64,000 bases of DNA from Acidobacteriota bacterium (GTDB lineage: Bacteria > Acidobacteriota > Thermoanaerobaculia > Thermoanaerobaculales > Sulfomarinibacteraceae). Within the stretch, counting starts at the first letter, position 1. The number at the start of each line of letters is the position of its first letter. Of the stretch, positions 1 through 64,000 are shown piece by piece. Where the stretch lies: contig JAADFK010000085.1 in NCBI GenBank assembly GCA_013152925.1, positions 1,448 through 65,447 of the forward strand, read 5' to 3'. The notes under the pieces are model-generated. The model worked only from the letters and a program-made list of their open reading frames with translations, was not told where the DNA came from and did not search any database. The position numbers and the translations under genes are program-made.

Positions 1-1
1 C

Positions 2-238
2 GGCCGTTTCGTCATCCGGACCAACCTGGGCCAGGTCAAGGTCTCCTGGCAGGTGACCGGAATCCGTCACGACCCCTGGGCCGATGCGAACCGCATCCCC
101 GTGGAGCAGGTCAAGCCCAAGGCCGAGCAGGGCACCTACCTCGCGCCCGAGGTTTACGGACAACCGGAGAGCAAGGGTCTTTCGGCCCGGATGGAGGAGC
201 TTCGCCGCACTGCGCCGGCAGAAGCCGCGCAGCAGTAA
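2..238 (+). CDS. 3' end of a CDS entering from upstream of the window (hypothetical protein C-terminus)
   Basis: Open frame from nt 2 to TAA at 236-238 (...GRFVIRTNLGQVKVSWQVTGIRHDPWADANRIPVEQVKPKAEQGTYLAPEVYGQPE...). GC-rich third positions like neighbouring genes. No function assignable from the fragment. Confidence 0.45.
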   Translation, partial: GRFVIRTNLGQVKVSWQVTGIRHDPWADANRIPVEQVKPKAEQGTYLAPEVYGQPESKGLSARMEELRRTAPAEAAQQ

Positions 239-252
239 GAGCTCCAGCACAT

Positions 253-306
253 CTCCGGCGGGAGTGGAATCCCGGGGCTTGAGCCGCTCCGCCACTCCCG
301 CCGGAG
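253..306. terminator. Perfect 15-bp inverted repeat (stem-loop) between convergent genes
   Basis: CTCCGGCGGGAGTGG (253-267) and CCACTCCCGCCGGAG (292-306) are exact reverse complements with a 24-nt loop, 15 nt after the stop codon. There is no U-tract, so the terminator role is tentative. Confidence 0.4.
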
Positions 307-517
307 CCTCGAGCCTGGCGAAGCACGTCGTCAGATGCCGGGAACGGGCCGGTTTCCCGGGCACAGGGGCCCCGTGGCACGCCACCCGGCGGGGCAAGGA
401 GCATGGAAGGCGGCCTTCATCGACACGGCACGGATCTCCCGGATCGCCCTCAGGGTGGTGCTGAGCCTGGGAGCCGTGTCCGCCGGGGCGCCCCGCCGCC
501 ACGCGGTTCGAGGCGCT

Positions 518-1009
518 TCAGCCCGTTGCGGCATGCGGAGCTTCCAGCCGTTTCCAAACGGCCCGGCGGAAGAGCGCCAGGGGGAGCCCCAGCGTTGCAG
601 CGGCCAGCAGCGCCAGGGCCAGCGTTCCCCAGAGACGTCCGCCGGCGGGCTCGTCGCGCCAGGCCAGGCCGGCGGCCAGCATCCCGGGCGTGCCGCGGCG
701 CACACGGAGGAGGATGCCCGCAGCCGGCAGCCACCAGGCGACGCCCAAGGCCAGGGCCCAGGGGGCGACCCGCAGCGGAACCGGCTGACCGCCGAGGCGG
801 AGTCCCACCAACGCCATGGCGCAGGGGATGAGGATGGCCACCAGGTCGGCACAGGCGGCCGTCAACAGTGGAAACGCGCCCTGTGCCTCGGGCTCCTCCG
901 GCTCGGGCGGGGCGTCCGGCCCACCCCGGTCCGTCCCCTCGGCCAGGTCCAGGAGTCGGTCCCACTCTTCGGGGATGACCCGGGGCCCTCTGGGATCTTC
1001 GGAGCTCAT
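518..1009 (-). CDS. Small membrane protein, RDD-family-like
   Basis: 163-aa ORF. Its ATG at 1009 overlaps the stop of the upstream TPR gene (ATGA). Acidic N-terminus followed by 3-4 hydrophobic helices and a WRDE motif. The family call is by pattern only. Confidence 0.55.
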   Translation of the reverse strand: MSSEDPRGPRVIPEEWDRLLDLAEGTDRGGPDAPPEPEEPEAQGAFPLLTAACADLVAILIPCAMALVGLRLGGQPVPLRVAPWALALGVAWWLPAAGILLRVRRGTPGMLAAGLAWRDEPAGGRLWGTLALALLAAATLGLPLALFRRAVWKRLEAPHAATG

Positions 1010-3216
1010 CGTGGTTTGAGGCTGGCGATGAAGATCTTGAGCTGCATGTCCGCAGGCCGCGTCTTGTACCTGGCGATGAACTCGCGAATCCGCTGGACCT
1101 CCTCGTCGCCGGGGCGGCGTTCGTCGTACTCTGCCAGGTGTCCGTCGGCGCCGGTCAGGTTGTACCTGCGGAGCTCGGAGATCGCCAGGTCGAAGAGGCT
1201 TCGTTCAAGCACCTCCTGGTATTCCGCGTTCTGGGGGTCCTTGTCCATCAGGGTTCGGCAGATCCCGAGGGCTGTCTCGAAGTCGTTGTCGGAGAGTGCC
1301 TTGACCAGTGGTCCGATGGCAGGTTCCTGGGTCAGGATGCGTTCCCTGAGATCCTGGAGCCCGGGGTCGGAGGGGTGGGATTCGAGGCCGGCCTGGACCT
1401 TGGTGTAGGCCTCGATCAGGCGTCCTGCATCGAAGGCCTGCTGGGCCTCGAGGGACTCCTGGGGAACCGGTGTCGGCGTCGGGGGCAGCAGAGCCTTCTT
1501 GTACCGGGCGAGCCGCCGGGAGACGCGTACCTGATCGGGCCCGGTCACCTCAAGCGATTCCAGGAGCCGAACGGCCTGCCGCGCCTGGCCGTGCCTGTAG
1601 AGCCGCTCGGCATCCCGGAGCGTTCGCTCCAGCGCCTGCTGTGTCCTTTCCTCCCGGTGCCCGGCGAACATCCTGGCCCCGAACCAGGCGCCGAGGGCCA
1701 CGACGAGGAGGGCGACGGCCGCCAGAGCGAGGGTCCGCATGGGCAGCTTGCCCCTGCGCCGCGGAGCCGGCAGCTCAACCCCTTCCCCACCGATATCGAA
1801 CGACATCCCCTCGAGGTCGAGGGTGGCTTCCTGCCCGGACGCCGCTGCAGCAGACGGCTGTGGCTCCGCCTCGGTGAACAGATCGACGTCCAGGTCGTCG
1901 AGAACGGGCAATGCTCCGCTCTCCGCCCCGGAAACCGTTTCCGGGGCCGCCGGCGAAGGCTCGGCGGCTCCGCGTTCCAGGCGTTCCTGGAGGTCCAGCG
2001 CCTGGATGTTTCCCGGCTGGAACTCGAGGACCTGTTTCAGCAGGCGGCGGGCATCCTCGCCCCGGTCCGAGGAGATGGCCTCCTCCGCCTCGTAGAGGAG
2101 GTGTTCGATCTGGCGATCAAGCTCCTCCTTGCGGCGGCGCGCGTCCTCGATCAGCCGGCCCGCCTCGGCGTTCTCCGGATCGCTGAGGAAGATACGGGAC
2201 CACGTGTCGATGGCCGCCTGGTAGTCGCCTTCCTCGAAGGCGGCTTTTCCCTGGACCAGGAGCTCCTGGATATGGTCACCGGTGTCGGCCGCGGGAATCT
2301 CCGGTCCGGCCTCGAAGGCGGAGGCGTCACCGGCATCGAAAAGATCATCGACTCCGGAGCCCATTGCAACGCCACCGGAAGAAGCGTCCGCACCGGGAGC
2401 TTCGTCCTGGCCGGTGGGTTCCTCGAAGGACCACTGGGGCTCCGAGGAGTGGTCCTCGTCGAAGATCCCGTCGAACCCCTCGGCGCCGAGAGAATCTTCC
2501 TGTCCGGCCGCCGGAGCGCCGCCGGTGGCCGGCGCCTCTCCAAGGTCCATGGTGTCGAAGGTTGTGGATGTGGACGGCGTCTCCCTGGGGGCTTGCTCCT
2601 GGACGGGCTCTTGGCGCACGAAGGCGCCGGCCTGTTCCAACGCCTCGAGGATGGACACGATGCCGGGGTGGTGGGGGTCGAGCGCCTGGGCCATCATGAC
2701 GAAGTTGGCGGACTCCTCGGGCTCACCGCGGTCCAGGGCCTCGCGAGCCTGAACGAGGTACTGGCCCACCTGTGCCTCGGTCTTCAGCGCGTCCTCGATC
2801 TGGCTCAACAGCCCGCGGGCCTCCTTGTGGCCCGGGAGCTCGCGGAGCACCTGGTTGACCTTCTCCCTGGCCTGGTGGTAGCGCCGCTCGTTGAAATCGT
2901 CCACGGCGTCCACCAGCAGCTGATCCACCTCGGTGTTGGTGGCTTCCTGGAGCTGGCCCACGATGGACGAGAGGTCGATCTCCTCGGCGCCCGAGGTCAA
3001 CTGTTCGTGGAGCTGCCGGGCGGGTCCGAACTGGGGGTCGAGCCGGAGCACGAACTCCAGAGCGATCATCGCTTCCTCACGGCCCCCCGAGTGCAGCTTT
3101 TGGACGGCCTGTTTGAAGGTGGTCAGCACACGTTCTTGCGCCTGGGCCGAAAGCTCGGGATTCCCTGGGTACTGCATGACCGCTCGATGGTACCAAGGGC
3201 CGTGAGGCGCGGTCAA
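1006..3216 (-). CDS. TPR-repeat protein with one transmembrane helix
   Basis: 736-aa ORF with several TPR-like repeats (GDYQAAIDTWSRIFLSDPENAEA; DNDFETALGICRTLMDKDPQNAEY), an acidic low-complexity middle and a TM helix LALAAVALLVVALGAWFGARMF. Alternative start M14 at 3177. Confidence 0.75.
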   Translation of the reverse strand: MTAPHGPWYHRAVMQYPGNPELSAQAQERVLTTFKQAVQKLHSGGREEAMIALEFVLRLDPQFGPARQLHEQLTSGAEEIDLSSIVGQLQEATNTEVDQLLVDAVDDFNERRYHQAREKVNQVLRELPGHKEARGLLSQIEDALKTEAQVGQYLVQAREALDRGEPEESANFVMMAQALDPHHPGIVSILEALEQAGAFVRQEPVQEQAPRETPSTSTTFDTMDLGEAPATGGAPAAGQEDSLGAEGFDGIFDEDHSSEPQWSFEEPTGQDEAPGADASSGGVAMGSGVDDLFDAGDASAFEAGPEIPAADTGDHIQELLVQGKAAFEEGDYQAAIDTWSRIFLSDPENAEAGRLIEDARRRKEELDRQIEHLLYEAEEAISSDRGEDARRLLKQVLEFQPGNIQALDLQERLERGAAEPSPAAPETVSGAESGALPVLDDLDVDLFTEAEPQPSAAAASGQEATLDLEGMSFDIGGEGVELPAPRRRGKLPMRTLALAAVALLVVALGAWFGARMFAGHREERTQQALERTLRDAERLYRHGQARQAVRLLESLEVTGPDQVRVSRRLARYKKALLPPTPTPVPQESLEAQQAFDAGRLIEAYTKVQAGLESHPSDPGLQDLRERILTQEPAIGPLVKALSDNDFETALGICRTLMDKDPQNAEYQEVLERSLFDLAISELRRYNLTGADGHLAEYDERRPGDEEVQRIREFIARYKTRPADMQLKIFIASLKPR

Positions 3217-3347
3217 CGGAGCCCGGGTGCCTGCAGGGCACGAGCCCGCTGGAGTGGGAGCGTCCGGCCGGCCCGGCCCCCGGTCATCCGCGCGTCAACG
3301 GCGTACGTGGTCTTCCGATCCTGCTCGTCCTCGGGAGGCCGGGGTGT

Positions 3348-4754
3348 TCACGGCGTCTCTCCAGGGTCTCGGCGAAGCCTGGCGGCCGATCCAGGGTCGA
3401 TGCCGAGCTGCCGGATCTTCCGGTGGAGGTGGGAGCGCTCGATCCCCAGGAGCCGCGCGGCCCGGGAGACGTTTCCGGCGCACTGTTCGAGCACCCGTTC
3501 GATGTAGGCGGTTTCGAAGCGAGCCCGGGCTTCGCGGAGCGGCGGCAGCTCACCGGCCGTCGTGAAGCCGATGACCGTGCCCTCCTGGGCGCTGCTCGGG
3601 TTGAGGAAAGCCAGGTGCGTGGGCCGGATCTCGTCCTCGGGCACCATGATCACCAGGCGCTCGACGACGTTTCTGAGCTCCCGGACGTTCCCCGGCCAGG
3701 CGTAGGCCTTCAGCCGCTCCAGAGCCTCGTCGCTGAAGCGCTTGGGCCGGGCGCCCGTCTCGGCCACGACCTCGGCGACGAACTCCTCCACGAGCTCCGG
3801 GATGTCCTCCCTCCTCTCGGTAAGCGGCGGCACGGCGATGGGGATCACGTTGAGGCGGTAGAAGAGATCCTGCCGGAAGCTCCCGGCCTCGATCTCCGCC
3901 TCGAGGGACTTGTTGGTGGCCGCGATGACGCGGACGTCCACGGCGATCTCCCGGCTGCCCCCCAGGCGGGTGAACCGTTGCTCCTGGAGCACCCGGAGCA
4001 GCTTGGCCTGGGTCAGCAGGCTCATGTCACCCACCTCGTCCAGGAAGAGCGTGCCGCCGTCGGCGAGCTCGAACTTGCCCCGCTTGGCCTCGATGGCGCC
4101 GGTGAAGGCGCCCTTCATGTGGCCGAAGAGCTCGCTCTCGATGAGCTCCGAGGGGATGGCGGCGCAGTTGAGCGCCACGAAGGGCCCCGAGGCCCGCCTG
4201 GAGTGCTCGTGGAGAAGACGGGCGACCACCTCCTTGCCGGTACCGTTGGCTCCCGTGATCAGGACCCTGCCGTCGCTCGGTCCCGCCGTCACGATCTGGC
4301 GGCGAAGCTCCTCGATGACCGGGGACGAGCCGGTCAGCCGCGGTCCTCCGCTGCCCTCCAGGACGGCCTGGACCTTCCGTTCGAGCCGGGACTGCTTGAG
4401 GGCGTTGCGGACGCTGACGACCACGCGATCGTAGCTCAGCGGCTTTTCGAGAAAATCGTGGGCGCCGGCCTGGATGGCCGCCACGGCCTGCTCCGCCGAG
4501 GCGTGGCCGCTGATGACGATGACCGGCACGTCGTTGCCCCCGGCGTTCAACCGCTTCAAGACCTCCACGCCGTTGAGGCCGGGCAGCCAGATGTCCAGGA
4601 GAATCAGGTCGTAGAGCCTCTTTTCAAGGACGCGCAGGGCCTCCTCGCCCGACGAGACCGCCTCGGTCTCGTACCCCTCGTCCCCGAGGATCTGGCCCAG
4701 GAGCTCCCGGATGCCGGGCTCGTCGTCCACGATGAGAATGGACTCATGCCTCAT
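3348..4754 (-). CDS. Sigma-54-dependent response regulator (NtrC/NtrX-like)
   Basis: Receiver domain (ILIVDDEPGIRELL...DLILLDIWLPG). AAA+ activator core with GANGTGKE, GAFTGA and LFLDEVGD. C-terminal Fis-type HTH (SRAARLLGIERSHLHRKIRQLGI). Overlaps the upstream kinase gene by 11 nt. Confidence 0.9.
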   Translation of the reverse strand: MRHESILIVDDEPGIRELLGQILGDEGYETEAVSSGEEALRVLEKRLYDLILLDIWLPGLNGVEVLKRLNAGGNDVPVIVISGHASAEQAVAAIQAGAHDFLEKPLSYDRVVVSVRNALKQSRLERKVQAVLEGSGGPRLTGSSPVIEELRRQIVTAGPSDGRVLITGANGTGKEVVARLLHEHSRRASGPFVALNCAAIPSELIESELFGHMKGAFTGAIEAKRGKFELADGGTLFLDEVGDMSLLTQAKLLRVLQEQRFTRLGGSREIAVDVRVIAATNKSLEAEIEAGSFRQDLFYRLNVIPIAVPPLTERREDIPELVEEFVAEVVAETGARPKRFSDEALERLKAYAWPGNVRELRNVVERLVIMVPEDEIRPTHLAFLNPSSAQEGTVIGFTTAGELPPLREARARFETAYIERVLEQCAGNVSRAARLLGIERSHLHRKIRQLGIDPGSAARLRRDPGETP

Positions 4755-6864
4755 CGGCCTGCTCCTTCACCCCCGGCTCCAGCACCAGGGCGTCGCGCAG
4801 TTCGATCCGGACGCGGGCGCCACGGGGCCGGAGGTTCTCCATGGCGAGCCGTCCTCCGTGGTCCGCAACCACCCGGTGCACCAGGGCCAGGCCCATGCCG
4901 GAGCCGCGGCCCTTGGTGGAAAAGAAGGGCTGGACCAGCACCTCCAGATCCTCCGTGGGGAACCCGGGTCCGTCGTCCTCCACCACGATGGTAATGTCAT
5001 CCTCGTGGAGGGTGACGCCGATCGTGACGTGTCCCCTCTCACCGAGGACCTCGAAGGAGTTGTCCAGGAGATTGACCAGCGCCTGGCGCAGCAGCACGGG
5101 GTCCACACGCGCCATCAGCGGGGCTTCGGGAGCCTCGAGCTCCACGGCCACGCCGCGGCGGAGACCCCTGTACAGGGCGACCGTTTCGTCCAGCAACTGC
5201 CGCAACGGAACCGGCCGCGGGTTGACGGAGGGCATGCGGGCGTACCGGTGGAAGGCGTCCACCAGCTCCTTGAGACCAGCGACGTGGGCGATGATGGCGT
5301 TGCAGCCGTTGACGATGACGTCCCGCACCGGCCCTTCCATCTCGGCGGATCGTCGCTGGATCCGTTCGGCTGCCAGGCGGATCGGCGTCAGAGGGTTCTT
5401 GATCTCGTGGGCGATGCGGCGGGCCACCTCGCTCCACGCCGCCTGCCGTTGGGCGCTGAGGAGCTGGGTCAGGTCGTCCATGGCGACGACCCAGCCGCCC
5501 CCGCGCAGCGGCTCCGCGGTCAGCTCCACATGGCGCGTGACGCCGTTGATCTCCAGATCGACCTGGCGGACCTGGCCGGCGGTCAGCCGGGCGAGGCTCT
5601 CCCGGAGCGGCACCAGCCCTTCCCCGGAAAGCTCCACGAGCTCCCGCCAGGTTCCAGCCCACTCCGGAACGCCGAGGAGCCGTGCCGCGGCCGGGTTGGG
5701 CCGGACGCGCCGGCGCTCCCCATCGAGCGTGAGGACGCCCGTCGGGATGGTCGCGAGCAGCGTGGAAAGCTCCTGATTGGACGCCAGGATCTCCTCCTCG
5801 GTCGCACGAACGCGGCGAACCATTGCGTTGAACGAGCTGACCAGGACGGCCACCTCGTCGCTTGCCGGCACGGTCACCTCCTCGAGCTTGTTCCCGGCGG
5901 CCACCCGCTGGGTCGCCTCGGCCACGGCCAGCAACGGCTCGGTGAAGCGGCGTGACAGGTAGAGTCCGATCCATACGGTGGCAAAGAGCAGGAGGAGCGT
6001 CATGGCAAGAAAAACCAGGATGGTCGTTCCCGTCACGGTGCCCCGCTGGAGCTTCATCTGCTGGAACGTGGCGTAGGCGGCCGTCGCGCGTTCGAGGTGG
6101 AGCAGGACCTCACGGGGGAGCAGGTCGCCGACCACCACCACGTCCGGGGTGCCCGGAATCGGTGCCCAAGCTCGGATCAGCAGGCCGCCGCGCCACCGGT
6201 CGGCCCGGCTGGTGCCCTGCCGAAGCTCACGGGCCTTGAGGGGGGGTGGGGAACGCGGGAGCAAGCGGGCGTCGGTGACGGCTTGCAGGCGTCGCGGCCC
6301 CCTGTAGAGGGCCAGCAAGCCCGATCCCAGGAGGCGGTGAAGCGACTCCAACTTCTTGGGCGTCACGCCGCGGGCCAGCTCGCGGGCCGCGGAGGAGGCC
6401 TGGCGCTGGAGCCGCTGCTCGGCCATGGCCCGCAGCTCCCCCGTCATGGCGGCGCCGCCGCGCAACACCTCCTCCACGGGGGCCGAGAACCACCGGTCGA
6501 TGGAGCTCTGGAGCAGGTTCGTGGCGATCAGGAAGATGAAGATCACCGGGATGAAGGTCAGGGCCACGTAGGTGAAGACCAGCTTGGTCCGGAAACGGCT
6601 GCCGAGAATGCCCGCTCTCCGTTCCAGGCTCAGGCGGATCAGGCTCCTCAGGAGAACGAAGAGCATCACGAGGATCAGGGTGACGTCCAGGTACCACAGC
6701 ACGAAGAGGAGCAGGCGGTTGGTCAGCTCCCTCGGGGAGGCCGCATGGGCGCGCTGGAGGAGGTAGAAGGCGCCGGACGAGAGGGCCAGCACCACGAGAA
6801 AGGTGCCCACGAGGAAGCGGTTCTCCTTGTGGTGTTCCCTCCAGGCCCTGGTCAGCCGCGACAT
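4744..6864 (-). CDS. Sensor histidine kinase, NtrY-like (TM-HAMP-PAS-HisKA-HATPase)
   Basis: ORF 4744..7023. The chosen start is ATG 6864 (MSRLTRAW...), which forms an ATGA overlap with the upstream gene. N-terminal TM helices and an H-box IAHEIKNPLTPI (NtrY-type signature). ATPase boxes DNSFE, DDGPGFP and GSGMGLA. Confidence 0.85.
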   Translation of the reverse strand: MSRLTRAWREHHKENRFLVGTFLVVLALSSGAFYLLQRAHAASPRELTNRLLLFVLWYLDVTLILVMLFVLLRSLIRLSLERRAGILGSRFRTKLVFTYVALTFIPVIFIFLIATNLLQSSIDRWFSAPVEEVLRGGAAMTGELRAMAEQRLQRQASSAARELARGVTPKKLESLHRLLGSGLLALYRGPRRLQAVTDARLLPRSPPPLKARELRQGTSRADRWRGGLLIRAWAPIPGTPDVVVVGDLLPREVLLHLERATAAYATFQQMKLQRGTVTGTTILVFLAMTLLLLFATVWIGLYLSRRFTEPLLAVAEATQRVAAGNKLEEVTVPASDEVAVLVSSFNAMVRRVRATEEEILASNQELSTLLATIPTGVLTLDGERRRVRPNPAAARLLGVPEWAGTWRELVELSGEGLVPLRESLARLTAGQVRQVDLEINGVTRHVELTAEPLRGGGWVVAMDDLTQLLSAQRQAAWSEVARRIAHEIKNPLTPIRLAAERIQRRSAEMEGPVRDVIVNGCNAIIAHVAGLKELVDAFHRYARMPSVNPRPVPLRQLLDETVALYRGLRRGVAVELEAPEAPLMARVDPVLLRQALVNLLDNSFEVLGERGHVTIGVTLHEDDITIVVEDDGPGFPTEDLEVLVQPFFSTKGRGSGMGLALVHRVVADHGGRLAMENLRPRGARVRIELRDALVLEPGVKEQADEA

Positions 6865-7376
6865 CAGTCCCCCGAGACATGGATGACGACCCAGTCGGTC
6901 GCCTTGACCGAGGGGAGGACGGTCCAATCGGTTCCCACCGAGTAGACGGCCCTGGCCCGCAGAATCAGCCGTTTCTTCGTCTTGGGCAGGACCACGCGAA
7001 ACGCGGGCGGCTGCCGCAGCCATTCCCTGGCAATCTGTGGAGAGGCCGTCTCCTTGCTGGAAACGATGACGTTGTTGAGGGCCTCTTCACAGGTGTACCG
7101 GCCGGTCAGTGGATCGAAGACGACGCTGGCGGTCGCTGTTCCCTTCCAGATCCTGCTGTCCCAAATGATGGCTCGGCGGCCGCGGACCTGCACCTCGTAC
7201 TGGACACTGACCTGGGCACCGGAGGGAAGGGCGTCGAGCATGGGCTGGGGCAGCTCCTCGCCGAGGCTCACCTGGACCTCGAGGGTCGCCCCGGCCCGGC
7301 GTACCTGAACCTCCAGCGGCGGTGCCTGGGTGGCCACCGTGGAGGCCGCGAGGATCAAGGCCGTGATCCATCTCAT
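6864..7376 (-). CDS. Secreted beta-rich protein, DUF4390-like, first gene of the NtrY/X-like operon
   Basis: 170 aa with signal peptide MRWITALILAASTVATQA. The pattern (...VVFDPLTGRYT...) and the position directly upstream of an NtrY-like kinase match my recollection of DUF4390. Not verified by search. Confidence 0.55.
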   Translation of the reverse strand: MRWITALILAASTVATQAPPLEVQVRRAGATLEVQVSLGEELPQPMLDALPSGAQVSVQYEVQVRGRRAIIWDSRIWKGTATASVVFDPLTGRYTCEEALNNVIVSSKETASPQIAREWLRQPPAFRVVLPKTKKRLILRARAVYSVGTDWTVLPSVKATDWVVIHVSGD

Positions 7377-7584
7377 GGTGTTGCAACGTTACCACGCTTG
7401 GTGGGGTGCCGCGCACCGGCCGTGACGGGGTGCCGGTGCCGGTTCCCGGGTTCCCGCCGGGCCTGCAGAGCGTGCAGAGACTGCAAGAAACGCAGACCAG
7501 ACCTGCCGGCGATCCCTCCTGCCTCACGGCCGGATGAGAGTCTAACCCATTGATGGATAGTCTCTTGAGAGAAACCGGCACGGG

Positions 7585-7600
7585 TGGCACATCTCTTGCC
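7585..7600 (+). promoter_or_regulatory. Sigma-54 (-24/-12) promoter of the DUF2202 gene
   Basis: TGGCAC-ATCTC-TTGC is an exact match to TGGCAC-N5-TTGC. It lies 58 nt upstream of ATG 7658 on the correct strand. Confidence 0.65.
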
Positions 7601-7657
7601 CTTGGAGAGGGCGCGCCCACTGACGGGCGACACCAACACGCATCACGGAGGTGCATC

Positions 7658-8485
7658 ATGAAGAAGTCCATCATCGCCCTGTTGACCGCGGCGGTCCTCC
7701 TGGCCGCCACAACGCCCCTGCTGGCCGGCAACGGCTACGGAGGTGGAGCCCTCTTTGCCAATGGCTGCGGCCAGATCGTTGCCGACCACGTCGCCAGCCT
7801 TCCGGTCGAGGAGCTCAGCGAGGCCGAGCGGGCCTCCCTCGTCAAGATGCGCCAGGAGGAGAAGCTGGCGCGCGACGTCTATCTCAGCCTCCAGCTCCAG
7901 TGGGGCGAACGGATCTTCGCCAACATCGCCCGGGCCGAGCAGCGGCACATGGATATGGTCACCCTCCTCCTTGACCGGTACGGGATCGAGGATCCGGCGG
8001 CCGACGACACCATCGGCGTCTTCACAGACGGGGCCTTCAACGAGCTGTACACCCAGCTCGTGGAGGCCGGCAACGTCTCGATCGAGGAGGCTCTCCAGGT
8101 GGGTGCCACCATCGAGGATCTGGACATCTTCGACCTCGACGAGGCGCTGAAGAACGACATCGATAACGCCGACATCGCCATGATCTACCAGAACCTCGCG
8201 AAGGGCTCCCGTAACCACATGCGGGCCTTTGCGAGCCGCTTGGCGGCCTACGGGATTCCGTACTCTCCGCAGTACATCAGCGAGGAAGCGTACGAGCAGA
8301 TCACCGGTTCCGAGTGGGAGCGCGGCACGATCCTCGACGAGAACGGTGAGGTGCTGGCCACATGCGGCAACCCCGGCGGCAACGGGCAGGGCAACAGGGG
8401 CAGCGCTCAGGGTGGCAACGGCAACGGCAACGGCCGCGGCGGCCAGGGCAACGGCGTCTGCGACGGAACGGGTCCCAAGGCCTGA
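7658..8485 (+). CDS. Periplasmic ferritin-like protein (DUF2202-like)
   Basis: ATG 7658 is preceded by GGAG (7647-7650). Signal peptide MKKSIIALLTAAVLLAATTPLLAG. Ferritin-like helix motifs (EEKLARDVY, RAEQRHMDM, IEDLDI, GSRNHMRAF). G/N/Q-rich C-terminal tail. Confidence 0.8.
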   Translation: MKKSIIALLTAAVLLAATTPLLAGNGYGGGALFANGCGQIVADHVASLPVEELSEAERASLVKMRQEEKLARDVYLSLQLQWGERIFANIARAEQRHMDMVTLLLDRYGIEDPAADDTIGVFTDGAFNELYTQLVEAGNVSIEEALQVGATIEDLDIFDLDEALKNDIDNADIAMIYQNLAKGSRNHMRAFASRLAAYGIPYSPQYISEEAYEQITGSEWERGTILDENGEVLATCGNPGGNGQGNRGSAQGGNGNGNGRGGQGNGVCDGTGPKA

Positions 8486-8510
8486 GGGCGTTCATGTCCG
8501 ATGGAACAAC

Positions 8511-8535
8511 GGGGGCGGCCCGCGGGGCCGCCCCC
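8511..8535. terminator. GC-rich hairpin between convergent genes (likely bidirectional terminator)
   Basis: GGGGGCGGCCC-GCG-GGGCCGCCCCC forms a perfect 11-bp stem, 26 nt after the DUF2202 stop, followed by TGTTGT. Confidence 0.6.
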
Positions 8536-8619
8536 TGTTGTCGAACCGTCCTCCCATCCTCTCTCGTCTGTCCTCTCGTCCCTGGCCCCATTCCGTACGC
8601 CCCGTCGAGTCTCCGGCGG

Positions 8620-9938
<1,319 letters not shown>

Positions 9939-9942
<4 letters not shown>

Positions 9943-11249
9943 GCTCCGCCTCCGGCCAGGGGCAGCCTCAGGATCGCCTCCGTGCCGCCCCCCGTTCGCG
10001 GACGAAGCTCGAGGGAGCCGCCGTTGCCCTCGGCGAGGTTTCGGGCGATGGGCAGGCCGAGGCCGGTGCCATCGGCCCGTCCCGTCACGTAGGGCTCGAA
10101 GAGCTCCTCGGGGTCCTCGCCGGGCCCGGGCCCGCGATCGGCCACGACGAAGACGGCCAGCCGCCCCTCCGGACGGACCGTGATCTCCACGGAGGCATCC
10201 CCCGGCGAGGCCGCCAGCGCATTGTCCACCAGGTTTTCCAGGATCTGGAGGAGGTGTTCCCGGTCGGCGACCACCCGGAGCCCCGGCGTCACTCCGGTCC
10301 GGACGTCATCCCGGCCGGTGGCCAGCTCATCCAGCAATCCGGCCACCTCCACCTCTTCCGGCTCCGGCTCCGGTGGCCTGGCGTAGTCCAGGAGCAGCCC
10401 GAGCATCCGTTCCATGCGCTCCGCCTGGGCGATGGCGGCCCGGGCGCGGCGAGCCGGCCGTTCGCCGGTGGCTTCCTCGGCGATCATCTGCAGGGAGCCC
10501 TTGATGGTGGCCAGGGGTGTTCTCAACTGGTGGGCCAGGCCGGCCCCCGCCCGGCCCAGGGCCTCCGAGCGGCGTTGCTGGGCCTCCTGGAGCACGAGCT
10601 CCCGCTGCCGGTCCAGCAGGCGGCCGGCCACGAGCGCCAGCGCCACCAAGGCGAGGCTCCCGGCGACGGCCGCCGGGAGGATCAGCCGGGTGGCCAGCGG
10701 GGGGCGGCCCGCGTGTGGAGCCAGGAAGACCTCCAGGACGTAGCGCCCCCGTCCGGCCCGACCATCCGTCGTTCCCGTCCGGGACGCATCTCCCCTTGCC
10801 CAGGGAGGCCCGAGCCCGGAAGAGCCCGCCGTACCCGGGGCGTTCCTGAGCTGGCGCAGGCGTTGGCTCCGCTCCTCGGACGATGGCGGCCCGCCCCGCC
10901 CATGGGGCCCCAGGAAGATCGTGACCTTCCGGGAGCGGAGGGTGCCGTCGGTCCGGCCCAGGCGGACGAGCTCGATTCCCCTGGAATCATGAAGGACCAT
11001 GCCCGCAACCTCGGGAGAGGCCTCCCGGAACGGCTCATCGAGACTCGACGCGGCGTTCTCGACCGCGCGTTCCCTCAGAAGGGATTCGACCCGGTGCGCC
11101 AGGCCGAGGACCCGCCCGTCGAGGGCGAGCTGGTACCGCTGGCGCACGGCGTGGAGGGCCACGGTGGCCAGCGCCACCATGGCGATACCGGCCACAGCGG
11201 CCGCTGCCGGCAGCCAGAAGGTGGCGCGGAATTCCCATTGTTCCTTCAT
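9939..11249 (-). CDS. Sensor histidine kinase (two TM helices, HisKA-HATPase)
   Basis: 436 aa. TM helices flank a periplasmic region of about 190 aa. H-box [13 protein letters not shown]. ATPase boxes DNALAAS, DRGPGPG and GTGLGLPIA. Confidence 0.85.
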
Positions 11250-11561
11250 GCCCCCCTTACTCTATCCGAAACCGTGAGGGACTCGCCCCTTGCTGCAAGA
11301 TTTGCAGATTCCGGGCCTCGAGCTCCTGGATTCGGGCGGAAGGGCTCATCCCCGCGTCCTCCCCGGCCGCGGTGGAAAACACCCGACGATACAGGCCTTC
11401 ACAAGGCCTTCCACCCGCCCGTTCCCAATTCCACCGTGACCAAACAGCCCCAGCGCCTCTGGCCGCCCTCAGGGTCCGTCGCAGGCGCCGCCGCCGGGAG
11501 AAACGCCGCAATGGCGTACCTTCCGGCGGTCGCAGCAGAAAACCGGCGCGGGCGACGGACC

Positions 11562-11594
11562 CCAAAAAGCAAGGGGCACGGCGAGCCGTGCCCC
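11562..11594 (-). terminator. Rho-independent terminator downstream of lpxC
   Basis: On the minus strand: GGGGCACGG-CTCG-CCGTGCCCC followed by TTGCTTTTTGG, beginning about 30 nt after the lpxC stop. Confidence 0.7.
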
Positions 11595-11626
11595 GTGGAA
11601 GCCGCCGAAGCGGATGCGTGGTTCGG

Positions 11627-12538
11627 CTAGAAGCCCATGACAGCGGGCATCTCCATGTCCAGGGCCCGGGGCACGGTCAGCACCGCCTGGGAGCGATCGC
11701 CAACCAGCTCCCAGCTTTCGGGGTTGGCGAGGATGGCGCGTACCAGGGCCGCGTGAAGGGCATGCCCCGCCTTGTGGGCCGTGACAGAGGCCTGGATCGG
11801 GTACTCGAGGAGCGCCAGGTCGCCGATCAGGTCGAGGACCTTGTGCCGGACGAACTCGTCGGGGAAGCGGAGCTCGCCCGAAATGACCCGATGGTCGTCG
11901 ACGACGACGCAGTTGCTGAGCGAGCCGCCGCGGGCGAGTCCCTGGCTCTTGAGGTACTTGACATCCTTGAGGAAGCCGAAGGTCCGAGCCGGGGCGATCT
12001 CTTTACGGTAGCTTTCCGGAGAGATACACCCAACGTAGCGCTGGAACCCCACCAGGGGGTTGTCGAACGAGATCCTGTAGTCCACCTCGAGCCCGTCGGA
12101 CGGCTCCGCCCGGATCCACTTCTCACCATCGTGGACCTCGATGGGCCGCGTCAGGCGGAGCGTCATGACGGGGCGCTCCTGCTCACGGATGCCAGCGTCC
12201 TCGATCAACTCGACAAAGGGCTCGGCCGAGCCATCAACGATGGGGACCTCACCACCCTCCAGGTGGATAAACACGTTATCGATGTTCAGGCCGCGCAGGG
12301 CGGAGAGAAGATGCTCCACGGTCGAAATGGCCGATTCGCCGAGACCGATCCGCGTGGCGAAGGAAAGCTCCTGGGCGTGATCCACCTGGGCGGGGATGAC
12401 CGTGCCGGTCTCTCCGTGATGAAAGAGGATTCCATGATCCACGGGCGCCGGCTCGAGCCACATGCAGCTCGGAGCGCCGGTGTGAAGGCCGATCCCTTCC
12501 ACCTTGACCGGCCGTTGGATCGTGTTCTGATTCCGCAT
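11627..12538 (-). CDS. lpxC: UDP-3-O-acyl-N-acetylglucosamine deacetylase
   Basis: Translation carries LpxC hallmarks (VKVEGIGLHTG, EHLLSAL, FGFLKDV, HKVLDLIGDL, HKAGHALH). Start ATG 12538 (MRNQNT...) is preferred over 12550 because it leaves a G-rich SD and fits the promoter spacing. Confidence 0.92.
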   Translation of the reverse strand: MRNQNTIQRPVKVEGIGLHTGAPSCMWLEPAPVDHGILFHHGETGTVIPAQVDHAQELSFATRIGLGESAISTVEHLLSALRGLNIDNVFIHLEGGEVPIVDGSAEPFVELIEDAGIREQERPVMTLRLTRPIEVHDGEKWIRAEPSDGLEVDYRISFDNPLVGFQRYVGCISPESYRKEIAPARTFGFLKDVKYLKSQGLARGGSLSNCVVVDDHRVISGELRFPDEFVRHKVLDLIGDLALLEYPIQASVTAHKAGHALHAALVRAILANPESWELVGDRSQAVLTVPRALDMEMPAVMGF

Positions 12539-12565
12539 CACACCCCCCATTCGGCGCCTGAATAC

Positions 12566-12580
12566 GCAAGGAGCGTGCCA
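12566..12580 (-). promoter_or_regulatory. Sigma-54 promoter immediately upstream of lpxC
   Basis: The minus strand reads TGGCACGCTCCTTGCG, an exact TGGCACG-N4-TTGC. The -12 element is about 28 nt upstream of ATG 12538. Confidence 0.55.
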
Positions 12581-12610
12581 CCGGAGTGGCTCAGACCGAA
12601 GTTCTTTTCT

Positions 12611-12626
12611 TGCAATGGTTGTGCCG
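12611..12626 (-). promoter_or_regulatory. Second, near-consensus sigma-54-like element upstream of lpxC
   Basis: The minus strand reads CGGCAC-AACCA-TTGCA (one mismatch, first T to C), 46 nt upstream of the exact site. Confidence 0.3.
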
Positions 12627-12861
12627 ATTCAGGACGAGAGGAGCGCGGTGGCTGACGTTGTGCCGATCCCACACCTGTTGGGAAAAGGACACAGATGGCG
12701 GCGCCGCGGGGCGCCGGGATGGAGGGAAAAACCGGAGTCTTGGCGAACACGGGTGGCCGGAGTCCGGGGGAGCGCCGATGGGCGTGGGCCACGTTGCGGC
12801 GGGAATGCGCTATTCTGGGAGACCGGGCAGCACCCCAACGCCGCCCGTGAAAGGAGACGGT

Positions 12862-14370
12862 GTGAGCGCGGATATCGCGGGCTGGACCCCGGCGTTCGAG
12901 CGGAGGTTCAAGGAGCTGCTGTACAGGTTCCTGGAAGATGTGCAGGCCACCAAGGCCGCCCTCTACCTGCTGGCCGACGATGGGAGCTATGTGCTGGCCA
13001 CCCAGTACGGTTTCGGCCGCCGCGACCTGCTGGCGGCCGAACATCTTCCGGAGGACCCCATGGTGGTTCTCGTACGGCAGCTGCGCTCGGTGCCGCGGGC
13101 CTTCAACGGCCCCGACGAGGTCCCGGAGCTGGCCCGCTATCTCGAAGGCGCCGGGACCGCACGGTTGCTGTTGGTGCCCCTCTTCGCCGCCTCCAGGATC
13201 TTCGGTTTCATCGACGTTCGGGACAAGGGCCGGCGGCGGAAGTTTACCCCGCCGGACGTGACGACGGCTGGCGCCATCGCCGCCGACATGATGGCGGCCC
13301 TGCGGGAGACCAACCTCTATCCGGAGCTCGTCGCCACGGCGGTCCAGGAGCCGGTCCTGCCCGGACCGCCGGGCGAGGTCCCCCAGATCCTGATGGATGA
13401 GAGCGGGCTGGATCGGGAAGCCCTGGCGGCACTGCTCGGTGACGCTGCCTCGCTGGCTGCTTGCCCGGGCGTGCACGCTGTCGCGGTGACCCAGTGGGAG
13501 GGTGAGCGGTGTCAGACCGTCGTCCTTGCATCGAGCGAGCTCCTGGACGAGGGCGCGGCCGCGCTGCGGCGCCACCAGGCGGATGAGCTTCGCCGCCACG
13601 GCTGGCCGGTTCCCGCCGATGAGGCCTGGGAGCTCCTCGTGCGGCGTGTGGAGGCGGTGGCGCCAGCCGACGGGCACACCATCGCCACCTCAGGCCTTCC
13701 CGGGAGACCCGGCGTACCGCTGGTCATCTCCGTGGTGGCTGGAAAGGCAGGGGAGGCCCGGCGTCATCTGGCCGTGGCTCTGAGGCGTGCCGAGGAGCAC
13801 GCGCGGACCAGCGAGCTCCGCTTCAGCCGCCGCCGGATGGTCCGCAAGCTTCTGGCCACCCCCGGGGACGAGATGGATCCCCTGCGGCGCCACGGCGAGC
13901 AGGTGTCGCGCGTGTCCTGGAACCTCGGCCACGTTCTCGATCTTCCCGGCGGGGAGTTGGAGGAGGTGGCGCTCGCCGGTCTCGTCCACGACATCGGGAT
14001 GCCGGAGATCCTGGGCGACGCCCCCTACCGGAACCCCCATCCGGGGCCCGAGGAACGGCACATGTACCGGCGGCACGCGCAGGCGGGCGAGCGGCGGCTC
14101 CTGGATCTTGGGCTCAGGAGCCTGGCCTCCATCGTTCGCCACCACCACGAGCGTTGGGATGGCGGGGGATATCCCGACCGGCTGGCCGGGGAGGCCATCC
14201 CGTTGACCGCGCGGATCGTTCACGTGGCGGAGGTCTACGACGTCCTGACCTCCACCAGCTCCTACCGGCGCACGGTGGCGCCGCAGCGCGCCCTGGCCAT
14301 CCTCAAGGCGGCCGCCGGACAGCAGTTCGATCCGCGGGTCGTGAGAGCGCTGGAGCAGGTGCTTCCATGA
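12862..14370 (+). CDS. GAF-like / HD-GYP domain protein (putative c-di-GMP phosphodiesterase)
   Basis: ORF 12586..14370. The preferred start GTG 12862 is preceded by AAGGAG (12851-12856). C-terminal HD-GYP motifs LVHDIGM and HHERWDGGGYP. The N-terminal half is GAF-like. Confidence 0.8.
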   Translation: MSADIAGWTPAFERRFKELLYRFLEDVQATKAALYLLADDGSYVLATQYGFGRRDLLAAEHLPEDPMVVLVRQLRSVPRAFNGPDEVPELARYLEGAGTARLLLVPLFAASRIFGFIDVRDKGRRRKFTPPDVTTAGAIAADMMAALRETNLYPELVATAVQEPVLPGPPGEVPQILMDESGLDREALAALLGDAASLAACPGVHAVAVTQWEGERCQTVVLASSELLDEGAAALRRHQADELRRHGWPVPADEAWELLVRRVEAVAPADGHTIATSGLPGRPGVPLVISVVAGKAGEARRHLAVALRRAEEHARTSELRFSRRRMVRKLLATPGDEMDPLRRHGEQVSRVSWNLGHVLDLPGGELEEVALAGLVHDIGMPEILGDAPYRNPHPGPEERHMYRRHAQAGERRLLDLGLRSLASIVRHHHERWDGGGYPDRLAGEAIPLTARIVHVAEVYDVLTSTSSYRRTVAPQRALAILKAAAGQQFDPRVVRALEQVLP

Positions 14371-14834
14371 AGGACAGGGCCGGGCGGAAGATCCTGGCGA
14401 CCAACCGGAAGGCACGTCACGCCTTCGAGATCCTGGAGCGCCTCGAGGCCGGGATCGAGCTGCTGGGCACCGAGGTCAAGGCCGTCCGGGCCGGCCGGAT
14501 CAACCTCAAGGAAGGTCACGTCAGCTTCTCCGGCGGGGAGGCCTTCCTGGTGGGCTGCCACATCAGCCCCTACGAGCACGCCGGCTACTCGGTTCATGAC
14601 CCGCTGCGCCGGCGAAAGCTGCTGCTCCACAAGCGGGAAATCCTGCGATTGGCCAGCAAGGTCCAGGAGAAGGGCTACACGGTGATCCCCCTCTCGGTGT
14701 ACCTCGACGGAAACTGGATCAAGGTGGAGATCGCCCTGGCCCGGGGCAAGCACCTCCACGACAAGCGGGAGACGCTGCGCCGCCGTACCCTGGACCGCGA
14801 GGCCGAACAGGCCATCAAGGAGCGGAGCGGGTGA
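14367..14834 (+). CDS. smpB: SsrA-binding protein
   Basis: 155 aa: [34 protein letters not shown]...KLLLHKREI...[17 protein letters not shown] overlap with the upstream stop. Confidence 0.92.
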
Positions 14835-14920
14835 GGAGGCAAGAGTGAGGTGTGAAGGGCGAGGGGATGGAGCTCGGGGGATAGACGATAGACGATAGAG
14901 GAAAGAAGGGGAGCGGGGGA

Positions 14921-17773
<2,853 letters not shown>

Positions 17774-17850
17774 GGCGTTGCCTTCTGACAACCACCAAAT
17801 CGGAAAATCGCCAGTTCTGGTCCAGTCCCTTTATCGTCTCCCACCTGAGT

Positions 17851-17865
17851 TGGTATGGATTGTGC
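17851..17865 (+). promoter_or_regulatory. Weak sigma-54-like element upstream of the GspG-tail gene
   Basis: TGGTATGGATTGTGC has GG and GC correctly spaced. It matches 8 of 11 fixed consensus positions of TGGCACG-N4-TTGC. It sits 26 nt before ATG 17891, which has a GGAGGG SD. Confidence 0.3.
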
Positions 17866-17890
17866 GTCCTCAACCCCGGTGGAGGGTGTC

Positions 17891-19305
17891 ATGCTACGTA
17901 CTGGATCAAGGCTGCCTACTTTATCCTCTTGCATCCTGGCTCTCGTCCTGGTGTTGGTCCCCTTTTCCGGCCAAGCGCAGGGAAGCAACGGCCAGCTCAT
18001 CAACCGCCTTCCGAGCGATCCCCTGGTGGCCGGGTACTGTAACGGTGACACCCCGGCGCAGGATTACGACAATCTCCTCGACCTCCTCGACCTCCTCGAC
18101 CTCCTCGACCTCCTCGACCTCCTCGACCTCCTCGAACTCCTCGACCTCGTCGGGCTAGTGGCCGGAGACGACCCCCAGGCCGCCGAGCAGATCCACCAGG
18201 TGATCCGCCAGATCGACGAGGCCCTCGGCCTTTCCCTGCGGAACGACATTCTGGCGTCGCTGGGCTCCGAGCTGGGCGTTTGGACATCCGTTCCCTGGAC
18301 CGGCTGGCCGGCGCCCTGAACAAGCCCGGCGGGTCCCCGGACGAGGTATTCGCAGAGCTCGATTTCTGTCTCCTCGCAAGGGTCACGGCTCCCGCGAAGC
18401 TCGACGCCGCCCTCCGGAAGGTCGCCCGGAAGAACGGAGCCACTGTGAAGGACGACGGCACCACGGTCCATCTCCTGTGGAAGGGGGCCGGCGCCAGCGA
18501 CGATCTGGGGCTCAGTTACTCGATCCACCGTGGGGTCCTGGCGCTCTCCCCCGCCAACACGACCGAAATCCCCGGCGGCCGGGTACAGGCCTTCGGACAC
18601 CGCATCACCGACGGGAAGGATTTCCGCACGGTGTTCAGCCACCTTGACCCCAATCCCTCGCACTGGCTCTACCTCAACCTGCCCAGGCTCCGGCAGCTCC
18701 TCCTCAGCTCCAGCGTCATCGCACGTGGGCTTTCCAGCGAGCCCGAGACTCGCAGCCTCTATGAGCGGTATGCCACGCCATCTCAGATCCCCACTGGCCT
18801 GGGCGTGACGGTCGTCGAGGTTGACCACGGCGTTCGTCAGACCACCTACGGTCCCAAGCTCTTCTCCTCGCTCGGCATGGGTAAGATCTACCCCCTGATT
18901 CTCGGCGCCATCGCCATCCCCAACTTGCTCAACGCGACCAACCGGGGCTGGCAGAATCGGACCATGATGGACATCCGGACCATCGGTATCGCCATCGAGG
19001 AGTACAACGTGGACTACGGCAGCTACCCGTCCACCGGAGGAGCATGGGTGAACGCGGCCGAGCTCGCGCCAAAGCTCTCCTCCACGTACCTCAAGAACCT
19101 CCCCCGAACCGACGCCTGGGGACACCCCTTCCGCGTCTGGAGCGACGTCCAGTCCTACATCATCGTCAGCCCCGCCGACAACGGCACGATCGACCGCGAC
19201 TGGCTCGGCCAATCCGCTCCGGAGCCGTCCACCAAGTTTGCAGCCGACATCGTCTTCAAGGACGGCACATTCCTCCAGTGGCCCGAGAGCTTGCTGACGG
19301 ACTGA
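17891..19305 (+). pseudogene. Secreted protein with (LLD)n repeat and C-terminal GspG-like module, split by a frameshift near 18278-18282
   Basis: Fragment 1 is 17891..18319 (signal peptide MLRTGSRLPTLSSCILALVLVLVPFSGQAQG, then the LLD repeat). Fragment 2 is 18280..19305 in the -1 frame. The sense continues across the junction (...ILASLGSELGV / LDIRSLDRLAGAL...). This could be a real frameshift or an assembly error. Confidence 0.55.
18074..18145 (+). repeat. 9-bp tandem repeat CTCCTCGAC x8 (6 perfect copies) encoding (LLD)n
   Basis: Read directly. Units run from 18074, with one variant (CTCCTCGAA at 18128-18136). In frame within the CDS (DNLLDLLDLLDLLDLLDLLDLLELLDL). Confidence 0.95.
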
Positions 19306-19878
19306 GGCCGGACGGAATCCCTGTACTCCCCCTCGTACCAGACAGAAAGCTTCGGCGGCGTCGCGCAATCGTTTGGCAAGATGCTCACTCGATTGGCGAA
19401 ATCAGTCACCCAGCGGCGGAGGAAAACCGATAAACGGATAAAGGGCACGCTGTTCTGTATGTTCCCTGAAGGAATGCCTCTCCCTGCCACTGAAAGCCGG
19501 GCGGGCTCTCTCTGCCCCCACCCCGAAATGGGGGGGGATGCATGGCCAAAACCCCAGGCCGCCAAGAACCACGAGAGCACCCTTCCAGGACCATCCACCA
19601 ACGAAGATTCGTGGCAATTGCCAGCACCGTTGTGTGTCTGTCGCCGCTGAACCAGTACAGCAAGGGTCCTACTGTCGGTGCTCACTCCGGGCCTGCTGCC
19701 GGCGAAGGTGGCCGGTGAGATTCTTGGGGAAGGTGCGTGAAGAACAAGCGCCGAAGCTGCACGGAGAGGTTTCGGGCGTGAGTGCCACGCGGGAAAGCGC
19801 CCCGTCGGCCCGATGGTTCCAACCCGGCCAGGGCCGGGCCTTTCCGATGCAGGCCGGAGTTCCCAAGTTCCCTTTCTC

Positions 19879-21201
19879 TCACGGTTTGGGCCAATGGGCG
19901 ATCCACGGTGGAGGGGGGGGCCACCTGCCCTCTGCCATGGCCCGGCGTTCCTCACCCACGCAGTGGGCAACTCGCAAGGCACCGTGGCGTACCAGATCGC
20001 GTTGGACTTGCCTCACGGTTTGTGCCGCCAGCTGGCGGCGGCCCGCCAGATATCGGGCCCGCGCCGCGAGCATGAGATCGATCGGATCCGAACACAGGCC
20101 CAGCAGGTGCTCGGCCAGACGCTCCCCCATCTCCGGAGCACCTTGGACCGTGATCAGCGCACGGAGCAGATCAGCGACCTGTCCGCTCTCCTCCAACCGA
20201 TCGACTCCCCGGTACGTCACACCCTTGATCAAGAGCATGACCGCCTCTCTGCACCCGTTCATCCGTGCAAGTCGAAGTAGCTTTCTTCGAGATCCCCAGC
20301 CCTGAGCATTCTCGAGAAGAAAACGAGCCATCCGATCCGCATCGGTCGAACGAGCCTCACGCAATGCCCGGCGCAACGCCCCACCAACTTCCAGGTGATG
20401 ATGTTGGCTCGCAAACACGAGCCCGACAAGCCCGGGGCCTGCCACTTCCGCTGGATCTTCCGGCAGATCGAGCCTGGTCCATCCACTTTTCCGGCCGCCG
20501 TCCGCAGCCTCGTCATAGAGCATCGCAAACGCCTCGAGCCGTGCCGACATGACGAGATCGCGGATCCCCTTGGAGAGCTTCGCCAGGCCCTCGTTCTCCG
20601 CCTCGGCCACGGCTTCCCCGTAGAGCCCGCGCCTCGCAAGCCGGCGCACGCACTTCTCTACCTCCTCCCGGCTGTGCTCGGTCTGCGCACGATAGCCGGC
20701 AAACCATCGGTCGAACGTGTCCCCACGGAGGATCTTCTCGATGTGCTCCCCCATGGACCGCGGACCCCCATAGCCAATGATCCGGTCGATCTCCCGATCA
20801 GATGCGTCTTCAATGACGATTGTGGGGACGAAAGATATCTTGAAGCGTCTGACCTCGGGCCCATCTTCACCCAAGGGAACATCGAGTCGAACACGGACGA
20901 AGGGCTTCAACGCGTCCCGCAGCGTCTGACTGGTTTCCATGTCGGCTTCCAGCCGATGACAGACACCTCACCAGTCCCCCGTGAACAGCACGAGCAGTTT
21001 CTTGTTCTCCCGCTTCGCGACCTTCAATCCCTGCTGCAGGTCTCCATCGATCCAGCGCAGCTCGTGCAGCCGATGCCACAGTAGTCCGGCCCCGCGCGCC
21101 GTGCCCACAGCCAGTGCCAACCCGAGGAGAACGCCGGACCAGCGCTTCCAGCTGAAACGTCGGCTTCGCCCCGCCTGTCCCCACTCAGTTATCCGACCCA
21201 T
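19879..21201 (-). CDS. Membrane-anchored thioredoxin-fold protein with in-frame UGA (candidate selenocysteine, UxxC) and a helical C-terminal domain
   Basis: ORFs 20968..21255 and 19879..20940 share one frame and are separated only by TGA 20968-20970. Read-through gives ...KKLLVLFTGDW-U-GVCHRLEADMETSQTLRDALKPFVRVRLDV..., a thioredoxin WCxxC context. Start ATG 21201 gives a TM anchor (WSGVLLGLALAVG). Confidence 0.6.
20924..20970 (-). other. UGA plus SECIS-like stem-loop
   Basis: The mRNA reads UGA-GGUGUCUGUCAUCGGC[UGGAA]GCCGACAUGG...CAGAC. The inner stem is UCGGC/GCCGA, extended by CA/UG with a 2-nt bulge. The outer stem is GUCUG/CAGAC. The apical loop begins 16 nt after the UGA and has G at its second position. 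Confidence 0.45.
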
Positions 21202-21700
21202 GCCGCTCCTCCGTAAACAGCGATCGAATCGGGATCGGGCCCGTTGGTGTCCCATCCAGCCGAACGCCGCCGTCGAACTGTTCCCGCGCCGGATCGTAGC
21301 CCTGCGTGAACACGACGGTTCCCAGGTACTGCGTGATGATCGTGCTCGGGATCATGTGGGCGGTCATGACGTTTCCAAAAACCTCATTGACATGATCGAT
21401 CAGCCCGGACTGACCCGGGTCTGCGAGGGAGATGTACACCCGGCGGGACCCGTCGGCGTACTTGAGAATCGCCCTTTCCAGCTCCCTGCAGAAGGAGCAC
21501 CATTCTGCCGAGATCACGAGAATCGAGGGCCTTCGCGATCTGCCGACCTCGTCGATGGTTCGTGTCGCCTCTTTTTGCGTCCGGATGTAGGTAACCCTGG
21601 CCTGCTGCCTTCCCCTGCCGCAACCCGGAGACGCTGCCAGAACACCGGCCGCCACGATCCTAGCGAGAAGGGCGACGGGATGAAACAACCCGTTTCTCAT
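21185..21700 (-). CDS. Thioredoxin-like lipoprotein (CxxC)
   Basis: ATG 21700 gives a lipobox (VLAASPGC). Thioredoxin motif ILVISAEWCSFCRELE. The 3' end overlaps the next gene start by 17 nt. Confidence 0.7.
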   Translation of the reverse strand: MRNGLFHPVALLARIVAAGVLAASPGCGRGRQQARVTYIRTQKEATRTIDEVGRSRRPSILVISAEWCSFCRELERAILKYADGSRRVYISLADPGQSGLIDHVNEVFGNVMTAHMIPSTIITQYLGTVVFTQGYDPAREQFDGGVRLDGTPTGPIPIRSLFTEERHGSDN

Positions 21701-21763
21701 GGATGACCGGAAAATCCCGAGATGGAAGTTTCTGTGGACGGGTACCAGCATGGTTTCATCTCC

Positions 21764-22212
21764 CTACCTCGGGAACATGGCGGGAAGGCAAGGGATCGGC
21801 ACCTCCGCGGCACAGGGCCCGATTCCCGGAACAGGTCCTCTCGTCTCATACCTGGTGTCCGTCACACGGGATACCTTCGGCGTTTCGACGCGCATTCCGG
21901 CCAGCCAGCCGCCCTCGTCGTCGAGGAGCTGTACGAGATTGAAGGACTCTGCTCCCTCCCCGGTGTTGTCCCGAGCGAAGGCACCGGAATTGTGAGGCGT
22001 AAGACAGCCCCCTCGGTGTTCAAGAAGACCACCTCCTGATCCCCGGCGACCCCAAGCGCGGCTCTGCTGGCCTGCCAGAGCGCCGCCTTGAGCTCGGCTC
22101 TGCCGGCCCGTGAAGAGAGGAACGGCCAGTACAACGTTCCCGGCACGGCACAACGACCTCCCGGCCGCAGGACGTTGGGAGGCTCCGGGCCGAGGGCAGC
22201 GTCACTCGCCAA
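21764..22212 (-). pseudogene. Possible frameshifted small SnoaL/DUF4440-like gene
   Basis: Two overlapping minus-strand ORFs (21862..22212 and 21764..22153) read sensibly if joined at a C5/G5 run (22008-22012): ...AELKAALWQASRAALGVAGDQEVVFLNTEG / ...NSGAFARDNTGEGAESFNLVQLLDDEGGWLAGMRVE. Family resemblance is by pattern only. Confidence 0.25.
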
Positions 22213-23188
22213 GATCCGGGCCTCCCCACTTCCTGCCCATCTTGAACCTCCGGAAGACCTCGTGGGCCGCGTCCCAGGGATCCCGGTGCTGCCGGCAGAT
22301 GGTGTCGAGAGCCGTGACGAGGTGCTCGTTGCCGAAGTGGCTGACCACCATCTCCACCTCGCCCGGATCCACCTCCCGGAACCGGCCCTGGAGGAACTCC
22401 CGCATGATCCTGGCGCCGGGGCTCGAGGGGTTGTCCCGGGAGCACATCGACCTGAAGGATGTGACGATTTCCTTCGTCAGCCACGCCCCGTCGTGCCCTC
22501 TCCGGCTGTACACGCGACCGGCCAGGTGCGCTCCCAGCACCACGGCCGTGCTCTCCTCCAGGACCTGGCTCTCGATGCCGTTCCCGTAGCGAGAGAGCCC
22601 CGCCTGATAGAAGAGCGCGTGCACACACTCGTGACCGGCCACGTAGAGGAGCTCGGGCTCCGGCCAGCCGACCGTGGAGTTGAAGGAGACGACCTGGACC
22701 TCCGTCTCGTACGAGCCGCCGACGTAGGGGGGCAGCGGCACCACTCTCACCGAGGACACCCGGATGCCGTGGCCTACGATCGCCAGCAGATCGTGAACGT
22801 CCCGTTCCGCCCGCCGCCGGATGGCCGCGATGCGATCCGCCTCCCGCCGGGCCTCCAGCTGCGCCCGCCCGAAGTGGACCAGGCCAACCGTCACAAGGAG
22901 GGCCGCCACCACGACCCACCAACGTTTCAGGAACCACAACATCGCCCCCAGCCTGGTCTCCCACCACGTCCACCACCTGCGCAGGATGTCGCCGATCCAT
23001 GGATGAGCCACCACGTCTTCCGCCCGTAACGATTTCCGTTTCGGGAAGATAACGTCGCTCGGCCGCGCCGCCTCCACGCTGCGCCGCGCCGAACTTAGCC
23101 GCACGGCGCCCAGACCCTCCGCCGGGTTGTGATCATGCCCGAACTGGCCGTCGCGTCCCGGAGGATCGGTCATCCACCTCTCTCCCAT
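22202..23188 (-). CDS. Membrane-anchored HExxH protein (putative metallopeptidase)
   Basis: ORF 22202..23524. The start was moved to ATG 23188 (or 23173) to clear the upstream gene. TM helix WWVVVAALLVTVGLVHF. HExxH in LLYVAGHECVHALF. Confidence 0.6.
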   Translation of the reverse strand: MGERWMTDPPGRDGQFGHDHNPAEGLGAVRLSSARRSVEAARPSDVIFPKRKSLRAEDVVAHPWIGDILRRWWTWWETRLGAMLWFLKRWWVVVAALLVTVGLVHFGRAQLEARREADRIAAIRRRAERDVHDLLAIVGHGIRVSSVRVVPLPPYVGGSYETEVQVVSFNSTVGWPEPELLYVAGHECVHALFYQAGLSRYGNGIESQVLEESTAVVLGAHLAGRVYSRRGHDGAWLTKEIVTSFRSMCSRDNPSSPGARIMREFLQGRFREVDPGEVEMVVSHFGNEHLVTALDTICRQHRDPWDAAHEVFRRFKMGRKWGGPDLGE

Positions 23189-23318
23189 CGCACGGGACGA
23201 GACCGGACCTCGAGCGTCCAGGCTGCCCGAGCAACAGGAAGCCTCGGCCCGCCCGTTCCCTTGCCGCCTAAAATCCTCGCGCCCATCGCCCCAGGAGCAG
23301 TTCTCCATCCCGCGCTTA

Positions 23319-26111
23319 TCATTTGAAAGGGCGGGTGACCTGTAGCCCTTGAGGCCACTGAAGGAAACTCCCATTCTTGAAGACGATGTCGGAGGCGAAG
23401 TTGGTGGACGATTTCGCAGTTGACTGACCAAGCCAATCGCGGTCGATCGTTCCGTCCTTGCCGGGGCTGACGATGAGGTAGGATTCGCCGTCGCTCCAGA
23501 TGCGGAGGGGGTGTCCCCAAGCATCGGTCTGGGGACACTTCTTCACGTAGGCGGGAGAAAGCACGGGCGCGAGTGCAGCAGCATCGACCCAAGAACCGCC
23601 AGTGTACGGGTACCGATCGTAGTCCACTTGGTACATCAAAATCGCTGTTGCCAGAGTCCTCATTGTTGCCATGGTCCGAGTTTGCTTCTCATGGTCCACG
23701 GTAGTCTTGCGCATCGAGGTTGGACTACCAGCTTCACGTTCGGACAGATTCTGTTTCGATTCAACCCTGAGATCACATCCTTGAAGCACGAGGCGCCACC
23801 GCTCTCTCTTGGTGGGGCAACATAGTCCGTCGGCTGGATAGTGAACCGTTATATTGGCCAGGATCTCTTCATTCCCAATCCTCAGGGAATCCACGCGCGC
23901 ACGATCTTCGATAAACAGATTGCCACAGGAGACCGGCCGTCCATCCTTGTCCACGAAAACCACGATCGAAACCCATCCAGCCGTACCCCAGGTTTGTTCG
24001 ACAACAGCTATTGCCGCATCATCAATTCCGTCGTTGTTGAGATCGCCTCGTGCAACAGAATCTCGAAGAAACCAGACCCCTGCAAGCGGTTCGCGATCGT
24101 CAATTCCTCCTCGGCCATCAGATTCCCATCGCCCGCCTTTGAGCTGGTATTCTCCTAACTTGACGTTCCAAAGCGCTTCCGTCGGAAATGGTCGCCTTGT
24201 CTTGGGTCCGTGGTGTGTCTTCCCCCCAACGAGGCGGATCTCGGCCTCGTCCTTGTGGATGGTTCCAGGGTGGCCGATGGCGCCGTAGCGGGCGCCGGCC
24301 TCAAGCACGAAGACCGCCGAGCCGTCCGCTGCGCCGCAACTCTTGCACTTTTCGAGCCAGGTCCGGGCGTTGGTTGCCCGGTCTGGACTGATGATGTAGA
24401 TCCTATCAGGGCGGAGCTTGTGAAGCTGCTCCGCGCTCAGGAGCTCCCGGGTTTCGAGCACATCGAAACGGTTCGCTGCGCTGAGGACGGTGAAGGTCAG
24501 CGGCTCGGAGTACCGGTTGACATCGATGGGCCGGCCGTTCCGTTTCACCTTGAGGAAGTCGAAGATGACGACGGGCAGAATCATCGGTTTTCCAGGCCCG
24601 CTGAGCAGCTCCTCGCCGTCGAAGCCCTCCGATGGCCGGAGGGCTGGCGAGAGCGGCAGGACCATGACCGGATCGAAGAGGCGGTGGGCCTTGCGCTGAA
24701 GGTAGGTTGTGAGCGCTGTCAACGCCGCCATGCCGGGGTTCGGTCCTCCCGAAACGGCGCCCTTGATCAGCACGTCCCAGCCGAATCCCTCGAGAAGATC
24801 CTTCAAGCCTGTCGCTCCCGCTGCCTTGGCATCCTCCCAAGAGGTATCGCCATCACCACCGACGAGCGGCTTCTTGATGGAAAACACGGTGCCACCATTC
24901 CCAACCATGACAAAGCAGGGGCTGTCCGGATCCGGAGGGTTCGGCACACCGCAGGGCCAGGTGAGGAATCGACCGTTGGCGTAGATGATGTCCGTATCCC
25001 ACGATTCCGATGGCCCCAGGTATCTCAACGATGTCTGCATCTCACCATCCGCCCCGGCGGAATAGATTCCGTAGGTGTTCCCGTCCCCTTTCAAGAGGAT
25101 GGGGTGCCCCCAGCCATCCTTCGCGGAGAGGCCGGTGGCACCCACGCTGCGCAACCCGTCGAGGATGGCCGCCACGGGCGTGGCGGGCTGGCCCTCAGAG
25201 GCGTCAGTCGAAACCGGGAAGCTTCCGTGGACCTGCCGGTACTTCTCCAGGGCGAGCCCCAGCGCCTTCATCCGATCCAACGTCGTCCGCGCCGCCTCCT
25301 CCTGAAAGAGGCGACCGTACTCGCCGGCGCCCGTGTTCGGCTCCACATCCTGACCCGCCGGGGGAGCCCCCAGCCTCGATCCCCCCTCCGGCGGCGACCC
25401 GCGCTCTTGCTGGACCTGTTCGGGGGATGTCTCACTCTTGGCCGGGGGAGGCGTTGCGGGGTTGCGCTGGATCAGCTGGTCGATCATGGCCTGGGGAGTC
25501 CCGGCCTGCCAGCGTGGGGGGGCCTGGAGGCCGGCGGCACGGGCCACCTCCATGAGGACGGTGACGCAGTCGCTCGTGGTCAGGCGGTAGGGGTGGGACT
25601 CCCACCGGCGGCGGACGGCCTCCGTGCGGCGGAAGGCGTCCCGGCTGACGCGGACCTCGAGGATGTCGCCGATCTCGTGTCGCGTCAGGAGATCATCCCG
25701 GAGCTTGCCCGGCACCGGGCCCACGACCTGCCGGACCACGCCGAGCGTATCCCCCTTGACCGGGTAGAAACCGAAGGCCTCGGCCGAGCTGAAACAGCGA
25801 TCCGGATCCTCCGAGGCCCACACCACGAAGGCGTGCCCCGGCAACTCGCTCCACCCGGGGCTCTTCCTCCAGCAGAAGAGCAGGGAATAGCTACCCTGCC
25901 CGGAGCTGTCCCGCCGGGCGATGACCCGGTCGATCTCGAGCGCCGGCGCCAATGGGGCCACGAAGCAGCACAACACCAGGAGTCCTGCAATCGCCGACCG
26001 CTTCCCTATTGGACACCCCTTCGACGACACTGTGCCATCACGTGACGGTCGCATCACCATTCGATACATGTGTCGATCCTCCATCTTGTCGTTCCGTTGG
26101 TTGCGAGCCAC
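23319..26111 (-). CDS. Large secreted multidomain protein: N-terminal His...Cys (permuted papain-like?) domain, two GspG-like modules, FG-GAP-like segment
   Basis: 930-aa ORF with signal-like KRSAIAGLLVLCCFVAPLAPALE. GHAFVVW ... TSDCVTVL lies at 25512-25934. GspG-like modules are at 24954-25304 (DGWGHPILL...SAGADG) and 23322-23681 (DAWGHPLRIW...SPGKDG). Also DLNNDGIDDAAIAV. The exact start is uncertain (M1-M20). Confidence 0.7.
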   Translation of the reverse strand: MARNQRNDKMEDRHMYRMVMRPSRDGTVSSKGCPIGKRSAIAGLLVLCCFVAPLAPALEIDRVIARRDSSGQGSYSLLFCWRKSPGWSELPGHAFVVWASEDPDRCFSSAEAFGFYPVKGDTLGVVRQVVGPVPGKLRDDLLTRHEIGDILEVRVSRDAFRRTEAVRRRWESHPYRLTTSDCVTVLMEVARAAGLQAPPRWQAGTPQAMIDQLIQRNPATPPPAKSETSPEQVQQERGSPPEGGSRLGAPPAGQDVEPNTGAGEYGRLFQEEAARTTLDRMKALGLALEKYRQVHGSFPVSTDASEGQPATPVAAILDGLRSVGATGLSAKDGWGHPILLKGDGNTYGIYSAGADGEMQTSLRYLGPSESWDTDIIYANGRFLTWPCGVPNPPDPDSPCFVMVGNGGTVFSIKKPLVGGDGDTSWEDAKAAGATGLKDLLEGFGWDVLIKGAVSGGPNPGMAALTALTTYLQRKAHRLFDPVMVLPLSPALRPSEGFDGEELLSGPGKPMILPVVIFDFLKVKRNGRPIDVNRYSEPLTFTVLSAANRFDVLETRELLSAEQLHKLRPDRIYIISPDRATNARTWLEKCKSCGAADGSAVFVLEAGARYGAIGHPGTIHKDEAEIRLVGGKTHHGPKTRRPFPTEALWNVKLGEYQLKGGRWESDGRGGIDDREPLAGVWFLRDSVARGDLNNDGIDDAAIAVVEQTWGTAGWVSIVVFVDKDGRPVSCGNLFIEDRARVDSLRIGNEEILANITVHYPADGLCCPTKRERWRLVLQGCDLRVESKQNLSEREAGSPTSMRKTTVDHEKQTRTMATMRTLATAILMYQVDYDRYPYTGGSWVDAAALAPVLSPAYVKKCPQTDAWGHPLRIWSDGESYLIVSPGKDGTIDRDWLGQSTAKSSTNFASDIVFKNGSFLQWPQGLQVTRPFK

Positions 26112-26169
26112 CCGGTACGGGACGTGCTCTCCGCGAACGGGCCATCAGGTAGCCCGGGGAATTGAGCTC

Positions 26170-29100
26170 TCACATCCGAATCCCGTAGATGACCAGATCC
26201 TCTCCCTGGAGCACGGCCAGCTTTATCGGATAGCGGCGTCTCGGTTTGCCACGATATACGAGCTTGCCATCGCTGCGAGAAACGACGATGCCGCCAAGCG
26301 GGGGCATCGCCCCACCTGTCCAACCCGGTGCCAAGACGTGGCCATCCGCAGCACGGCGGCAACGAACCCGACCCGCCGAGTATCGTTTGAGCTCGAAGAC
26401 ATTGGATTCCATCAGGGATGTTGCAAAGCGGACGGTCCGGTCAAGCTCAGACCGAAAGGTCTGCTGTAGACGGGCCAAGAGCGCCGCGTCGAGCCCGACA
26501 CCCTCCAACTCCACGCTGGAGCCGGCGAGGTGGGACCGCAATGTTCCAGTCCCCAGTTGCCGTATCTCATGACGGAGCAACAGGATTTCCACGAGGGCCA
26601 CGAGCACGTGTTCTGCCTCCATGGCAACGGAAATCGGAATGGAGGCGATGGGGATCGCCCCAGGCTCCTGCCGAGGAAAGGTCCGTACACGGGCCGCCGG
26701 TGGAGGTGGGGAGGGAGCTGGCGAACGGGAAACCGACTCACTCACCCTCGGCGTGCGCTCCACGTCGATCAGAGGCTCCTTAGTCGTGCCCGCGCCAGTT
26801 CCTGGCTCCCGCAGGCTCGGCGCGACAGCTGGAGGAGGACCGGCCTCGTCAAGTGCGCTCGGCGGCACGTCGTCGGCTCTCACCGATTCCACATCTTCGA
26901 AGGAAACCTCTTGTTCCCGGGTCTTTGTATCGGGCTCCCCCGCACTCCGACATTCCTCTTCCCGTTCCCCCATGCCGGAGACGTCCTGAGCACCCGGTGT
27001 TCCGATGAGCCGTTCCATGGGAATGGCCGGCGTCCGGTAGACATCCTGCTCCCACGATGTGACATCAAGCCCTGGCACGTCCGGTTGTGGGGCACGCCCT
27101 CCCACGAAACGTCCCTCTTCGAACTGGCCAAGTTCAACTCCCGCCGGTCCCAGCAAAATGAGAGATTGTCCACGGCGTACCACCTGGTATCTGCCGCGGG
27201 CCCCCCAACCTTGAAGCACAACACCCCCCTCTCCTGCCGGTACGACGGGGGCTGCCACCACCCGGTCACCCGAGGCGACGATTGCCTCTTCAAGGAGCTC
27301 CGGGGTCAGCCACGGATTTTCCGGATCGCCGGCCAGTGTGGGGGCAACGGCCAGGGGGTCCATCTCCACACCGGATCTTGATTCCGGCTTCCACCGCCGC
27401 AGGTTTCTTTCCAGTGTCAGGAGCAAGCTCAGGAAATCCGGAAAACTCCCAAGAACGATGGCAATGCCCAGCGCCGTTCCAAGACCGCCGACAACGATAC
27501 CGAGGATTGCACCGCCGCTCAGATGATCTGAGGCCACGATGACCACCAGCGCTGTACCAGCCAGTACACCAAACACCGAGAACCAGGCCAGGATTCGACC
27601 CCAGATCAGGTAGGCCGAGATCCCAGGAAACCCCGGTGCCACTGAGACCCGACCCAAACCTTCAGGTCTCATGTTGGCCTCGATACGGAGGAGATTTCGG
27701 ATGAATCGGGGAACGACTGCGAGAATCAGAAGCATCATCACGGCCAGCGGAACGAAGATCAGCACCACGACCATCCCACCCCGTGGCAGCTCCGCCAGGA
27801 GCTTGAGCGCAACCACCACCGTTGCAGCTCCGCCCAACCACAAGAGAAGCGTCATCAGTCCGATCAGCGCTTTGAGCCACTTGAAATCCAGACTCCTGGG
27901 AGTATTTCCACCCGACGTGGCCACAGCCACATCCTCGGCCATTTGAAAGATGTCCACCAGACCCAACAAGCCCAGCCCATCCACGAGAACGACAGCAAGT
28001 AAGGAGAAGGTACTCCTCAGGATGTCGCCAAGCGCCCCGTTGGATAGCTGCAACATCCATGCATGAGTTCCGGATCTCAGAGCGACCCACATGAGCCCTA
28101 CGGCAAGAACCACCAGAACGACTCCACGGAGGAATATCAAGGCCGGCATGTGGACGCGGCGATACCGGTCGCCTCCCATGCCCTCACCCACTCGAAGTAG
28201 TGTCCTCATGGCGTCTGCCCGCACCCACGAAAAAAACGCGGCAAACAGCGCGATCAGCAGGAGAACGAAGATGTAGACAGCGGCCCCCCGGGCGCGAAGA
28301 CTTATGGCACCCCCCAACAGGAGCGCCAGCGAACGCAAAGCCTGTGCGACAAAGAGATCCCACCAGGGAGCACATATCGCTTTCACACCAGCTGGAAGGT
28401 TCCTGAGATCACCGACCCTCAACAGGGCTGGGAAGCCAAGCGCCAGTGCCACGCTTCCGAATGCCATGGCTTGCGGGAAGTCGTCGCGGCGAATTGCCCA
28501 CCAGGTACGGACGCCTGCGATGCAAGAGCCCGTCAGTAGTGCCACGACCCCGACTGCCGCGATGGCCGCATTCCCCTCGACAACAAGCACCAGAGCGATC
28601 AACGACACAAGGCCAAGCACACTCCACCCAGAAGGAAGCCGCCTTCTCCGGGTATCGCGGACAGCCAAGGTCATTTGCCAGCCAGAGAAGCTCATGGCTC
28701 CCAGGAATGCAAGGCTCAACCACACCCTCCACCATCCTGGCAGAAGGCCTCCATGAACCGTAAACGTTGGGGGAACCAGGGCCTCCACCACATGCAACGT
28801 TCCAGCCACCAGAAGGGAGACCGCCGCCAAACGCCCGAGGTCGGAAGCCAGGAAGAGCCCACGGTAGCGGCCACGCGGAGGTGTGCCACGACCCACGGAC
28901 GCTTCCCAACTGAGGAGTATTGCCCAAAGGTCCGGAATGAGCATGAAAACGAAGAAAATGATGAGCGCACTCACCATCCCCGCGACGAACACGATCGCCT
29001 GGATCGCGCTGGACGAGCGTGTCAACGCCACGACAAGCCGCAACTCCACCACGGCGAGCAAAACAACCAACAAGACCCTTACGAGCACCACCGCTGGCCG

Positions 29101-29172
29101 CAGGAGGCTGGTCTCCCATAGCCGGCTCAACAGTCCAGCCGTACTCCGTGGGCGTGTTGCCGTGTTGGCCAT
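26170..29172 (-). CDS. Polytopic membrane protein (~16 TM helices) with ~400-aa soluble C-terminal region, unknown function
   Basis: ORF 26170..29238. ATG 29172 is preceded by GAGGAGGA and lies 1 nt after the upstream stop. The N-terminal ~600 aa are almost continuous hydrophobic helices. No motif recognised. Confidence 0.7.
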   Translation of the reverse strand: MANTATRPRSTAGLLSRLWETSLLRPAVVLVRVLLVVLLAVVELRLVVALTRSSSAIQAIVFVAGMVSALIIFFVFMLIPDLWAILLSWEASVGRGTPPRGRYRGLFLASDLGRLAAVSLLVAGTLHVVEALVPPTFTVHGGLLPGWWRVWLSLAFLGAMSFSGWQMTLAVRDTRRRRLPSGWSVLGLVSLIALVLVVEGNAAIAAVGVVALLTGSCIAGVRTWWAIRRDDFPQAMAFGSVALALGFPALLRVGDLRNLPAGVKAICAPWWDLFVAQALRSLALLLGGAISLRARGAAVYIFVLLLIALFAAFFSWVRADAMRTLLRVGEGMGGDRYRRVHMPALIFLRGVVLVVLAVGLMWVALRSGTHAWMLQLSNGALGDILRSTFSLLAVVLVDGLGLLGLVDIFQMAEDVAVATSGGNTPRSLDFKWLKALIGLMTLLLWLGGAATVVVALKLLAELPRGGMVVVLIFVPLAVMMLLILAVVPRFIRNLLRIEANMRPEGLGRVSVAPGFPGISAYLIWGRILAWFSVFGVLAGTALVVIVASDHLSGGAILGIVVGGLGTALGIAIVLGSFPDFLSLLLTLERNLRRWKPESRSGVEMDPLAVAPTLAGDPENPWLTPELLEEAIVASGDRVVAAPVVPAGEGGVVLQGWGARGRYQVVRRGQSLILLGPAGVELGQFEEGRFVGGRAPQPDVPGLDVTSWEQDVYRTPAIPMERLIGTPGAQDVSGMGEREEECRSAGEPDTKTREQEVSFEDVESVRADDVPPSALDEAGPPPAVAPSLREPGTGAGTTKEPLIDVERTPRVSESVSRSPAPSPPPPAARVRTFPRQEPGAIPIASIPISVAMEAEHVLVALVEILLLRHEIRQLGTGTLRSHLAGSSVELEGVGLDAALLARLQQTFRSELDRTVRFATSLMESNVFELKRYSAGRVRCRRAADGHVLAPGWTGGAMPPLGGIVVSRSDGKLVYRGKPRRRYPIKLAVLQGEDLVIYGIRM

Positions 29173-29173
29173 G

Positions 29174-30229
29174 TCATCCTCCTCTCGGCCGGCTGGCCCA
29201 TGCCGCGCCTCCGACCACGCGCCATACCGACGGTTCATCGCGATCCCGTCCAGTCCTCAATCGACCGGTGCACGACCGAAGGTCCCGGAGCACGCTCTCG
29301 AAACACACCCCATCACCACCCTCGAGACAGGTTTCGAGAACTCGGAAGAGCCAGCTACTCAGTGGCACCCTGGCCTCGACCCACGCAGGAATTGGATCCT
29401 CTCCGGCCGTTGGAGGTTCTCCTCCCAGCCCTGCGGTAATTAACTTGCTCACCATGCCAACCAGCAGCCGTTCGAGATCCTTACCGCCACGTTCTACGAG
29501 TGCCTGAACATGCTCTTGATATCCAACAGGAAGACAGTTCGGACGAAGCTGCGTAGGCCCCCGGTGTCCCACGGGAACGATGGCACCCGCATCCAGGAAG
29601 ACGACGGGGCCACCTTGCGCCTGCACGAGGAAATTGTCAGGAGCCACATCGGTATACACACCACCGCACTCGAGGATGGTCCGAAGTCCGGTGACCAAAC
29701 CCTCCATCCACCTGGCGACAACGCGGGTGGTAGCCTCCCGCATGGCCTCGCTTTGGAGCCGAAGGAGTTTACGGGCATCCGACACCATCTTCAGCGCCTG
29801 CCGGAGAGGCATACCCTCCCCCCACTGGAGCACCAGCACAGGAATGTGATCCTTGCCGGCCGGATGCAACACGGACTGCCCCACCTGCGGGTAGAACGTT
29901 ACGGGGAAAAGACCGGTGTCTTGGAGCCGTTCCAGCCATTCGGCTTCTTCTTGAAGCCGTCTCACCGAGGCCGCCAGCAGGTTGCTTAGCTCCTCTCGGC
30001 CAATTTCCTCCCAGTGGCTGACGAACTCTACGGGAATCTTGATGGCCACAAGTTGGCCCGACGTGGTCAAACCACGGTAGACCACGGCCATGCCCCCCAG
30101 CGCCACTACTCGGCCGAGCGTAGCGGCCTCCACACCGGCCTGGACACCCGGAAGAAGGTCAGGTACCCGCTCAGCTTTCCGTAGCAACAGGTCAAGCTCA
30201 GCTGCGGTCTCGCCGGTAGGACGCGACAT
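29174..30229 (-). CDS. Atypical protein-kinase-like protein
   Basis: Gly-rich loop region ALGGMAVVYRG, VAIK lysine motif, catalytic-loop variant YTDVAPDNFLV (D...N kept, HRD His/Arg and Lys lost), DAG in place of DFG. ATG 30229 overlaps the vWA stop (TGATG). Alternative start at 30256. Confidence 0.6.
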   Translation of the reverse strand: MSRPTGETAAELDLLLRKAERVPDLLPGVQAGVEAATLGRVVALGGMAVVYRGLTTSGQLVAIKIPVEFVSHWEEIGREELSNLLAASVRRLQEEAEWLERLQDTGLFPVTFYPQVGQSVLHPAGKDHIPVLVLQWGEGMPLRQALKMVSDARKLLRLQSEAMREATTRVVARWMEGLVTGLRTILECGGVYTDVAPDNFLVQAQGGPVVFLDAGAIVPVGHRGPTQLRPNCLPVGYQEHVQALVERGGKDLERLLVGMVSKLITAGLGGEPPTAGEDPIPAWVEARVPLSSWLFRVLETCLEGGDGVCFESVLRDLRSCTGRLRTGRDRDEPSVWRVVGGAAWASRPRGG

Positions 30230-31473
30230 CAAGGCAATCTCTCCCCACGACCCCACACTCTGGTGAACTCGTCGAGGATCGCGTGCATCTCCACCACATT
30301 ACCCCGATCAACCACTGAAGCCGCTTCTAGGTATCGGGCCATTCCCAAGAGCTCCTGCAGGCGCGCTTGATCCATATCCGGCCTGGCCGCCTCGGCCCGG
30401 TGGAGCGCTCGAAGCGCATGGCCGAGACCTTCCCGTTCTTCGGGTCTCGCGAGCCCCGCACGGACGTACCAGAACGCCACGCGGTGTGGGTCAATATCAG
30501 CCATCAACCAGGGCTTCCCGATAGAAAAGTCACGGAGAAACGTTACCTTCCGGCCATCCTTCGTCGACCGGTACGACACCTCCAACTGGCCGGGCTGCTC
30601 ATTATCGTCCTCGCCATCGATTTCCACGAGGTAGACGTACGAGCGACCCGTCTCGACCAACGGACGCCTGTCGACAAACGCGCCCGCCTGCTGGTGCTGG
30701 AGCCCCCGAATACTGGGCCGGACGCAGAGGACATTGTGAAGACCCCTGCGGGCTGTGAAGCTCAACATTGCCTCTTTGCCGATAATCCATTCCCCTGTCG
30801 TTGCCAAGTGCTCCACCTGTTCACCCAGACTCTCCACCGAAGCCACCGCCTGAACCGGGCCAAGGTTGGCGTGTTCCAAAGCGTCCCGAACCCTTTCTGG
30901 ACGAAACTCGCCACCGAAACCCAGTGCACGAATCTCTTGACCACGAGGCAATCTGGACGAGAGCCTGCCACACGCCTCCGCGTCCATGATTTCTCCATCC
31001 GTCAGAACCACGACCCGCGTAATCCATCCCCGGATCTTTGGTTCGATGGCCATCAGCTGATGCAACGCCCCCCCCAGGTAGGTCTTGGGGGAAAACAGTA
31101 GACGGCTGTTCCGAATACGCTCCTCGATTGTTGCCAGGTGATCCCGGCACCAAGCGGCCGTGGCGCCCAGCACCACGCTCTCCGCCTCGTGAGAAAAGAG
31201 CGTCAGTGAGAAGCGATCCGTCTCACGAAGGACCGCCACGGCCAGCCGTACCGCTTCGAGTGCCGCGCCGAAACGCTCCGGCTCCCGCATGGAGGTGGAG
31301 ACGTCGAGCAGGAGATGAAGGTGATAAACGGTGGGACGCCCCGCTTTCGGAAAACGAAGCTCCAGCAGGAGCGTCCCCTTCGATACGCCTTCCTCTCCGC
31401 CCCATGTCCAACGAAGCTCCGGCCCTGAGCCGTCGTCACTGGCCTCTGTCCTGTCATCGAATACGTCCATCAT
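30229..31473 (-). CDS. Cytoplasmic von Willebrand factor A (vWA) domain protein
   Basis: 414 aa with no signal peptide. MIDAS residues DVSTSM (DxSxS), a later T (SPKTYLGG) and VVLTDGE. ATGA overlap with the upstream gene. Confidence 0.75.
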   Translation of the reverse strand: MMDVFDDRTEASDDGSGPELRWTWGGEEGVSKGTLLLELRFPKAGRPTVYHLHLLLDVSTSMREPERFGAALEAVRLAVAVLRETDRFSLTLFSHEAESVVLGATAAWCRDHLATIEERIRNSRLLFSPKTYLGGALHQLMAIEPKIRGWITRVVVLTDGEIMDAEACGRLSSRLPRGQEIRALGFGGEFRPERVRDALEHANLGPVQAVASVESLGEQVEHLATTGEWIIGKEAMLSFTARRGLHNVLCVRPSIRGLQHQQAGAFVDRRPLVETGRSYVYLVEIDGEDDNEQPGQLEVSYRSTKDGRKVTFLRDFSIGKPWLMADIDPHRVAFWYVRAGLARPEEREGLGHALRALHRAEAARPDMDQARLQELLGMARYLEAASVVDRGNVVEMHAILDEFTRVWGRGERLP

Positions 31474-33299
31474 CGACCTCCATACAGTTGTCGCACAGCT
31501 CGTTCGTAAAGCACCGCCACATCGTTCCCCTGCTCAGAGAAAGGATCGGGAAGGGTACTCTGCTGCGCCAGGCTCGGCCGTTCACGAAGGGCCTGAACAA
31601 TCCGCCGGAACAGCCGTTCCCTGATCTTGGGATCGTTGATCTGTCCCTCATCCGTCACGATCCGGCCACATTCGGCGAGCGCCCGGTACAGACGAACCTC
31701 TGGATCCCTGGCACACGGGGGAGCTACATTCCTCAGGTACTGCTCGGCGGGACGGAAGTCGTAGTTCTCGAAATGTTGCGTTACCTTCGCCTTGATCCTC
31801 TGCAATCGTCGTTGGGTACATCCCATCGTCAGCGTGCGCGTCGGCGTGCGGGTCGGGGTCGGTGTGCGCGTTGGCCTGCGGGTCGGCACGCGCGTCGGGG
31901 TAACAATCGGCACCACCGTCACACGCGGTGATGTCACAACAACTGCCGTCGATCGCTCGGTTGGTGAAGGTGCCCGCATTCTGGTCAACACCGGTGTTGG
32001 CGTGCGCGTCCATGTGGGGGTCCGGGTCGGGCGGGGACTCGGTGTTGCCGTTGGTGTTCGGGTTAGTGTCGGCATACGGGTTGGTGTCCATGTGGGTGTC
32101 GGTGTTTCCGTGGGACGTGAGGTCCGCGTCGGGGACGGTGTCGACGTCCGGATTGGTGTCAGTGTTTCCGTGGGGCGAGGACTCGGCGTCGGTGTCTCGG
32201 AGGGCACCACAGTCGGCGAGGCCATCGGACTCGGTACTGTCCGCCGGAATACATCAGGATGGACCTGCCAGTCGCCCGGAAACTCGCCCGCAGCAGTGAG
32301 AATGACACTCCGGATTCTCAGGTGGAGAGAGGTCGCCACACCCTCCGGCCAGCTTATCGTCGCTGCTGTCGTGTTCTTGAAATGACGCGTGAGTACGGGA
32401 TGGTCAAACCTCGAAGATTGTGCGAGCTCAACCTCGTAGCGCGTGCCCTTGAACCAGTCCGGCGATCCGTTTGGCCGACACGATGCCCAAGAGAGGTGGA
32501 GTTGCCCCCCATCGACTCGAACGTCCGGAAAACCGGGGCACCGTCTCAACACTCGGATATCCTGGGCGATCAGGCCCGCCTCTGCCTTTTTGAAGGTCTC
32601 CTGCACGCTGTCAAGCCCACATCTGCTTGCAGCCGAAGCCAGCATTCCCGCCCGTTCGGGGCTCAATTCCGGGCATTCACGTTCGAGCTCGTCGAGCGTC
32701 TTCCCACCGGTAGCCTGGAGTCGTTTTCGGAGCTCCGCGCAGTCCGCCCGGGGATTCACGGCACACCACGAGAGTTTCTTTTCCAGCTCCTGAAACCGCG
32801 GGCTCACCGTGGCGACCCCATAGCTGCGGGACGTCGCCAGGGCCTCCCTGGCCTCATCGACCCGCCCCAGGCACAGGAGCACCTCCGCCTTCCACAGGTA
32901 GGGAAAGTAGTAATACCTAGCCTTGCCCTTGTGCCCCTCGACGTTCAGTGCGATGTAACTGTTGAGGTAACCCTTCGTGACTGGCTGGCCATGCTTCGCG
33001 ATCGTTTTTTCGATGAGGTTTATCGCTTTCGCGCACTGCCTGGGTTCCTCTGGAGGCCATCCTTCCCCCGCGATTTTGGCGAGGTCAATCAGGTAGTCCC
33101 GGCAAGGCGAAAGGTCCACCCCTTTCGATTTTTCCTTGGCCGCGACGGCCGGCGCCATGAGCAGCAGGACCAGGAGCACGAGCACGGCACTCCGGACGCA
33201 CCCCAACCTACGCGGCCCGCCGGCCGCTGGCCAGAGTGTCTGCCCTCGGCTCACACCGGGCACGTGGCCTCCAATCGATGATCGCAACACCCCGCACAC
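31470..33299 (-). CDS. Secreted protein: TPR-like N-domain, FN3-like domain, ~135-aa PT linker, small C-terminal domain
   Basis: 609 aa with signal peptide (...VLVLLVLLLMAPAVAAKE). FN3-like segment LHLSWASC...YEVELAQ...LHLRIRSV. PT-rich stretch at aa 355-491. Confidence 0.7.
   Translation of the reverse strand: MCGVLRSSIGGHVPGVSRGQTLWPAAGGPRRLGCVRSAVLVLLVLLLMAPAVAAKEKSKGVDLSPCRDYLIDLAKIAGEGWPPEEPRQCAKAINLIEKTIAKHGQPVTKGYLNSYIALNVEGHKGKARYYYFPYLWKAEVLLCLGRVDEAREALATSRSYGVATVSPRFQELEKKLSWCAVNPRADCAELRKRLQATGGKTLDELERECPELSPERAGMLASAASRCGLDSVQETFKKAEAGLIAQDIRVLRRCPGFPDVRVDGGQLHLSWASCRPNGSPDWFKGTRYEVELAQSSRFDHPVLTRHFKNTTAATISWPEGVATSLHLRIRSVILTAAGEFPGDWQVHPDVFRRTVPSPMASPTVVPSETPTPSPRPTETLTPIRTSTPSPTRTSRPTETPTPTWTPTRMPTLTRTPTATPSPRPTRTPTWTRTPTPVLTRMRAPSPTERSTAVVVTSPRVTVVPIVTPTRVPTRRPTRTPTPTRTPTRTLTMGCTQRRLQRIKAKVTQHFENYDFRPAEQYLRNVAPPCARDPEVRLYRALAECGRIVTDEGQINDPKIRERLFRRIVQALRERPSLAQQSTLPDPFSEQGNDVAVLYERAVRQLYGGR
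31827..32237 (-). repeat. Pro/Thr-rich low-complexity linker (coding)
   Basis: ...[68 protein letters not shown]... Coordinates come from codon arithmetic. Confidence 0.9.
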
Positions 33300-33355
33300 T
33301 CATGGGAAGCTTCCTGCTTCCCGGCTCATCTCTCACAGGCAGCTTGAGCTGCCAA

Positions 33356-35023
33356 TCAGAAGATGTAACTGAAATTCAGCAGCATCCGGAGCGAGGACTG
33401 GGAAAAATCACTCCCCGATGAGCCATAGTCCAGCTTGACCCGGTAATACTGCTGTCCCGCGAAGGTGCGGAGGTCATAGTACACATCTCCGGAGCCCAGG
33501 CCCTGGTCCATCGACTCGTAGACGATCGCAAAATCCAGCATCCAGTGGGGCAGACGGTACAGGCCGATCCCCGCTGTGTAACCGGTCACGTTCATGGAAT
33601 GGCCCACACCAGGCAGGTTCCGATAGGCGTCTTCTGTGAAGAAGCCCAGACGAATCGGCAGATCGAAGCCGTTCCCGATGCTCAACAGGTATTCACCGCC
33701 AACCCGGAAAACGTTGCCGTCGAACTGCTCGTATCCCTGTGTGGTTCCCTGAACGTCGTTGCCGGTCTCCGACGGCTGAATTGGCCGAGAGTCCTGGAGC
33801 ACCATCAACGAGGGGAACGTCAGCACGACACTGCCGTCCGCACTCTTGAGCGTGGCGCCGCCCCAGGAGGTGTGGGTCCAGTCCGCGGTCACGACCCACC
33901 CAAACGCCGGTTGCCAGGCCACTCCGATACCGTAGGCATCCGGATAGTCCGCCTTGCCACCATTGAAGTCGTACAGATTCCGTACCATTCCCTCCGGTAC
34001 CCCCGCTTGCTTGCATCCTCCCCACGTGACACCATCGGGCGAACCCTGCTCCCCCTGAAGGTTGTCGATGCAACCGTTGGTATCCAGGGAAAACGATGGT
34101 TTGTAGACCAATCCGATACGCCACCCCTTGGGCAGCTTGAAGAGTGCTCCCAAACTGAGAGACCAGCCGCTGAAATCGAGGTTGAGAAACCGTTGACTGA
34201 AGGGCTCAACGATCTCGGGAGAAGGCATATTGCCGCTCGTATCGAGACGCCCGAAGGTGCCATGTTCATACAGCAGGTCTGAGCCATCCAGGGAGCCATC
34301 CCAGCGAGAAATGCTCATGCCGAAAAAGACCGTCTCCTTCCAACTGGCGGCCGCCGTCAGAGAGATCGTCGAGAGATCCCCCGAATGATGCTGGGCAGCG
34401 CGACCGCTATCGATGAGGAAGCGGCTGTGACTGATGGGCTCGACATTTCCCAAGCCAGGGTTGTCGTTGTACACATGATAATCAACCGTCACGTGGCCCA
34501 GATTCTGGCTCAAGTCCTGATTGAAAACGAGGTTCTTGAAGTATGAAAGCTCAAATCCAAGGCGCCAGTTATCAGATACACGCATAGGATAGGCACCGGC
34601 AAAGTAGTCCAGGTGTGTCTCCGAGTCCGAAGGATTGAAGCGGAAGGGCTGATTTCGATCCACTTGCATGTCAAACCAGCTTCCAGAGACGTCGGACACA
34701 CCGTGAAGTACAGAGGTCTGGTCAGCGTCCAGAGAACCGTAGGCCAGACCAGCACTGACCGTGGGCGCCGCCTGCTGGGCCAATCCAGCTGGATTCCACG
34801 AGGCCGCCGTCAGGTCATCCGCCAGGGCTATATATGCACCGCCCATGCCGAGGGCCCGGGCGCCGAAGCCGCGGTACCGGGTGTAGCCCAGGTTGCCGAG
34901 CTGCGTCTGACTGATGGCCACGAAGGCTCCAGGGTTACCCGCATACTGTGCCCATGCCGGAAGGGCCATCCCGAGCCCCGCCACGAGCGCCACCACGATT
35001 ACCGTTCTCCTGTTCATCATCAT
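33356..35023 (-). CDS. Outer-membrane beta-barrel protein, FadL/OmpP1/TodX-like (or PorV-like)
   Basis: Signal peptide MMMNRRTVIVVALVAGLGMALPAWAQ. N-terminal ARALGMGGAYIALADDLTAASWNPAGLA motif (NPA hatch-type). Alternating beta pattern. C-terminal ...LLNFSYIF with terminal Phe (OMP beta-signal). Confidence 0.65.
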   Translation of the reverse strand: MMMNRRTVIVVALVAGLGMALPAWAQYAGNPGAFVAISQTQLGNLGYTRYRGFGARALGMGGAYIALADDLTAASWNPAGLAQQAAPTVSAGLAYGSLDADQTSVLHGVSDVSGSWFDMQVDRNQPFRFNPSDSETHLDYFAGAYPMRVSDNWRLGFELSYFKNLVFNQDLSQNLGHVTVDYHVYNDNPGLGNVEPISHSRFLIDSGRAAQHHSGDLSTISLTAAASWKETVFFGMSISRWDGSLDGSDLLYEHGTFGRLDTSGNMPSPEIVEPFSQRFLNLDFSGWSLSLGALFKLPKGWRIGLVYKPSFSLDTNGCIDNLQGEQGSPDGVTWGGCKQAGVPEGMVRNLYDFNGGKADYPDAYGIGVAWQPAFGWVVTADWTHTSWGGATLKSADGSVVLTFPSLMVLQDSRPIQPSETGNDVQGTTQGYEQFDGNVFRVGGEYLLSIGNGFDLPIRLGFFTEDAYRNLPGVGHSMNVTGYTAGIGLYRLPHWMLDFAIVYESMDQGLGSGDVYYDLRTFAGQQYYRVKLDYGSSGSDFSQSSLRMLLNFSYIF

Positions 35024-35045
35024 CTCCTCCTTTTTCTCGATCCCG

Positions 35046-37031
35046 TCAATCCGTTCCGGTTCCCGTTCCCAGAAGCTTGATCCTCAACTGGTGACCCGGA
35101 AGGTTCGTTTGTTTGCGGACTTCCTGACCCTCCGCGATCCTTTTGAGCTCATATTCCGTAAGGTTGAGCTCCTCTCTCCGTTCCGTCATCGACCCGCTGT
35201 CGAGCTGTTGCCCCCCGCGGCGGACCCACACCGTGTTCATCCCCGCCTTGAGGCAGCTACCGTCCAGCTTTTCAAAGGACTTCCTCAGCTTCCGACCGCG
35301 CACGGAGCGGTCGACGCCGTTGATCGACACGAGCTTCCATCCGCCCGTACTGATGACGCGAACTGTCCGTCCGGCAAGCAGCGTGCTCGGGACTACAGGT
35401 GGCACGGACTCCTGGGTCGGGACCACTTCTTGCGCGATCATGGGAGTCGGCGGCGTTGTCGGACTCGGCGTTGCCGTGGGCGCCTCCGGCACAGGGGTAT
35501 CGGTTGGTACGGGCCTGAAGGTCGCGACGGGCCGTGGGGTGGCGAACCAGACATCTTTCCGCTCCCGCCCTCGGTACGTCGCAGGTGACGGTACCGGTGA
35601 AAACCCCACCGCCACAGCCGCAGGTGTTGGTGTCCGCAGAGGTTCCTGCCCGGATTGTAGACGCCCCGTCATCAAGAAGATCACCAACACAGCGACCATG
35701 GCCATCGCCGCCAGGCCGCCGGCGGTGAAGAGGACACGCCGATCGAGGCCCGGCCGGAGGACCTCCACCGTGACCTCTGGACTCCAGGCTCCGCGCAAAC
35801 CCTCGTTGACAGCCCGAACATGGAGGCGATACGACCCGACCTGCTCAAGAAAGAGAAGATGAGGGCAGCTCCTCGTGGGCATGGTCCGGGGCCTGATGTC
35901 TCCCGGTCCCAACACGGCCAGCTCGTACTCCTCGCCTGGCATGGCCGGACTCCACCTGACGAGGACTTCACCGCCGGGAGAAACCGTTTCCGGCTCAACC
36001 TCCAGGGTGTCCACGCGGGTCACCAGGACGGGTTCGGCCACAGCCAGAGCCTCCTCTTCCAGGCTCAGCTGCAAGAGAGGATCGGCACCATCCCATGGCT
36101 TTGGAATGCCGTTCTCTCCACCAACTTCAGCAAGGACGTCCGCCGCCCACTTCTCCATGGCCGCCATGTCGGCCATGCCAACACTCCGCAAGGCGGCCAC
36201 GAGGCGTTTACCGAAGGCCATCACCGTCGGAGGACGCTTCGCAGGATCATGGCGCATGCCTCCGAGAACGACGGACTCCACTTCGAGGGGAATCGCCGGC
36301 ATCACCGAGCGCAATGTCGGGATCCCACGAGCGTGAACAGCATCGATCGCCGCGCGAGTCTCGTCGATATTCGCCTGCTCGATGCGGTACGGCCGCCTGC
36401 CTGTCAGGAGCACGTAGATCACGACCGCCAGGGAATAGACCTCGGCCCTCTGGTCGTACACTGGCCGGCTTGCAACAAGCTCCGGCGCAGCATAACCAGC
36501 ACTGATTGGTAACGCGAAGCGCGTGCCCGCATGGGTGTTCATCCAGTGCAGCGCGGCCACACCGAAATCCACCAGATAGAGATTGCCATGGGGCGTCAAC
36601 AGCAGGTTCGCCAGCTTGAGATCAAGATGAAGAAACCCCCTACGATGGATCTCCACCACGGCTCCCACGAGCTCCGTGACCAGCCGCGAACGAACATCCA
36701 TCGGGGCGGTCCCCCAGCGATCCATCAACCGGTCGAGACTGAGGCCGGGCACGAAATCCATGACAAAGGCGTGATACTCCCGGAGATAGGCGTAGATATG
36801 GGGAATGGAGGGGTGGCTCGTGGAGCTCAGGATCCACGCCTCGGCCTGATGCGCCGTGGCCAGGTGCGCTTGCCGTGCCTTCTCCTCCCGAAGCTCCTTC
36901 CAGGCCAGCTGCCGTCCCTGGTCCGGCTCCAACGCCTGCCGGACGATGGCATACCCGCCCCGCCCGATCTCGGGTCCAACCAGCAGCCGTCCGATCACTC
37001 CCCAACTCCAACGCGCATTGGAGACAACCAA
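35046..37031 (-). CDS. Membrane Ser/Thr protein kinase with PT linker and periplasmic C-terminal domain
   Basis: Hanks motifs: GRGGYAIV, LAWK, HLDLKLANLLL, DFGVA, GYAAPE. FN3-like segment at aa 340-425. TM helix VLFTAGGLAAMAMVAVLVIFLMTG. P/T-rich linker, then a ~110-aa C-terminal domain. Confidence 0.88.
   Translation of the reverse strand: MVVSNARWSWGVIGRLLVGPEIGRGGYAIVRQALEPDQGRQLAWKELREEKARQAHLATAHQAEAWILSSTSHPSIPHIYAYLREYHAFVMDFVPGLSLDRLMDRWGTAPMDVRSRLVTELVGAVVEIHRRGFLHLDLKLANLLLTPHGNLYLVDFGVAALHWMNTHAGTRFALPISAGYAAPELVASRPVYDQRAEVYSLAVVIYVLLTGRRPYRIEQANIDETRAAIDAVHARGIPTLRSVMPAIPLEVESVVLGGMRHDPAKRPPTVMAFGKRLVAALRSVGMADMAAMEKWAADVLAEVGGENGIPKPWDGADPLLQLSLEEEALAVAEPVLVTRVDTLEVEPETVSPGGEVLVRWSPAMPGEEYELAVLGPGDIRPRTMPTRSCPHLLFLEQVGSYRLHVRAVNEGLRGAWSPEVTVEVLRPGLDRRVLFTAGGLAAMAMVAVLVIFLMTGRLQSGQEPLRTPTPAAVAVGFSPVPSPATYRGRERKDVWFATPRPVATFRPVPTDTPVPEAPTATPSPTTPPTPMIAQEVVPTQESVPPVVPSTLLAGRTVRVISTGGWKLVSINGVDRSVRGRKLRKSFEKLDGSCLKAGMNTVWVRRGGQQLDSGSMTERREELNLTEYELKRIAEGQEVRKQTNLPGHQLRIKLLGTGTGTD
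35385..35639 (-). repeat. Pro/Thr-rich low-complexity linker (coding)
   Basis: ...RTPTPAAVAVGFSPVPSPAT...PVPTDTPVPEAPTATPSPTTPPTP...VPPVVPS. Confidence 0.8.
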
Positions 37032-37071
37032 CTCGGTAAGACACTAGGCATCCATAATTCTCCCCGTACAC

Positions 37072-38727
37072 TCATTCGGACACCTTCTTCACCACCAAGA
37101 GAACCGGAAGATTCCACGTACGGGTACCGAAGATGCCGAGATCTTCAAGTACAGTTCCCAGCGTTGCCTTTGCCTTCTTATTTATTCCCGAAAGCTTCTC
37201 CGGGTCGAAACATTCTCCACGTGAGTTCGTGCTCGCAAAACCACCCCAATGGTACTTCTTGGTTCCCCGAAGCCAGGAGCTCAGTCGCGAATCCGCCACG
37301 CACACGGCGAAGTGAGGCTTCGCCGCCGAGGCGTTCAACACCGTCCTGGCCGCTCTTCCCAGCTCGTCGAGCGAAACCTCATCGACGCTGGGCTTACCCG
37401 CTTGCTTCCATTTCTTCCCAGCCTTCGCATACGACACGGTAATCCGGATCGCTTTCTCCCCCTCGCCCACGTGCCGGCCCCGGGATCCGGCGGCCGCGCC
37501 GGCCTGTCCGCCAGCCGCCGCGCCCCCGCCGTTTGTCGAATTGTTCTCGGTCCGCCCCGCCGTCGTCTCAGGCGCTGGCTCTCGCGTTGGCGTCGGCGTG
37601 GCCGTGGGTGGCGGCGTCGAGGTTGGTATCCGCGTCGGCGTCCACGTCGCTGTCGGGGTCGGCGTCGGTGTGGCCGTCGGCGTTGGTGTTGGCGTCGCCC
37701 AACTCCAGACCATGGCGGCGAAGCGGAGGGAGGCAAGCCCTCGGTTGCGCCACTTCTCCTCCACCGTGTTCCAGGGGGAGCCCTCCCCCCCCTGCTGCAA
37801 TCCCAAGTGCAGGTGGTAAAGATCATTGACGTTGTTCGCCACGCAACTGTCCAGCGGTTGTTTGGCGCACTCCTGATTGATCTGCTCCGCCCGGAGGCGG
37901 AGGTAGGCCACGCGGGGGTCGGCCAGCTGTTCGCCGATCTCCACCCCGGTCTCGTAGAGGTGCTGGATGTACGCCGCCGAGCAGTAGTCGGCCAGCAGGT
38001 ACCACCGGAGCCTGAGGGAGATGGACGGTGACCACAGCCAGAAGGTGTGCAACGGCTCGTCCCAAAGCTCGAGACAGGTCGGCTCCGATCCGCCCTCCTT
38101 CTTGGTGAACGTCCCCTTCTCGATCTCCCGCACCACCTGCTGCTCAAAGAGCCCGAGATCGAGAAGCCGCACCTTCATGGAATCCTCGCAAACGGCCCCC
38201 TCCTGTTCACTCAAACCCAGCACCACCTGCAACGTGAGCTCGGCCCGGTGCCCCCGCCGACCGGCAAAGAGGAGCTTCGGCAACGGACCGATGGCAACGG
38301 CCACACGGTCCGTGCCGTCGCCATCCCGCGCACAATCGGTCTCTCCGGCGGGAAAACGGACCTTGTTCCAGACCATCTTTCCCTGCCATTCCCCAGCCGC
38401 CGAGCTCCAGAAGACCCCCCCCCCCCTCTCATCGGCCTCATCGTCCCGGAGCTTCCATCTCAGCCCCAGCCTCGCCCCCTCGAGTCCTTGCCGGCCAGCC
38501 TCCACACCGACCGTGGATCCCGTGGCAAGGAGCACCTTCTTCGGACCTCCACGGGCGCCGAAGGTCCGCAGCACCGCCCCGTCCACCAGCAGCCGTGCCC
38601 CCGCATCGCGCAGGATTTCGCGCCCGCTCCGGTGCTGCACCGGCCCATCCGCGGCTCTCGTCCGCGCCGGTGCCACCAGGACCACCAGGCCCACCAGGAT
38701 CGCCACGAGAGGTGCTCTGCGGATCAT
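37072..38727 (-). CDS. Secreted protein with PT linker (unknown function), contains G12 and G8 tracts
   Basis: Start ATG 38727 ([25 protein letters not shown] signal) forms an ATGA overlap with the PP2C stop. PT linker at aa 355-400 of the long ORF. No motif recognised in the flanking domains. Confidence 0.7.
   Translation of the reverse strand: MIRRAPLVAILVGLVVLVAPARTRAADGPVQHRSGREILRDAGARLLVDGAVLRTFGARGGPKKVLLATGSTVGVEAGRQGLEGARLGLRWKLRDDEADERGGGVFWSSAAGEWQGKMVWNKVRFPAGETDCARDGDGTDRVAVAIGPLPKLLFAGRRGHRAELTLQVVLGLSEQEGAVCEDSMKVRLLDLGLFEQQVVREIEKGTFTKKEGGSEPTCLELWDEPLHTFWLWSPSISLRLRWYLLADYCSAAYIQHLYETGVEIGEQLADPRVAYLRLRAEQINQECAKQPLDSCVANNVNDLYHLHLGLQQGGEGSPWNTVEEKWRNRGLASLRFAAMVWSWATPTPTPTATPTPTPTATWTPTRIPTSTPPPTATPTPTREPAPETTAGRTENNSTNGGGAAAGGQAGAAAGSRGRHVGEGEKAIRITVSYAKAGKKWKQAGKPSVDEVSLDELGRAARTVLNASAAKPHFAVCVADSRLSSWLRGTKKYHWGGFASTNSRGECFDPEKLSGINKKAKATLGTVLEDLGIFGTRTWNLPVLLVVKKVSE
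37561..37698 (-). repeat. Pro/Thr-rich low-complexity linker (coding)
   Basis: [46 protein letters not shown]. Confidence 0.9.
38415..38426 (-). repeat. Homopolymeric G12 tract (C12 on + strand) inside the CDS
   Basis: The plus strand reads aagaCCCCCCCCCCCCtctc. The coding strand reads GAG AGG GGG GGG GGG GTC (ERGGGV). Confidence 0.9.
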
Positions 38728-41039
38728 TGCGTGTTGCCTCCCGAGGTTCGCTCCGGACAACCCAGAACTTGAGCCTTGTGATCCTTATCCTTGAGCCATC
38801 CCGTATTCACCATGTAGCTGTCGCCGAAGGGGGCGAGGAGGCTTGGTTTACCATCGCCGGACATCAACTCACCATGCTTCGTCCCGATGAAGTCACCGAG
38901 TTTTTGGTTTTTCCCCCTAGCGGAGCACTGTGCTTTCAGGAGATTCTTGATTTTTTCCAACTCCGACGTGTTCCCTTGGACATAGGTACAGAGGAGCGAT
39001 TTCAGAGCGTCGTACTGGACCCCGCACGCCGGGGTAGTTGTGTTGTCCTGATCGCCAGCGAGAGAGGTACCCACTTCGGTCGGCGTGACGGTCACCGTCG
39101 GCGTGGCCGTTGGTGTCGATGTGCTTGTCGGCGGCCGCGTCGGCGTCCTCGTCGGTTTCGGGGTGGCAGTCGGCCCCGCGGGCGTGGGGGTTGGGGTCCT
39201 CGTCGGTCTCGGTGTGGCGGTCCTCGTTGGGGTCTGTGTGACGGTCGGCGTGGCGGTGGCGGTCGGCGTGGGGGTCGGGGTGGGCTCGAGCTTGTGGAGC
39301 GCCTGACCGATCAGCGCAAGCTGACCGGTTTTGAAGCCCTGCGCCCCAAGGCCTTTCCTGATGGCCTTCCAGTAGTCGGTCTTGTCGCCGCCCGGCTCGC
39401 TCTCGTTGTCGTAGGCGCCGTCGTTTCCGATCCAGCGGACCACGGTGCGGGCGCGATCTTCGGCGGTCTCCTTTGTTCCCAGCACGTTCTTCATGGCGGC
39501 GAAGAGCCCTGCACAGGGGTCCGCCGGAGACGTCGGGGATGCCGCGGGGGATGCCGCTCCCCCGTTGGCTTTGGCATGGGCCTTCACACCATCGCTGTTG
39601 GCGGTCCCAACTTGCGGAGCGCCAGCGGGCGTGAGGGTCCCGTCCTTCGGGTGCCCACATCCGAGGATGGCGTAGCGTCGGAGCCAAAGGTCGTCAGGAT
39701 TCCCGAGATCGGCACTGAGCTTCGCAAGGTCTTCCTTTCCGACCTTCCTCTTGGCAGCCTGCTTCTTGTTGGCGAATTGGGCGAAGTGGACCAGGTACGC
39801 ATCACGGCACTCGCCGAGCAGCTTCTGTTCCGCCTCGGCGTAGGTGCCGGTTAGCTGGCCTTGTAGCTCGTTCTGGGCGAGCAGCTCGCACTCTCCATCG
39901 TAGGGCCAATGGTCAAGGTCCTTTTTCACCCTCTGCTGTTCTTCCTTCACGAAATCGTGCTGTGCGGGCCGATGGATCCATCGCAACGCGCCGTAAACGG
40001 CGGCCAGGAGGGCGATGAGCGCAAGTATGCCGGCGAGGAGAACCCTCCCAGGAATCGGCCGCGGCGGCGGCTGGGGCGCCTGGCGAGCCATGGGAGGAGG
40101 CGATGATGGGGGAGGCGGCGGACCCGGCGGGATCCGGCCGGCCGGACCCGGTGGCACGGGGGGCCCAGCATCCTGAGCCGTCTCCGGACGCCCCTGGGGA
40201 TGCCCCGTCTGCTCGTCAAGGCCCTGGCTGGCCCGTGATGGTACGCTCCGGACATAGGCCAGCACCACGGCGATGTTATCGGTCGAGCCGCTCTGCCGGC
40301 TTCGTGGTTCCACGGCCTCCACAAGTTGGCGGCTGGCGTTGCTGACGATCCGGCGAAGCGTTGCCGTGCTTGCCCGCTCATCAGTATCACCGAGCTGACG
40401 GATGTTCGCACTGATTCCCCGAAGTAGCTCCGTGGTTTTCGCGAGCGTACGGTCTCGCTTGTACAAACCATCCGTGCAGAGGAGAAAGATATCACCCGTC
40501 TCCACACCCGTTACGACCTTGTAGTTGGGACCGTGCGACCTCAACCCCCCAATGGCACTCGTGATGGCGCCACCACCCTCGGCCTGCGCATCATCGTCGG
40601 TCAATTGCTCGAGACGACCCCCACGGTACCGGTAACAGCGGCTGTCCCCAGCCCAGGAGAGCTCGACGCCATACCGACTGGCAGCCAGCGCCACCACGGT
40701 CGTCTTCATTCCGGAGAGCTCGAGACCCTTCCCGGACCGGCCAAGACCGGGCCTCGCGTCCTCACCCCGGAACAACACCAGCGAGCCGTCAGCTATCTCA
40801 ACGGCCCGGCAAAGCCGGTCCTCCAGTTTTCGCCCGGCGGAGAGTTGCACGAAGGTCTCGATCTGCTGCGTCGTCAACATCGCGGCGATTTCGCCACCGC
40901 CCCCGGTGCTCACGCCGTCGCAGACCACGGCGAGGCCGAGACCTTCGTTGACGAGGAATGCGTCCTGGTTGGGCTCCTTCAAACCTGGGTCGGTCCACCC
41001 TCCCAGGATCAGCTCAACCCTGCCCATCGATCCCCACAT
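38724..41039 (-). CDS. Membrane PP2C-family Ser/Thr phosphatase with Pro-rich segment, TM helix, periplasmic domain, PT linker and Cys-containing C-terminal domain
   Basis: PP2C motifs: [47 protein letters not shown] helix [22 protein letters not shown] linker at aa 585-655. Alternative start M5 at 41027. Confidence 0.85.
39075..39287 (-). repeat. Pro/Thr-rich low-complexity linker (coding)
   Basis: [71 protein letters not shown]. Confidence 0.9.
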
Positions 41040-41093
41040 GTCGCGACCTCCCTGGGAAACCGTTCAGTACTTTCCGCCCGGCGTTCCACCGGC

Positions 41094-43595
41094 TCACACA
41101 TCCGGCAGCATGCCTCCATGTCTCGTCCAGCGTCGCGCCAGGGCAACAAAGAGGCCTGAAAGCAGACCGAGGAAGAGCCCGAAGAGTAACGCTCCAACAG
41201 CAACGGCCAACAGAATCCGTTCCGTTTTCCTGGGAACGCTCTGGTAGACAGCCGTCCCCCTTGCGTTTCCTCGTTGCATGCCCCAGGCCACGCCATCCTC
41301 CTGAACCGGGACATTGAGGCCAATGGCCTCAATCGTTCCAGAGCCTTCAGGAACAATCACGTCCATTCTGCCGTCACCGTCGATGTCCGCCAGCAATGGC
41401 GTACCTTCGAGTTGAGGCAGGTGATCACCGGACATTGGCACCGTCAACTGGCATTTGGAACGGCCCCACCTGCCATCGATGATCTCCACTGCTCCGCCAG
41501 GCAAGATGTTGCCATTGCGATCCAAAGGTCCGAGGGAGGCCACGATCTCAGGAATACCATCCCCCGTCACGTCAGCCAGTGCCGGCGGGGAAAACATGAC
41601 GCGATCGCCGCACGAGAAGGACCAAAGGACATGATCGAGATTGGCGCCGTCCAGCGCATAAATGAAGTTCTTCGCACCGGGGAGGTTGCCGTAGTTGAAG
41701 ACACAGACATCCAGCGTTCCGTCGCCATTGAGATCAGCGAGCACCGGCGCCGTCACGAACGGACGGCGCGAAATCTGGTCGGGCACGATCATGGAGGCTT
41801 CCATCTTGTGCTCTCGAAGCTGGCTCCCGGACTGGCCGTCCAAAAGATATACGATGTAGTCCGGCGTCATGACCACCACATCTGGGATGCCATCTCCTGT
41901 GAGGTCGCCGACCGCCGGCGCGGAAAGTGCCGGAGCCGTCTGGGCCACTTCCGGCGGCGAGAACACCGGCGATGCCCAGATTTGCCGTCCGTCCCGACCA
42001 TCCAGGACCTTGACCTGCCCGTCGCCACGACAGGCGAACACGGCATCGAGTACGCCGTCCTTATTGAAATCCGCCAGGGCCGGGGGTGCCGTGGACGGCA
42101 CCGGAACCTTGCTTCTCCACAAAACACCACCAGTTTCGCCGCGGAGGGCCACGGCTTGGCTACCGTCAACGGTGACGATATCGTCCACACCATTACCGTC
42201 AATGTCACCCACGGCAGCTCCGCCGACGAACCCGGCACTTTCCGAGGGCACGTACCACTTGATCGTTCCCGTGTCACCTTCCACAAGAACGAGGAACGAG
42301 CTCGCCGGCACGATGACCTCGGGAGCTCCGGTGTGGTCCACGTTCGCCACCGTGATGGGACCCACCACCGGCCCAAGTGGCGCTGCGCGATCCGTTCCCG
42401 GCCGCTTCGGCACCTCCCGAAGTGGACGGTTCCAGATTTCTCCGCCCCGCAACCCGTCCATGGCCCACACGACACCATTTTGGAGGCCATATACCACGTC
42501 GAGGATGCCGTCGCCGTTGAGATCGGCGATAGCCGGCGTCGATGATGCCTCCCGGCCGTTGGGCTGACTGGCCGCCCAGAGCTTGTGGCTGAGGATGCGG
42601 TCGGGCATCCTATTCATCAGCCGGGAATACCCGAAGAGGCCAAGCCCCGCGATCATGACCAGCAGGGCCAGGATCAAGCCCGCCCTGGTCAACGACCGAT
42701 GCCGGACATACCACGGTGCTCGCCGCGTCTTGGAAGCCATCCGGAACCGCAGCGCCGTCGAGCCGATTTCAACGACATCGCCATTGTTCAGCACGACCTG
42801 GTCCGTGATCCGCCGCTTGTTGACGAGCGTGGCATTGGGAGAATAGTTGACCAGGTGATAGGCCTGCTCCCCCTCGTGGAAAACGATTTCGGCGTGTTTC
42901 CTGGAAACGTAGCGTGCACGAGTCCGGTCGGGCTCCACGAGGTGGATGTCGTTTTCGGGGCCCCTGCCAATGGAAGCCTTGTTGGCGACACTGAGATCGA
43001 ACACCTTGCCGTCGAATGCGATCGCCTTGGGTTCAACCCGCCGGTCGAAGGCGATGCGGAGCACGTCGTCCTTGCGGACCGGACTGGCCACGATGAGCTC
43101 GGACTTCACCCGGAGCGAGTCGGTGGGCATGTCCGTTTCCAAACCAAAGCCCTCGTCGTTGACGACCTTGGTGTGTTCGTCGAGCTGGTTCGCCCCAACA
43201 TGCCTCGTGTCCTCGTCTCGTAACGGCATCTCGAAGAAGGTCAGGCTGAACCCCTGCATCATCTCGGTGTTGGCCGGCACGACGACAGTCGCCCCCTCGC
43301 CAAGCCCGGAGCCAGTGCCCTCGTCGGTGGAGACGGTCACCCAGCCACTCCCGGACTGAATCTTGGTGCCGTTGGCCGAGGCACGGCCACCTGGCCATCC
43401 GTCGTAGATCACGTAGGTGCCCCCCCGACCCACCACGTGGCACTGGGTTCGCGACACCTCCTTGCCGGGAAGGGGCACGTCGGGCTGCTCCAATCCCGCC
43501 GAGTTGTGGGGCCTTCCAAACAACGTCACCCCCTCGGGTTGGAGGTCGAAGATCCCCTGTTCCACGTCACCACTTCGTACGACTACTTTCGCCAT
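41094..43595 (-). CDS. Dual-FHA / TM / seven FG-GAP-repeat (beta-propeller) / TM protein
   Basis: Start ATG 43595 follows GGAGGAGGA. FHA1: FGRPHN...VSRTQCHVV...SANGTKI. FHA2: IGRGPENDIHL...VSRKHAEIV...SPNATLVN. TM helix LILALLVMIAGLGLFGY. FG-GAP-type repeats: DLNGDGILDVV, GDIDGNGVDDIV, DFNKDGVLDAV, GDLTGDGIPDVV, DLNGDGTLDV, DVTGDGIPEIV, DIDGDGRMDVIV. C-terminal TM helix. Confidence 0.85.
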   Translation of the reverse strand: MAKVVVRSGDVEQGIFDLQPEGVTLFGRPHNSAGLEQPDVPLPGKEVSRTQCHVVGRGGTYVIYDGWPGGRASANGTKIQSGSGWVTVSTDEGTGSGLGEGATVVVPANTEMMQGFSLTFFEMPLRDEDTRHVGANQLDEHTKVVNDEGFGLETDMPTDSLRVKSELIVASPVRKDDVLRIAFDRRVEPKAIAFDGKVFDLSVANKASIGRGPENDIHLVEPDRTRARYVSRKHAEIVFHEGEQAYHLVNYSPNATLVNKRRITDQVVLNNGDVVEIGSTALRFRMASKTRRAPWYVRHRSLTRAGLILALLVMIAGLGLFGYSRLMNRMPDRILSHKLWAASQPNGREASSTPAIADLNGDGILDVVYGLQNGVVWAMDGLRGGEIWNRPLREVPKRPGTDRAAPLGPVVGPITVANVDHTGAPEVIVPASSFLVLVEGDTGTIKWYVPSESAGFVGGAAVGDIDGNGVDDIVTVDGSQAVALRGETGGVLWRSKVPVPSTAPPALADFNKDGVLDAVFACRGDGQVKVLDGRDGRQIWASPVFSPPEVAQTAPALSAPAVGDLTGDGIPDVVVMTPDYIVYLLDGQSGSQLREHKMEASMIVPDQISRRPFVTAPVLADLNGDGTLDVCVFNYGNLPGAKNFIYALDGANLDHVLWSFSCGDRVMFSPPALADVTGDGIPEIVASLGPLDRNGNILPGGAVEIIDGRWGRSKCQLTVPMSGDHLPQLEGTPLLADIDGDGRMDVIVPEGSGTIEAIGLNVPVQEDGVAWGMQRGNARGTAVYQSVPRKTERILLAVAVGALLFGLFLGLLSGLFVALARRWTRHGGMLPDV

Positions 43596-43611
43596 CTCTT
43601 CCTCCTCCGGA

Positions 43612-46356
43612 CTATCTTTGAGCCCCACTGGACTGGGTCACACCGAGTCGCAACATACCGATGCGGTTGGTGCCCCTCTGAATGGGAACTGCCACGTCGG
43701 CCATCTGTCGTCCCTTGAGGTCGTATCGCTGTACCAGCACCTTGCTGCTACTTGCCGCTTTCCTGCTGACGGGATCCTGGAACACCGGCACCCCCATCTT
43801 GGTGAGGTCAGAATTCAGGAAAAACTCGCTGGGCCGCCTTGGAACCTCGAGTGTGCCGTCACGGCTAAACAGCCCGGCGTACGCCAGAATGCCGTAACCC
43901 ATCCGGTACCGTAATCCCTGGATGATTTCGGCCAGGCCAGCCCTCCGCTGCCCAACGGAGAGATCCGTTCTCCCCGAGATCAACTCAACGAGAATGGCGG
44001 CAACTGTCCCCATTGCCTTGGCCCTCGCTATGGCCAGGCGATCCTTCAAGTTACCCCCGACACCACTCGAACGCGTCACCGCGGCCGAGTCGAAAATGAC
44101 GATGAGCTTGCCCCATGGCGTTGCTGCCGCACTTGCCACCAGACGGCCATCCGACGACACGGCGAGGCCTCGCGCCATTGCCTGGTCAACTAATTGCCGG
44201 GTCGTACCACCGATATCGGACCCCGGTGCACCAATGCCCGCACTTCGCACCAGAGGCGTCTTCGATACCGCCTGAAGAAGCCGCCGCAGAGCGGTCTCCC
44301 GGACCCGTTGCCGGTGGGTGGCATCGAGCCCCTGAATCTCGTTCCACAAAGCCTCGAGACTATCTTGTGTCAGGTAGACGACTTCCTGGTACCCAGCGAG
44401 GTTCTGGAGGCGAAGGACCATCGCCGCTCCGAGGCGGCGACCGTAGTGTTGACACCATTCAAGATAACGATGGATGTGCGGCGCTCCGCCATTCCTCCAT
44501 GCACCCGACATCCAGCCCTTGCCAAGGACATCGAGAACATGGGCCGTTCGGGAAGCCAAGATGAATGCATCGAGTGACGGTACCGCCGGGTTGTTCTTGA
44601 AATAGGCTCCAAGAGCTGCCCAGACCTCACGCCACACTTCAGGGTCGTTTCCAGCGCGGTCGGCGGCAAGAGCGGCCAGCTCCAGCAGCTCCTTTTCCGG
44701 GAGCCTGTCGAGGCCCACCTGCTGCCGCAGCCGCCGGAACCAGGTGAGCTTCTGGGAGCTTCCCGCCGGAGCCGAACGGACACCCTCCCGCAAGAGCTCC
44801 TCGAGCTCCCGCTCTGCCCCCGCTCCCAGAACCGGAACCGTAGTGCGGAGTAGGGACCAAGCTCTTTCAACGTCTCCTTTTCGTATCAGCGCCCGAGCCC
44901 GCAACTGGTCCACCTGCGCCTTACGGTATCGACCCGACCGACAGCCCGCGATTTCGGCTGCCTGCTGGTACGCCGATGCGGCCACTGAGGGGTTGCCCGC
45001 CTCCACCGCACGGTCCCCCTTGAGGAGGGCCTCAGCACATTCCTGCATCGTGGCGACGGCCTCGAGATTCACCCGCTGAGCCAGAAGCCTCCGACCAGAC
45101 GTCGAAAGGTTCGCCACCGCTGCTGACGTTGCGAGAAGAGACTCCATGGCGTGATCCTGAACGGCCACGTTTCGTCCTTCCATCGCCGTCTGAAACGCCT
45201 TCATGTCATCCTGAAGCCTTTTGGCCAACCCCTCCACGTTCTCGGAGCAATTGGCCCGGAATTGATCCTCCAGATCAGCAGCCGGGGAACCCAGCTTCTT
45301 GAGATCATTTAGAACCGATTGAAATGCTCTCTGATCACACGAACCGATGGCCGCATCGGCGAGTTGCCGCAAACGCGCACCCTCCGCGCGACCGATCGCC
45401 CCGAGAGCGGTCGCCTTGAGGTCGGTTTCCTGTTCAAACGGTACCTGGATCTCGTCAAAAGCGCTCAGCACCTGCCGACGTCGTTGCTCGAGCTCCTCCC
45501 GTCCGAGCGTTTTCAGTCTGCCGTTATCGGCCTCTCCAACGATGGAGCTGCACGTCGCGAAGAACTTGCGATGTTTATCGAGGTTCTCGAAACGAAGGTG
45601 AAGCTTGCGGTACCGCTGTTCGACATCCTCGCGGCTGCCCAGAGCCAGGATCCAGGTTCCTGCGCACTCGAGACTTTTCCGGAACGATTCACGCTCATCA
45701 AGAGGGGGCTCACTGGTCGATTCGATGAGTTTGTTCAGCCCCCGTTCGAGGTCCGCAAGCCGTCTGTCGGCCTGCATCATCAACCGCCTCAGGCCTCCCT
45801 GGTCCCCGTTGGCGATAACATGCCGGACATCCTTCAATGTGGCCGGTTCCGTGCTACACGGCCGCGCGGGTTCCTGCTGCGCGTCAGCCAACCTCTCGTT
45901 CAGCATCGTCAACCGGTCGAGACATTGGCCAAGCTCCGTGGGGTAGGCCGGCTTCTCGTGCTTCCCCAACCGATCGAGCTCGACACGTTTCTGGGCCGAC
46001 TTATCAAGGCAATAGCCAAGCACGGTGTCCGTGGCCGCCCGGAGCCGCTGTTCCAGGACAGTCAGTTTCCGATCGGTCACCTCCGCGCACGCTTCTGGCT
46101 GAGACAGGCGTTCCACCTCGGACTGGATGTCGCGAACCTCCCGCCCGATCACGTCGCTATCACTGTCGTGATACAGCTCAAAATCAGTCCTGGCTCGTTC
46201 GAGCGGCTTGATCGCTTTTCTCAGATTCGTCAAGCGGTTCGCCAGTCCTGGCGGCACGTCGCAGGTGCTCGAGGCGCATCCCCACAGGAGCGCCATCAAA
46301 CCACCCAGCAGGCCAACAGCGACGGCCCGAACCGGCAACGAGCTGCAACTCACCAT
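43612..46356 (-). CDS. Large lipoprotein, mostly alpha-helical/coiled-coil with a beta-containing C-terminal (GAF/Cache-like?) domain
   Basis: 914 aa with lipobox GLMALLWGC. Long helical, Cys-punctuated region. C-terminal ~200 aa (...VLVQRYDLKGRQMADVAVPIQRGTNRIGMLRLGV) resembles the end of a small-molecule-binding fold. The domain call is weak. Confidence 0.65.
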   Translation of the reverse strand: MVSCSSLPVRAVAVGLLGGLMALLWGCASSTCDVPPGLANRLTNLRKAIKPLERARTDFELYHDSDSDVIGREVRDIQSEVERLSQPEACAEVTDRKLTVLEQRLRAATDTVLGYCLDKSAQKRVELDRLGKHEKPAYPTELGQCLDRLTMLNERLADAQQEPARPCSTEPATLKDVRHVIANGDQGGLRRLMMQADRRLADLERGLNKLIESTSEPPLDERESFRKSLECAGTWILALGSREDVEQRYRKLHLRFENLDKHRKFFATCSSIVGEADNGRLKTLGREELEQRRRQVLSAFDEIQVPFEQETDLKATALGAIGRAEGARLRQLADAAIGSCDQRAFQSVLNDLKKLGSPAADLEDQFRANCSENVEGLAKRLQDDMKAFQTAMEGRNVAVQDHAMESLLATSAAVANLSTSGRRLLAQRVNLEAVATMQECAEALLKGDRAVEAGNPSVAASAYQQAAEIAGCRSGRYRKAQVDQLRARALIRKGDVERAWSLLRTTVPVLGAGAERELEELLREGVRSAPAGSSQKLTWFRRLRQQVGLDRLPEKELLELAALAADRAGNDPEVWREVWAALGAYFKNNPAVPSLDAFILASRTAHVLDVLGKGWMSGAWRNGGAPHIHRYLEWCQHYGRRLGAAMVLRLQNLAGYQEVVYLTQDSLEALWNEIQGLDATHRQRVRETALRRLLQAVSKTPLVRSAGIGAPGSDIGGTTRQLVDQAMARGLAVSSDGRLVASAAATPWGKLIVIFDSAAVTRSSGVGGNLKDRLAIARAKAMGTVAAILVELISGRTDLSVGQRRAGLAEIIQGLRYRMGYGILAYAGLFSRDGTLEVPRRPSEFFLNSDLTKMGVPVFQDPVSRKAASSSKVLVQRYDLKGRQMADVAVPIQRGTNRIGMLRLGVTQSSGAQR

Positions 46357-46383
46357 GGTATACCCCCCGCGAAAGGTAATCGT

Positions 46384-46415
46384 GGGGCGGGTCCTCCAGG
46401 GGGAGAACCCGCCCC
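46384..46415 (-). terminator. Intercistronic GC hairpin after the giant gene (attenuator or RNA-stability element?)
   Basis: GGGGCGGGT-N14-ACCCGCCCC (9-bp stem) lies in the 72-nt gap between the giant gene stop (46429) and the next start (46356). No clear U-tract. Confidence 0.35.
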
Positions 46416-46428
46416 GTCATCGGTCGTT

Positions 46429-49400
46429 TTATGGAGCGATCGTACCGGTCTGAGCCGGGCTGAAACCCACAGCACCCTGACCGTCGCCGGATGCGGCGAC
46501 AACCGAAATATTGTGTCCGGAGTTGGTCAACGTATGGAAACCTGCACCAAGAATCAATGTCCAGCTGTTCGTTCCCGTGGCGGGATTGTTTGACGGAATC
46601 CCAGCCCAAGTTCCGGAAATCTGGTCCCAGAACAGACCGGCGTCCGTGTCTTCGATCGTCAGTGTGACACCACTGATCGTGTCATCGTCGACCACCGTGC
46701 CCGCGATGGTCGTACCATCGTTGAGAACAAAGGGAGAGGGCCCGTCGATCGTTACCACGGGCGCCGGATTGTTTACGGTCCAGGTGAAAGATGTGGAGAC
46801 GGTGCCACCGTTCCCGTCGTTCGCCGTGACCGTGACCGTGTAGGGACTCGATGCGGAAGCGTCGGCTGCAATCGTTCCCCCAATCACCCCCGTTATACCG
46901 CCGATCGTCAGGCCTCCCGGAAGACCACTCGCCGAATAGCTCAGCGCATCACCATCCGGATCGGTGAAGCTCGTGGAAACGTTGAGGCTCATGGCATCAC
47001 CGTCGTTGTTGGTCTGATCCGAGATGCCCGTGGTCGTCGGTGGATCGTTGACTGCATTGACGGTTATTGTCACCGTCACCGTCGCCGAGTCCGCATGCCC
47101 GTCGTTGGCGTGATAGGTGAAGGAATCCGTCCCGTTGTAGTTCGCCGCCGGCGTGTAGCTGAAGCTGCCGTCACTGTTCAGGGTCAACGTTCCGTGCGAG
47201 ACAGTCGCGTCCAACACTGCTGTCAGCGCGTCACCGTCCACGTCCGTGTCGTTGGTCAACACGCCAGGAGCCGCAACGGTCAACTGGGTGTCTTCGTTCG
47301 TCGAATAGCTGTCCGCCGCCGCCACCGGTGGGTCGTTAACCGCATTGACGGTTATCGTCACCGTCACCGTCGCCGAGTCCGCATGTCCATCGTTGGCGTG
47401 ATAGGTGAAAGAATCTGTCCCGTTGTAGTTCGCCGCCGGCGTGAAGGTGAAGCTGCCGTCGCTGTTCAGGGTCAGCGTCCCGTGCGAGACAGTCGTGTCC
47501 AGCACCGCCGTCAGCGTGACGCCATCCACGTCGGTGTCATTTTGAAGCACCCCGGGTGCCACTACCGTCAGCTGCGTGTCTTCGTTCGTCGAGTAACTGT
47601 CCGGCGCCACCTGGGGCGGGATGTTGGCAATGTTCCCGCTGCTCGTCGCGGACGTGGTGGCGCCGAGGTCATCCGTAGTCTCAACCTTCAGAGTTACGTT
47701 TGAACCACCAAGGTGATCGTGGAAGCCACTCGGCAGCGTGTAGCTCCAGGTGCCAGCAGTCCAGTCGACCACGGTGATCGGAACCCAGGTTGCCGAGGAC
47801 TGCCAGGCAGAACCGTTCCAGTATTTCCCAGAATCCGCGGCCTCGATCTGGATCTGCAAACTGTAGTCGCTGGCATCGCCGCAGGAGTTGTACTCGCTAT
47901 CGCTCATGGTGCCGGTCACGGCCTGGTCGTCGTCCATGTCAGGGTAGGAGGCGTTGTCGAACGCCACAGCGGGATCGTCGTTGGCCAGCGTCGCCGTCAG
48001 GGTGGGCGTGTTGCAGGAATGGATCTCTCCCTGGCACGCCGTGCAGGTTCCCTCGGCGTTGTCCACCGCGAGCACCGAGATGCGTACGTCGTGGTTCACG
48101 TGGCCCGCCAGGAGCTCGTGCGGGATCGGCCAGCTCCAGGTGTGAGCCGCATCGTCATGGCTCACCGTGAACCACGTCTCAGTCGTCACCCATTGGTTGC
48201 TCGCTCCGTCGAAATACTCATTCCCCGATTGAATGAGTAGCCGCACCTCGGCCACCTGGCCGTCGTCATCGCTGAAGGTGCCGTGAATACCACCGGTCTC
48301 GCACTCGTGGAGGGCGGCGTCCCCATTGCCGAGGACGAAGGTCTCGATGGTCGGCAGCCCCTCGGTCACCACCGTGGCCGGATCGCTGACGGTATTGGGG
48401 TCTTCGCCCGGTTTGGGCGCCACGTTCTCCTGTGGATTGTGGGCATAGACGAGGATCTGGTGGTCAGACGTCACGGGCATGACCGGATTCCCGTTGGCAT
48501 CGTTCACTGGCAGGGCGAGGGCGTTGGCCCAATCTCCGGATGCCACACCCCAACCACTGGCGATGCGGTAGACGGGCCCAGTTGTCTGGTCCCTCCAGAT
48601 TCGGTTGCCGCTGCTGTCCACCGCGAGCCAGTAGTCGCCTGCCGATATGGCTCCATTGCCATCGGCATCCAGCAGGAAAGCGTATTGCAGCGTACTCCGT
48701 GCCACGGCTGGATCCGCCGAGTTTCTTTGCAGGAAGACATTCAATCCGGTGGCGCCGCAACCGACATTGCCGCTGTTGGGATTGTCCGCTTCACCCTGCT
48801 GGAAGCCGTCTGGAGAAAGGGGCCGGACAAAGACCGCCCAATCTGGCCTCAGGACGGCCGAGCTGTCATGCGCCGCTTGGTCCAGCAAACGACCGCCGAG
48901 GGCGGCGAGCTCCTGATCTCCTCCCAAAGTGACGGAACTGACCGTCACCGGCTGGAGCAGCACATCCGGCGAGCCCGATAGGGCCGCGCTGGGAGCAGCC
49001 GTCGGATTGCCCGAGGCACCGCCGCCCTGGAGTTGGTACCAACTTTCACCGCTGGCAGGGTTGTACTCCCGTGCCGTGGACCAGATATCGAACCCCTCTC
49101 CCGCCACGGGAAGATCTCCCCCGATTCCGGCGCCTTCACGGCTGACGAAGCCACCGGTGATCTCCGGAACGAGGTAGTCAACCGGGATCGGATTGCTGGC
49201 ATTGGAAGATTCGCTCGTGTTTCCACCACCGTCGGTCGCCCGAACGGTCCAGACCACCAAGAACCCTTCGGCGTTGGAGCGATTTGCCATGTCGAGGGTA
49301 AGGTCGCCCCAATTGTTGTTACCGTTCCAGGTGTTCTCTTCCTTGGCAGGATCGAGCTGAGGCTGACCCGTCGCCGAGAACCACGCCTGAGAGGAGATCC

Positions 49401-52400
49401 ACTGCTGGGAAGTGGGATTCCAATATCTGCCATCGTCCACACGTTGAATCATGACGTCGAAAGCATCCACGTGGCCGATACATTCGTGTGCGTCGAAATC
49501 GAGTTGATGCGTGGCATCCGTCAGAAAACCATTTGTCAACAACCACTGGAATACCCCTATGTTGGCCGGGCTTTCATCCTGCCACGCGGCCTGACTGCTC
49601 GGAGCCGTTCCCACGGTTTGTACCGGGTCCTCCGACGTGCCACTGTTGGGGCTGACCGTTGCCGTATGAGTTACGGTTATCGGAACGTCATCGTTGACCG
49701 GCGGAACGATCACTTGGAAGACCGCCATACCATCGCTGTCGGTGATAACAGGCATGCTCGTAAGGATGGTCTCCTTCGCGTAGTCTTGTGGGTCGTTTGG
49801 ATCGAGGAACTTGTTGAGCTCGACGCGGGCGTTGACCACCGGCTGGTTGTTCTCGCCCATGAGCGTGACAGTCACCTGGACGGTTTCTCCGGTATCCACG
49901 ATGCCGTCGCCATTGCAATCGCTGCCGTCCGTCGTACCGGCGACCGGGCTCGAATTGCCCATGACAACTGTTGACGCAGCCTCGTCGAGGCGCCACGATG
50001 TCTCATCGTTCACCGTGGTTTCCGAACGGTCACCCACTGTGTTCTGGTCGCTCTGGTTGTACAGGACCGCGCTCCACTTGCTCAGGCCAATTGTCTTGGT
50101 ATGGACGGTGAAGGTTGCCTCACCATTCTCATTCGTGCTGGCCTGGATGGGTGTGCTGTCCGAAGGCGTGTCTTCGAGCCGGTCGGAGGACAGCTCCACC
50201 GTAAAGCCAGGCCAAACGGGGGAGTCATCCGCTTCCTTCAACGTCACCGTCATGGTTTCGTTGCGGCCAACGACGCTATCTTCCGCGACCGCCGACTCGA
50301 TCTTCCGCACCTGCCATTCACATTGAACCGACGTGTCCAGATCAATGCTGGACAATACGCCCCCATCCGCATTGACCGTTGACCTCTTTGCATACTCGAC
50401 GCTGTAGGAGGAAATACCAGGAGCATGGGAGGTTACTTCGAAGGAAGCTCTTCCGTCGGCATCCGTCACCTGCCACTGCGGGTAGTCCAAACCGTCACCC
50501 GCACCCTCGAAACGGAAATAATACGGCCTCGAGCTCTTCACGGTAACCGAATACCCCGGCAGGGGCCGGCCGTTGCTATCCCTTAACGTGATATCCACCC
50601 TCTCCCAAGCACCCACTTCCGAAGATTCTTCTGCAACTGAAATCGCGGAGTGCTGGGAGTCCGGAAGTGCCGTCCCGTAGCCCTCGGGCTGTACCACAGG
50701 GATGAAGAGCGAGTCATTTGTCACGTTGTCGGTCCTGGTCACATATGCCGTCAACTCACCATCCTGAGCCGCCACTTCAAGCAGGCAGCCCTGCAGAAGG
50801 CTCATGCCGTTGCTATCCACCTGCTCATTGAGAGGCACCAACGGGGTTGAGAAGAAGGAAGACAAGCAGGGAGCCGTGTCCTCCTCGCAGTTCAAGCGTC
50901 CCAGCTCATTCTGGCGCAGGGCATGGGGCGCCAGATCGACCGTTACCGCCATCGATATCACCTGGCTACCATCAGCACCTTTGAGCTGGAGAGCCGCACC
51001 CTCATGATCCATGAGCCGGAGCACAGCCGTGGCCTTCTTGTCGCCGACGTTTGCCAGTCCGAAGCTCTCTCGAATGGCGTTCGACCTGAGGTCCAACGCG
51101 AAGATCACGCCGGCATCACTACCGGCGGTCAGAACCTGGGGCGTGGCGGCATACCCGGGCACCCTCTGTCCATATGTGCATGGGACCGTTCCATCCTCAC
51201 CCTCGCAGGTGGCCAGCGTGTAAGTTCGGGAGGTCACCAACACATCGTCCTTCCCCGGACCATCGATTTCCACGAGCAGAAGCCCCTTACCGGCGCTGAA
51301 ATTCGGATCAAGGTAACGGCAGACGTCGTGAATGGAAAGGGTTTGCCCGGCCAGCAAGGACACTGGGGCCATGGGCGGGTTGGGAATCTCATGCTCCCCA
51401 TCAGTGGGGAAGAAACGGAAGCCGTACGTTACGTCCTTGTTTCCTGTATTGGCAAGCGTGAGATCAGTCACCCAGAAACTGTTGTTCTTCCCAGGAAGCC
51501 GGGCAATCACGGGTACGATGACCCTGTCCCCTCCCGAGCCCAGAAGCCCGGTTGTGCGTCCCGGAAGCGAAATGGGGTCGTCGGAGTCGTTATCGACCTG
51601 GCTGACCATCACGGAGTATTTGACGCCATCGGGCCCCACGGGCTCCACATTGAGGCGTGCTGGATGCACCGAGTTTCCGAGGCTGACGTAGAGCGGCGTT
51701 CGAGGGGGTACTGTGACCTCCTGATTCCAGATCTCGTCGCCTGTGTCGTTCAACGCTACAATCTTGAAGGATGCTTCCTGGTCCCCGAAAACCGTCAAAT
51801 GAAGGTTGACCCGGGTCGAGATTGCGTGATCACCGTCGTTTCCTGGAATCACCAGAGCCACACGCAAAGGCGTTGGAATGACAGCAACCCAATTCAGAGG
51901 TTGCGCGACGACGAACTGGCCCCGGCTGGCCACGATAGGGTTGTCCGAATTTGGGTCAGAAACCTCGGCAACCGAATACACTTCCCCAGCCATCATCGGG
52001 AACTTGGCGGGCCAGGGATCTTGCACGGTCGTACCAGTTGTCGTCACGGGTTTGACGTAGATCCAACCTTTCGAGGCGGTCACGATCCCGAAGAGCTGGT
52101 CCAGGATGTCGTCATACTGGCGCAGAGAGTTTGGACGGCCTTTGGCCTCGAGGCGAAGACGACGAACGATCGCTGTTTCGTGATCTTGCTCCGGATGGAG
52201 AAAAACATTTGAAGCCTGATTGTTTGGGTTCCCAGGCACGCCGGCCTTGGTGATGACGTAACCCACCTCGTACGTCCGGGCCTTGTTCTCCTGGTTGAAG
52301 AACCACGCCGCAGTTTTCCACACCACGCCACCAACACCGGGCTGTGCCGCGACCACCGGCAATACTGTCATCGGCTCGGAACCGTCTACCGAAGGTGGAG

Positions 52401-55053
52401 CTTGCGTCATATTTACAGCCAATGGAATCTTGGCCGTGACCGGTTCCGAGAACAGATCGTCGGTGGTCATCCGGAGGTAGTACTGGTGTGAGGCCAGCAC
52501 GTTGGCATTCCCAGCAATATCAAACTGCAGGGTTGCCTCATTTTCATCAACGGAAGACGTTGCATCTTCCACAACCACCTTGGCATCCTTCAGAACGACA
52601 CTATCCGGAGTTTCGTTTCCCGGCATGGGTACGAGGTCGAGCTTCGCAGTGAAACCGGGACCACCACGGTTCGTCCTCAGTTTGAGGGTAAATTGGTCTC
52701 CCTGTCGACCGTAGACGGTGTACGCCTTTAATAGTCCGTTCCGGTCCAAGGGAGCCACCAACACGCGCTCCACACACCGCAACCTCATGTTCCCGCCATC
52801 CCCGGTGCCAAGGAGCCGAATCACGACTCGATTCTCGTCGGAGTGCAAGGTTGGAAGCGTGTACGAAATGTCGGTTTGGAAAGAGCTCCGGCTCTCAAGG
52901 TCAATGGTCTTGCCGGCCAGTTCACGAGCCCAACTTGGTTCAACGGAGGCAGTACAGAAATCGGTCTTAGCCGAAGCTTTGACCAAGAGCACCTGTAAGG
53001 TCACTTCAGCAGGGAGTACACCCGCATTGAAAAGCTGGACGCCCTTGTGCCGATACTCCTTGTTGTTTTTCTGGAAGAAAGGATCTGGCCAGGGGAAGGT
53101 TTCCTCTGTTGCATTGAAGCCGACGTCTGCCACCGCTTCGATCTGGAGCATACGATCACGCTCAGAGAAAAGGCGACATTTCTGTCGAACGTTACCGGTC
53201 ATCTTGTAGAGGTCGCCCCCTTTGGCCTGAGCATCGATGAGGTCGCCATCCTCTACCTGCTGCCAGGGAACAAGCAGGACCTTGATCGTACCCACCCCAT
53301 GAACCGAGGAAGGAAGCATCACAGTCAGGGGTATGTTCGTGCCGAGTTGGTTGCTGTCGATCTTGTAAACGCCACGATACTTCTGTTTGGTCTGATCGAC
53401 GTTGGAGGAAAGCACCTCGAGCCGCGCCTCGCGACTCGTGTCGGGGCCCTTGCTGGCCAGTTCTCCCGAGAGGTCCACATCGTCGTCGGGATCGGCGTAT
53501 GTAACCACCGCCGCCACAGGATCGGGACAGTTCCCCAGTTCCGTCGCATTGAGGGTAACCGTGATGGGCGTGCCTGCTATCTCATGGGCCGGGGCCGGCT
53601 TCTCAGGCCCCTCTGCCGTGGGGTCGTACCACGGCGCACTGTCAGGCCCCACAACGGCGAGCTCGTAGCCGGGGATCGCCGGAGAGCCGTCCAGTTCCAA
53701 AACGTTGTTCTCGAGATGGATGTCATACGTAGTGTGACCGTCCTGCACCTGCGGCGTGAAGCCATCGATTCTGATCCAATGACCTTTCCATTGAGTGCTG
53801 TCACCGGCCCAACGCACGCCGTACCATGCCGGATCGTAAACATAGAGGAAGAGCCGCCCGTCCCGCTCTGGTGCCGGGCCACCGAGATACCGGTTCTCCA
53901 GTCGGATTCGCCCCTCACGCTCGATGCGGGCCACCATGTTGTACAGATTGTTCCTGCTGAGTGGAGCATTGCCCCAATATCCCCACACCCCGTAGACCGG
54001 ATCTCCGAGCTCGCCCACTTCGTTGGGGAAATTTGTGCTTTCGTCGAGAGAGGTCATTGGATTCCCCGGCATCGTACTGAGGGGACTGGAGTAAAGTCGA
54101 AAATAACCAGAACCCGTTTCGTCTCCATGAACCGCCAATGGATCCTTGAGCTTCAAGGTGTCTACCTCAGAAGCAACATCGGCTGGCCCGGCGGCGGCAT
54201 CCTCCACATACCAGATATCGAAGGCCACTTGGTTGACACTGCACCGAAGGTCTTTGGACGGACCGCCGGCCGTATCATCTTCCGCCAGCCTCACCTCGTT
54301 GACCCACGCGTCTGTAAGGTCAGCGAGCTCACCCTGGCATTGGTTCTTTGCATCCCACCTGAGAGAAGGAACGGTAGTCGCCGGAGGCGGATTCAGCTGC
54401 CGGCTATCCGTTTTGTCGGCGTCAATGAGGTAGCCATCGCTTAGATCAGTCTCGTTCACATCCTCGAGATCTCCTGGCCCGGGTCCCATGATTCGCAGGT
54501 CAACGGGGTTTTTCTCGTAACCAGTACAAATGGATGCCAGATCTCCTATCAACTTCTCTTGATCAGCCGTTTGCACCGGGTTGTAGTTTTCGTCTACGAC
54601 CACCAATGAAAGGACAAGGTTGCCACGACCGAGCCCCTGCAGCAGGGAAAGCTGAGCGGAATCGACCTCGAGCGAATGTTCTCCAGGTTCCAACTCAGTG
54701 ACATCAGTGATCTTGAGCTCGTTCGCCTCGATAACATCGTCGGAAGAGCCCAGCAAGACCACATGCTCGCCATCATTCAACACGAAATCGCTGCCAACAC
54801 GGTACTTTAATAGAAAAACCTTCGACCCATCCGGGAGACCTTGAGGGCTTTTCGCCCACGGCCTCACGAAGAGAATCTCGAGATTGCTCTCGTCCATTAC
54901 GGAACGGCCTGATGTTCCCTCATCCACTGACGCCAGCGCCTTGGAACCGGCCTGCCTTCCCGAAAGAATCATCTGTGCCCACGATGGGGGCGCGCCAAGG
55001 GCTAGGACGATGAGCCCGAACACCAATACCACTAGACGGCTGTGAGCTTTCAT
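46429..55053 (-). CDS. Giant secreted cadherin-like / Ig-like repeat protein (2874 aa), putative adhesin
   Basis: ORF 46429..55296. Start ATG 55053 follows AAGGAGGAA. Signal peptide MKAHSRLVVLVFGLIVLALGAPPSWAQ. Three invasin-type Ig-like segments (...TDADGRASFEVTS, ...NENGEATFTVHT, ...DSDGMAVFQV). Two 96-aa cadherin-like/VCBS-type repeats (DSYSTNEDTQLTV..GVLxNDTDVDG...NAVNDPP). One dystroglycan-type cadherin-like module (FTDPDGDALSYSASGLPGGLT). Confidence 0.88.
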   Translation of the reverse strand: MKAHSRLVVLVFGLIVLALGAPPSWAQMILSGRQAGSKALASVDEGTSGRSVMDESNLEILFVRPWAKSPQGLPDGSKVFLLKYRVGSDFVLNDGEHVVLLGSSDDVIEANELKITDVTELEPGEHSLEVDSAQLSLLQGLGRGNLVLSLVVVDENYNPVQTADQEKLIGDLASICTGYEKNPVDLRIMGPGPGDLEDVNETDLSDGYLIDADKTDSRQLNPPPATTVPSLRWDAKNQCQGELADLTDAWVNEVRLAEDDTAGGPSKDLRCSVNQVAFDIWYVEDAAAGPADVASEVDTLKLKDPLAVHGDETGSGYFRLYSSPLSTMPGNPMTSLDESTNFPNEVGELGDPVYGVWGYWGNAPLSRNNLYNMVARIEREGRIRLENRYLGGPAPERDGRLFLYVYDPAWYGVRWAGDSTQWKGHWIRIDGFTPQVQDGHTTYDIHLENNVLELDGSPAIPGYELAVVGPDSAPWYDPTAEGPEKPAPAHEIAGTPITVTLNATELGNCPDPVAAVVTYADPDDDVDLSGELASKGPDTSREARLEVLSSNVDQTKQKYRGVYKIDSNQLGTNIPLTVMLPSSVHGVGTIKVLLVPWQQVEDGDLIDAQAKGGDLYKMTGNVRQKCRLFSERDRMLQIEAVADVGFNATEETFPWPDPFFQKNNKEYRHKGVQLFNAGVLPAEVTLQVLLVKASAKTDFCTASVEPSWARELAGKTIDLESRSSFQTDISYTLPTLHSDENRVVIRLLGTGDGGNMRLRCVERVLVAPLDRNGLLKAYTVYGRQGDQFTLKLRTNRGGPGFTAKLDLVPMPGNETPDSVVLKDAKVVVEDATSSVDENEATLQFDIAGNANVLASHQYYLRMTTDDLFSEPVTAKIPLAVNMTQAPPSVDGSEPMTVLPVVAAQPGVGGVVWKTAAWFFNQENKARTYEVGYVITKAGVPGNPNNQASNVFLHPEQDHETAIVRRLRLEAKGRPNSLRQYDDILDQLFGIVTASKGWIYVKPVTTTGTTVQDPWPAKFPMMAGEVYSVAEVSDPNSDNPIVASRGQFVVAQPLNWVAVIPTPLRVALVIPGNDGDHAISTRVNLHLTVFGDQEASFKIVALNDTGDEIWNQEVTVPPRTPLYVSLGNSVHPARLNVEPVGPDGVKYSVMVSQVDNDSDDPISLPGRTTGLLGSGGDRVIVPVIARLPGKNNSFWVTDLTLANTGNKDVTYGFRFFPTDGEHEIPNPPMAPVSLLAGQTLSIHDVCRYLDPNFSAGKGLLLVEIDGPGKDDVLVTSRTYTLATCEGEDGTVPCTYGQRVPGYAATPQVLTAGSDAGVIFALDLRSNAIRESFGLANVGDKKATAVLRLMDHEGAALQLKGADGSQVISMAVTVDLAPHALRQNELGRLNCEEDTAPCLSSFFSTPLVPLNEQVDSNGMSLLQGCLLEVAAQDGELTAYVTRTDNVTNDSLFIPVVQPEGYGTALPDSQHSAISVAEESSEVGAWERVDITLRDSNGRPLPGYSVTVKSSRPYYFRFEGAGDGLDYPQWQVTDADGRASFEVTSHAPGISSYSVEYAKRSTVNADGGVLSSIDLDTSVQCEWQVRKIESAVAEDSVVGRNETMTVTLKEADDSPVWPGFTVELSSDRLEDTPSDSTPIQASTNENGEATFTVHTKTIGLSKWSAVLYNQSDQNTVGDRSETTVNDETSWRLDEAASTVVMGNSSPVAGTTDGSDCNGDGIVDTGETVQVTVTLMGENNQPVVNARVELNKFLDPNDPQDYAKETILTSMPVITDSDGMAVFQVIVPPVNDDVPITVTHTATVSPNSGTSEDPVQTVGTAPSSQAAWQDESPANIGVFQWLLTNGFLTDATHQLDFDAHECIGHVDAFDVMIQRVDDGRYWNPTSQQWISSQAWFSATGQPQLDPAKEENTWNGNNNWGDLTLDMANRSNAEGFLVVWTVRATDGGGNTSESSNASNPIPVDYLVPEITGGFVSREGAGIGGDLPVAGEGFDIWSTAREYNPASGESWYQLQGGGASGNPTAAPSAALSGSPDVLLQPVTVSSVTLGGDQELAALGGRLLDQAAHDSSAVLRPDWAVFVRPLSPDGFQQGEADNPNSGNVGCGATGLNVFLQRNSADPAVARSTLQYAFLLDADGNGAISAGDYWLAVDSSGNRIWRDQTTGPVYRIASGWGVASGDWANALALPVNDANGNPVMPVTSDHQILVYAHNPQENVAPKPGEDPNTVSDPATVVTEGLPTIETFVLGNGDAALHECETGGIHGTFSDDDGQVAEVRLLIQSGNEYFDGASNQWVTTETWFTVSHDDAAHTWSWPIPHELLAGHVNHDVRISVLAVDNAEGTCTACQGEIHSCNTPTLTATLANDDPAVAFDNASYPDMDDDQAVTGTMSDSEYNSCGDASDYSLQIQIEAADSGKYWNGSAWQSSATWVPITVVDWTAGTWSYTLPSGFHDHLGGSNVTLKVETTDDLGATTSATSSGNIANIPPQVAPDSYSTNEDTQLTVVAPGVLQNDTDVDGVTLTAVLDTTVSHGTLTLNSDGSFTFTPAANYNGTDSFTYHANDGHADSATVTVTITVNAVNDPPVAAADSYSTNEDTQLTVAAPGVLTNDTDVDGDALTAVLDATVSHGTLTLNSDGSFSYTPAANYNGTDSFTYHANDGHADSATVTVTITVNAVNDPPTTTGISDQTNNDGDAMSLNVSTSFTDPDGDALSYSASGLPGGLTIGGITGVIGGTIAADASASSPYTVTVTANDGNGGTVSTSFTWTVNNPAPVVTIDGPSPFVLNDGTTIAGTVVDDDTISGVTLTIEDTDAGLFWDQISGTWAGIPSNNPATGTNSWTLILGAGFHTLTNSGHNISVVAASGDGQGAVGFSPAQTGTIAP
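47038..47613 (-). repeat. Two tandem 288-bp near-identical coding repeats (96-aa cadherin-like modules)
   Basis: Repeat 1 is 47038-47325 and repeat 2 is 47326-47613 by codon arithmetic. Protein copies differ at roughly 10 of 96 residues. The DNA is visibly near-identical over long runs. Confidence 0.9.
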
Positions 55054-55096
55054 CTCGGTTTTCCTCCTTCGATGACAATCGGACGCGTCATACTCA

Positions 55097-55112
55097 AGCA
55101 AGGAGGGTGCCA
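55097..55112 (-). promoter_or_regulatory. Sigma-54 promoter of the giant-gene operon
   Basis: The minus strand reads TGGCAC-CCTCC-TTGCT (exact TGGCAC-N5-TTGC), 44-59 nt upstream of ATG 55053. An AT-rich tract lies immediately upstream (55113-55180). Confidence 0.7.
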
Positions 55113-55255
55113 ATAGACAAAACAGTGAGATTTCGTATGTTATAGCTGGGAAGTTGGTAGGTAGCCGACGAATTCTTGCTGCCCCGCTCATCATCCTATG
55201 AGTCAAACCCGAACTCTCGTCGCTCCTCAATTCAACCAACATGTCGCCGCAATGG

Positions 55256-55269
55256 GGTTCCCGGGAACC
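55256..55269. promoter_or_regulatory. Perfect 14-bp palindrome GGTTCCCGGGAACC, candidate enhancer (UAS)
   Basis: Located about 145-157 bp upstream of the -24 element. The 10-mer GGTTCCCGGG also occurs about 130-145 bp upstream of the other sigma-54 promoter (7441-7450). Confidence 0.3.
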
Positions 55270-55577
55270 TACTCCGCCCGTCGCTGCCGTTACCAACTGT
55301 GGCTGATCGTGGCGACGCCACTGACGATTCCCTCATATCCTGTCAGACCGGCTGTTATCTCCCGGGCCACTTGGCTCCGTGATCCAATTACGCTCCCCGA
55401 TCAACACCGAAAGCCATGACCCGGAGGCTTCGATTCCTTCCAGCCCTCCATGAGAGAAATGACACCAGCCGTAACTCTTCTGTTGGGTATCCATCCCGTG
55501 AGGCAATTCGGTTCCGAGGAAGAAAAATCCCTGTTACATCAACCAGGGTCAATGATGTTTCTTGGCAATCACTCGCG

Positions 55578-57428
55578 TCATTCGAGCTCCAGGCGCTTCA
55601 TCTTCATTGCCAAGCCATTGCGCGAAATGCCCAGCAACTTGGCAGCCTTGGAGCGATTGCCCTTTGTTCTGGCAAGAGCGATTGTGATGAGCTTCCGTTC
55701 CAATTCGCTGAGACGGGTTTCGAGAACGAGATTGCCACCAGGATCCGGTTGATCAAGCATGCTGGCCTCATCGGGGAATAGAACGAAGTGGGAAAGAAGC
55801 CTTGAACTGATAGCTTGCCCCTCTGGACAGAGGTAAACGAGACGACGAACCTCATGTTCGAGCTCACGCACGTTGCCGGGCCACGGAGCGGATACGAGCG
55901 CCTCTAGCGTCTTGACCGTGAGGCCACGAATCGATTTGCAAAGCTCTCGCGCACAACGACGCAGGAAATGTTCCACCAGTGCAGGAATGTCTTCCCGTCG
56001 CTCACGCAGCGGTGGAATCGGAAGAATAAACCCCGCGAGCCGGAAATAGAGATCCCGCCGGAACGTACCTGATGCCAATCGTCGTTCAAGATCCGTGTTA
56101 GTGGCCGAGATTACACGAACGTCGACGTCCAGCGGCCAGCGACCACCCACTGGCGTGATCTCCATCTCCTGGAGAACTCTCAGAAGCTTCGCTTGGAGAT
56201 CTGTGGACATATCTCCAATCTCATCAAGGAAGAGGACACCTCCTTCTGCCAGCTGAAACTTCCCTTTTCTCGCCTCAACACCCGTCGCGACGCCGCGCTC
56301 GATCCCGAACAACTCGGCCTCAAGGAGTTCTGAAGGTATGGCGGCACAGTTCACGGCCACAAAAGGTCCATCGCTACGGTCTGACGATGCATGAAGCAAA
56401 CGGGCCACGAACTCCTTACCCACACCAGTCTCTCCGGTGATAAGAACGGGCAGGTTACCCTTAAGTAACTGGCGAATCTGATCGTACACAACCTTCATGG
56501 AATCCGACTCTCCGGCTACATATCCGTCCGAAAAATTCAAGTGAGGAAATGTGCGCTTCTCTCCGCTGACTCGCAATGGTGCCAACTCGGACTTTGAGTG
56601 AATAAACATGCGGAGACATATTTCAAGTAGTGGCCCCATCGCCCGAGCGGGTTGGAAACCTCCTAGCAACACAATTCCATACGGGGTTTTTCCAGGGGTA
56701 GCGGTCACGGCCCACGCAATGCTCTCACCTTGCCCTTTCGCACCCGAGAGCATGGTCGCCTCGGATTCTCCAACCTCGGCCACAGCTCTCATTGCAATCC
56801 TCAGGGCGCCATCATCCGGGAAATGAAACGGATCTCCCGAGGCACAAAGCACAATCGGGTCTTCATCTCCCGACCACTGGTAAAGGCAAGCTCCACGTGC
56901 GTCAAGTCCCATGCGAAGAGTCTTCAACGCCAACTCCACGTCCGGGTCATAGGCACCGATCAGAAAACCTGCCACCTTGTTCAATACATTTAGCCATTGC
57001 CGGGACTCTCTGCCTTGATTACCCGCCCGGGTATCTGTGTCGTGTTCCAAGGGGGAAGCCTCATTGTTCGTACCCAGCACCCCGCCTTCCATTGAGATCG
57101 CCAATTCGGCGTCTTTGCGATCAACTTCAGAAAGCAGAAACACTGCCGGCCCGAACCCTATCCACTCGCCAGGACGCACAACCGCCCGCTTCACCTTCGC
57201 ACCGTTGAGGTAGGTGCCATTCTTACTCCCCACGTCTTCCACTTCGATCTGGCCGATTCCAGAACGAACAACAGCGTGTTTCCGCGAAACACCTGCCATG
57301 GGAATAACAATGTCGTTACTCTCGTTGAGACCAACTCGGTACTCGCCCTTTACGAGGTCAAAGATCATGCAACATCCGTCGATCTCCCCAACCAGCCTCA
57401 TGCAACGCTTTTCGTTGTTCGTGCTCAT
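55578..57428 (-). CDS. FHA-GAF-AAA+ sigma-54 enhancer-binding protein with non-canonical GAFTGA loop
   Basis: Start ATG 57428 (MSTNNEKRC...). FHA: VGLNESNDIVIP..GVSRKHAVV...GSKNGTYLNG. GAF-like middle. AAA+ core with GETGVGKE, LFLDEIGD, RRDLYFRL. The GAFTGA position reads GVATGV. C-terminal HTH (RSKAAKLLGISRNGLAMKMKRL). Confidence 0.88.
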   Translation of the reverse strand: MSTNNEKRCMRLVGEIDGCCMIFDLVKGEYRVGLNESNDIVIPMAGVSRKHAVVRSGIGQIEVEDVGSKNGTYLNGAKVKRAVVRPGEWIGFGPAVFLLSEVDRKDAELAISMEGGVLGTNNEASPLEHDTDTRAGNQGRESRQWLNVLNKVAGFLIGAYDPDVELALKTLRMGLDARGACLYQWSGDEDPIVLCASGDPFHFPDDGALRIAMRAVAEVGESEATMLSGAKGQGESIAWAVTATPGKTPYGIVLLGGFQPARAMGPLLEICLRMFIHSKSELAPLRVSGEKRTFPHLNFSDGYVAGESDSMKVVYDQIRQLLKGNLPVLITGETGVGKEFVARLLHASSDRSDGPFVAVNCAAIPSELLEAELFGIERGVATGVEARKGKFQLAEGGVLFLDEIGDMSTDLQAKLLRVLQEMEITPVGGRWPLDVDVRVISATNTDLERRLASGTFRRDLYFRLAGFILPIPPLRERREDIPALVEHFLRRCARELCKSIRGLTVKTLEALVSAPWPGNVRELEHEVRRLVYLCPEGQAISSRLLSHFVLFPDEASMLDQPDPGGNLVLETRLSELERKLITIALARTKGNRSKAAKLLGISRNGLAMKMKRLELE

Positions 57429-58733
57429 CTCACAGGACCTCCCTGAACTTCGCCCAGCGGCAACATCTGATTCTCCGAGCGAAACCTGCAAACTCCACGC
57501 CACGATCGCTTTGGCGGGGAATCGACAAACAAAGAGCTTCTCTGACGGTCAACAAGAACAGTCATCCTCTGGGCGCCTCCGCATGAACGACCCTTTACCA
57601 ACGCTCTCCCACCGGCCATCGGTCTCCTCCCCGGAATGTCCAACCAAAACCGGCGGATGTGTCCAACTTATCACCGGTGTTGAGCCTTTGTGCCGTCATC
57701 ATCATCCTCGAGATCGACGTGATTCCCCCACCCGATCCTCCGTAGGTGACGTTTGTTGCATTGGCGTGTGAAACTCCAACAGTCTTGTCCTTCTCGAGCC
57801 ACTTGCGAGGACATCAAACAAAACTGGCCAGTTTGGAACTCGGACATCTGACAGAAAAAGATTACGGCGCAAAAACCATGTCAAGAGTTGCTACCGGGAT
57901 TGTAGTCTTACCCCCCCCTCCAACTCCCTGGGAAGCTATTCCTATTCTGTCATGGTCGCCTCATATCCCAATCGCCTTCCATTACGCAATCCGATCTGGG
58001 TGTTCCACCAAAACCATTCTACCCCCGCTCTCAGAGTCGTTTCCATGGCGAGTGCCTGCTCTCTCCTATTCAGGAAGAAGGTGGAGGTGGTCAACCTGGT
58101 GAGGGTGAGCGGTCAGTCGAGGCGGGAGGCTCGAGATCTTGGCGTGCTGAAGGATGCGCCGCACAATTGGGTGAAGCAGACCTCAATTGATGTCGGGCTG
58201 GGTTGCTCCGAGAATTGATGACAATGGAGATGAGAGGTCTTCGTTCCTTGGTCTTCCTTCCAGCCGGTGCCATGACGTTCCGGGTCGGGATTTGGCGGGT
58301 ATCCACCAGCGGGTGGGGGCGTGCGCATGGACGAAAGAACACTTTGCTGGGCTCCCGAAGGGGACGGGTCATCCGGCGCTGCAGGACGTGTGCGGCCGCC
58401 CGCCGTGGGAGAGCTGCCCGCCGGCCGTTTCCTCCTCAAGGAAGCTCTCTGCAGCGGCGGCGCGGGGGTTGTCCTCGCCGCCCTGTTGGCGCGCGCCCAC
58501 CTCTGGTGGGACGAGGTGGGACCGTCCGATCTGGCGGTGCGCTCCTTCACCCACGAGCCGTTGGCGGTCAGCCCAGCAGCGCTTCCGCCAGCGTGCCAGG
58601 GCTCACGCTGGAACACCCCCGGTCGCATCTCCATCCTCTCTCGTCGTTCGTTTATCTTCTTCTTCCCGGCGCACTGCTCCTCACCCCTCGCTCCCTTGGC
58701 TCGTTTGTTCCGGAGCGGCTCAAGGGTGGGTGG

Positions 58734-59114
58734 CTACCGTGCCGGGGGCTCGAGCCACTCGGTCTGGTAATCCTCGGTCCTTGGAACGATGCAGAGGAAG
58801 CGCACGATCCCGTCGCTCCGGTTGGCGTAGGCGTGGGCTACGCCGGCGGGGATGAAAACGCAGTCGCCGGCCCGGACCACACTCTCCTCGCCGTCCAGGG
58901 TCAGCACCATCTCGCCCTCGAGCATCACCTGCTCGTGCTCGATGCTCTCGTGCCGGTGCTTGGGGATACGGCCGCCGGGCGCGAGGGTGAAGCGGCGGGT
59001 GACGAAGTTGGGGACGCCCTCGGCGGGGCCCAGGAGCACCTGGATCGAGGCACCGCGGGAGTTGCCGACGGGACTCGGCCGGACCTTGTTCATGTTGCGG
59101 ATGACGGCGTGCAT
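58734..59114 (-). CDS. Cupin-domain protein
   Basis: 126 aa from ATG 59114. Cupin motifs GGRIPKHRHESIEHEQVMLEG and GDCVFIPAGVAHAY. Confidence 0.75.
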   Translation of the reverse strand: MHAVIRNMNKVRPSPVGNSRGASIQVLLGPAEGVPNFVTRRFTLAPGGRIPKHRHESIEHEQVMLEGEMVLTLDGEESVVRAGDCVFIPAGVAHAYANRSDGIVRFLCIVPRTEDYQTEWLEPPAR

Positions 59115-59202
59115 GGTCACCTCCACGAGCCGGGTTCCCGTCCACCATAACGCAACCGCCCGGCGCCCACTTCCTGGTTCCCCATTCTGCTACGATTCGA
59201 TC

Positions 59203-60909
59203 GTGCTGGAGCGTCTGGAAGTCCGTGGGCTCGGGATCATCGACCGGGTGGTCGTGGAGCCCCCGCGCGGCCTGGTGGCCCTGACGGGGGAGACCGGCGC
59301 GGGCAAGTCGTTGCTGGTGGAATCGCTCAAGCTGCTGGCGGGTCAGCGGGCGCAGGCCGAGATGGTGCGGACGGGAGATTCCCTGCTCCGGGTGGAGGGC
59401 TGGTTCGAGCAACCCCTGGCACCGGGGGCGACAACGCTCCTCAGCGAGCTGGGCGTATCCATGGGCGAAGAGGGCCTGGTCATCCGCCGGGAGGTCGGTG
59501 CCTCGGGGCGGAGCCGCGCCTGGATCAACGACACACCGGTGACGGCCGCTGCGCTGCAACGGCTGGCGCCCCACCTGATGGCCATCCACGGCCAGCACGA
59601 GCAGTACGGCCTGGCCTCCCCGGCGGTGCAGCGCCGGCTGGTGGACGAGCTTGCCGGCCACGGAGAGCTCCTCGGGGAGGTGGCCGCCGCCTGGGAACGG
59701 TGGGAGACCGCAGCGGGCCGGGTCCGTGAGCTGGAGAGCGCCCGCGCGCGGCGCCGGGACCGCCTGGACGCCATCACCTTCCAGCTGGCCGAGATCGACG
59801 AGACCGCACCACGGGCCGGCGAGTACGAGGAGCTCGAGCGGCGCCGTCTTCAGCTCCGGAACGCGGTCCGGATCGCCGAGCTCCGTGCAGCCCTGCTCGC
59901 CGGCCTGGCCGATGGCGAGGACGCGGCCCTCGACCGGCTGGCCCGCGCCGAACGGGAGCTGGCCGAGCTTTCGGGGTGCGGCCTCCCCCTGGGAGAGGCC
60001 GTGCAGCGTCTGGCCGAGGCCCGCATGCTGGTGGAGGAGGCCATCCGCGAGGTCCAGGGCGTCGGCGTGGAGCCTGGCGAGGGCCCCGGCGATCTCGACG
60101 CGGTGGAGAGCCGCCTCCACCGTCTGGAGCAGCTGATGCTCAAGTACGGCTCACCCCTGGAGGCCGTGCTCGAGCATCGTGAGGCCCTGCTGGCCGAACG
60201 CGGTGAGCTGCTGGCCATCGAGGACACCCTGGAGGCGGCGCGGCGGGCGGTGGTGGAATCCCTGGAGGCGTACGACACCGCTGCATCCGCCCTGGAAGGC
60301 TCACGGCGGCGGGCCGGCGAGGAGCTTCTCGGGGCCGTGGCGGCGATCCTCGGGCGCCTGGCCATGGCCGGCACGCGGCTCGAGCTCAGGTGGGAGGCCG
60401 TCCCCGCGCCCTCGAGCCCGCTCCTCCGCGACGGCGTACCGGTCCGCTTCGGTCCCGAGGGCGTGGAGGAGTGCGAGCTCCTGATCGCCGCCAACCCCGG
60501 CGAGGAGCTCCGTCCCCTTGGCCGGATCGCGTCGGGGGGCGAGCTCTCCCGGGTCCATCTGGCCCTGCGAACGGCCCTGCGGGGCCGTCGCTCCGGCGGC
60601 AGCCTGACCCTCCTCTTCGACGAGGTGGACGCCGGGCTGGGCGGCGGTGCGGCCTCCGCGCTGGGCTCGGTTCTCGAGGAGCTGGCCCGCGAGGACCAGG
60701 TCTTGGTGGTGACCCACCTGCCCCAGGTGGCGGCCCGCGCCGGCGCCCAGCTCCTGGTGGAGAAGGTGCCCGACGGCGGCAGGACCGTCACCCGCGTCCG
60801 GGCCCTGGGCAAGGAAGAACGGATCGGGGAGATCGCCCGCATGGTGTCCGGCGAGGAGATCGGCCCCTCGGCCCTGGAGCACGCTCGCGCTCTCCTGGAA
60901 GGCCGATGA
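59203..60909 (+). CDS. recN: DNA repair protein RecN
   Basis: In-frame GTG 59203 gives VLERLEVRGLGIIDRVVVEPPRGLVALTGETGAGKSLLVESLKLLAG (RecN N-terminus with Walker A). Long coiled coil. C-terminal SGGELSRVHLAL and LLFDEVDAGLGG. Confidence 0.9.
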   Translation: MLERLEVRGLGIIDRVVVEPPRGLVALTGETGAGKSLLVESLKLLAGQRAQAEMVRTGDSLLRVEGWFEQPLAPGATTLLSELGVSMGEEGLVIRREVGASGRSRAWINDTPVTAAALQRLAPHLMAIHGQHEQYGLASPAVQRRLVDELAGHGELLGEVAAAWERWETAAGRVRELESARARRRDRLDAITFQLAEIDETAPRAGEYEELERRRLQLRNAVRIAELRAALLAGLADGEDAALDRLARAERELAELSGCGLPLGEAVQRLAEARMLVEEAIREVQGVGVEPGEGPGDLDAVESRLHRLEQLMLKYGSPLEAVLEHREALLAERGELLAIEDTLEAARRAVVESLEAYDTAASALEGSRRRAGEELLGAVAAILGRLAMAGTRLELRWEAVPAPSSPLLRDGVPVRFGPEGVEECELLIAANPGEELRPLGRIASGGELSRVHLALRTALRGRRSGGSLTLLFDEVDAGLGGGAASALGSVLEELAREDQVLVVTHLPQVAARAGAQLLVEKVPDGGRTVTRVRALGKEERIGEIARMVSGEEIGPSALEHARALLEGR

Positions 60910-61499
60910 GGATCGAAGCCTTCCGGGATGGAGACGACGTTCGGCGCGTGGCCGGACTCGTGAGCCGCGTGATCGGGGCCGGCGGTGTTGTGCTGCTGCC
61001 CACCGAGACCTACTACGGGCTGGCCGCCGCTCCGGGCTCGGGCGCAGGGGTCGACAGGGTCTTCCGGCTCAAGGACCGTTCCGCGGCACGCCCGCTCCTG
61101 GTGCTCTGTGCCGACTGGGAGCAGGTGGAGGCCCTGGTGGAGGTTCCTCCGGCCTGGCGTCTCCGGCTCTCCCGGACCTGGCCCGGGCCGTTGACGGCCA
61201 TTCTTCCGTCGCGGCGCCAGCTGGCGGCGGCCCCTTCGGGCAACCTGGCCGTTCGTATCCCGGGGAGCCCGCTTCTCCGCGCCCTGCTGTACCGCGTGGG
61301 ACCCGTCACCGGTACCTCGGCCAACCGCTCGGGGCGCCCGGCCCACACGAGGGCCCTGGAGGCCGCGACCGATCTGGCAGGCGAGCCGGACCTGGTGCTC
61401 GACGGTGGCGAGACCGCGGGGGGGCCTCCGAGCACGCTGGTCGACCTCAGCGGGGGCGAGCCCAGGGTGCTGCGAGTCGGTCCTGCACCCTGGAGCTAG
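60906..61499 (+). CDS. tsaC: L-threonylcarbamoyladenylate synthase (YrdC/TsaC type)
   Basis: 197 aa: VVLLPTETYYGLAA...FRLKDRSAARPLLVL...TWPGPLTAIL...VRIPGSPLLRALL...GPVTGTSANRSG. ATGA overlap with the recN stop. Confidence 0.85.
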   Translation: MRIEAFRDGDDVRRVAGLVSRVIGAGGVVLLPTETYYGLAAAPGSGAGVDRVFRLKDRSAARPLLVLCADWEQVEALVEVPPAWRLRLSRTWPGPLTAILPSRRQLAAAPSGNLAVRIPGSPLLRALLYRVGPVTGTSANRSGRPAHTRALEAATDLAGEPDLVLDGGETAGGPPSTLVDLSGGEPRVLRVGPAPWS

Positions 61500-61648
61500 C
61501 CGGTTCCCATCGACAAGGCTGAGGAGGAACCCGTTGCGCAGGACCGTCGCAGGTGTGCCAGTGAAATGTGAGAATCCGACCGTGTGAGAACGCCGAATTC
61601 CGGTTGCCAAGCACCACTCCATGGGCGCTCCGATATCCAATCGCAGTG

Positions 61649-61684
61649 TGTGGAAAACCCTGTGGAAAACCCTGTCAAAAACTC
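61649..61684. repeat. Tandem 12-mers TGTGGAAAACCC x2 plus degenerate third copy in a low-GC intergenic region
   Basis: TGTGGAAAACCC at 61649-61660 and 61661-61672, then TGTCAAAAACTC at 61673-61684. A further TGTGGAAATC lies at 61731-61740. Confidence 0.85.
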
Positions 61685-61969
61685 GTTAAGCTCATGTAAA
61701 GAGCGTACTTGTCTTTCCAGGTGGGGGTACTGTGGAAATCTCCTAACTATCTGATTGAACGACACTTACATCTAAGTCACTGATGGACCGCGCGTTGCAA
61801 AATGGAAATCCGGCGGCGAGTTCCACAAGGTGTGCCATTGTGGACCTTTCCGGGCGCCGGATCGCTCCGGAATCCGGGACGGCCAGAGCGTTCCGGTCCA
61901 TCTTCCTGCCTTGCCGGAAGATAGGGCCTGTGGTAGCGTTCGACCGGTCGCCTGGGGGAGGGTTCGCAG

Positions 61970-62527
61970 ATGTTGGTTCGATCGATCGACGGCAGGACGC
62001 CGCGGCTCGGACGGCGGGTCTTCGGGGCCGAGACGGCCCTGGTGTTGGGGGACGTCACACTCGAGGACGACGTTTCCCTCTGGTACAACGCCGTCGTCCG
62101 GGGCGACATTCACTGGATCCGTATCGGCGCCCGTTCCAACCTCCAGGACGGCGTCATCGTCCACGTGGAGAACGGCCAGTGGCCGGCGGTGCTGGGCGAG
62201 GAGGTCAGCGTGGGCCACGGCGCCATACTTCACGGCTGCACCATCGGGGCGCGCTGCCTCGTCGGCATGGGCGCCATCGTCATGAACGGCGCCGAGATCG
62301 GCGAGGGCTCCATCATCGCCGCCGGCGCCGTGGTCCGGGAGGGCTTTGCGGCGCCGCCCCGGCGCCTGCTGGCCGGCGTTCCCGCCGTGATCAAGCGGGC
62401 CGTCGACGACGAGGAGTACGACCGCATCGTGGCAACGGCCCGCCACTACCTGGAGTACAAGAGCCGTTACCTGGCCGGAGCGGTACGGCCGGCCGAGGCC
62501 GCGGAGCTGACCGGGGAGGAACGATGA
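61970..62527 (+). CDS. Gamma-carbonic-anhydrase-like / hexapeptide-repeat protein (YrdA/PaaY-like)
   Basis: 185 aa: left-handed beta-helix hexapeptide pattern (VSLWYNAVVRGD...IRIGARSNLQDGVIVH...VSVGHGAILHGCTIG...LVGMGAIVMNGAEIGEGSIIAAGAVV). SD GGGGGAGGG upstream. Confidence 0.8.
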   Translation: MLVRSIDGRTPRLGRRVFGAETALVLGDVTLEDDVSLWYNAVVRGDIHWIRIGARSNLQDGVIVHVENGQWPAVLGEEVSVGHGAILHGCTIGARCLVGMGAIVMNGAEIGEGSIIAAGAVVREGFAAPPRRLLAGVPAVIKRAVDDEEYDRIVATARHYLEYKSRYLAGAVRPAEAAELTGEER

Positions 62528-63771
62528 TCCGCAAGGTCAAGGGAACCCGTGATATCCTGCCGCCCGATTCCCGCCTTTGGGCCGGCGTCGAAGCCGAGGC
62601 CCTGCGGATCTTCTCGAGCTTCGGCTACGACGAGATCCGCCTTCCGGTCCTTGAGCCGACGGATCTCTTCGTCCGCTCCGTCGGGGAGGGCACGGACATC
62701 GTCTCCAAGGAGATGTACACCTTCTCCGATCCCAAGGGCCGTTCCCTGACCCTGCGGCCCGAGGGCACCGCCGGCGTGGCGCGGGCCTACATCGAAAACG
62801 GGCTGGGGCAGCGGCCCCAGCCTCTCCGGCTGGCCTACATGGGTCCCATGTTCCGGTACGAAAAGATGCAACGCGGGCGCTACCGGCAGTTCTCCCAGAT
62901 CGGGATCGAGCTGCTGGGGTCCTCCACGCCCGAGGCCGACGTCGAGGTGATCCTGGCCCTCCACACTTTCCTGGCGGTCCTGGGCTTCGACGACCTGGTC
63001 ATCGTCCTCAACAACCTGGGCGACCCGGAGGACCGGCAGCGGTACATCGCCCTGCTCAAGAAGGAGCTGGCCCCGCACCGGGAGCGCCTCTGTGGCGACT
63101 GCCAGCGGCGCTGGGACGAAAATCCCCTCCGTATCCTCGACTGCAAGGTCCCGTCCTGCCGGGAGATCGTCGAGGACACCACGCCGGTGGCCGAGGCCGC
63201 CTCGGCGGAGTCCCGGGCCCACGTGGACGCCGTGGAGCTGGAGCTGGCAGACCTGGGCATCACCGTCCGGCGCGCTCCGCGCCTGGTGCGGGGTCTCGAC
63301 TACTATCTTCGGACGGTCTTCGAGGTGATCTCGCCCGAGCTCGGCGAGAACACGGTTCTCTGCGGCGGCGGCCGCTACGATCGGCTGATCGCCGACCTCG
63401 GCGGCCCCCAGGTGCCGGGCATCGGCTTCGCCATCGGCGAGGACCGCCTCATCGAAGTCCTTCCCGCCGCGGCCCGGGATCGGTTCCTGGGAGAGCGCGC
63501 GGTGGTCCTCCTCCCCGTGGCCGAGGGCGCGGCCGCCGTGGCCCTGGGCCTGGCCCGCGACCTGGCCCTGGCCGGGATCCGTGCCGAGGTCGAGGTGACG
63601 GGACGCTCCCTGAGGGCCGGCCTCAAGTGGGCCGCCAAGCTGGGCGCCCGCGCGGTCGTGATCCTCGGAGAGGACGAGCTGGCAGCCGGCGAGGCCGCCC
63701 TCCGGCACATGGACGCCGGCGAGCAGGAGCGCGTTCCGCTGGAGCGCCTTCGCGAGGCCCTTGTCCCGTGA
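62524..63771 (+). CDS. hisS: Histidine--tRNA ligase
   Basis: 415 aa from ATG 62524 (ATGA overlap with the upstream stop): KGTRDILP, LRPEGTAGVARAY, RLAYMGPMFRYEKMQRGRYRQFSQIGIELLG, CGGGRYD, and a C-terminal anticodon-binding domain. Confidence 0.93.
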   Translation: MIRKVKGTRDILPPDSRLWAGVEAEALRIFSSFGYDEIRLPVLEPTDLFVRSVGEGTDIVSKEMYTFSDPKGRSLTLRPEGTAGVARAYIENGLGQRPQPLRLAYMGPMFRYEKMQRGRYRQFSQIGIELLGSSTPEADVEVILALHTFLAVLGFDDLVIVLNNLGDPEDRQRYIALLKKELAPHRERLCGDCQRRWDENPLRILDCKVPSCREIVEDTTPVAEAASAESRAHVDAVELELADLGITVRRAPRLVRGLDYYLRTVFEVISPELGENTVLCGGGRYDRLIADLGGPQVPGIGFAIGEDRLIEVLPAAARDRFLGERAVVLLPVAEGAAAVALGLARDLALAGIRAEVEVTGRSLRAGLKWAAKLGARAVVILGEDELAAGEAALRHMDAGEQERVPLERLREALVP

Positions 63772-63912
63772 GAGGGGAGACGGGCGAGCCACGCGCGGTG
63801 AGCTCCACTGCGTCCATCGAGCACCCGGCTGACCTCCTGTGGAGCGTCCCGGGGGGCGTCCTGCACATGGGCCGGCGGTCCGGCACCCTCTTTGGGTCTT
63901 TGGAGCGAGGAG

Positions 63913-63941
63913 TTGACAGGGGGCCCGAGCTCCGCTACGTT
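63913..63941 (+). promoter_or_regulatory. Sigma-70-like promoter TTGACA-N17-TACGTT
   Basis: TTGACA at 63913-63918, a 17-nt spacer, TACGTT at 63936-63941. An ATG follows 6 nt later (63948) and opens a frame that runs off the window. Confidence 0.35.
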
Positions 63942-64000
63942 CAGACCATGAGGTTGACCGCACGGTATCACCATCATCATCGGAACCCCTCGAGGGCCGG

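Follow-up and report, generated by a model that had tools for sequence, protein, structure and literature searches.

Genomic organization of the locus

The window, meaning the whole 64-kb stretch of DNA that was analyzed, contains a minus-strand TGA codon at positions 20968-20970 that lies in frame between an upstream ORF (20971..21201) and a downstream ORF (19879..20940). In GenBank, these ORFs are annotated as two hypothetical proteins, GXP47_05140 (77 aa) and GXP47_05135 (353 aa). The ATG of the upstream ORF is preceded by GGAGGAG, and the ORF overlaps the end of the preceding gene by 17 nt. Read-through of the TGA yields the sequence ...KKLLVLFTGDW-U-GVCHRLEADMETS..., in which the junction context is FTGDW-U-GVC-HRLEAD. 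Other TGA-joined split ORFs are plentiful in this GC-rich window, and a WUxxC-like redox-motif context occurs only at 20968-20970. The features of the locus are as follows.

19879..21201, minus strand: predicted selenoprotein gene, complete, with 440 codons including Sec78 and a TGA stop at 19879-19881
20968..20970, minus strand: UGA predicted to be read as selenocysteine (Sec), residue 78, replacing the first, nucleophilic Cys of CxxC (U78-G-V-C81)
20942..20956, minus strand: putative bacterial SECIS (bSECIS) upper stem-loop, UCGGC [UGGAA] GCCGA, which fits the published bSECIS geometry
21076..21141, minus strand: N-terminal hydrophobic segment, residues 21-42, WSGVLLGLALAVGTARGAGLLW, read from the sequence and preceded by the basic stretch RSRRFSWKR
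20809..21054, minus strand: DsbD-gamma-like thioredoxin (Trx) domain, residues 50-131, from Pfam and a PDB profile search
19882..20709, minus strand: C-terminal all-alpha TPR-like helical repeat domain, approximately residues 165-440, from AlphaFold2 and Foldseek
21185..21700, minus strand: small probable lipoprotein with a WCSFC motif and a weak Pfam match, overlapping the selenoprotein gene by 17 nt

The original prediction regarded the upstream gene (21185..21700) as the Cys-containing half of a Cys/Sec pair. Its WCSFC motif is present, but the pairing proved wrong. BLASTP finds no similarity between the WCSFC protein and the selenoprotein, and hhalign relates them at 94% with 20% identity, a remote relationship visible by profile comparison only. 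In Pfam, the ORF reaches 18.7 bits for Thioredoxin_2, below the cut-off of 27. Judged by its sequence, the WCSFC gene is a remote Trx-fold relative and not the true partner of a Sec/Cys pair; the true Cys counterparts, among them P0010, P0017, L019, and L020, belong to the selenoprotein's family and lie in other genomes. The WCSFC lipoprotein could possibly serve as a redox partner of the selenoprotein. At the homologous locus L005, a gene 68% identical to the WCSFC gene sits approximately 1.5 kb from the selenoprotein gene. The neighborhood also contains the frameshifted remnant of a decayed NAGPA gene, approximately 0.6 kb upstream of the selenoprotein gene.

A single thioredoxin domain extends across the TGA

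With Cys placed at the TGA, Pfam recognizes Thioredoxin_7 (E value of 3.6e-12, residues 50-131) as one domain across residue 78, and the Thioredoxin_2 and Thioredoxin models likewise each match as one domain across this residue. The proposal that two same-frame ORFs are split only by TGA 20968-20970 is borne out. Thioredoxin_7 (PF13899) is the best Pfam match of the window protein, with 46.7 bits against a cut-off of 27, and PF13098 scores 45.1 bits against the same cut-off. No NCBIfam model reaches its cut-off on the window protein, nor does Pfam detect a PDZ domain in it. In a PDB profile search, DsbD C-terminal domains rank best (E value of 3e-19). The motifs in and near the domain comprise U78xxC81, a conserved cis-Pro-type VPT (P126), and the family motif E137-I-D-R140-I-I-G143-Y; in the alignment columns, P126 is almost invariant among family members. 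Because the UxxC motif lies at the TGA junction and the cis-Pro P126 lies in the downstream ORF, a single Trx active site can only be formed by read-through.

The N-terminal segment is probably a signal anchor or signal peptide, which would put the Trx domain outside the cytoplasm. Several relatives carry lipoprotein-type signals, including L008 (...MSLAC), P0017 (...LGALAC), and P0010 (...LLAVSC). The C-terminal domain of ~300 aa, noted earlier as helical and left unrecognized, corresponds to a TPR-like helical repeat, and the combined Trx and TPR layout resembles that of YbbN/CnoX. AlphaFold2 modeling gave a pLDDT of 86.6 for the downstream ORF of the window and 87.5 for the full-length Cys homolog P0017, in which the strand-helix Trx fold exceeds a pLDDT of 90. 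Using Foldseek, the P0017 model was matched to YbbN/CnoX, LbcA, and designed TPRs, and the model of the window's downstream ORF gave weak TPR/PPR matches only. The family motif P-x-(F/I)-x-x-W-P closes the TPR-like domain.

In the proposed architecture, the basic and hydrophobic N terminus would anchor or export the protein and would be followed by the DsbD-gamma-type Trx domain and then by the TPR-like domain of ~275 residues. By homology, this helical domain may hold a client or partner protein; Sec decoding, membrane topology, and substrate are predictions in this model. The window protein is most likely a cell-envelope oxidoreductase of the thiol-disulfide or selenosulfide type.

The UGA codon alternates with Cys codons in homologs

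Homologs were first found by an exhaustive HMMER search using the downstream ORF. A word-indexed search with the full-length protein returned the self match only, with low-complexity words probably dominating the candidates. The genome and metagenome scans were queried with a four-sequence alignment that begins after the Sec position. In total, 27 distinct homologs carry TGA at this codon and 27 others carry TGC or TGT, so that the Cys forms sought by the original prediction do exist. The closest TGA relatives are L001 (50% identity) and L005 (33%), followed by the more distant L008, L010, L013, and L015. According to their MAG labels, the TGA forms come from at least six phyla, namely, Acidobacteria, Eisenbacteria, Zixibacteria, Bacteroidota, Ignavibacteria, and Neomarinimicrobiota.

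The protein sequence is conserved on both sides of the TGA in L001, L005, L008, L010, L013, and 21 further TGA forms, and the flanks contain no additional stops or frameshifts. These forms reach down to approximately 25% protein identity in independent assemblies, and the codon is never TAA or TAG. Homologs with Cys at this codon are single called proteins of 400 to 430 aa, with active-site contexts such as DWCTWC (P0017), SWCVWC (P0010), and EWCSWC (L020). The earlier caveat that homologs might end at this position, as expected for a split gene or pseudogene, is answered by these sequences, which do not stop there. A U directly follows the UGA in 0/27 Sec forms and the corresponding codon in 2/28 Cys forms, giving no avoidance signal.

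A SECIS-like hairpin follows the UGA

The hairpin in the window consists of a 5-bp stem (20956-20952 paired with 20946-20942) and the loop UGGAA (20951-20947), with GG at loop positions 2 and 3; the UGA and this apical loop are 16 nt apart. The bSECIS model specifies a loop of 3 to 9 nt, a stem no shorter than 4 bp, G in the initial two positions of the loop, a distance of 16 to 37 nt from the UGA, and a minimum free energy of at most -7.5 kcal/mol (PMC13188914, Fig. 2). At -7.2 kcal/mol, the upper stem-loop alone just misses this energy unless flanking pairs are included; the 60-nt context folds at -20.5 kcal/mol. Stem, loop, and spacing are thus as first described for CAUCGGC[UGGAA]GCCGA. 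The outer GUCUG/CAGAC helix of that description can form in the window but is not kept in the closest homolog, L001.

Compared with dinucleotide shuffles (z = -0.11) and synonymous-codon resampling (z = -0.79, P = 0.23), the window hairpin shows no excess over chance, and RLEAD codons in a GC-rich genome yield it almost by default. Since the hairpin alone is no better than chance, its significance derives from the comparison of homologs only. A scan of the window at Rfam gathering thresholds gave no match, which is uninformative insofar as we know of no general bacterial SECIS model in Rfam.

Across the family, all 27 TGA forms have the required geometry (stem of at least 4 bp and a loop of 3 to 9 nt with G in its initial two positions), with the hairpin located 16 to 23 nt downstream of the UGA. 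A hairpin with a ΔG of -4 kcal/mol or lower is present in 26/27 Sec forms versus 4/27 Cys forms (Fisher P = 3.4e-10). The folding excess over the amino acid constraint points the same way, with mean z values of -1.51 (Sec forms) and -0.18 (Cys forms; Mann-Whitney P = 2e-5). Pairing in the main register reaches 88% of the cells, against 64% in shuffles and 22 to 50% when the partner is slid. Moreover, both-sided, compensatory changes occur in five of the six stem pairs, for example, from CGGC/GCCG to GCUC/GAGU, GCAGC/GCUGC, or CGAC/GUUG. Conservation of the hairpin, on which the original prediction had made its reading depend, is therefore found in the homologs, and the combination of a UGA at the first CxxC position with a SECIS hairpin just downstream is well supported by this comparison. 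Three Cys forms (L020, L038, and L065) retain a similar hairpin, indicating that it is partly dictated by the encoded peptide.

By analogy with the established bacterial Sec pathway, a ribosome arriving at UGA 20970-20968 would encounter the hairpin UCGGC[UGGAA]GCCGA 11 nt further on, which would recruit SelB.GTP.Sec-tRNASec, and Sec would be put in instead of termination.

Sec machinery and genetic code

No selA, selB, selD, or tRNA-Sec was detected in the 64-kb window or in the 89 homologous loci retrieved. ARAGORN was run on the window plus 47 loci, Pfam was applied to ~30 of the window's proteins, and approximate E. coli SelD and SelB sequences served as tblastn queries; the search covered less than 0.4 Mb in all and is uninformative on the genomes as wholes. 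Sec decoding is known for some members of the phylum Acidobacteria (PMC1794560, Table 2). TGA serves as the ordinary stop in 18 of the 21 Pfam-supported window genes, which implies that recoding at 20968-20970 is site specific. The same count rules out a reassignment of the genetic code in which UGA specifies Trp or Gly.

Alternative explanations for the in-frame TGA

The conserved UGA, the Cys-aligned homologs, the conserved and covarying hairpin, and the fold make it very probable, on sequence grounds, that a single gene at 19879-21201 (minus strand) encodes a 440-residue, membrane-anchored, thioredoxin-like selenoprotein with an in-frame UGA in place of the catalytic Cys codon. GenBank and IMG annotate the locus differently, in keeping with a TGA 20968-20970 that is a true stop between two genes, one for a 77-residue membrane peptide and one for a 353-residue cytoplasmic protein starting at ATG 20940. 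Each of the five members of the window's clade indeed has an AUG 27 nt past the UGA, and L010 and L013 carry GGAGG ahead of it, separated by a 5-nt spacer; together, these signals make an independently translated downstream product possible. As an account of the locus, however, two genes are quite unlikely. The break would fall inside the Trx active site, with strand 1 and UxxC on one side and the cis-Pro plus the remaining fold on the other, and a protein starting at ATG 20940 would be left without the export signal otherwise always present in the family. In addition, other TGA-bearing clades have Thr or Val for that Met, without an alternative start, and the Cys homologs are single proteins.

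A single in-frame stop also resembles a fresh nonsense mutation in a Trx-like gene, and the NAGPA remnant shows gene decay nearby; alternatively, the TGA could be an assembly error. Yet 27 distinct sequences, taken from independent assemblies and as low as ~25% in protein identity, share a TGA at this position, never TAA or TAG, with both flanks conserved as protein and free of further stops or frameshifts. A pseudogene or assembly error is effectively refuted by this conservation and has a negligible probability. The UGA might also be recoded to Cys by a tRNA-Sec-like tRNA-Cys (selC*) and a SelB-like factor, a route suggested for certain anaerobic bacteria (PMC5389517). Recoding of this kind would be expected to show the same hairpin and the same Cys-aligned UGA, and unusual tRNA-Sec-like tRNAs (allo-tRNAs) have been reported in Acidobacteria. 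We nevertheless consider it highly improbable: the selC* genes reported in PMC5389517 belong to Firmicutes, Thermodesulfobacteria, Nitrospirae, and Proteobacteria, with none from Acidobacteria, and recoding to Cys would bring no gain that UGC does not already give, yet TGA persists in many phyla.

Evolution and significance of the family

More tentatively, the locus may represent a selenoprotein family of wide distribution that has not yet been listed, combining an exported DsbD-gamma-type Trx domain with a TPR-like domain and occurring in MAGs labeled as at least six phyla. On this reading, Sec and Cys appear to have replaced each other many times, with a rough tree giving approximately 14 switches. 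This might be explained by the codons for the conserved peptide ...(R/A)-L-(E/D)-(A/E)-(D/S)... just after the active site, which form a UGGAN SECIS-like hairpin nearly by default in GC-rich genomes, so that the family would be "SECIS-ready"; taken as a whole, this broader claim is possible but somewhat doubtful. If true, the family would be a concrete natural example of how easily bacterial coding sequences can acquire Sec.

The 27 Sec and 27 Cys forms constitute a natural data set on the origin of SECIS elements within coding sequence and on their decay after Sec-to-Cys reversion. At the level of annotation, two "hypothetical proteins" would become one redox enzyme. The same error seems to affect many public entries, as many entries of ~206 residues labeled "TPR repeat" or "TolA-binding" look cut off after the UGA. 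The inventory of UxxC selenoproteins would gain an exported Trx and TPR architecture, found in MAGs labeled as six phyla. This extends a well-known class of bacterial selenoproteins in an unsurprising way and leaves the understanding of Sec decoding unchanged.

Comparison with known systems

Among known selenoproteins, the "Thiol:disulfide interchange protein" family is defined by PF13098 and a UxxC motif, with WP_011366075.1 as its representative (PMC13188914, Table 1). The window protein shares the Trx fold, Sec as the first residue of UxxC (here U-G-V-C), a PF13098 score of 45.1 bits against 27, and predicted Sec decoding through a hairpin within the coding sequence. This comparison is by domain and motif, and the best Pfam match of the window protein is Thioredoxin_7 (PF13899). 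It also has a TPR-like domain of ~275 residues and a membrane anchor, neither of which is mentioned for the family in Table 1 of PMC13188914. The exported Trx and TPR architecture is absent from a list, dated 2026, that comprises 119 families of selenoproteins.

A Thioredoxin_7-type domain also underlies the selenoprotein described by NCBIfam NF041199 (Trx7/PDZ domain-containing (seleno)protein), whose local match to the window protein is weak (24.9 bits against a cut-off of 300, covering profile positions 2-60 of 390 only). In contrast to the window protein, NF041199 proteins have PDZ in place of a TPR-like domain and carry Sec in the second position, CxxU (PMC13188914, Table 1). Membership of the window protein in NF041199 was ruled out by the score, the UxxC motif, and the missing PDZ match.

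YbbN/CnoX ("chaperedoxin") similarly combines an N-terminal Trx fold with a TPR-like helical domain, and its structure 3qou is the top Foldseek PDB match of the Cys homolog P0017 (E value of 7.9e-6). Whole-chain superposition of P0017 on YbbN/CnoX is poor (TM score of 0.21 to 0.30, root mean square deviation of ~22 Å). Arrangement and location also differ: CnoX is cytoplasmic, whereas the window family is predicted to be exported or anchored, and it retains the full (U/C)xxC motif, which to our knowledge E. coli CnoX lacks.

DsbD-gamma is the closest solved relative, both by profile (E value of 3e-19) and by fold, with a TM score of ~0.65 to 0.70 over the domain and 31 to 33% identity to P0017. 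The two share the motif context DWC-x-x-C...(Y/L)PT and, given the predicted topology of the window protein, a periplasmic location. Unlike the window protein, DsbD-gamma relies on Cys and forms part of a membrane electron transporter with three domains; the domain in the window would sit on its own anchor, fused to a helical repeat domain, with Sec as the nucleophile.

A thioredoxin-fold gene interrupted by an in-frame TGA

Two thioredoxin-fold ORFs separated by a TGA had been predicted to form one selenoprotein with UGA at the first CxxC position. This main reading is very probably right, as 27 TGA and 27 Cys forms among homologues and the hairpin statistics indicate, and the observation itself is real: the two ORFs share a frame, and one Pfam domain spans the TGA. 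The two features at this site are as follows.

ATG 21201 to TGA 20970-20968, minus strand: upstream ORF, with a GGAGGAG motif 4 nt before the ATG
20956-20942, minus strand: UCGGC[UGGAA]GCCGA hairpin, UGA-to-loop distance 16 nt

The start of the upstream ORF overlaps the end of the preceding gene by 17 nt, and past TGA 20970-20968 the minus-strand frame is open as far as TGA 19881-19879. The read-through product has 440 residues, including ...LLVLFTGDW-U78-GVC81-HRLEADMETS.... With Cys put at residue 78, Thioredoxin_7 (46.7 bits, residues 50-131), Thioredoxin_2 (45.1 bits) and Thioredoxin (27.5 bits) from Pfam each match as a single domain across the TGA. In GenBank, this "Acidobacteria bacterium" MAG carries the pieces as GXP47_05140 (77 aa) and GXP47_05135 (353 aa), both labeled hypothetical. 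TGA is the ordinary stop in 18 of 21 Pfam-supported window genes; the organism thus follows the standard code, and if TGA 20970-20968 is decoded, this must be site-specific. Sec decoding is known for some Acidobacteria (PMC1794560, Table 2).

TGA and Cys forms among homologues

The downstream ORF, used as the query of an exhaustive HMMER search, had 18 relatives. Six protein entries (P0005, P0006, P0008, P0012, P0016, and P0020) share the start point of the window downstream ORF, and four (P0010, P0017, P0011, and P0014) are 60 to 90 residues longer and carry WCxWC. The DNA of the short relatives held a small upstream ORF every time, its TGA lying at the codon aligned to the first Cys.

Sequence around the TGA in six homologous loci
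L001: ADW-TGA-GVCHRLDAD (50% identity to the window)
L005: GAW-TGA-AACEQLDAA (33% identity to the window)
L008: GDW-TGA-GFCVELEKE
L010: GDW-TGA-GFCGRLEAD
L013: GDW-TGA-GFCSWLEAD
L015: SDG-TGA-HWCTVLDEK

Scans of species-representative genomes and metagenomes supplied further forms, bringing the totals to 27 distinct sequences with TGA and as many with TGC/TGT; Cys at the UGA position, which the original prediction had proposed to look for, is therefore well represented. Where this position holds a stop, it is always TGA, and TAA and TAG never occur there. MAGs with TGA forms are labeled Acidobacteria, Eisenbacteria, Zixibacteria, Bacteroidota, Ignavibacteria, and Neomarinimicrobiota, and GCA_053938765.1 contains two TGA-bearing paralogues (L002 and L010). 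This pattern excludes an assembly error as well as the pseudogene that had been raised as a possible refutation. L010 (264 residues) and L013 (162 residues) are short versions without the helical domain; therefore, the thioredoxin module also exists alone as a selenoprotein.

On a rough neighbor-joining tree of 61 thioredoxin-domain sequences (L001-L089 and the window), parsimony requires at least about 14 Sec/Cys changes. Most sub-clades mix both forms, and the window clade (window, L001, L005, L010, and L013) is Sec throughout.

Conservation of the hairpin

The predicted SECIS-like hairpin 16 nt after the UGA is present and conserved in the family, but taken alone, it is no proof. Its 86-nt context has no folding advantage over dinucleotide shuffles (z = -0.11), and relative to synonymous codons redrawn from the gene's own usage with the peptide fixed, the native sequence gains only a little stability (z = -0.79, P = 0.23). 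The codons of R-L-E-A-D (CGG CUG GAR GCC GAC) yield this hairpin almost automatically in a GC-rich genome.

The geometric criteria of a bacterial SECIS model from the literature (PMC13188914, Fig. 2) were coded: a loop of 3 to 9 nt that has G in its first two positions, a stem of 4 bp or more, and a distance of 16 to 37 nt from the UGA. Such a hairpin occurs in 27/27 TGA forms, at spacings of 16 to 23 nt. An energy of -4 kcal/mol or lower is reached by 26/27 TGA forms versus 4/27 Cys forms (Fisher P = 3.4e-10). Under synonymous resampling, TGA forms fold above expectation (mean z = -1.51), while Cys forms have no excess folding (mean z = -0.18; Mann-Whitney P = 2e-5).

Among the 17 sequences in the window's register, 88% of cells are paired, versus 64% in shuffles; pairing falls to 22 to 50% when the partner is slid by 1 to 3 columns, and 5/6 stem pairs have changed on both sides. 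The CGGC/GCCG stem (RLEAD) becomes GCUC/GAGU (KALEES), GCAGC/GCUGC (EQLDAA), or CGAC/GUUG (RLDVD), with the loop remaining UGGAN throughout. Other clades have the hairpin one or two codons further downstream, as in L015 (CUGGACG[AGAAGA]CGUUCAG) and L078 (GAUAC[CGUGGU]GUAUC). Three Cys forms that the rough tree relates to Sec forms (L020, L038, and L065) retain a hairpin (e.g., AACGGC[UGGAU]GCCGUU, -8.1 kcal/mol), either as the remnant of a SECIS lost in a recent Sec-to-Cys reversion or as a by-product of the peptide's codons.

Active site, anchor, and alternative readings

The first Cys of a thioredoxin-fold CxxC is exposed and nucleophilic, and Sec78 occupies its place. The downstream ORF holds a cis-Pro-type VPT (P126) that hardly varies in the family, together with the invariant E137/R140/G143. 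With U78xxC81 at the TGA and these residues beyond it, one active site requires read-through. An internally initiated, signal-less product from an AUG after the UGA is also conceivable: the AUG 27 nt past the UGA is kept in 5/5 window-clade members, and the SECIS loop and 3' stem of L010 (3971-4003) and L013 (619-651) read GGAGGCCGACAUG, in which a Shine-Dalgarno-like GGAGG is followed by 5 nt and AUG. As for the decoded residue, a tRNA-Sec-like tRNA-Cys, described as a possible UGA reader (PMC5389517), could in principle insert Cys. The Sec reading is the one preferred here.

The N-terminus carries RSRRFSWKR and, directly after it, a hydrophobic stretch of 22 residues, in place of which relatives have lipoprotein signals; the thioredoxin domain is therefore probably located outside the cytoplasm. 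The basic stretch G-R-S-R-R-F-S-W-K-R (residues 11 to 20; 21142-21170, minus strand) bears a loose resemblance to a twin-arginine (Tat) signal. Relatives, too, have RR close to the hydrophobic core, whereas other clades have ordinary lipoprotein signals.

The AlphaFold2 model of the Cys homologue P0017, a confident one (pLDDT 87.5, pTM 0.82), shows a thioredoxin fold and, after it, a TPR-like array of 14 helices, and its fold search matches are YbbN/CnoX, DsbD-gamma, LbcA, and designed TPRs. The model of the window downstream ORF, of equal quality (pLDDT 86.6), gave weak, TPR/PPR-type matches only. At the C-terminal end, P-x-F-E-x-W-P is conserved across the family.

Genomic neighborhood

Gene neighborhoods vary among relatives, so context gives no pathway. 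Two neighbors bear on the locus.

21185-21700, minus strand: gene with WCSFC, immediately upstream
21767-22140, minus strand: frameshifted NAGPA-domain (PF09992) remnant, C-terminal ~125 residues only, in two frames

The WCSFC gene had been taken as the Cys half of a Cys/Sec pair, which does not hold. BLASTP found no similarity between its product and the selenoprotein; the family profile alone relates them (94% probability, 20% identity), with WCSFC aligned on WUGVC. By sequence, it is a remote thioredoxin-fold relative rather than a Cys twin. L005 has a 68%-identical copy about 1.5 kb away from its selenoprotein gene, after a NAGPA-domain gene, and this one other linked locus hints at a functional partnership. 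The window's NAGPA remnant is 57 to 71% identical to that intact gene (L005 2197-3183) and has the 22202-23524 ORF on one side and the WCSFC gene on the other.

Proteins with a GspG-like type II secretion domain (PF08334) flank the locus in inverted orientation (18280-19305, plus strand; 23319-26111, minus strand) and have a common 114-residue C-terminus (64% identity); the larger has a second, weaker module copy. GC content is 0.56 to 0.64 at window ~18000-58000, versus 0.68 to 0.70 at both window ends; at third codon positions, GC is about 0.70 instead of about 0.85. This stretch, which may have been acquired as an island or may reflect a mis-joined contig, contains the selenoprotein gene, Ser/Thr kinase, PP2C, FHA, VWA, and FG-GAP proteins, and a 2955-residue cadherin/Big_9 protein (46429-55296).

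Comparison with known families

No NCBIfam model was reached by the window protein, which scored 25 to 28 bits with the nearest (TsoB, DsbD, and NF041199) against cut-offs of 300 to 805, and no selenoprotein name appeared among the 120 profile search matches listed. Dozens of ~206-residue entries (P0096-P0142), named TPR repeat, TolA-binding, BamD-like, or "negative regulator of GroEL", match only the post-UGA thioredoxin part, then TPR repeats; since only that part is covered, they probably represent selenoproteins of the DW-U-SWC-KALEES clade whose calls were cut short. The gene merits recording and database correction.

Among solved structures, the closest relative is the gamma domain of DsbD, which is periplasmic (profile E = 3e-19). 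The 2026 list of 119 selenoprotein families has no thioredoxin-plus-TPR entry. UxxC thioredoxin-fold proteins are the commonest kind of bacterial selenoprotein. The window protein is very probably a selenoprotein of this familiar type that had escaped annotation, with a domain architecture absent from the list, and it may be a divergent member of the 2004 "thiol:disulfide interchange" family (representative WP_011366075.1).

Follow-up and report, generated by a model that had tools for sequence, protein, structure and literature searches.

A rare conserved gene block combining Ser/Thr phospho-signalling with a giant secreted protein and envelope proteins in an Acidobacteriota bacterium

A rare block of about 14 genes, whose order recurs in a few uncultured bacteria, joins a Ser/Thr phospho-signalling gene set to a 2874-amino acid (aa) secreted protein and a group of envelope proteins. 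It was analysed in a 64,000-nucleotide (nt) stretch of a metagenome-assembled Acidobacteriota genome (contig JAADFK010000085.1; hereafter the window), and its gene set, gene order, promoter element and domain architectures are conserved. The vWA/kinase/FHA/PP2C set and the FHA-type activators are known themes, and the envelope gene set attached to them is without assignment.

Organization and conservation of the gene block

From position 55053 to 26170, eleven consecutive genes lie on the minus strand (G2 to G12; a first-pass annotation of the same DNA had counted twelve), followed by G13 and G14, the two further same-strand genes that the annotation had placed after the train. All open reading frames that it listed exist on this strand. 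The gaps from G2 to G13 are 72, 16, 54, -4, 40, 22, 56, -4, -1, 1, and 58 nt. This packing is operon-like, and both the maximum gap of 72 nt and the four overlapping or abutting junctions described earlier can be read directly from the sequence. ATGA overlaps join the stop of G5 to the start of G6 (38724-38727) and the stop of G9 to the start of G10 (31470-31473), the G10/G11 junction is TGATG (30227-30231), and the G11/G12 junction is TGA-C-ATG, a 1-nt gap (29172/29174). By the last two junctions, G11 is predicted to be translationally coupled to both G10 and G12. Terminator-like or sigma-70-like sites are not in excess in the intergenic gaps, none of which contains a second sigma-54-like site. 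The genes probably constitute one long operon behind a conserved -24/-12 promoter, and we infer a single transcript.

The module has a GC content of 0.55-0.65, versus 0.70-0.73 for uvrA and recN in the same window, where uvrA and recN/hisS flank it. It is a self-contained unit, probably acquired horizontally in this genome.

The comparative census is small (about eight contigs, every one metagenomic). The order from G1 and the promoter through G2 to G12 is identical on two long JGI metagenome contigs, Ga0172420_10000124 (loci L012/L001) and Ga0612002_0301 (loci L013/L002): activator, promoter, giant, TPR-like lipoprotein, 2xFHA-TM-propeller-TM protein, PP2C phosphatase, secreted protein, Ser/Thr kinase, FadL/PorV-like barrel, secreted protein, vWA protein, atypical kinase, and polytopic protein. 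Part of this order is seen on two short contigs, L007 and L014. Protein identities across the two long contigs are 27-78%. They reach 76% for G4, 78% for G8, 58% for G2, 59% for G1, and 53-54% for G10-G12 in L001/L012, and 42%, 43%, 30%, 48%, and 28-37%, respectively, in L002/L013. The flanking genes are glnA, a toxin-antitoxin pair and an AMP-binding enzyme in L012, and a transposase and an aldehyde dehydrogenase in L013. Because the same gene order recurs in different genomic contexts, these comparisons show that the genes are one real, co-inherited unit. More distantly, the pair of 2xFHA-propeller and PP2C genes is kept in L008; a G4-like architecture lies next to a PP2C gene in both L008 and L017, and L009 encodes a kinase fused to FG-GAP propellers.

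The activator and the promoter

G1 (55578..57428, minus strand, as are all genes below) encodes a 616-aa FHA-type enhancer-binding protein, identified by Pfam and ortholog alignment. Jelsbak et al. reportedly described FHA-type enhancer-binding proteins in Myxococcus in 2005. The Pfam domains of G1 are FHA (30-93), the Sigma54_activat AAA+ domain (305-467), AAA_lid_14 and HTH_8 (573-613), with a region at ~100-300 that is without domain assignment. Neither Pfam (E<=0.01) nor a PDB sequence search detects a GAF domain between FHA and AAA+, and the earlier description as an FHA-GAF-sigma-54 activator is supported for its FHA and sigma-54 parts and not for the GAF. In both L012 and L013, the gene immediately upstream of the giant gene is a G1 ortholog. 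The L1 loop of G1 and of both orthologs reads GVATG-V where GAFTGA is expected (a Phe to Ala change and a one-residue deletion). Changes of the central Phe/Thr in GAFTGA usually abolish sigma-54 activation, and the homologues TyrR, DhaR, and HupR, which have a defective motif, work with sigma-70 (PMC3162934). As the canonical contact motif is missing, G1 is less certain to be a direct sigma-54 activator, and a regulator other than G1 may fire the promoter upstream of the giant gene.

This promoter is a sigma-54-type -24/-12 element, TGGCACCCTCCTTGC, with an exact match to TGGCAC-N5-TTGC at 55098-55112 (minus strand), 45 nt before the ATG at 55053. Such elements are kept in all four readable activator-giant spacers, 36-66 nt before the giant-gene start (TGGCACCCTCCTTGCT in the window, TGGCATCGTCTTTGCT in L012, TGGAACGGGGATTGCT in L013, and TGGCACCGTTCTTGCT in L014). 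A promoter-like match arises in 0.15-0.2% of the shuffles of each spacer, a chance of ~0.002 per spacer, so that the exact sigma-54 promoter proposed initially is conserved beyond chance. Sigma-54 has been described as controlling the exterior of the cell (PMC3162934). No rpoN gene was seen within the 64-kb window. A perfect 14-bp palindrome, GGTTCCCGGGAACC (55256..55269, no strand assigned), lies ~145 bp from the -24 element on its upstream side and may be bound by the activator; it is only a lead, since it is present in the window and not kept in the other three spacers.

Proteins encoded by the block

The giant protein G2 (46429..55053) has a Sec signal peptide and the Ig/cadherin-like domains first noted for this 2874-aa product. 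Three Big_1 Ig-like domains occupy ~1480-1750, and three Big_9/cadherin-like repeats (Big_9/Cadherin_4/5) plus He_PIG occupy ~2400-2760; the remaining ~2000 aa are non-repetitive and without domain assignment. Full-length orthologs share 58% (L012), 56% (L014) and 30% identity (L013, over 97% of the length), and the giant gene is first behind the promoter in all loci compared (window, L012, L013, and L014). We recognized no outer-membrane translocator for G2 among the module products and no known C-terminal sorting signal in G2 itself; its deployment could equally be periplasmic.

Two of the envelope products have recognizable folds. G3 (43612..46356) is the 914-aa lipoprotein annotated earlier, with a WGC lipobox and invariant residues G26-C27-A28-S29; its orthologs are 913-915 aa long. 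It has no match in Pfam or NCBIfam. Its AlphaFold2 model (pLDDT 70.5) shows a long alpha-solenoid of TPR-like form at 36-700 and then an alpha/beta domain at the C-terminal end, the latter modelled so weakly that remote homology could escape, and its Foldseek matches are TPR/solenoid scaffolds only. G8 (33356..35023), with a signal peptide and a C-terminal end in ...YIF, is assigned to the FadL/PorV-like superfamily of outer-membrane beta-barrels. Its Toluene_X match (23 bits) is under the 29.7 cut-off and its PorV-family N-terminal match is weak, and most of its homologues carry a precomputed PF03349, which supports the FadL-like barrel of the first-pass annotation. G6 (37072..38727; 551 aa, secreted, its start overlapping the G5 stop) and G9 (31470..33299; 609 aa, exported or N-anchored, start codon uncertain) have no family match in Pfam. 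G6 is poorly conserved (64% identity in L007, 28% in L001, and only a 410-aa positional equivalent in L002), and G9 shows weak similarity (28-40%) to its positional counterparts in L001 and L002. PT-rich linkers, long in G9, are found in G5, G6, G7, and G9, in agreement with the PT-tethered periplasmic domains seen initially.

Profile searches confirmed the signalling inventory of the first annotation (FHA, Hanks kinase, atypical kinase-like, PP2C, and cytoplasmic vWA proteins). G4 (41094..43595; 833 aa) is a bitopic protein with two cytoplasmic FHA-like domains, a TM helix (305-323), a periplasmic FG-GAP beta-propeller, a second TM helix (794-812) and a short tail. The propeller was correctly placed between two helices; it has eight DxDGDG-like repeat segments rather than seven repeats. 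Identities of 76-77% and 42-44% to its orthologs place G4 among the most strongly conserved proteins of the module. G5 (38724..41039), which matches the PP2C_2 profile, comprises a PP2C domain (1-260), a P-rich linker, a TM helix (333-351) and a variable periplasmic part, and its conservation among orthologs is limited to the PP2C domain. The Hanks-type Ser/Thr kinase G7 (35046..37031; Pfam Pkinase, 123 bits) combines a kinase domain (20-267) with a TM helix at 433-451 and a periplasmic domain that varies. Among orthologs, G5 and G7 show no conservation whatever in their periplasmic parts; together with the poor conservation of G6 and G9, this speaks against a rigid machine.

The vWA protein G10 (30229..31473; 414 aa, VWA_2 profile match) has no signal peptide and an intact MIDAS, with DxSxS (D57, S59, S61), T131, and D159 invariant. 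An integrin-like analogy of propeller plus vWA fails topologically, as the vWA protein is cytoplasmic. G11 (29174..30229; 351 aa, weak ABC1/Pkinase match) is an atypical kinase-like protein that keeps the conserved motifs VAxK, DxxxxN, and D-A-G and is, for this reason, probably catalytically competent.

G12 (26170..29172; 1000 aa) is the polytopic protein first annotated with ~16 TM helices; about 15-16 are predicted, within 1-595, with two globular domains in the C-terminal part. Its family is an orphan one: 1.84 billion cluster representatives include only 10 relatives, and G12 has no PDB sequence match and no recognizable fold (the model is weak, pLDDT 58, and remote homology could escape). 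One relative, P0068, has two FHA domains fused to a G12-like TM region, in a cluster (L017) that also encodes a G4-like 2xFHA-propeller protein and several Ser/Thr kinases. G13 (23319..26111; 930 aa, N-anchored, start uncertain) is an accessory gene. In its product, an N-terminal domain (45-256) is conserved, and two globular modules are GspG-like (279-357 and 812-899; T2SSG match). The N-terminal domain is also encoded beside G12 in L001, where it is fused to FG-GAP repeats, and in L002, on the opposite strand. G14 (22202..23188; ~328 aa, one TM segment, no family) is the only module product with an HExxH motif, as HECVH; the GspG-like modules and the HExxH protein reported earlier are thus both present. 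No ortholog of G14 was seen beside the module in other loci, and its membership is doubtful.

Known systems and possible functions

By curated cut-offs, none of the module products qualifies as a member of a T1/T2/T5/T6/T9 secretion family or of a pilus, gliding or defence family, and Pfam, NCBIfam, PADLOC, PDB sequence and two fold searches assign the module to no characterized secretion, pilus, gliding or defence machine. The first-pass statement that such core genes are missing is borne out by the profile, PDB sequence and fold searches, and its proposal of an undescribed envelope system stands, with no known machine matched and the genes co-located elsewhere. A vWA-kinase-FHA-PP2C operon is described in Deinococcus (preprint 10.64898/2026.01.23.701218), and a kinase-PP2C-vWA triad in actinobacteria (PMC7159879). 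The Myxococcus Nfs system includes the FHA protein NfsG, the TPR lipoprotein NfsE, the TM-TPR protein NfsD and the outer-membrane proteins NfsA/B/C/H (PMC2875238).

That an adhesin gene with its own regulator simply lies beside unrelated genes, the tight spacing reflecting a compact genome, would fit the weak or absent conservation of G6, G9, G13, and G14. Such a chance juxtaposition is strongly disfavoured, and we consider it very improbable, given that eleven genes plus activator keep an identical order elsewhere, in another genomic setting and at identities of 27-48%, that start/stop junctions overlap, and that L017 shows the FHA-G12 fusion and co-clustering. A more serious alternative, although still an unlikely one, is a pure envelope-signalling island, with a trans-envelope sensor built from the kinase, the phosphatase, the FHA-propeller protein, the TPR lipoprotein and the barrel that would respond to cell contact, to envelope stress or to a surface polymer. 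The sole output of the island would be transcription and cytoplasmic phospho-signalling; the giant would be a ligand-binding antenna (extracellular or periplasmic) and not cargo, and G12 would serve as a channel or as a scaffold for signalling. In the unrelated loci L008, L009, and L017, FHA proteins or kinases again carry FG-GAP propellers as extracytoplasmic modules, and two of the four distant barrel relatives looked up adjoin a Ser/Thr kinase and a TPR protein with no other module genes. The variable periplasmic parts of G5 and G7 are usual for sensor domains, and profile searches of the products found no translocator-like component. However, proteins of 2874 aa and 1000 aa (the latter polytopic) are costly for a sensor, and a giant first gene behind a regulated promoter in all loci is in the position typical of an output gene.

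Two further readings seem improbable to a similar degree. The module could be a trans-envelope assembly machine, motor-less or cryptically powered, for surface translocation, gliding-like adhesion or coat assembly, analogous to Myxococcus Glt/Nfs with its FHA-bearing inner-membrane protein, TPR lipoprotein, outer-membrane barrels and large surface adhesin. The likeness to the Nfs inventory (PMC2875238) is thematic, drawn from component descriptions; it includes the TPR-like fold of the G3 lipoprotein, the FHA-bearing inner-membrane protein G4, the G8 barrel and the adhesin-like giant. Against it, profile searches found no TolQ/TolR/ExbB/MotA-type motor protein and no TonB_C in any product, and the periplasmic part of G4 is a propeller and not a TonB-like domain. 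Alternatively, in a biological-conflict, predation or defence island, the kinase/phosphatase/FHA/vWA circuit would control G12 as a membrane effector and the giant would recognize foreign cells or phages. The low-GC module between housekeeping genes, the transposase gene beside it in L013 and the toxin-antitoxin pair in L012 are in line with this, as are the association of vWA with kinase and PP2C in conflict systems (PMC7159879), one distant barrel relative adjoining eCIS-core and caspase-like genes, and kinases fused to FGE-sulfatase (FGS) domains in the L017 cluster. However, the PADLOC matches are generic kinase domains only, profile searches of the products found neither a MoxR, STAND or GTPase NTPase core nor a nuclease, TIR, caspase or pore-forming effector domain, and the gene content is constant where conflict systems typically have variable effectors.

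The explanation that we prefer, to which we give about an even chance, is a phospho-circuit-controlled operon that would produce the giant protein and deploy or anchor it. Its products would be the secreted Ig/cadherin-like giant G2, an envelope group (G3, G8, and the exported G6 and G9) and an inner-membrane threonine-phosphorylation circuit of the G7 kinase, the G5 phosphatase, G4, and the coupled trio G10-G11-G12. The periplasmic domains of G7 and G5 and the G4 propeller would detect a cue in the envelope or at the surface, or the giant itself. We infer that G7 (and G11) would then phosphorylate threonines on partner proteins, marks that G4 and the activator would read through their FHA domains and G5 would erase. 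Phospho-dependent recruitment would gate the G10-G11-G12 membrane complex, and the FHA domain of the activator would provide feedback on transcription of the whole operon. The output would be production of the giant protein and its deployment or anchoring, with the circuit presumably linked to its localization; regulated adhesion or surface assembly would be a possible function.

The twelve-gene core and its distribution

Fourteen ORFs, labelled G1 to G14, lie on the minus strand of the window between 57428 and 22202. With the most plausible starts, the successive gaps from G2 to G13 are 72, 16, 54, -4, 40, 22, 56, -4, -1, 1 and 58 nt. The four coupled junctions reported in the first-pass annotation read exactly as it described them; the genes from 55053 to 26170, which it counted as twelve, number eleven. 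Within the train, terminator-like and sigma-70-like sites were no more frequent in consensus scans than shuffles predict, and no weaker sigma-54-like match fell in an intergenic gap.

Products were inventoried with Pfam and NCBIfam, plus topology prediction. G1 combines an FHA domain, a sigma-54 AAA+ domain, a lid and a Fis-type HTH. The giant protein G2 (55053-46429) carries a Sec signal peptide, three Big_1 domains near residues 1480-1750, and three Big_9/cadherin-like repeats with He_PIG at 2400-2760. Around 2000 of its residues have no family and no internal repeats detectable by blastp, and relaxed Pfam searches on four 700-aa segments added nothing beyond the Big_1 domains. G3 is a 914-aa lipoprotein without family, for which the AlphaFold2 model (pLDDT 70.5) predicts a long TPR-like alpha-solenoid followed by a C-terminal alpha/beta domain of low confidence; Foldseek paired the model with generic solenoid scaffolds. 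G4 has a Pfam FHA domain and a second FHA-like N-terminal region, then a TM helix, an FG-GAP propeller and a second TM helix, and the propeller has eight repeat segments rather than the seven previously claimed. G5 (PP2C) and G7 (Hanks kinase) each continue through a TM helix into a variable periplasmic part, while G6 (secreted) and G9 (exported) have no family. G8 is a barrel whose FadL and PorV-like matches are both sub-threshold. G10 is a cytoplasmic vWA protein with a complete MIDAS. The divergent kinase-like protein G11 keeps the VAxK, DxxxxN and DAG motifs and, as judged from these, is probably an active atypical kinase. G13 contains two GspG-like globular modules, and G14 has the sole HExxH motif in G1-G14.

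The polytopic protein G12 (1000 aa, about 15-16 TM helices) belongs to no family. Exhaustive phmmer found 10 matches among 1.84 billion cluster representatives, the G12 profile matched no PDB sequence, and its AlphaFold2 model (pLDDT 58) gave nothing below E=0.001 in Foldseek.

Homologue searches with the barrel G8, the lipoprotein G3 and the giant G2 led to two long JGI metagenome contigs of 77 kb (L001/L012) and 58.7 kb (L002/L013). Both share one gene order: FHA-activator, spacer, giant, lipoprotein (913-915 aa), FHA-propeller and PP2C, followed by a small protein, kinase, barrel, a protein, vWA, kinase-like and polytopic protein. Portions of the identical order are found on two short contigs (L007 and L014), and the genes flanking the module are different on each of the window, L012 and L013. 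The neighbourhood-conservation check proposed in the first-pass annotation thus comes out in favour of a real unit, as the module order recurs on two long contigs. Identity to the 77-kb and 58.7-kb contigs, respectively, is 78% and 43% for G8, 76% and 42% for G4, 59% and 48% for G1, 58% and 30% (the latter over 97% of length) for G2, and 53-54% and 28-37% for G10-G12. Conservation is mainly positional for G6 and G9 and absent from the periplasmic parts of G5 and G7. Long Pro/Thr-rich linkers tether periplasmic parts in G5 (residues 580-662), G6 (336-395), G7 (498-534) and G9 (362-488). In the PP2C orthologs of both long contigs (L001, L002), and in the kinase of L001, a linker sits at the corresponding position, while the domains beyond it are not conserved. 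The lipoprotein gene of L014 is split into two ORFs of 579 and 325 aa (10260-12998), which may reflect a frameshift or an assembly error.

The N-terminal domain of G13 is found again beside G12, but fused to other modules, and neither G14 nor the genes at 18-22 kb are shared with other contigs, so the core is G1-G12. These twelve genes are a conserved, rare and real module that joins an unassigned set of envelope genes to a regulatory circuit of a known kind.

When 185,579 GTDB species genomes were scanned, no relative came up with the G4 alignment or with a G12 alignment. A scan of JGI metagenomes with G4 returned four distant propeller loci only and missed contigs already known, indicating that the scanned collection differs from the protein database. 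The 915-aa lipoprotein of the 77-kb contig (L012, 20833-23580) is clustered at 90% under a 34-aa fragment as representative, and for this reason the homologue search missed it; the window's own G8 was likewise absent from the output of the barrel search. Homologue counts are therefore lower bounds, as is our census of about eight carrier contigs, given that word-indexed searches missed known members.

Parts of the module also occur elsewhere. One locus (L008) encodes a 2xFHA-propeller protein followed by PP2C, and another (L009) a kinase fused to FG-GAP propellers. In one relative of G12 (P0068) a G12-like TM region is joined to two FHA domains, and its locus (L017, NCBI GCA_054166445.1) also holds a G4-like 2xFHA-propeller protein and several Ser/Thr kinases. 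The fusion and this co-clustering link G12, G4 and kinases independently of the module. Across positions 1-23153 of that locus (contig JBSZDI010000024.1) there are also PEGA proteins, and the kinases number at least five, the majority carrying fused FGE-sulfatase (C-type-lectin-like) and peptidoglycan-binding domains; the cluster may be a related yet distinct FHA/kinase envelope system. Distant relatives of the barrel (about 27% identity) were located in L003 (8643-12473), L005 (3830-11464), L015 (3016-8047) and L016 (273-8909). Two of the four adjoin a Ser/Thr kinase and a TPR protein, one lies by a caspase-like peptidase near eCIS-core genes, and one has a 1531-aa secreted multidomain protein on one side and a CsgG-like protein on the other. 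A kinase, barrel and TPR grouping was considered as a universal sub-module and rejected, since it held in two of these loci and failed in two.

G2 and G3 match proteins of an NCBI MAG labelled 'Acidobacteria bacterium' at 100% identity (locus tag GXP47_05205, 66,324-bp contig). In the window the module is flanked by housekeeping genes (lpxC, uvrA, a recN-like gene and hisS), and its GC content is 0.55-0.65 versus 0.70-0.73 for uvrA and recN. With low GC between housekeeping flanks, the module resembles an acquired island of some 40 kb in the source genome. The low-GC island runs past the module (18280-22000), where we found a second protein of the window with a GspG-like globular domain (18280-19305, plus strand), a 353-aa ORF without assigned family (19879-20940, minus strand) and a thioredoxin-like protein (21185-21751, minus strand); none of these ORFs adjoins the module in L001 or L002. 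In L013 the gene immediately upstream of the activator encodes a DDE transposase (6313-7575), and in L012 an RHH/PemK toxin-antitoxin pair occurs close to the module (2302-2893). Both are consistent with mobility of the module.

The sigma-54-type promoter element and the FHA-type activator

An exact sigma-54 promoter had been claimed upstream of the giant gene, and the element is confirmed. The sequence TGGCACCCTCCTTGC (55098-55112, minus strand) is an exact TGGCAC-N5-TTGC match 45 nt upstream of the G2 ATG at 55053, which is preceded by GAAGGAGGA. A -24/-12 element is present in all four spacers between activator and giant genes, 36-66 nt before the giant start (TGGCACCCTCCTTGCT in the window, TGGCATCGTCTTTGCT in L012, TGGAACGGGGATTGCT in L013 and TGGCACCGTTCTTGCT in L014), and a match arises by chance in 0.15-0.2% of shuffles per spacer. 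This conservation across four orthologous spacers is the strongest evidence for what would be a sigma-54-dependent operon. Upstream of the element, a 14-bp perfect palindrome, GGTTCCCGGGAACC (55256-55269, about 145 bp from the -24 element), could be an activator-binding site; no 8-mer or palindrome is common to the four spacers.

The architecture of G1 matches that of enhancer-binding proteins (PF00158 at 208 bits, AAA_lid_14 and HTH_8), with Walker A, Walker B and arginine-finger motifs (GETGVGKE, LFLDEI and RRDLYFRL). The GAF domain attributed to it earlier was detected neither by Pfam nor by PDB sequence search. Unlike bacterial enhancer-binding proteins in general, G1 and both its orthologs lack GAFTGA: the L1 loop of G1 reads GVATG-V (window 56282-56299, residues 377-384), in which Phe is replaced by Ala and one residue is deleted. 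This loop is common to all three activators (G1 and its L012 and L013 orthologs), each with a canonical -24/-12 promoter downstream. An NtrC-type activator elsewhere in the window (8620-9942) has GAFTGA intact.

The conserved GVATG-V loop counts against the promoter evidence for sigma-54 control. Changes of the central Phe or Thr in GAFTGA are usually inactivating, and TyrR, DhaR and HupR are homologues with a defective motif that are sigma-70-dependent (PMC3162934, PMC7175178). Either the G1 loop is a functional natural variant, or the promoter is fired by another activator and the role of G1 is different.

Exact TGGCAC-N5-TTGC matches also occur at 7585-7599 (plus strand), near the start of a DUF2202 gene (7550-8485), and at 12566-12580 (minus strand), 16 nt upstream of lpxC (12550-11627). 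Both lie near the NtrC-type activator and two histidine kinases (9939-11249 and 4744-7023), and these extra matches suggest wide use of sigma-54 in the source organism.

Comparison with known systems

The closest parallels to the regulatory genes come from three sources. The threonine-phosphorylation pathway of the Pseudomonas aeruginosa H1-T6SS, with PpkA/PppA/Fha1 and TagQRST, is reportedly the subject of Mougous 2007, Hsu 2009 and Casabona 2013. As in that pathway, a membrane Hanks kinase (G7, Pkinase 123 bits), a PP2C (G5, PP2C_2 36 bits) and an FHA protein (G4, FHA 69 bits) are co-encoded with envelope proteins, including an outer-membrane lipoprotein, and we infer that the theme of FHA-read phosphothreonine gating an envelope apparatus is shared. 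However, no T6SS core family (TssA-M, Hcp, VgrG, ClpV) matched G1-G14 in Pfam or NCBIfam, and the sole T6SS-related match, to the TagH model (44 bits versus a cut-off of 120), owes its score entirely to the FHA domain. G7 differs from PpkA in having no vWA match in its periplasmic part; the vWA domain is instead in a separate protein without signal peptide (G10). Also unlike the H1-T6SS, the FHA protein G4 is anchored in the membrane, as a bitopic protein whose propeller is periplasmic, and transcription of the module is tied to an FHA-type sigma-54 activator.

A vWA-Ser/Thr kinase-FHA-PP2C operon is known from Deinococcus radiodurans (DRA0331-DRA0334; preprint 10.64898/2026.01.23.701218), and a kinase-PP2C-vWA triad from actinobacteria (PMC7159879). 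Likened by their domains, these operons and the module bring four domain families together in one operon, with a standalone cytoplasmic vWA, which in the module (G10) has an intact MIDAS. The Deinococcus and actinobacterial operons are small cytoplasmic modules tied to DNA-damage signalling or GTPase systems, whereas the kinase, phosphatase and FHA protein here are all membrane-anchored with periplasmic domains and are set amid a giant secreted protein, a barrel, a lipoprotein and a 16-TM protein. In 2005 Jelsbak, Givskov and Kaiser reportedly described enhancer-binding proteins with FHA domains in Myxococcus xanthus. G1 resembles them in its N-terminal FHA domain, sigma-54 AAA+ domain and Fis-type HTH beside a -24/-12 promoter, an arrangement that suggests coupling from kinase to sigma-54.

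The first-pass annotation had recognised no core genes of a known machine, and this stands: in Pfam, NCBIfam and PADLOC every product stays below the curated cut-offs for secretion, pilus, gliding and defence families. The resemblance to the Myxococcus Nfs/Glt trans-envelope complexes (PMC2875238) is thematic only: both inventories include an inner-membrane protein with FHA, a lipoprotein with TPRs, beta-barrels in the outer membrane and an associated large adhesin. The module differs in having a kinase, a phosphatase, vWA and polytopic proteins, and it has no MotA_ExbB, TolR or TonB_C match in Pfam or NCBIfam that would indicate a motor of the TolQ/TolR or AglRQS type. Whereas GltG/NfsG are FHA proteins bearing TonB_C, the periplasmic part of G4 is the FG-GAP propeller.

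The barrel G8 has a sub-threshold match to PF03349, of the FadL/PorV/UPF0164 superfamily of 14-stranded outer-membrane barrels; it scores 23.0 bits for Toluene_X versus a cut-off of 29.7, and most homologues carry a precomputed PF03349 assignment. Its PorV2 (32 bits, cut-off 325) and PorV_fam (30 bits, cut-off 90) matches involve only the N-terminal 60 or so residues. In Pfam and NCBIfam searches no module product matches the T9SS core (PorK/L/M/N, Sov, PorU), and the C-terminus of G2 has no T9SS sorting domain. Unlike FadL systems, G8 has no fatty-acid or hydrocarbon catabolic genes nearby. Similarity to T2SS/T4P consists of the globular GspG-like modules in G13 (T2SSG 39 bits; PDB GspG E=0.017) and in the ORF at 18280-19305. 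Both proteins lack the N-terminal prepilin helix, and no other T2SS/T4P family (secretin, GspE/PilB ATPase, GspF platform, prepilin peptidase) was matched in Pfam or NCBIfam.

As to conflict systems, Pfam detected in G2-G14 no MoxR AAA+, STAND or GTPase core and no variable effector domain of the kind found in the systems of PMC7159879, and the sole AAA+ domain of the module is that of the transcriptional activator G1. PADLOC-DB 2.0 gave generic kinase-domain matches only, for G7 and G11, and nothing for eight other products. An integrin analogy, based on the propeller and the vWA, is ruled out by topology because the vWA protein G10 is cytoplasmic. A full-text literature search found no paper combining FG-GAP, FHA domain, phosphatase and outer membrane.

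Overall, the known part is the regulatory logic, which by analogy resembles PpkA/PppA/Fha1, the vWA-kinase-FHA-PP2C operons and the Myxococcus FHA activators, and the envelope inventory bears a thematic resemblance to Glt/Nfs. Profile searches with Pfam, NCBIfam and PADLOC did not detect in the module the hallmarks of the T6SS, T9SS, T2SS/T4P, Glt/Nfs motors or NTPase-centred conflict systems.

Proposed mechanism and its meaning

We infer that the module is a threonine-phosphorylation-gated envelope system. The membrane kinase G7, possibly together with G11, would write phosphothreonine marks, which would be read by the two FHA domains of G4 and that of G1 and removed by the membrane PP2C G5. 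The periplasmic and outer-membrane side would comprise the G4 propeller, the ectodomains of G5 and G7, the lipoprotein G3, the barrel G8 and G6/G9, and the translationally coupled trio G10-G11-G12 would be the controlled inner-membrane element. The giant G2, encoded by the first gene after the promoter, would serve as output or antenna, a role that does not imply crossing of the outer membrane.

A bolder reading, which we regard as rather unlikely, is that G3-G12 form a new trans-envelope apparatus, by which the giant Ig/cadherin-like protein encoded in the module would be exported or put in position, as a new route of secretion or anchoring. G12 would then be the inner-membrane engine or conduit, gated by phosphothreonine and FHA as suggested by the FHA-G12 fusion in P0068, and transcription would proceed through a GVATG-V activator that still works with sigma-54.

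For the threonine-phosphorylation-gated system, practical weight is limited, as the carriers are all uncultured, the module is rare and no phenotype is attached to it yet. Conservation of a canonical -24/-12 promoter alongside an activator without GAFTGA poses a concrete puzzle in sigma-54 biology, and G12, the solenoid lipoprotein G3 and most of G2 are now defined as orphan families that invite structural and functional study. Control of an envelope structure by eukaryote-like Ser/Thr phospho-signalling is so far exemplified mainly by the T6SS. Should the proposed mechanism hold, the module would add another case, with the unusual features of a kinase, phosphatase and FHA set that is entirely membrane-anchored and a direct line to sigma-54 transcription.

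Follow-up and report, generated by a model that had tools for sequence, protein, structure and literature searches.

A conserved sigma-54 promoter and an adjoining FHA-domain activator gene upstream of a giant Ig/cadherin-repeat gene in an uncultured acidobacterium

This study addressed the question of how transcription is started at a giant gene of an uncultured acidobacterium, the source of which is a metagenome-assembled genome (MAG). Between this gene and the next gene upstream, which encodes an enhancer-binding protein (EBP), lies a spacer of 524 nt, and an earlier note on the same DNA had placed in it a sigma-54 promoter, a possible enhancer and a possible bending site. The sigma-54 holoenzyme cannot open DNA unaided. 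The reading preferred here, which as a whole we hold to be rather probable, is that a sigma-54 (RpoN) promoter in the spacer transcribes the giant gene, that the EBP encoded directly upstream is most likely the ATPase that opens this promoter, and that the EBP, once triggered, would raise its own level together with that of the downstream cluster, forming a positive-feedback switch. The window referred to below is the whole stretch of DNA analysed, 64 kb in length, and the features at the centre of the question are:

46429..55053, minus strand: giant gene, 2874 aa, encoding bacterial Ig/cadherin-like repeats behind an N-terminus that resembles a signal peptide
55054-55096, minus strand: segment from promoter to ATG, comprising the predicted leader of ~33 nt, the SD GAAGGAGGA and a GAyyGTC block that is conserved
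55070-55062, minus strand: strong SD of the giant gene, GAAGGAGGA
55112-55097, minus strand: sigma-54 promoter of the giant gene, TGGCACCCTCCTTGCT, with -24 TGGCAC at 55112-55107 (GG at 55111-55110) and -12 TTGCT at 55101-55097 (GC at 55099-55098)
55578..57428, minus strand: EBP gene, 616 aa, with FHA (~8-112), GAF-like (~138-279), sigma-54 AAA+ (GVATGV loop) and Fis-type HTH domains

The promoter matched the extended consensus TGGCAC-N5-TTGCW at 16/16 positions, with GG and GC exactly 10 nt apart, and its end lies 44 nt from the ATG of the giant gene (55053), exactly where the earlier note had put it. Exact matches to TGGCAC-N5-TTGC were highly significantly over-represented in the window (3 observed vs 0.07 expected), and all three were correctly oriented and immediately 5' of a gene start. 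The same gene order (EBP, promoter, giant gene) was found at two orthologous loci, L081 and L086, the EBPs of which are 55-59% identical to that of the window and have an almost identical HTH, while their downstream genes are 58-60% identical to the N-terminal 600 aa of the giant protein. Their promoters are TGGCATCGTCTTTGCT (L081) and TGGCACCGTTCTTGCT (L086), at an unchanged distance from the ATG; L081 comes from the 77-kb contig Ga0172420_10000124. Across the three loci the spacers range from 484 to 577 nt, and only the promoter, leader and SD can be aligned, the rest having diverged beyond alignment. Preserved at both orthologous loci within spacers that have otherwise diverged, the element is, on this comparative evidence, a genuine and evolutionarily conserved sigma-54 promoter; the transcription start site is predicted near 55086. 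No conserved small ORF was found in the spacer, and an Rfam scan of the whole window returned no RNA family. The closest fragment, L089 (61% identity over the aligned part), was set aside as not syntenic. The rpoN gene is absent from the 64-kb window, and its presence in the genome is implied by the three EBP genes that the window carries.

The giant gene is the first of an adhesin-like, same-strand cluster that reaches to about 22 kb, and its product matched the Pfam families Big_9, Cadherin_4/5, He_PIG and Big_1. Three further members of the cluster may bear on its regulation:

41094..43628, minus strand: gene encoding 844 aa, with FG-GAP/beta-propeller repeats and an FHA domain of the canonical type (Pfam)
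38724..41039, minus strand: PP2C-family phosphatase gene, 771 aa (Pfam PP2C_2, E = 8e-9)
35046..37031, minus strand: Hanks-type Ser/Thr kinase gene, 661 aa (Pfam Pkinase, E = 1.7e-35)

The kinase and the PP2C phosphatase that the earlier note had recognized in the cluster were both confirmed by Pfam, and the 844-aa protein carries the canonical FHA signature IGRG ... SRKHA. A scan of the intergenic gaps between the cluster genes detected no terminator-like sites, and the giant-gene promoter probably also transcribes the genes for the FHA/FG-GAP protein, the phosphatase and the kinase. The giant protein had no record in an exact-sequence look-up, no match in a word-index search with its N-terminus, and no match in a metagenome scan with its alignment.

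The EBP gene ends with a TGA stop codon at 55580-55578. Its product matched Sigma54_activat (PF00158, E = 7.7e-62), HTH_8 (E = 1.1e-13) and FHA (PF00498, E = 4.8e-14), and possesses Walker A (GETGVGKE) and Walker B (LFLDEIGD) motifs. It is 100% identical to P0001, annotated at NCBI as 'FHA domain-containing protein [Acidobacteria bacterium]'. In the AF2 model (pLDDT 87.8), residues 8-112 form a beta-sandwich. GAF folds, among them the GAF domain of Aquifex Nlh1, were the matches to the middle domain, and the AAA+ fold matches those of ZraR, NtrC1 and FleQ. An FHA-type EBP gene ending at 55578 and adjoining the promoter, as the earlier note described it, is borne out by Pfam and by a gene order in which EBP, promoter and giant gene have stayed together; all of the coordinates given there, for the promoter, the activator end, the palindrome and the 10-mer, were correct. 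The family is abundant in metagenomes, as 119 of the best 120 matches were relatives (45-61% identity, mostly full-length). An exact-sequence look-up of the window's EBP gave no record, and neither a homologue search nor a metagenome scan with the N-terminus alone gave a match; a contig scan with the full EBP was dominated by generic AAA+ matches (residues ~330-641), gave no orthologues, and was reused as a control for the L1 motif. The N-terminal FHA and GAF-like domains would restrain the AAA+ ring for as long as no signal is received.

Where on the DNA such an activator might bind was explored in the spacer, in which the following were noted:

55256-55269, no strand: perfect 14-bp palindrome GGTTCCCGGGAACC, centred ~152 bp upstream of the -24 GG, candidate EBP site
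55503..55521, no strand: partial second copy of the palindrome, GCAATtcGGTTCCgaGGAA, 15/19 identical to GCAATggGGTTCCcgGGAA at 55249-55267 and 254 bp farther from the promoter
55309..55321, no strand: second perfect dyad GTGGCG-A-CGCCAC (GTGGCGACGCCAC), ~200 bp upstream of -24, alternative candidate site
55113..55180, no strand: tract separating promoter and dyads, a little richer in AT

The palindrome, proposed in the earlier note as the enhancer, is indeed perfect and exactly positioned, but as a conserved site it did not hold up, being absent from both orthologues though their HTH is nearly identical. That it is a UAS bound by an EBP dimer, with bending across the AT-rich tract bringing the EBP to the promoter, is a rival reading that we regard as possible but not probable. 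It lies ~150 bp upstream of -24, a typical enhancer distance, and the chance of at least one perfect 14-bp palindrome in the 524-bp spacer is marginally low (0.032). The partial second copy has a P of 0.04-0.15 after correction for window choice; a value of 0.001 obtained with a fixed window was dismissed as inflated by the post-hoc choice of that window. The sequence GGTTCCGAGGAA occurs at 55510-55521, within this copy. The half-site GGTTCC/GGAACC occurred 6 times in orthologous regulatory regions vs ~2 expected (P ~0.015, for a hexamer picked post hoc, after inspection of the data), and the roughly 3-fold enrichment persisted when the window spacer was excluded. The L081 spacer also contains the 10-mer CGGGAACCCC, on the opposite strand. 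Set against these points, perfect 14-bp palindromes are common in the window (11 vs 5.95 in shuffles), most of them within coding sequence, with 2/11 in the spacers on either side of the EBP gene and the other nine elsewhere; neither the L081 nor the L086 spacer contains the palindrome or any TTCC-N0-6-GGAA dyad; and no related motif was present upstream of the window's EBP promoter.

The tract over which the DNA would have to bend offered little to this scheme. The earlier note had called it AT-rich, but the 70 nt upstream of -24 show a mild dip only (43% GC vs 53% for the spacer and ~55% nearby) that is not conserved, the same tract having 69% GC in L081 and 60% in L086, and the IHF consensus WATCAANNNNTTR had no match in any of the three spacers, even with one mismatch allowed. 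A role as bending site can be set aside. The same applies to the suggestion of an enhancer shared with the DUF2202 promoter: the 10-mer GGTTCCCGGG at 7441-7450 had 3 matches in the window, two of which are the palindrome itself, vs 0.62 expected, and the probability of the upstream regions sharing a 10-mer or longer is 0.19, so that the match is at chance level. Moreover, the DUF2202 promoter has a divergent histidine kinase/response-regulator EBP pair of its own, and the three EBPs of the window differ in their recognition helices.

Broader motif comparisons gave a similar picture. No enhancer motif was conserved across the orthologues or common to both promoters within one genome; the best 12-mers common to the orthologues, and the motifs shared genome by genome between the giant-gene and EBP upstream regions, equalled the null expectation, and a search for dyads common to ten upstream regions gave, at best, a GC-rich pattern present in 5/10. 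The dyad at 55309 has a counterpart, GTGGAG-AAACG-CCCCAC, in L086 and a degenerate one in L081, and a 21-nt block is common to these two loci (E = 0.01). Its spacing differs among the loci and the chance per spacer is 0.06-0.10, so it is a weak candidate for an EBP site. The leading candidate is the palindrome, or sites built on its GGTTCC half-site, an assignment that we would not yet call probable.

The EBP gene appears to be driven by a promoter of the same kind, and its 3' end has a potential hairpin:

57502-57487, minus strand: sigma-54-type promoter of the EBP gene, TGGCGTGGAGTTTGCA, with GG-N10-GC spacing and 2 mismatches; distance to the ATG (57428), 58 nt
55520..55548, minus strand: weak terminator-like hairpin after the EBP stop, CCCUG-N10-CAGGG followed by AUUUUUCUU

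An equal or better sigma-54 site was found ~24-60 nt 5' of the EBP start in 7/7 independent loci of the close family, vs about 0.006 expected by chance per 70-nt window; two more distant family loci, L090 and L092, had none. Since this EBP gene and those of all seven close relatives examined have their own sigma-54-type promoter, these data suggest that the gene is under positive feedback, through which a triggered EBP could raise both its own level and that of the cluster. The earlier note had proposed a self-regulating circuit in which the operon controls its own expression; self-reinforcement gains support here, but by a different route, via the EBP gene's own promoter. Alignments of the EBP upstream regions revealed no conserved block beyond that promoter.

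This second promoter also raises the possibility that the EBP and the giant gene form one transcript from 57502-57487, with the 55112 promoter acting only as a booster and the enhancer lying upstream of the EBP gene. We consider this unlikely. The two genes do share a strand, the EBP gene has a conserved promoter 5' of it, and the hairpin 3' of the EBP stop is weak: it appears in the centroid structure of the fold, but its stem is limited to 5 bp, shuffled sequences fold equally well, and a pattern scan for terminators did not detect it (its T-run is overlapped by the partial second palindrome copy). A perfect 14-bp palindrome, AAACTGGCCAGTTT, lies ~330 bp upstream of the EBP promoter, but like the one in the spacer it is not conserved. 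The internal promoter, however, is closer to consensus (0 vs 2 mismatches) and is itself a conserved element, and a spacer of ~500 nt has been maintained in all three lineages.

The preferred reading, in which the EBP acts at the 55112 promoter, must also accommodate an unusual sigma-54 contact loop. The L1 loop of the EBP is GVATGV and not GAFTGA, and among 120 relatives the loop was GVATGV in 92, GIATGV in 18 and GAATGV in five; the two response-regulator EBPs of the window have GAFTGA. In PspF, the Phe of GAFTGA contacts region I of sigma-54 (PMC3467059), and EBPs without the motif have been reported to act at sigma-70 promoters (bioRxiv 10.1101/2023.06.06.543975). On this basis the promoter could be real but served by another activator, for example one of the response-regulator EBPs of the window, while the FHA-EBP, in which that Phe is replaced and for which no binding site could be defined, makes no sigma-54 contact and acts otherwise, for example on sigma-70 promoters or as a repressor. 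Against this, the loop is substituted rather than deleted and the Thr is kept, GVATGV-type EBP genes are flanked by sigma-54-type promoters at 7/7 close loci and at L014 (the two co-occur both in the window and in L014), and the Desulfovibrio vulgaris protein DVUA0100 also has GVATGV, the authors of that study having concluded that sigma-54 promoters can still be activated despite such substitutions, as their regulon reconstruction predicts for this protein (PMC4641369). With the synteny of FHA-EBP and promoter kept across three lineages, and each of the other two EBPs adjoining a sigma-54 promoter of its own, activation by another protein is the least probable of the alternatives and can be largely discounted.

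The signal that triggers the EBP would probably come from Ser/Thr kinase and phosphatase signalling, the earlier note having proposed a loop controlled by phospho-Thr. The FHA domain of the EBP aligns to those of Rv1747 and GarA, with VGL where these have IGR and AGR, respectively. In FHA domains it is the Arg of the Gly-Arg pair that binds phosphate, as known from studies of Rad53 and GarA, and the EBP has Leu (residue 34) at this position of the 'GR' pair. Among 63 relatives, the position is occupied by Ser in 30, Ala in 28 and Arg in only one. The remaining signature elements, Ser-x-x-His and Asn-Gly, are present, with S48 and N70-G71 invariant and H51 found in 57/63 of the relatives. In several lineages, gene neighbourhood connects the family with Ser/Thr kinases: in L083 and L092 the gene that directly follows a related EBP encodes a conserved Ser/Thr kinase of ~900 aa, and apparent remnants of this kinase were seen in L082, L085 and L089. 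The kinase of the window is not orthologous to the ~900-aa kinases, with only the kinase domain in common. A phospho-Thr-controlled loop via the FHA domain of the EBP is plausible as a hypothesis.

Sigma-54 promoters are all-or-none switches, and the presence of one before a gene for 2874 residues of Ig/cadherin repeats would therefore indicate a tightly gated remodelling of the cell surface. The giant-gene promoter offers a clean handle for heterologous reporter work, but of broader interest is the activator family, with its natural substitutions at the GAFTGA Phe and the FHA Arg, both usually treated as essential; if the family does activate sigma-54, nature has here tested which parts of the textbook contact surface can be dispensed with. 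A more far-reaching proposal is that this large acidobacterial FHA/GAF-like/AAA+ family, with its non-canonical FHA domain, its GVATGV loop and sigma-54 promoters before its own genes, couples Hanks-type kinase/PP2C signalling to sigma-54 in a self-amplifying loop, which has been rewired here to a giant-adhesin cluster of ~33 kb that itself encodes a kinase, a phosphatase and an FHA protein of the canonical type. We regard this as speculative and unlikely to be correct in full, but if true it would mean that a pathway from phospho-Thr to sigma-54 exists beyond the Myxococcota, with a variant mode of sigma-54 contact.

Compared with the classical pairs NtrC/glnAp2, NifA/nifH and PspF/pspA, the locus shares an exact TGGCAC-N5-TTGC promoter with -24 GG and -12 GC, an adjoining gene for an AAA+/Fis-type HTH activator, and a long upstream spacer where enhancers normally lie. 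It differs from them in that no enhancer is definable by conservation, the IHF consensus is lacking, the loop is GVATGV rather than GAFTGA, and the sensor is an FHA and GAF-like module rather than a receiver domain. FHA-domain EBPs are said to have been described in Myxococcus xanthus by Jelsbak, Givskov and Kaiser in 2005; in common with these, the window's EBP has an N-terminal FHA domain fused to a sigma-54 AAA+ domain, in a genome rich in Ser/Thr kinases. As distinguishing features, it belongs to an acidobacterial (Thermoanaerobaculia-like) family, has an extra GAF-like domain and the GVATGV loop, lacks the 'GR' Arg, and is encoded by a gene with a sigma-54-type promoter. In M. xanthus, EBPs that are auto-regulated or act in cascades were reportedly characterized by Giglio et al. 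in 2011, and the layout here resembles the auto-regulated ones in having a sigma-54 promoter 5' of the EBP gene, with positive feedback that in the present case is read from sequence conservation alone. A further parallel is DVUA0100 of D. vulgaris Hildenborough, which is encoded inside the sigma-54-dependent operon predicted to be its target (Kazakov et al. 2015, PMC4641369). Like the window's EBP it is a single-component EBP with a GVATGV loop, its long N-terminal region being uncharacterised, and the likeness noted is one of loop and layout; unlike the window's EBP, it has a plasmid-borne type III secretion system as its target (PMC4641369). Taken as a regulatory layout, the arrangement is of an ordinary and well-known kind, found in an under-studied phylum.

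The sigma-54 promoter before the giant gene (46429-55053, minus strand) is conserved and appears, on comparative grounds, to be genuine; it is paired with a syntenic activator carrying FHA, GAF-like and AAA+ domains. The earlier note had placed an exact promoter here, beside the gene of an FHA-type enhancer-binding protein (EBP), and the positions of the promoter, the ATG, the end of the activator gene, the palindrome and a 10-mer were all confirmed. The sites discussed are as follows.

57502-57487, minus strand: sigma-54-type promoter of the EBP gene, TGGCGTGGAGTTTGCA, 58 nt upstream of the ATG (57428), with correct GG-N10-GC spacing
55580-55578, minus strand: TGA stop codon of the EBP gene, leaving a 524-nt spacer
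55309-55321: second perfect dyad, GTGGCG-A-CGCCAC
55256-55269: perfect palindrome GGTTCCCGGGAACC, in the 524-nt spacer
55112-55097, minus strand: sigma-54 promoter of the giant gene, TGGCACCCTCCTTGCT
55053, minus strand: most plausible ATG of the giant ORF, preceded by GAAGGAGGA (55070-55062)
12626-12611 and 12580-12565, minus strand: sigma-54-type promoters just before lpxC, CGGCACAACCATTGCA and TGGCACGCTCCTTGCG

The 64 kb contain three matches to TGGCAC-N5-TTGC where 0.07 would be expected, all of them correctly oriented and just 5' of gene starts, those of the DUF2202 gene, lpxC and the giant gene. Between the spacer and its counterparts in two orthologous loci, L081 and L086, only three blocks could be aligned: the promoter (TGGCACCCTCCTTGCT / TGGCATCGTCTTTGCT / TGGCACCGTTCTTGCT), a short leader block (GAyyGTC) and the SD. 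This alignment reads as a clean phylogenetic footprint and, together with the match count, bears out the promoter. If the C of the GC dinucleotide is taken as -12, transcription is predicted to begin near 55086, which would give a leader of ~33 nt.

At 100% identity, the activator protein matches an Acidobacteria MAG entry in NCBI, and one of its relatives carries the name Thermoanaerobaculales. Its Pfam domains were FHA, Sigma54_activat, AAA_lid_14 and HTH_8, and AlphaFold2, run with 63 homologues (pLDDT 87.8), predicted an FHA beta-sandwich (residues 8-112), a disordered linker, an alpha/beta domain (138-279), an AAA+ module and an HTH. When modelled separately (pLDDT 90), the middle domain matched GAF domains, including that of the Aquifex EBP Nlh1, and the structural matches of the AAA+ part were ZraR, NtrC1, FleQ and PspF. 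The FHA-type assignment is upheld by Pfam and the model, and the gene is syntenic in the orthologous loci. The two closest full-length relatives, P0002 (59% identity) and P0003 (56%), come from loci that likewise run from EBP through a ~500-nt spacer to a giant cadherin-repeat gene, and the giant proteins are 58-60% identical over their first 600 residues. In the window, the giant product (2874 aa) has bacterial Ig and cadherin-like repeats (Pfam), and the genes behind its own, all on that strand and set apart by short gaps or slightly overlapping, encode a 914-aa protein, an FHA and FG-GAP protein, a PP2C phosphatase, a Hanks-type kinase, a VWA protein and a protein with a pseudopilin-like C-terminus. 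Terminator-like matches in the cluster were at or below shuffle expectation, with none inside an intergenic gap, so that one long operon is plausible.

The earlier note had missed the sigma-54-type site before the EBP gene itself, which is new here. Equal or better sites were found ~24-60 nt before the EBP gene in L081, L082, L083, L085, L086 and L088. Sites with at most two mismatches occur across the EBP loci at a background density of 8.1e-5 per strand-nt, and hence ~0.006 would be expected per 70-nt window, yet the site was present in 7/7 independent close loci; none was found before the EBP gene in the more distant family members L090 and L092. We infer that the close EBP family is itself sigma-54-transcribed and, on this basis, that positive autoregulation of the EBP is likely. 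Further upstream, a perfect 14-bp palindrome, AAACTGGCCAGTTT, is located at 57821-57834, ~330 bp from this promoter; it is unrelated to GGTTCCCGGGAACC and not conserved in L081 or L086. Beyond this spacer, before the divergent recN, is a putative 173-aa ORF (58113-58634, minus strand) without a Pfam match. In L081, the spacer upstream of the EBP gene has, at 9297-9600, repeated GAATGATGAATG.../GCCGCCCGCCCG units resembling a tandem array.

Where the activator binds was considered for several candidates. The spacer palindrome, proposed previously as the enhancer, is indeed perfect, and the probability of at least one perfect 14-bp palindrome in this spacer was 0.032. The window holds 11 such palindromes, against ~6 in dinucleotide shuffles; with GGTTCCCGGGAACC and AAACTGGCCAGTTT, two of the 11 fall in the spacers flanking the EBP gene, and nine lie elsewhere. 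A partial copy of the region (15/19, 55503-55521) occurs 254 bp further from the promoter, with P = 0.001 for a fixed window and 0.04-0.15 allowing for window choice. However, neither the palindrome nor any TTCC-N0-6-GGAA dyad was found in the L081 and L086 spacers, despite nearly identical HTH regions (AKLLGISRNGLAMKMKRL vs AKLLGISRNGLALKMERL), and a role as enhancer is a tentative and rather doubtful proposition. Systematic searches for shared dyads and shared 12-mers, and for motifs recurring upstream of both the giant gene and the EBP gene within one genome, gave nothing above the null. Counted over six regulatory regions, taken from the three closest loci, the half-site GGTTCC/GGAACC was present in nine copies, against 2.3 expected (6 vs ~2, P about 0.015, with the window's own spacer left out); since this test was chosen post hoc, the enrichment is a lead and not a result. 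The dyad GTGGCG-A-CGCCAC, with loose, differently spaced counterparts in L086 and L081, is a weaker candidate still. An enhancer common to the giant-gene and DUF2202 promoters, suggested by recurrence of the 10-mer GGTTCCCGGG at 7441-7450, was rejected: upstream regions of 250 nt have a 10-mer or longer in common with P = 0.19, the DUF2202 promoter adjoins its own divergently transcribed histidine kinase/response-regulator EBP pair, and recognition helices differ among the window's three EBPs. The AT-rich stretch as a bending site also fell, as its GC content (43%) is not conserved (69% and 60% in the orthologues) and an IHF consensus is absent from all three spacers.

The 10-mer at 7441 lies inside short direct repeats, GGTGCC GGTGCC GGTTCCC GGGTTCCC (7420-7460, plus strand), ~140 bp upstream of the DUF2202 promoter, and these could be an enhancer for the divergent pair (3348-7023). 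Just before lpxC (11627-12550), the two sigma-54-type promoters are in tandem, 46 nt apart (12565-12626, minus strand). Behind lpxC, and also on the minus strand, come genes for a histidine kinase (9939-11249) and a response-regulator EBP (8620-9942), possibly an auto-regulated two-component operon. It would be unusual for a lipid A gene in such a setting to be under sigma-54 control.

The sigma-54 contact loop of the EBP (residues 377-382) is GVATGV rather than GAFTGA, the form present in the window's two response-regulator EBPs. Among the best 120 matches, 92 have GVATGV, 18 GIATGV and five GAATGV, making G[VIA]ATGV the family-wide loop, whereas 80 unrelated EBP loci gave GAFTGA 64 times, GSFTGA 10 times and GVATGV once. 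That single case, a GAF-EBP of a Myxococcota MAG (L014), has a sigma-54 site after its gene, 43 nt before the next ORF. In PspF, GAFTGA makes contact with sigma-54 region I through its Phe and Thr (PMC3467059). The only published mention of a G[VIA]ATGV loop that was found concerns D. vulgaris DVUA0100, where GVATGV was reported and regulon reconstruction led the authors to conclude that sigma-54 promoters are still activated despite it (PMC4641369). The recurring pairing of GVATGV EBPs with sigma-54 promoters supports this view.

A phospho-Thr loop acting on the EBP had also been proposed. Alongside its kinase and PP2C phosphatase genes, the cluster carries one for a canonical FHA protein (IGRG ... 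SRKHA; 844 aa, 41094-43628), and related EBP genes directly precede a ~900-aa Ser/Thr kinase gene. These partner kinases are homologous over their full length even in distant loci (28% identity over 860 aa, E = 5e-53, between L083 12620-15316 and L092 9934-12681), with apparent remnants in L082, L085 and L089, but the window kinase has only the catalytic domain in common with them. In FHA domains, as studied in Rad53 and GarA, the Arg of the GR pair binds phosphate directly. Rv1747 and GarA both carry this Arg, but the EBP has Leu at the position (residue 34, 57326-57328), and among 63 relatives Ser (30) and Ala (28) predominate, with Arg in one; the S-R-x-H and N-G residues vary little or not at all. 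Because this Arg is replaced, canonical pThr recognition is doubtful, and kinase/phosphatase input to the EBP is supported by the neighbourhood but undermined by the non-canonical pocket.

The ~900-aa kinase, whose C-terminal region is long, helical and TPR-like, is the conserved downstream neighbour of the EBP family; in L089 (1447-2307) the ORF after the EBP gene resembles this C-terminal part only, and in L082 and L085 AbiEii-type insertions part kinase fragments from the EBP gene. L092 has the order response regulator, FHA-EBP, 915-aa Ser/Thr kinase, 81-aa ORF and sigma-54 promoter (TGGCAGCGCGCTTGCT, 13241-13256; also L093 5359-5374), 26 nt before the gene of a secreted PKD (Ig-like) repeat protein, echoing the window's combination of EBP, sigma-54 promoter and Ig-repeat protein.

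The regulatory unit is of a familiar kind, found here in a poorly studied phylum, and is close in kind to the FHA-EBPs of Myxococcus and to DVUA0100 of D. vulgaris.
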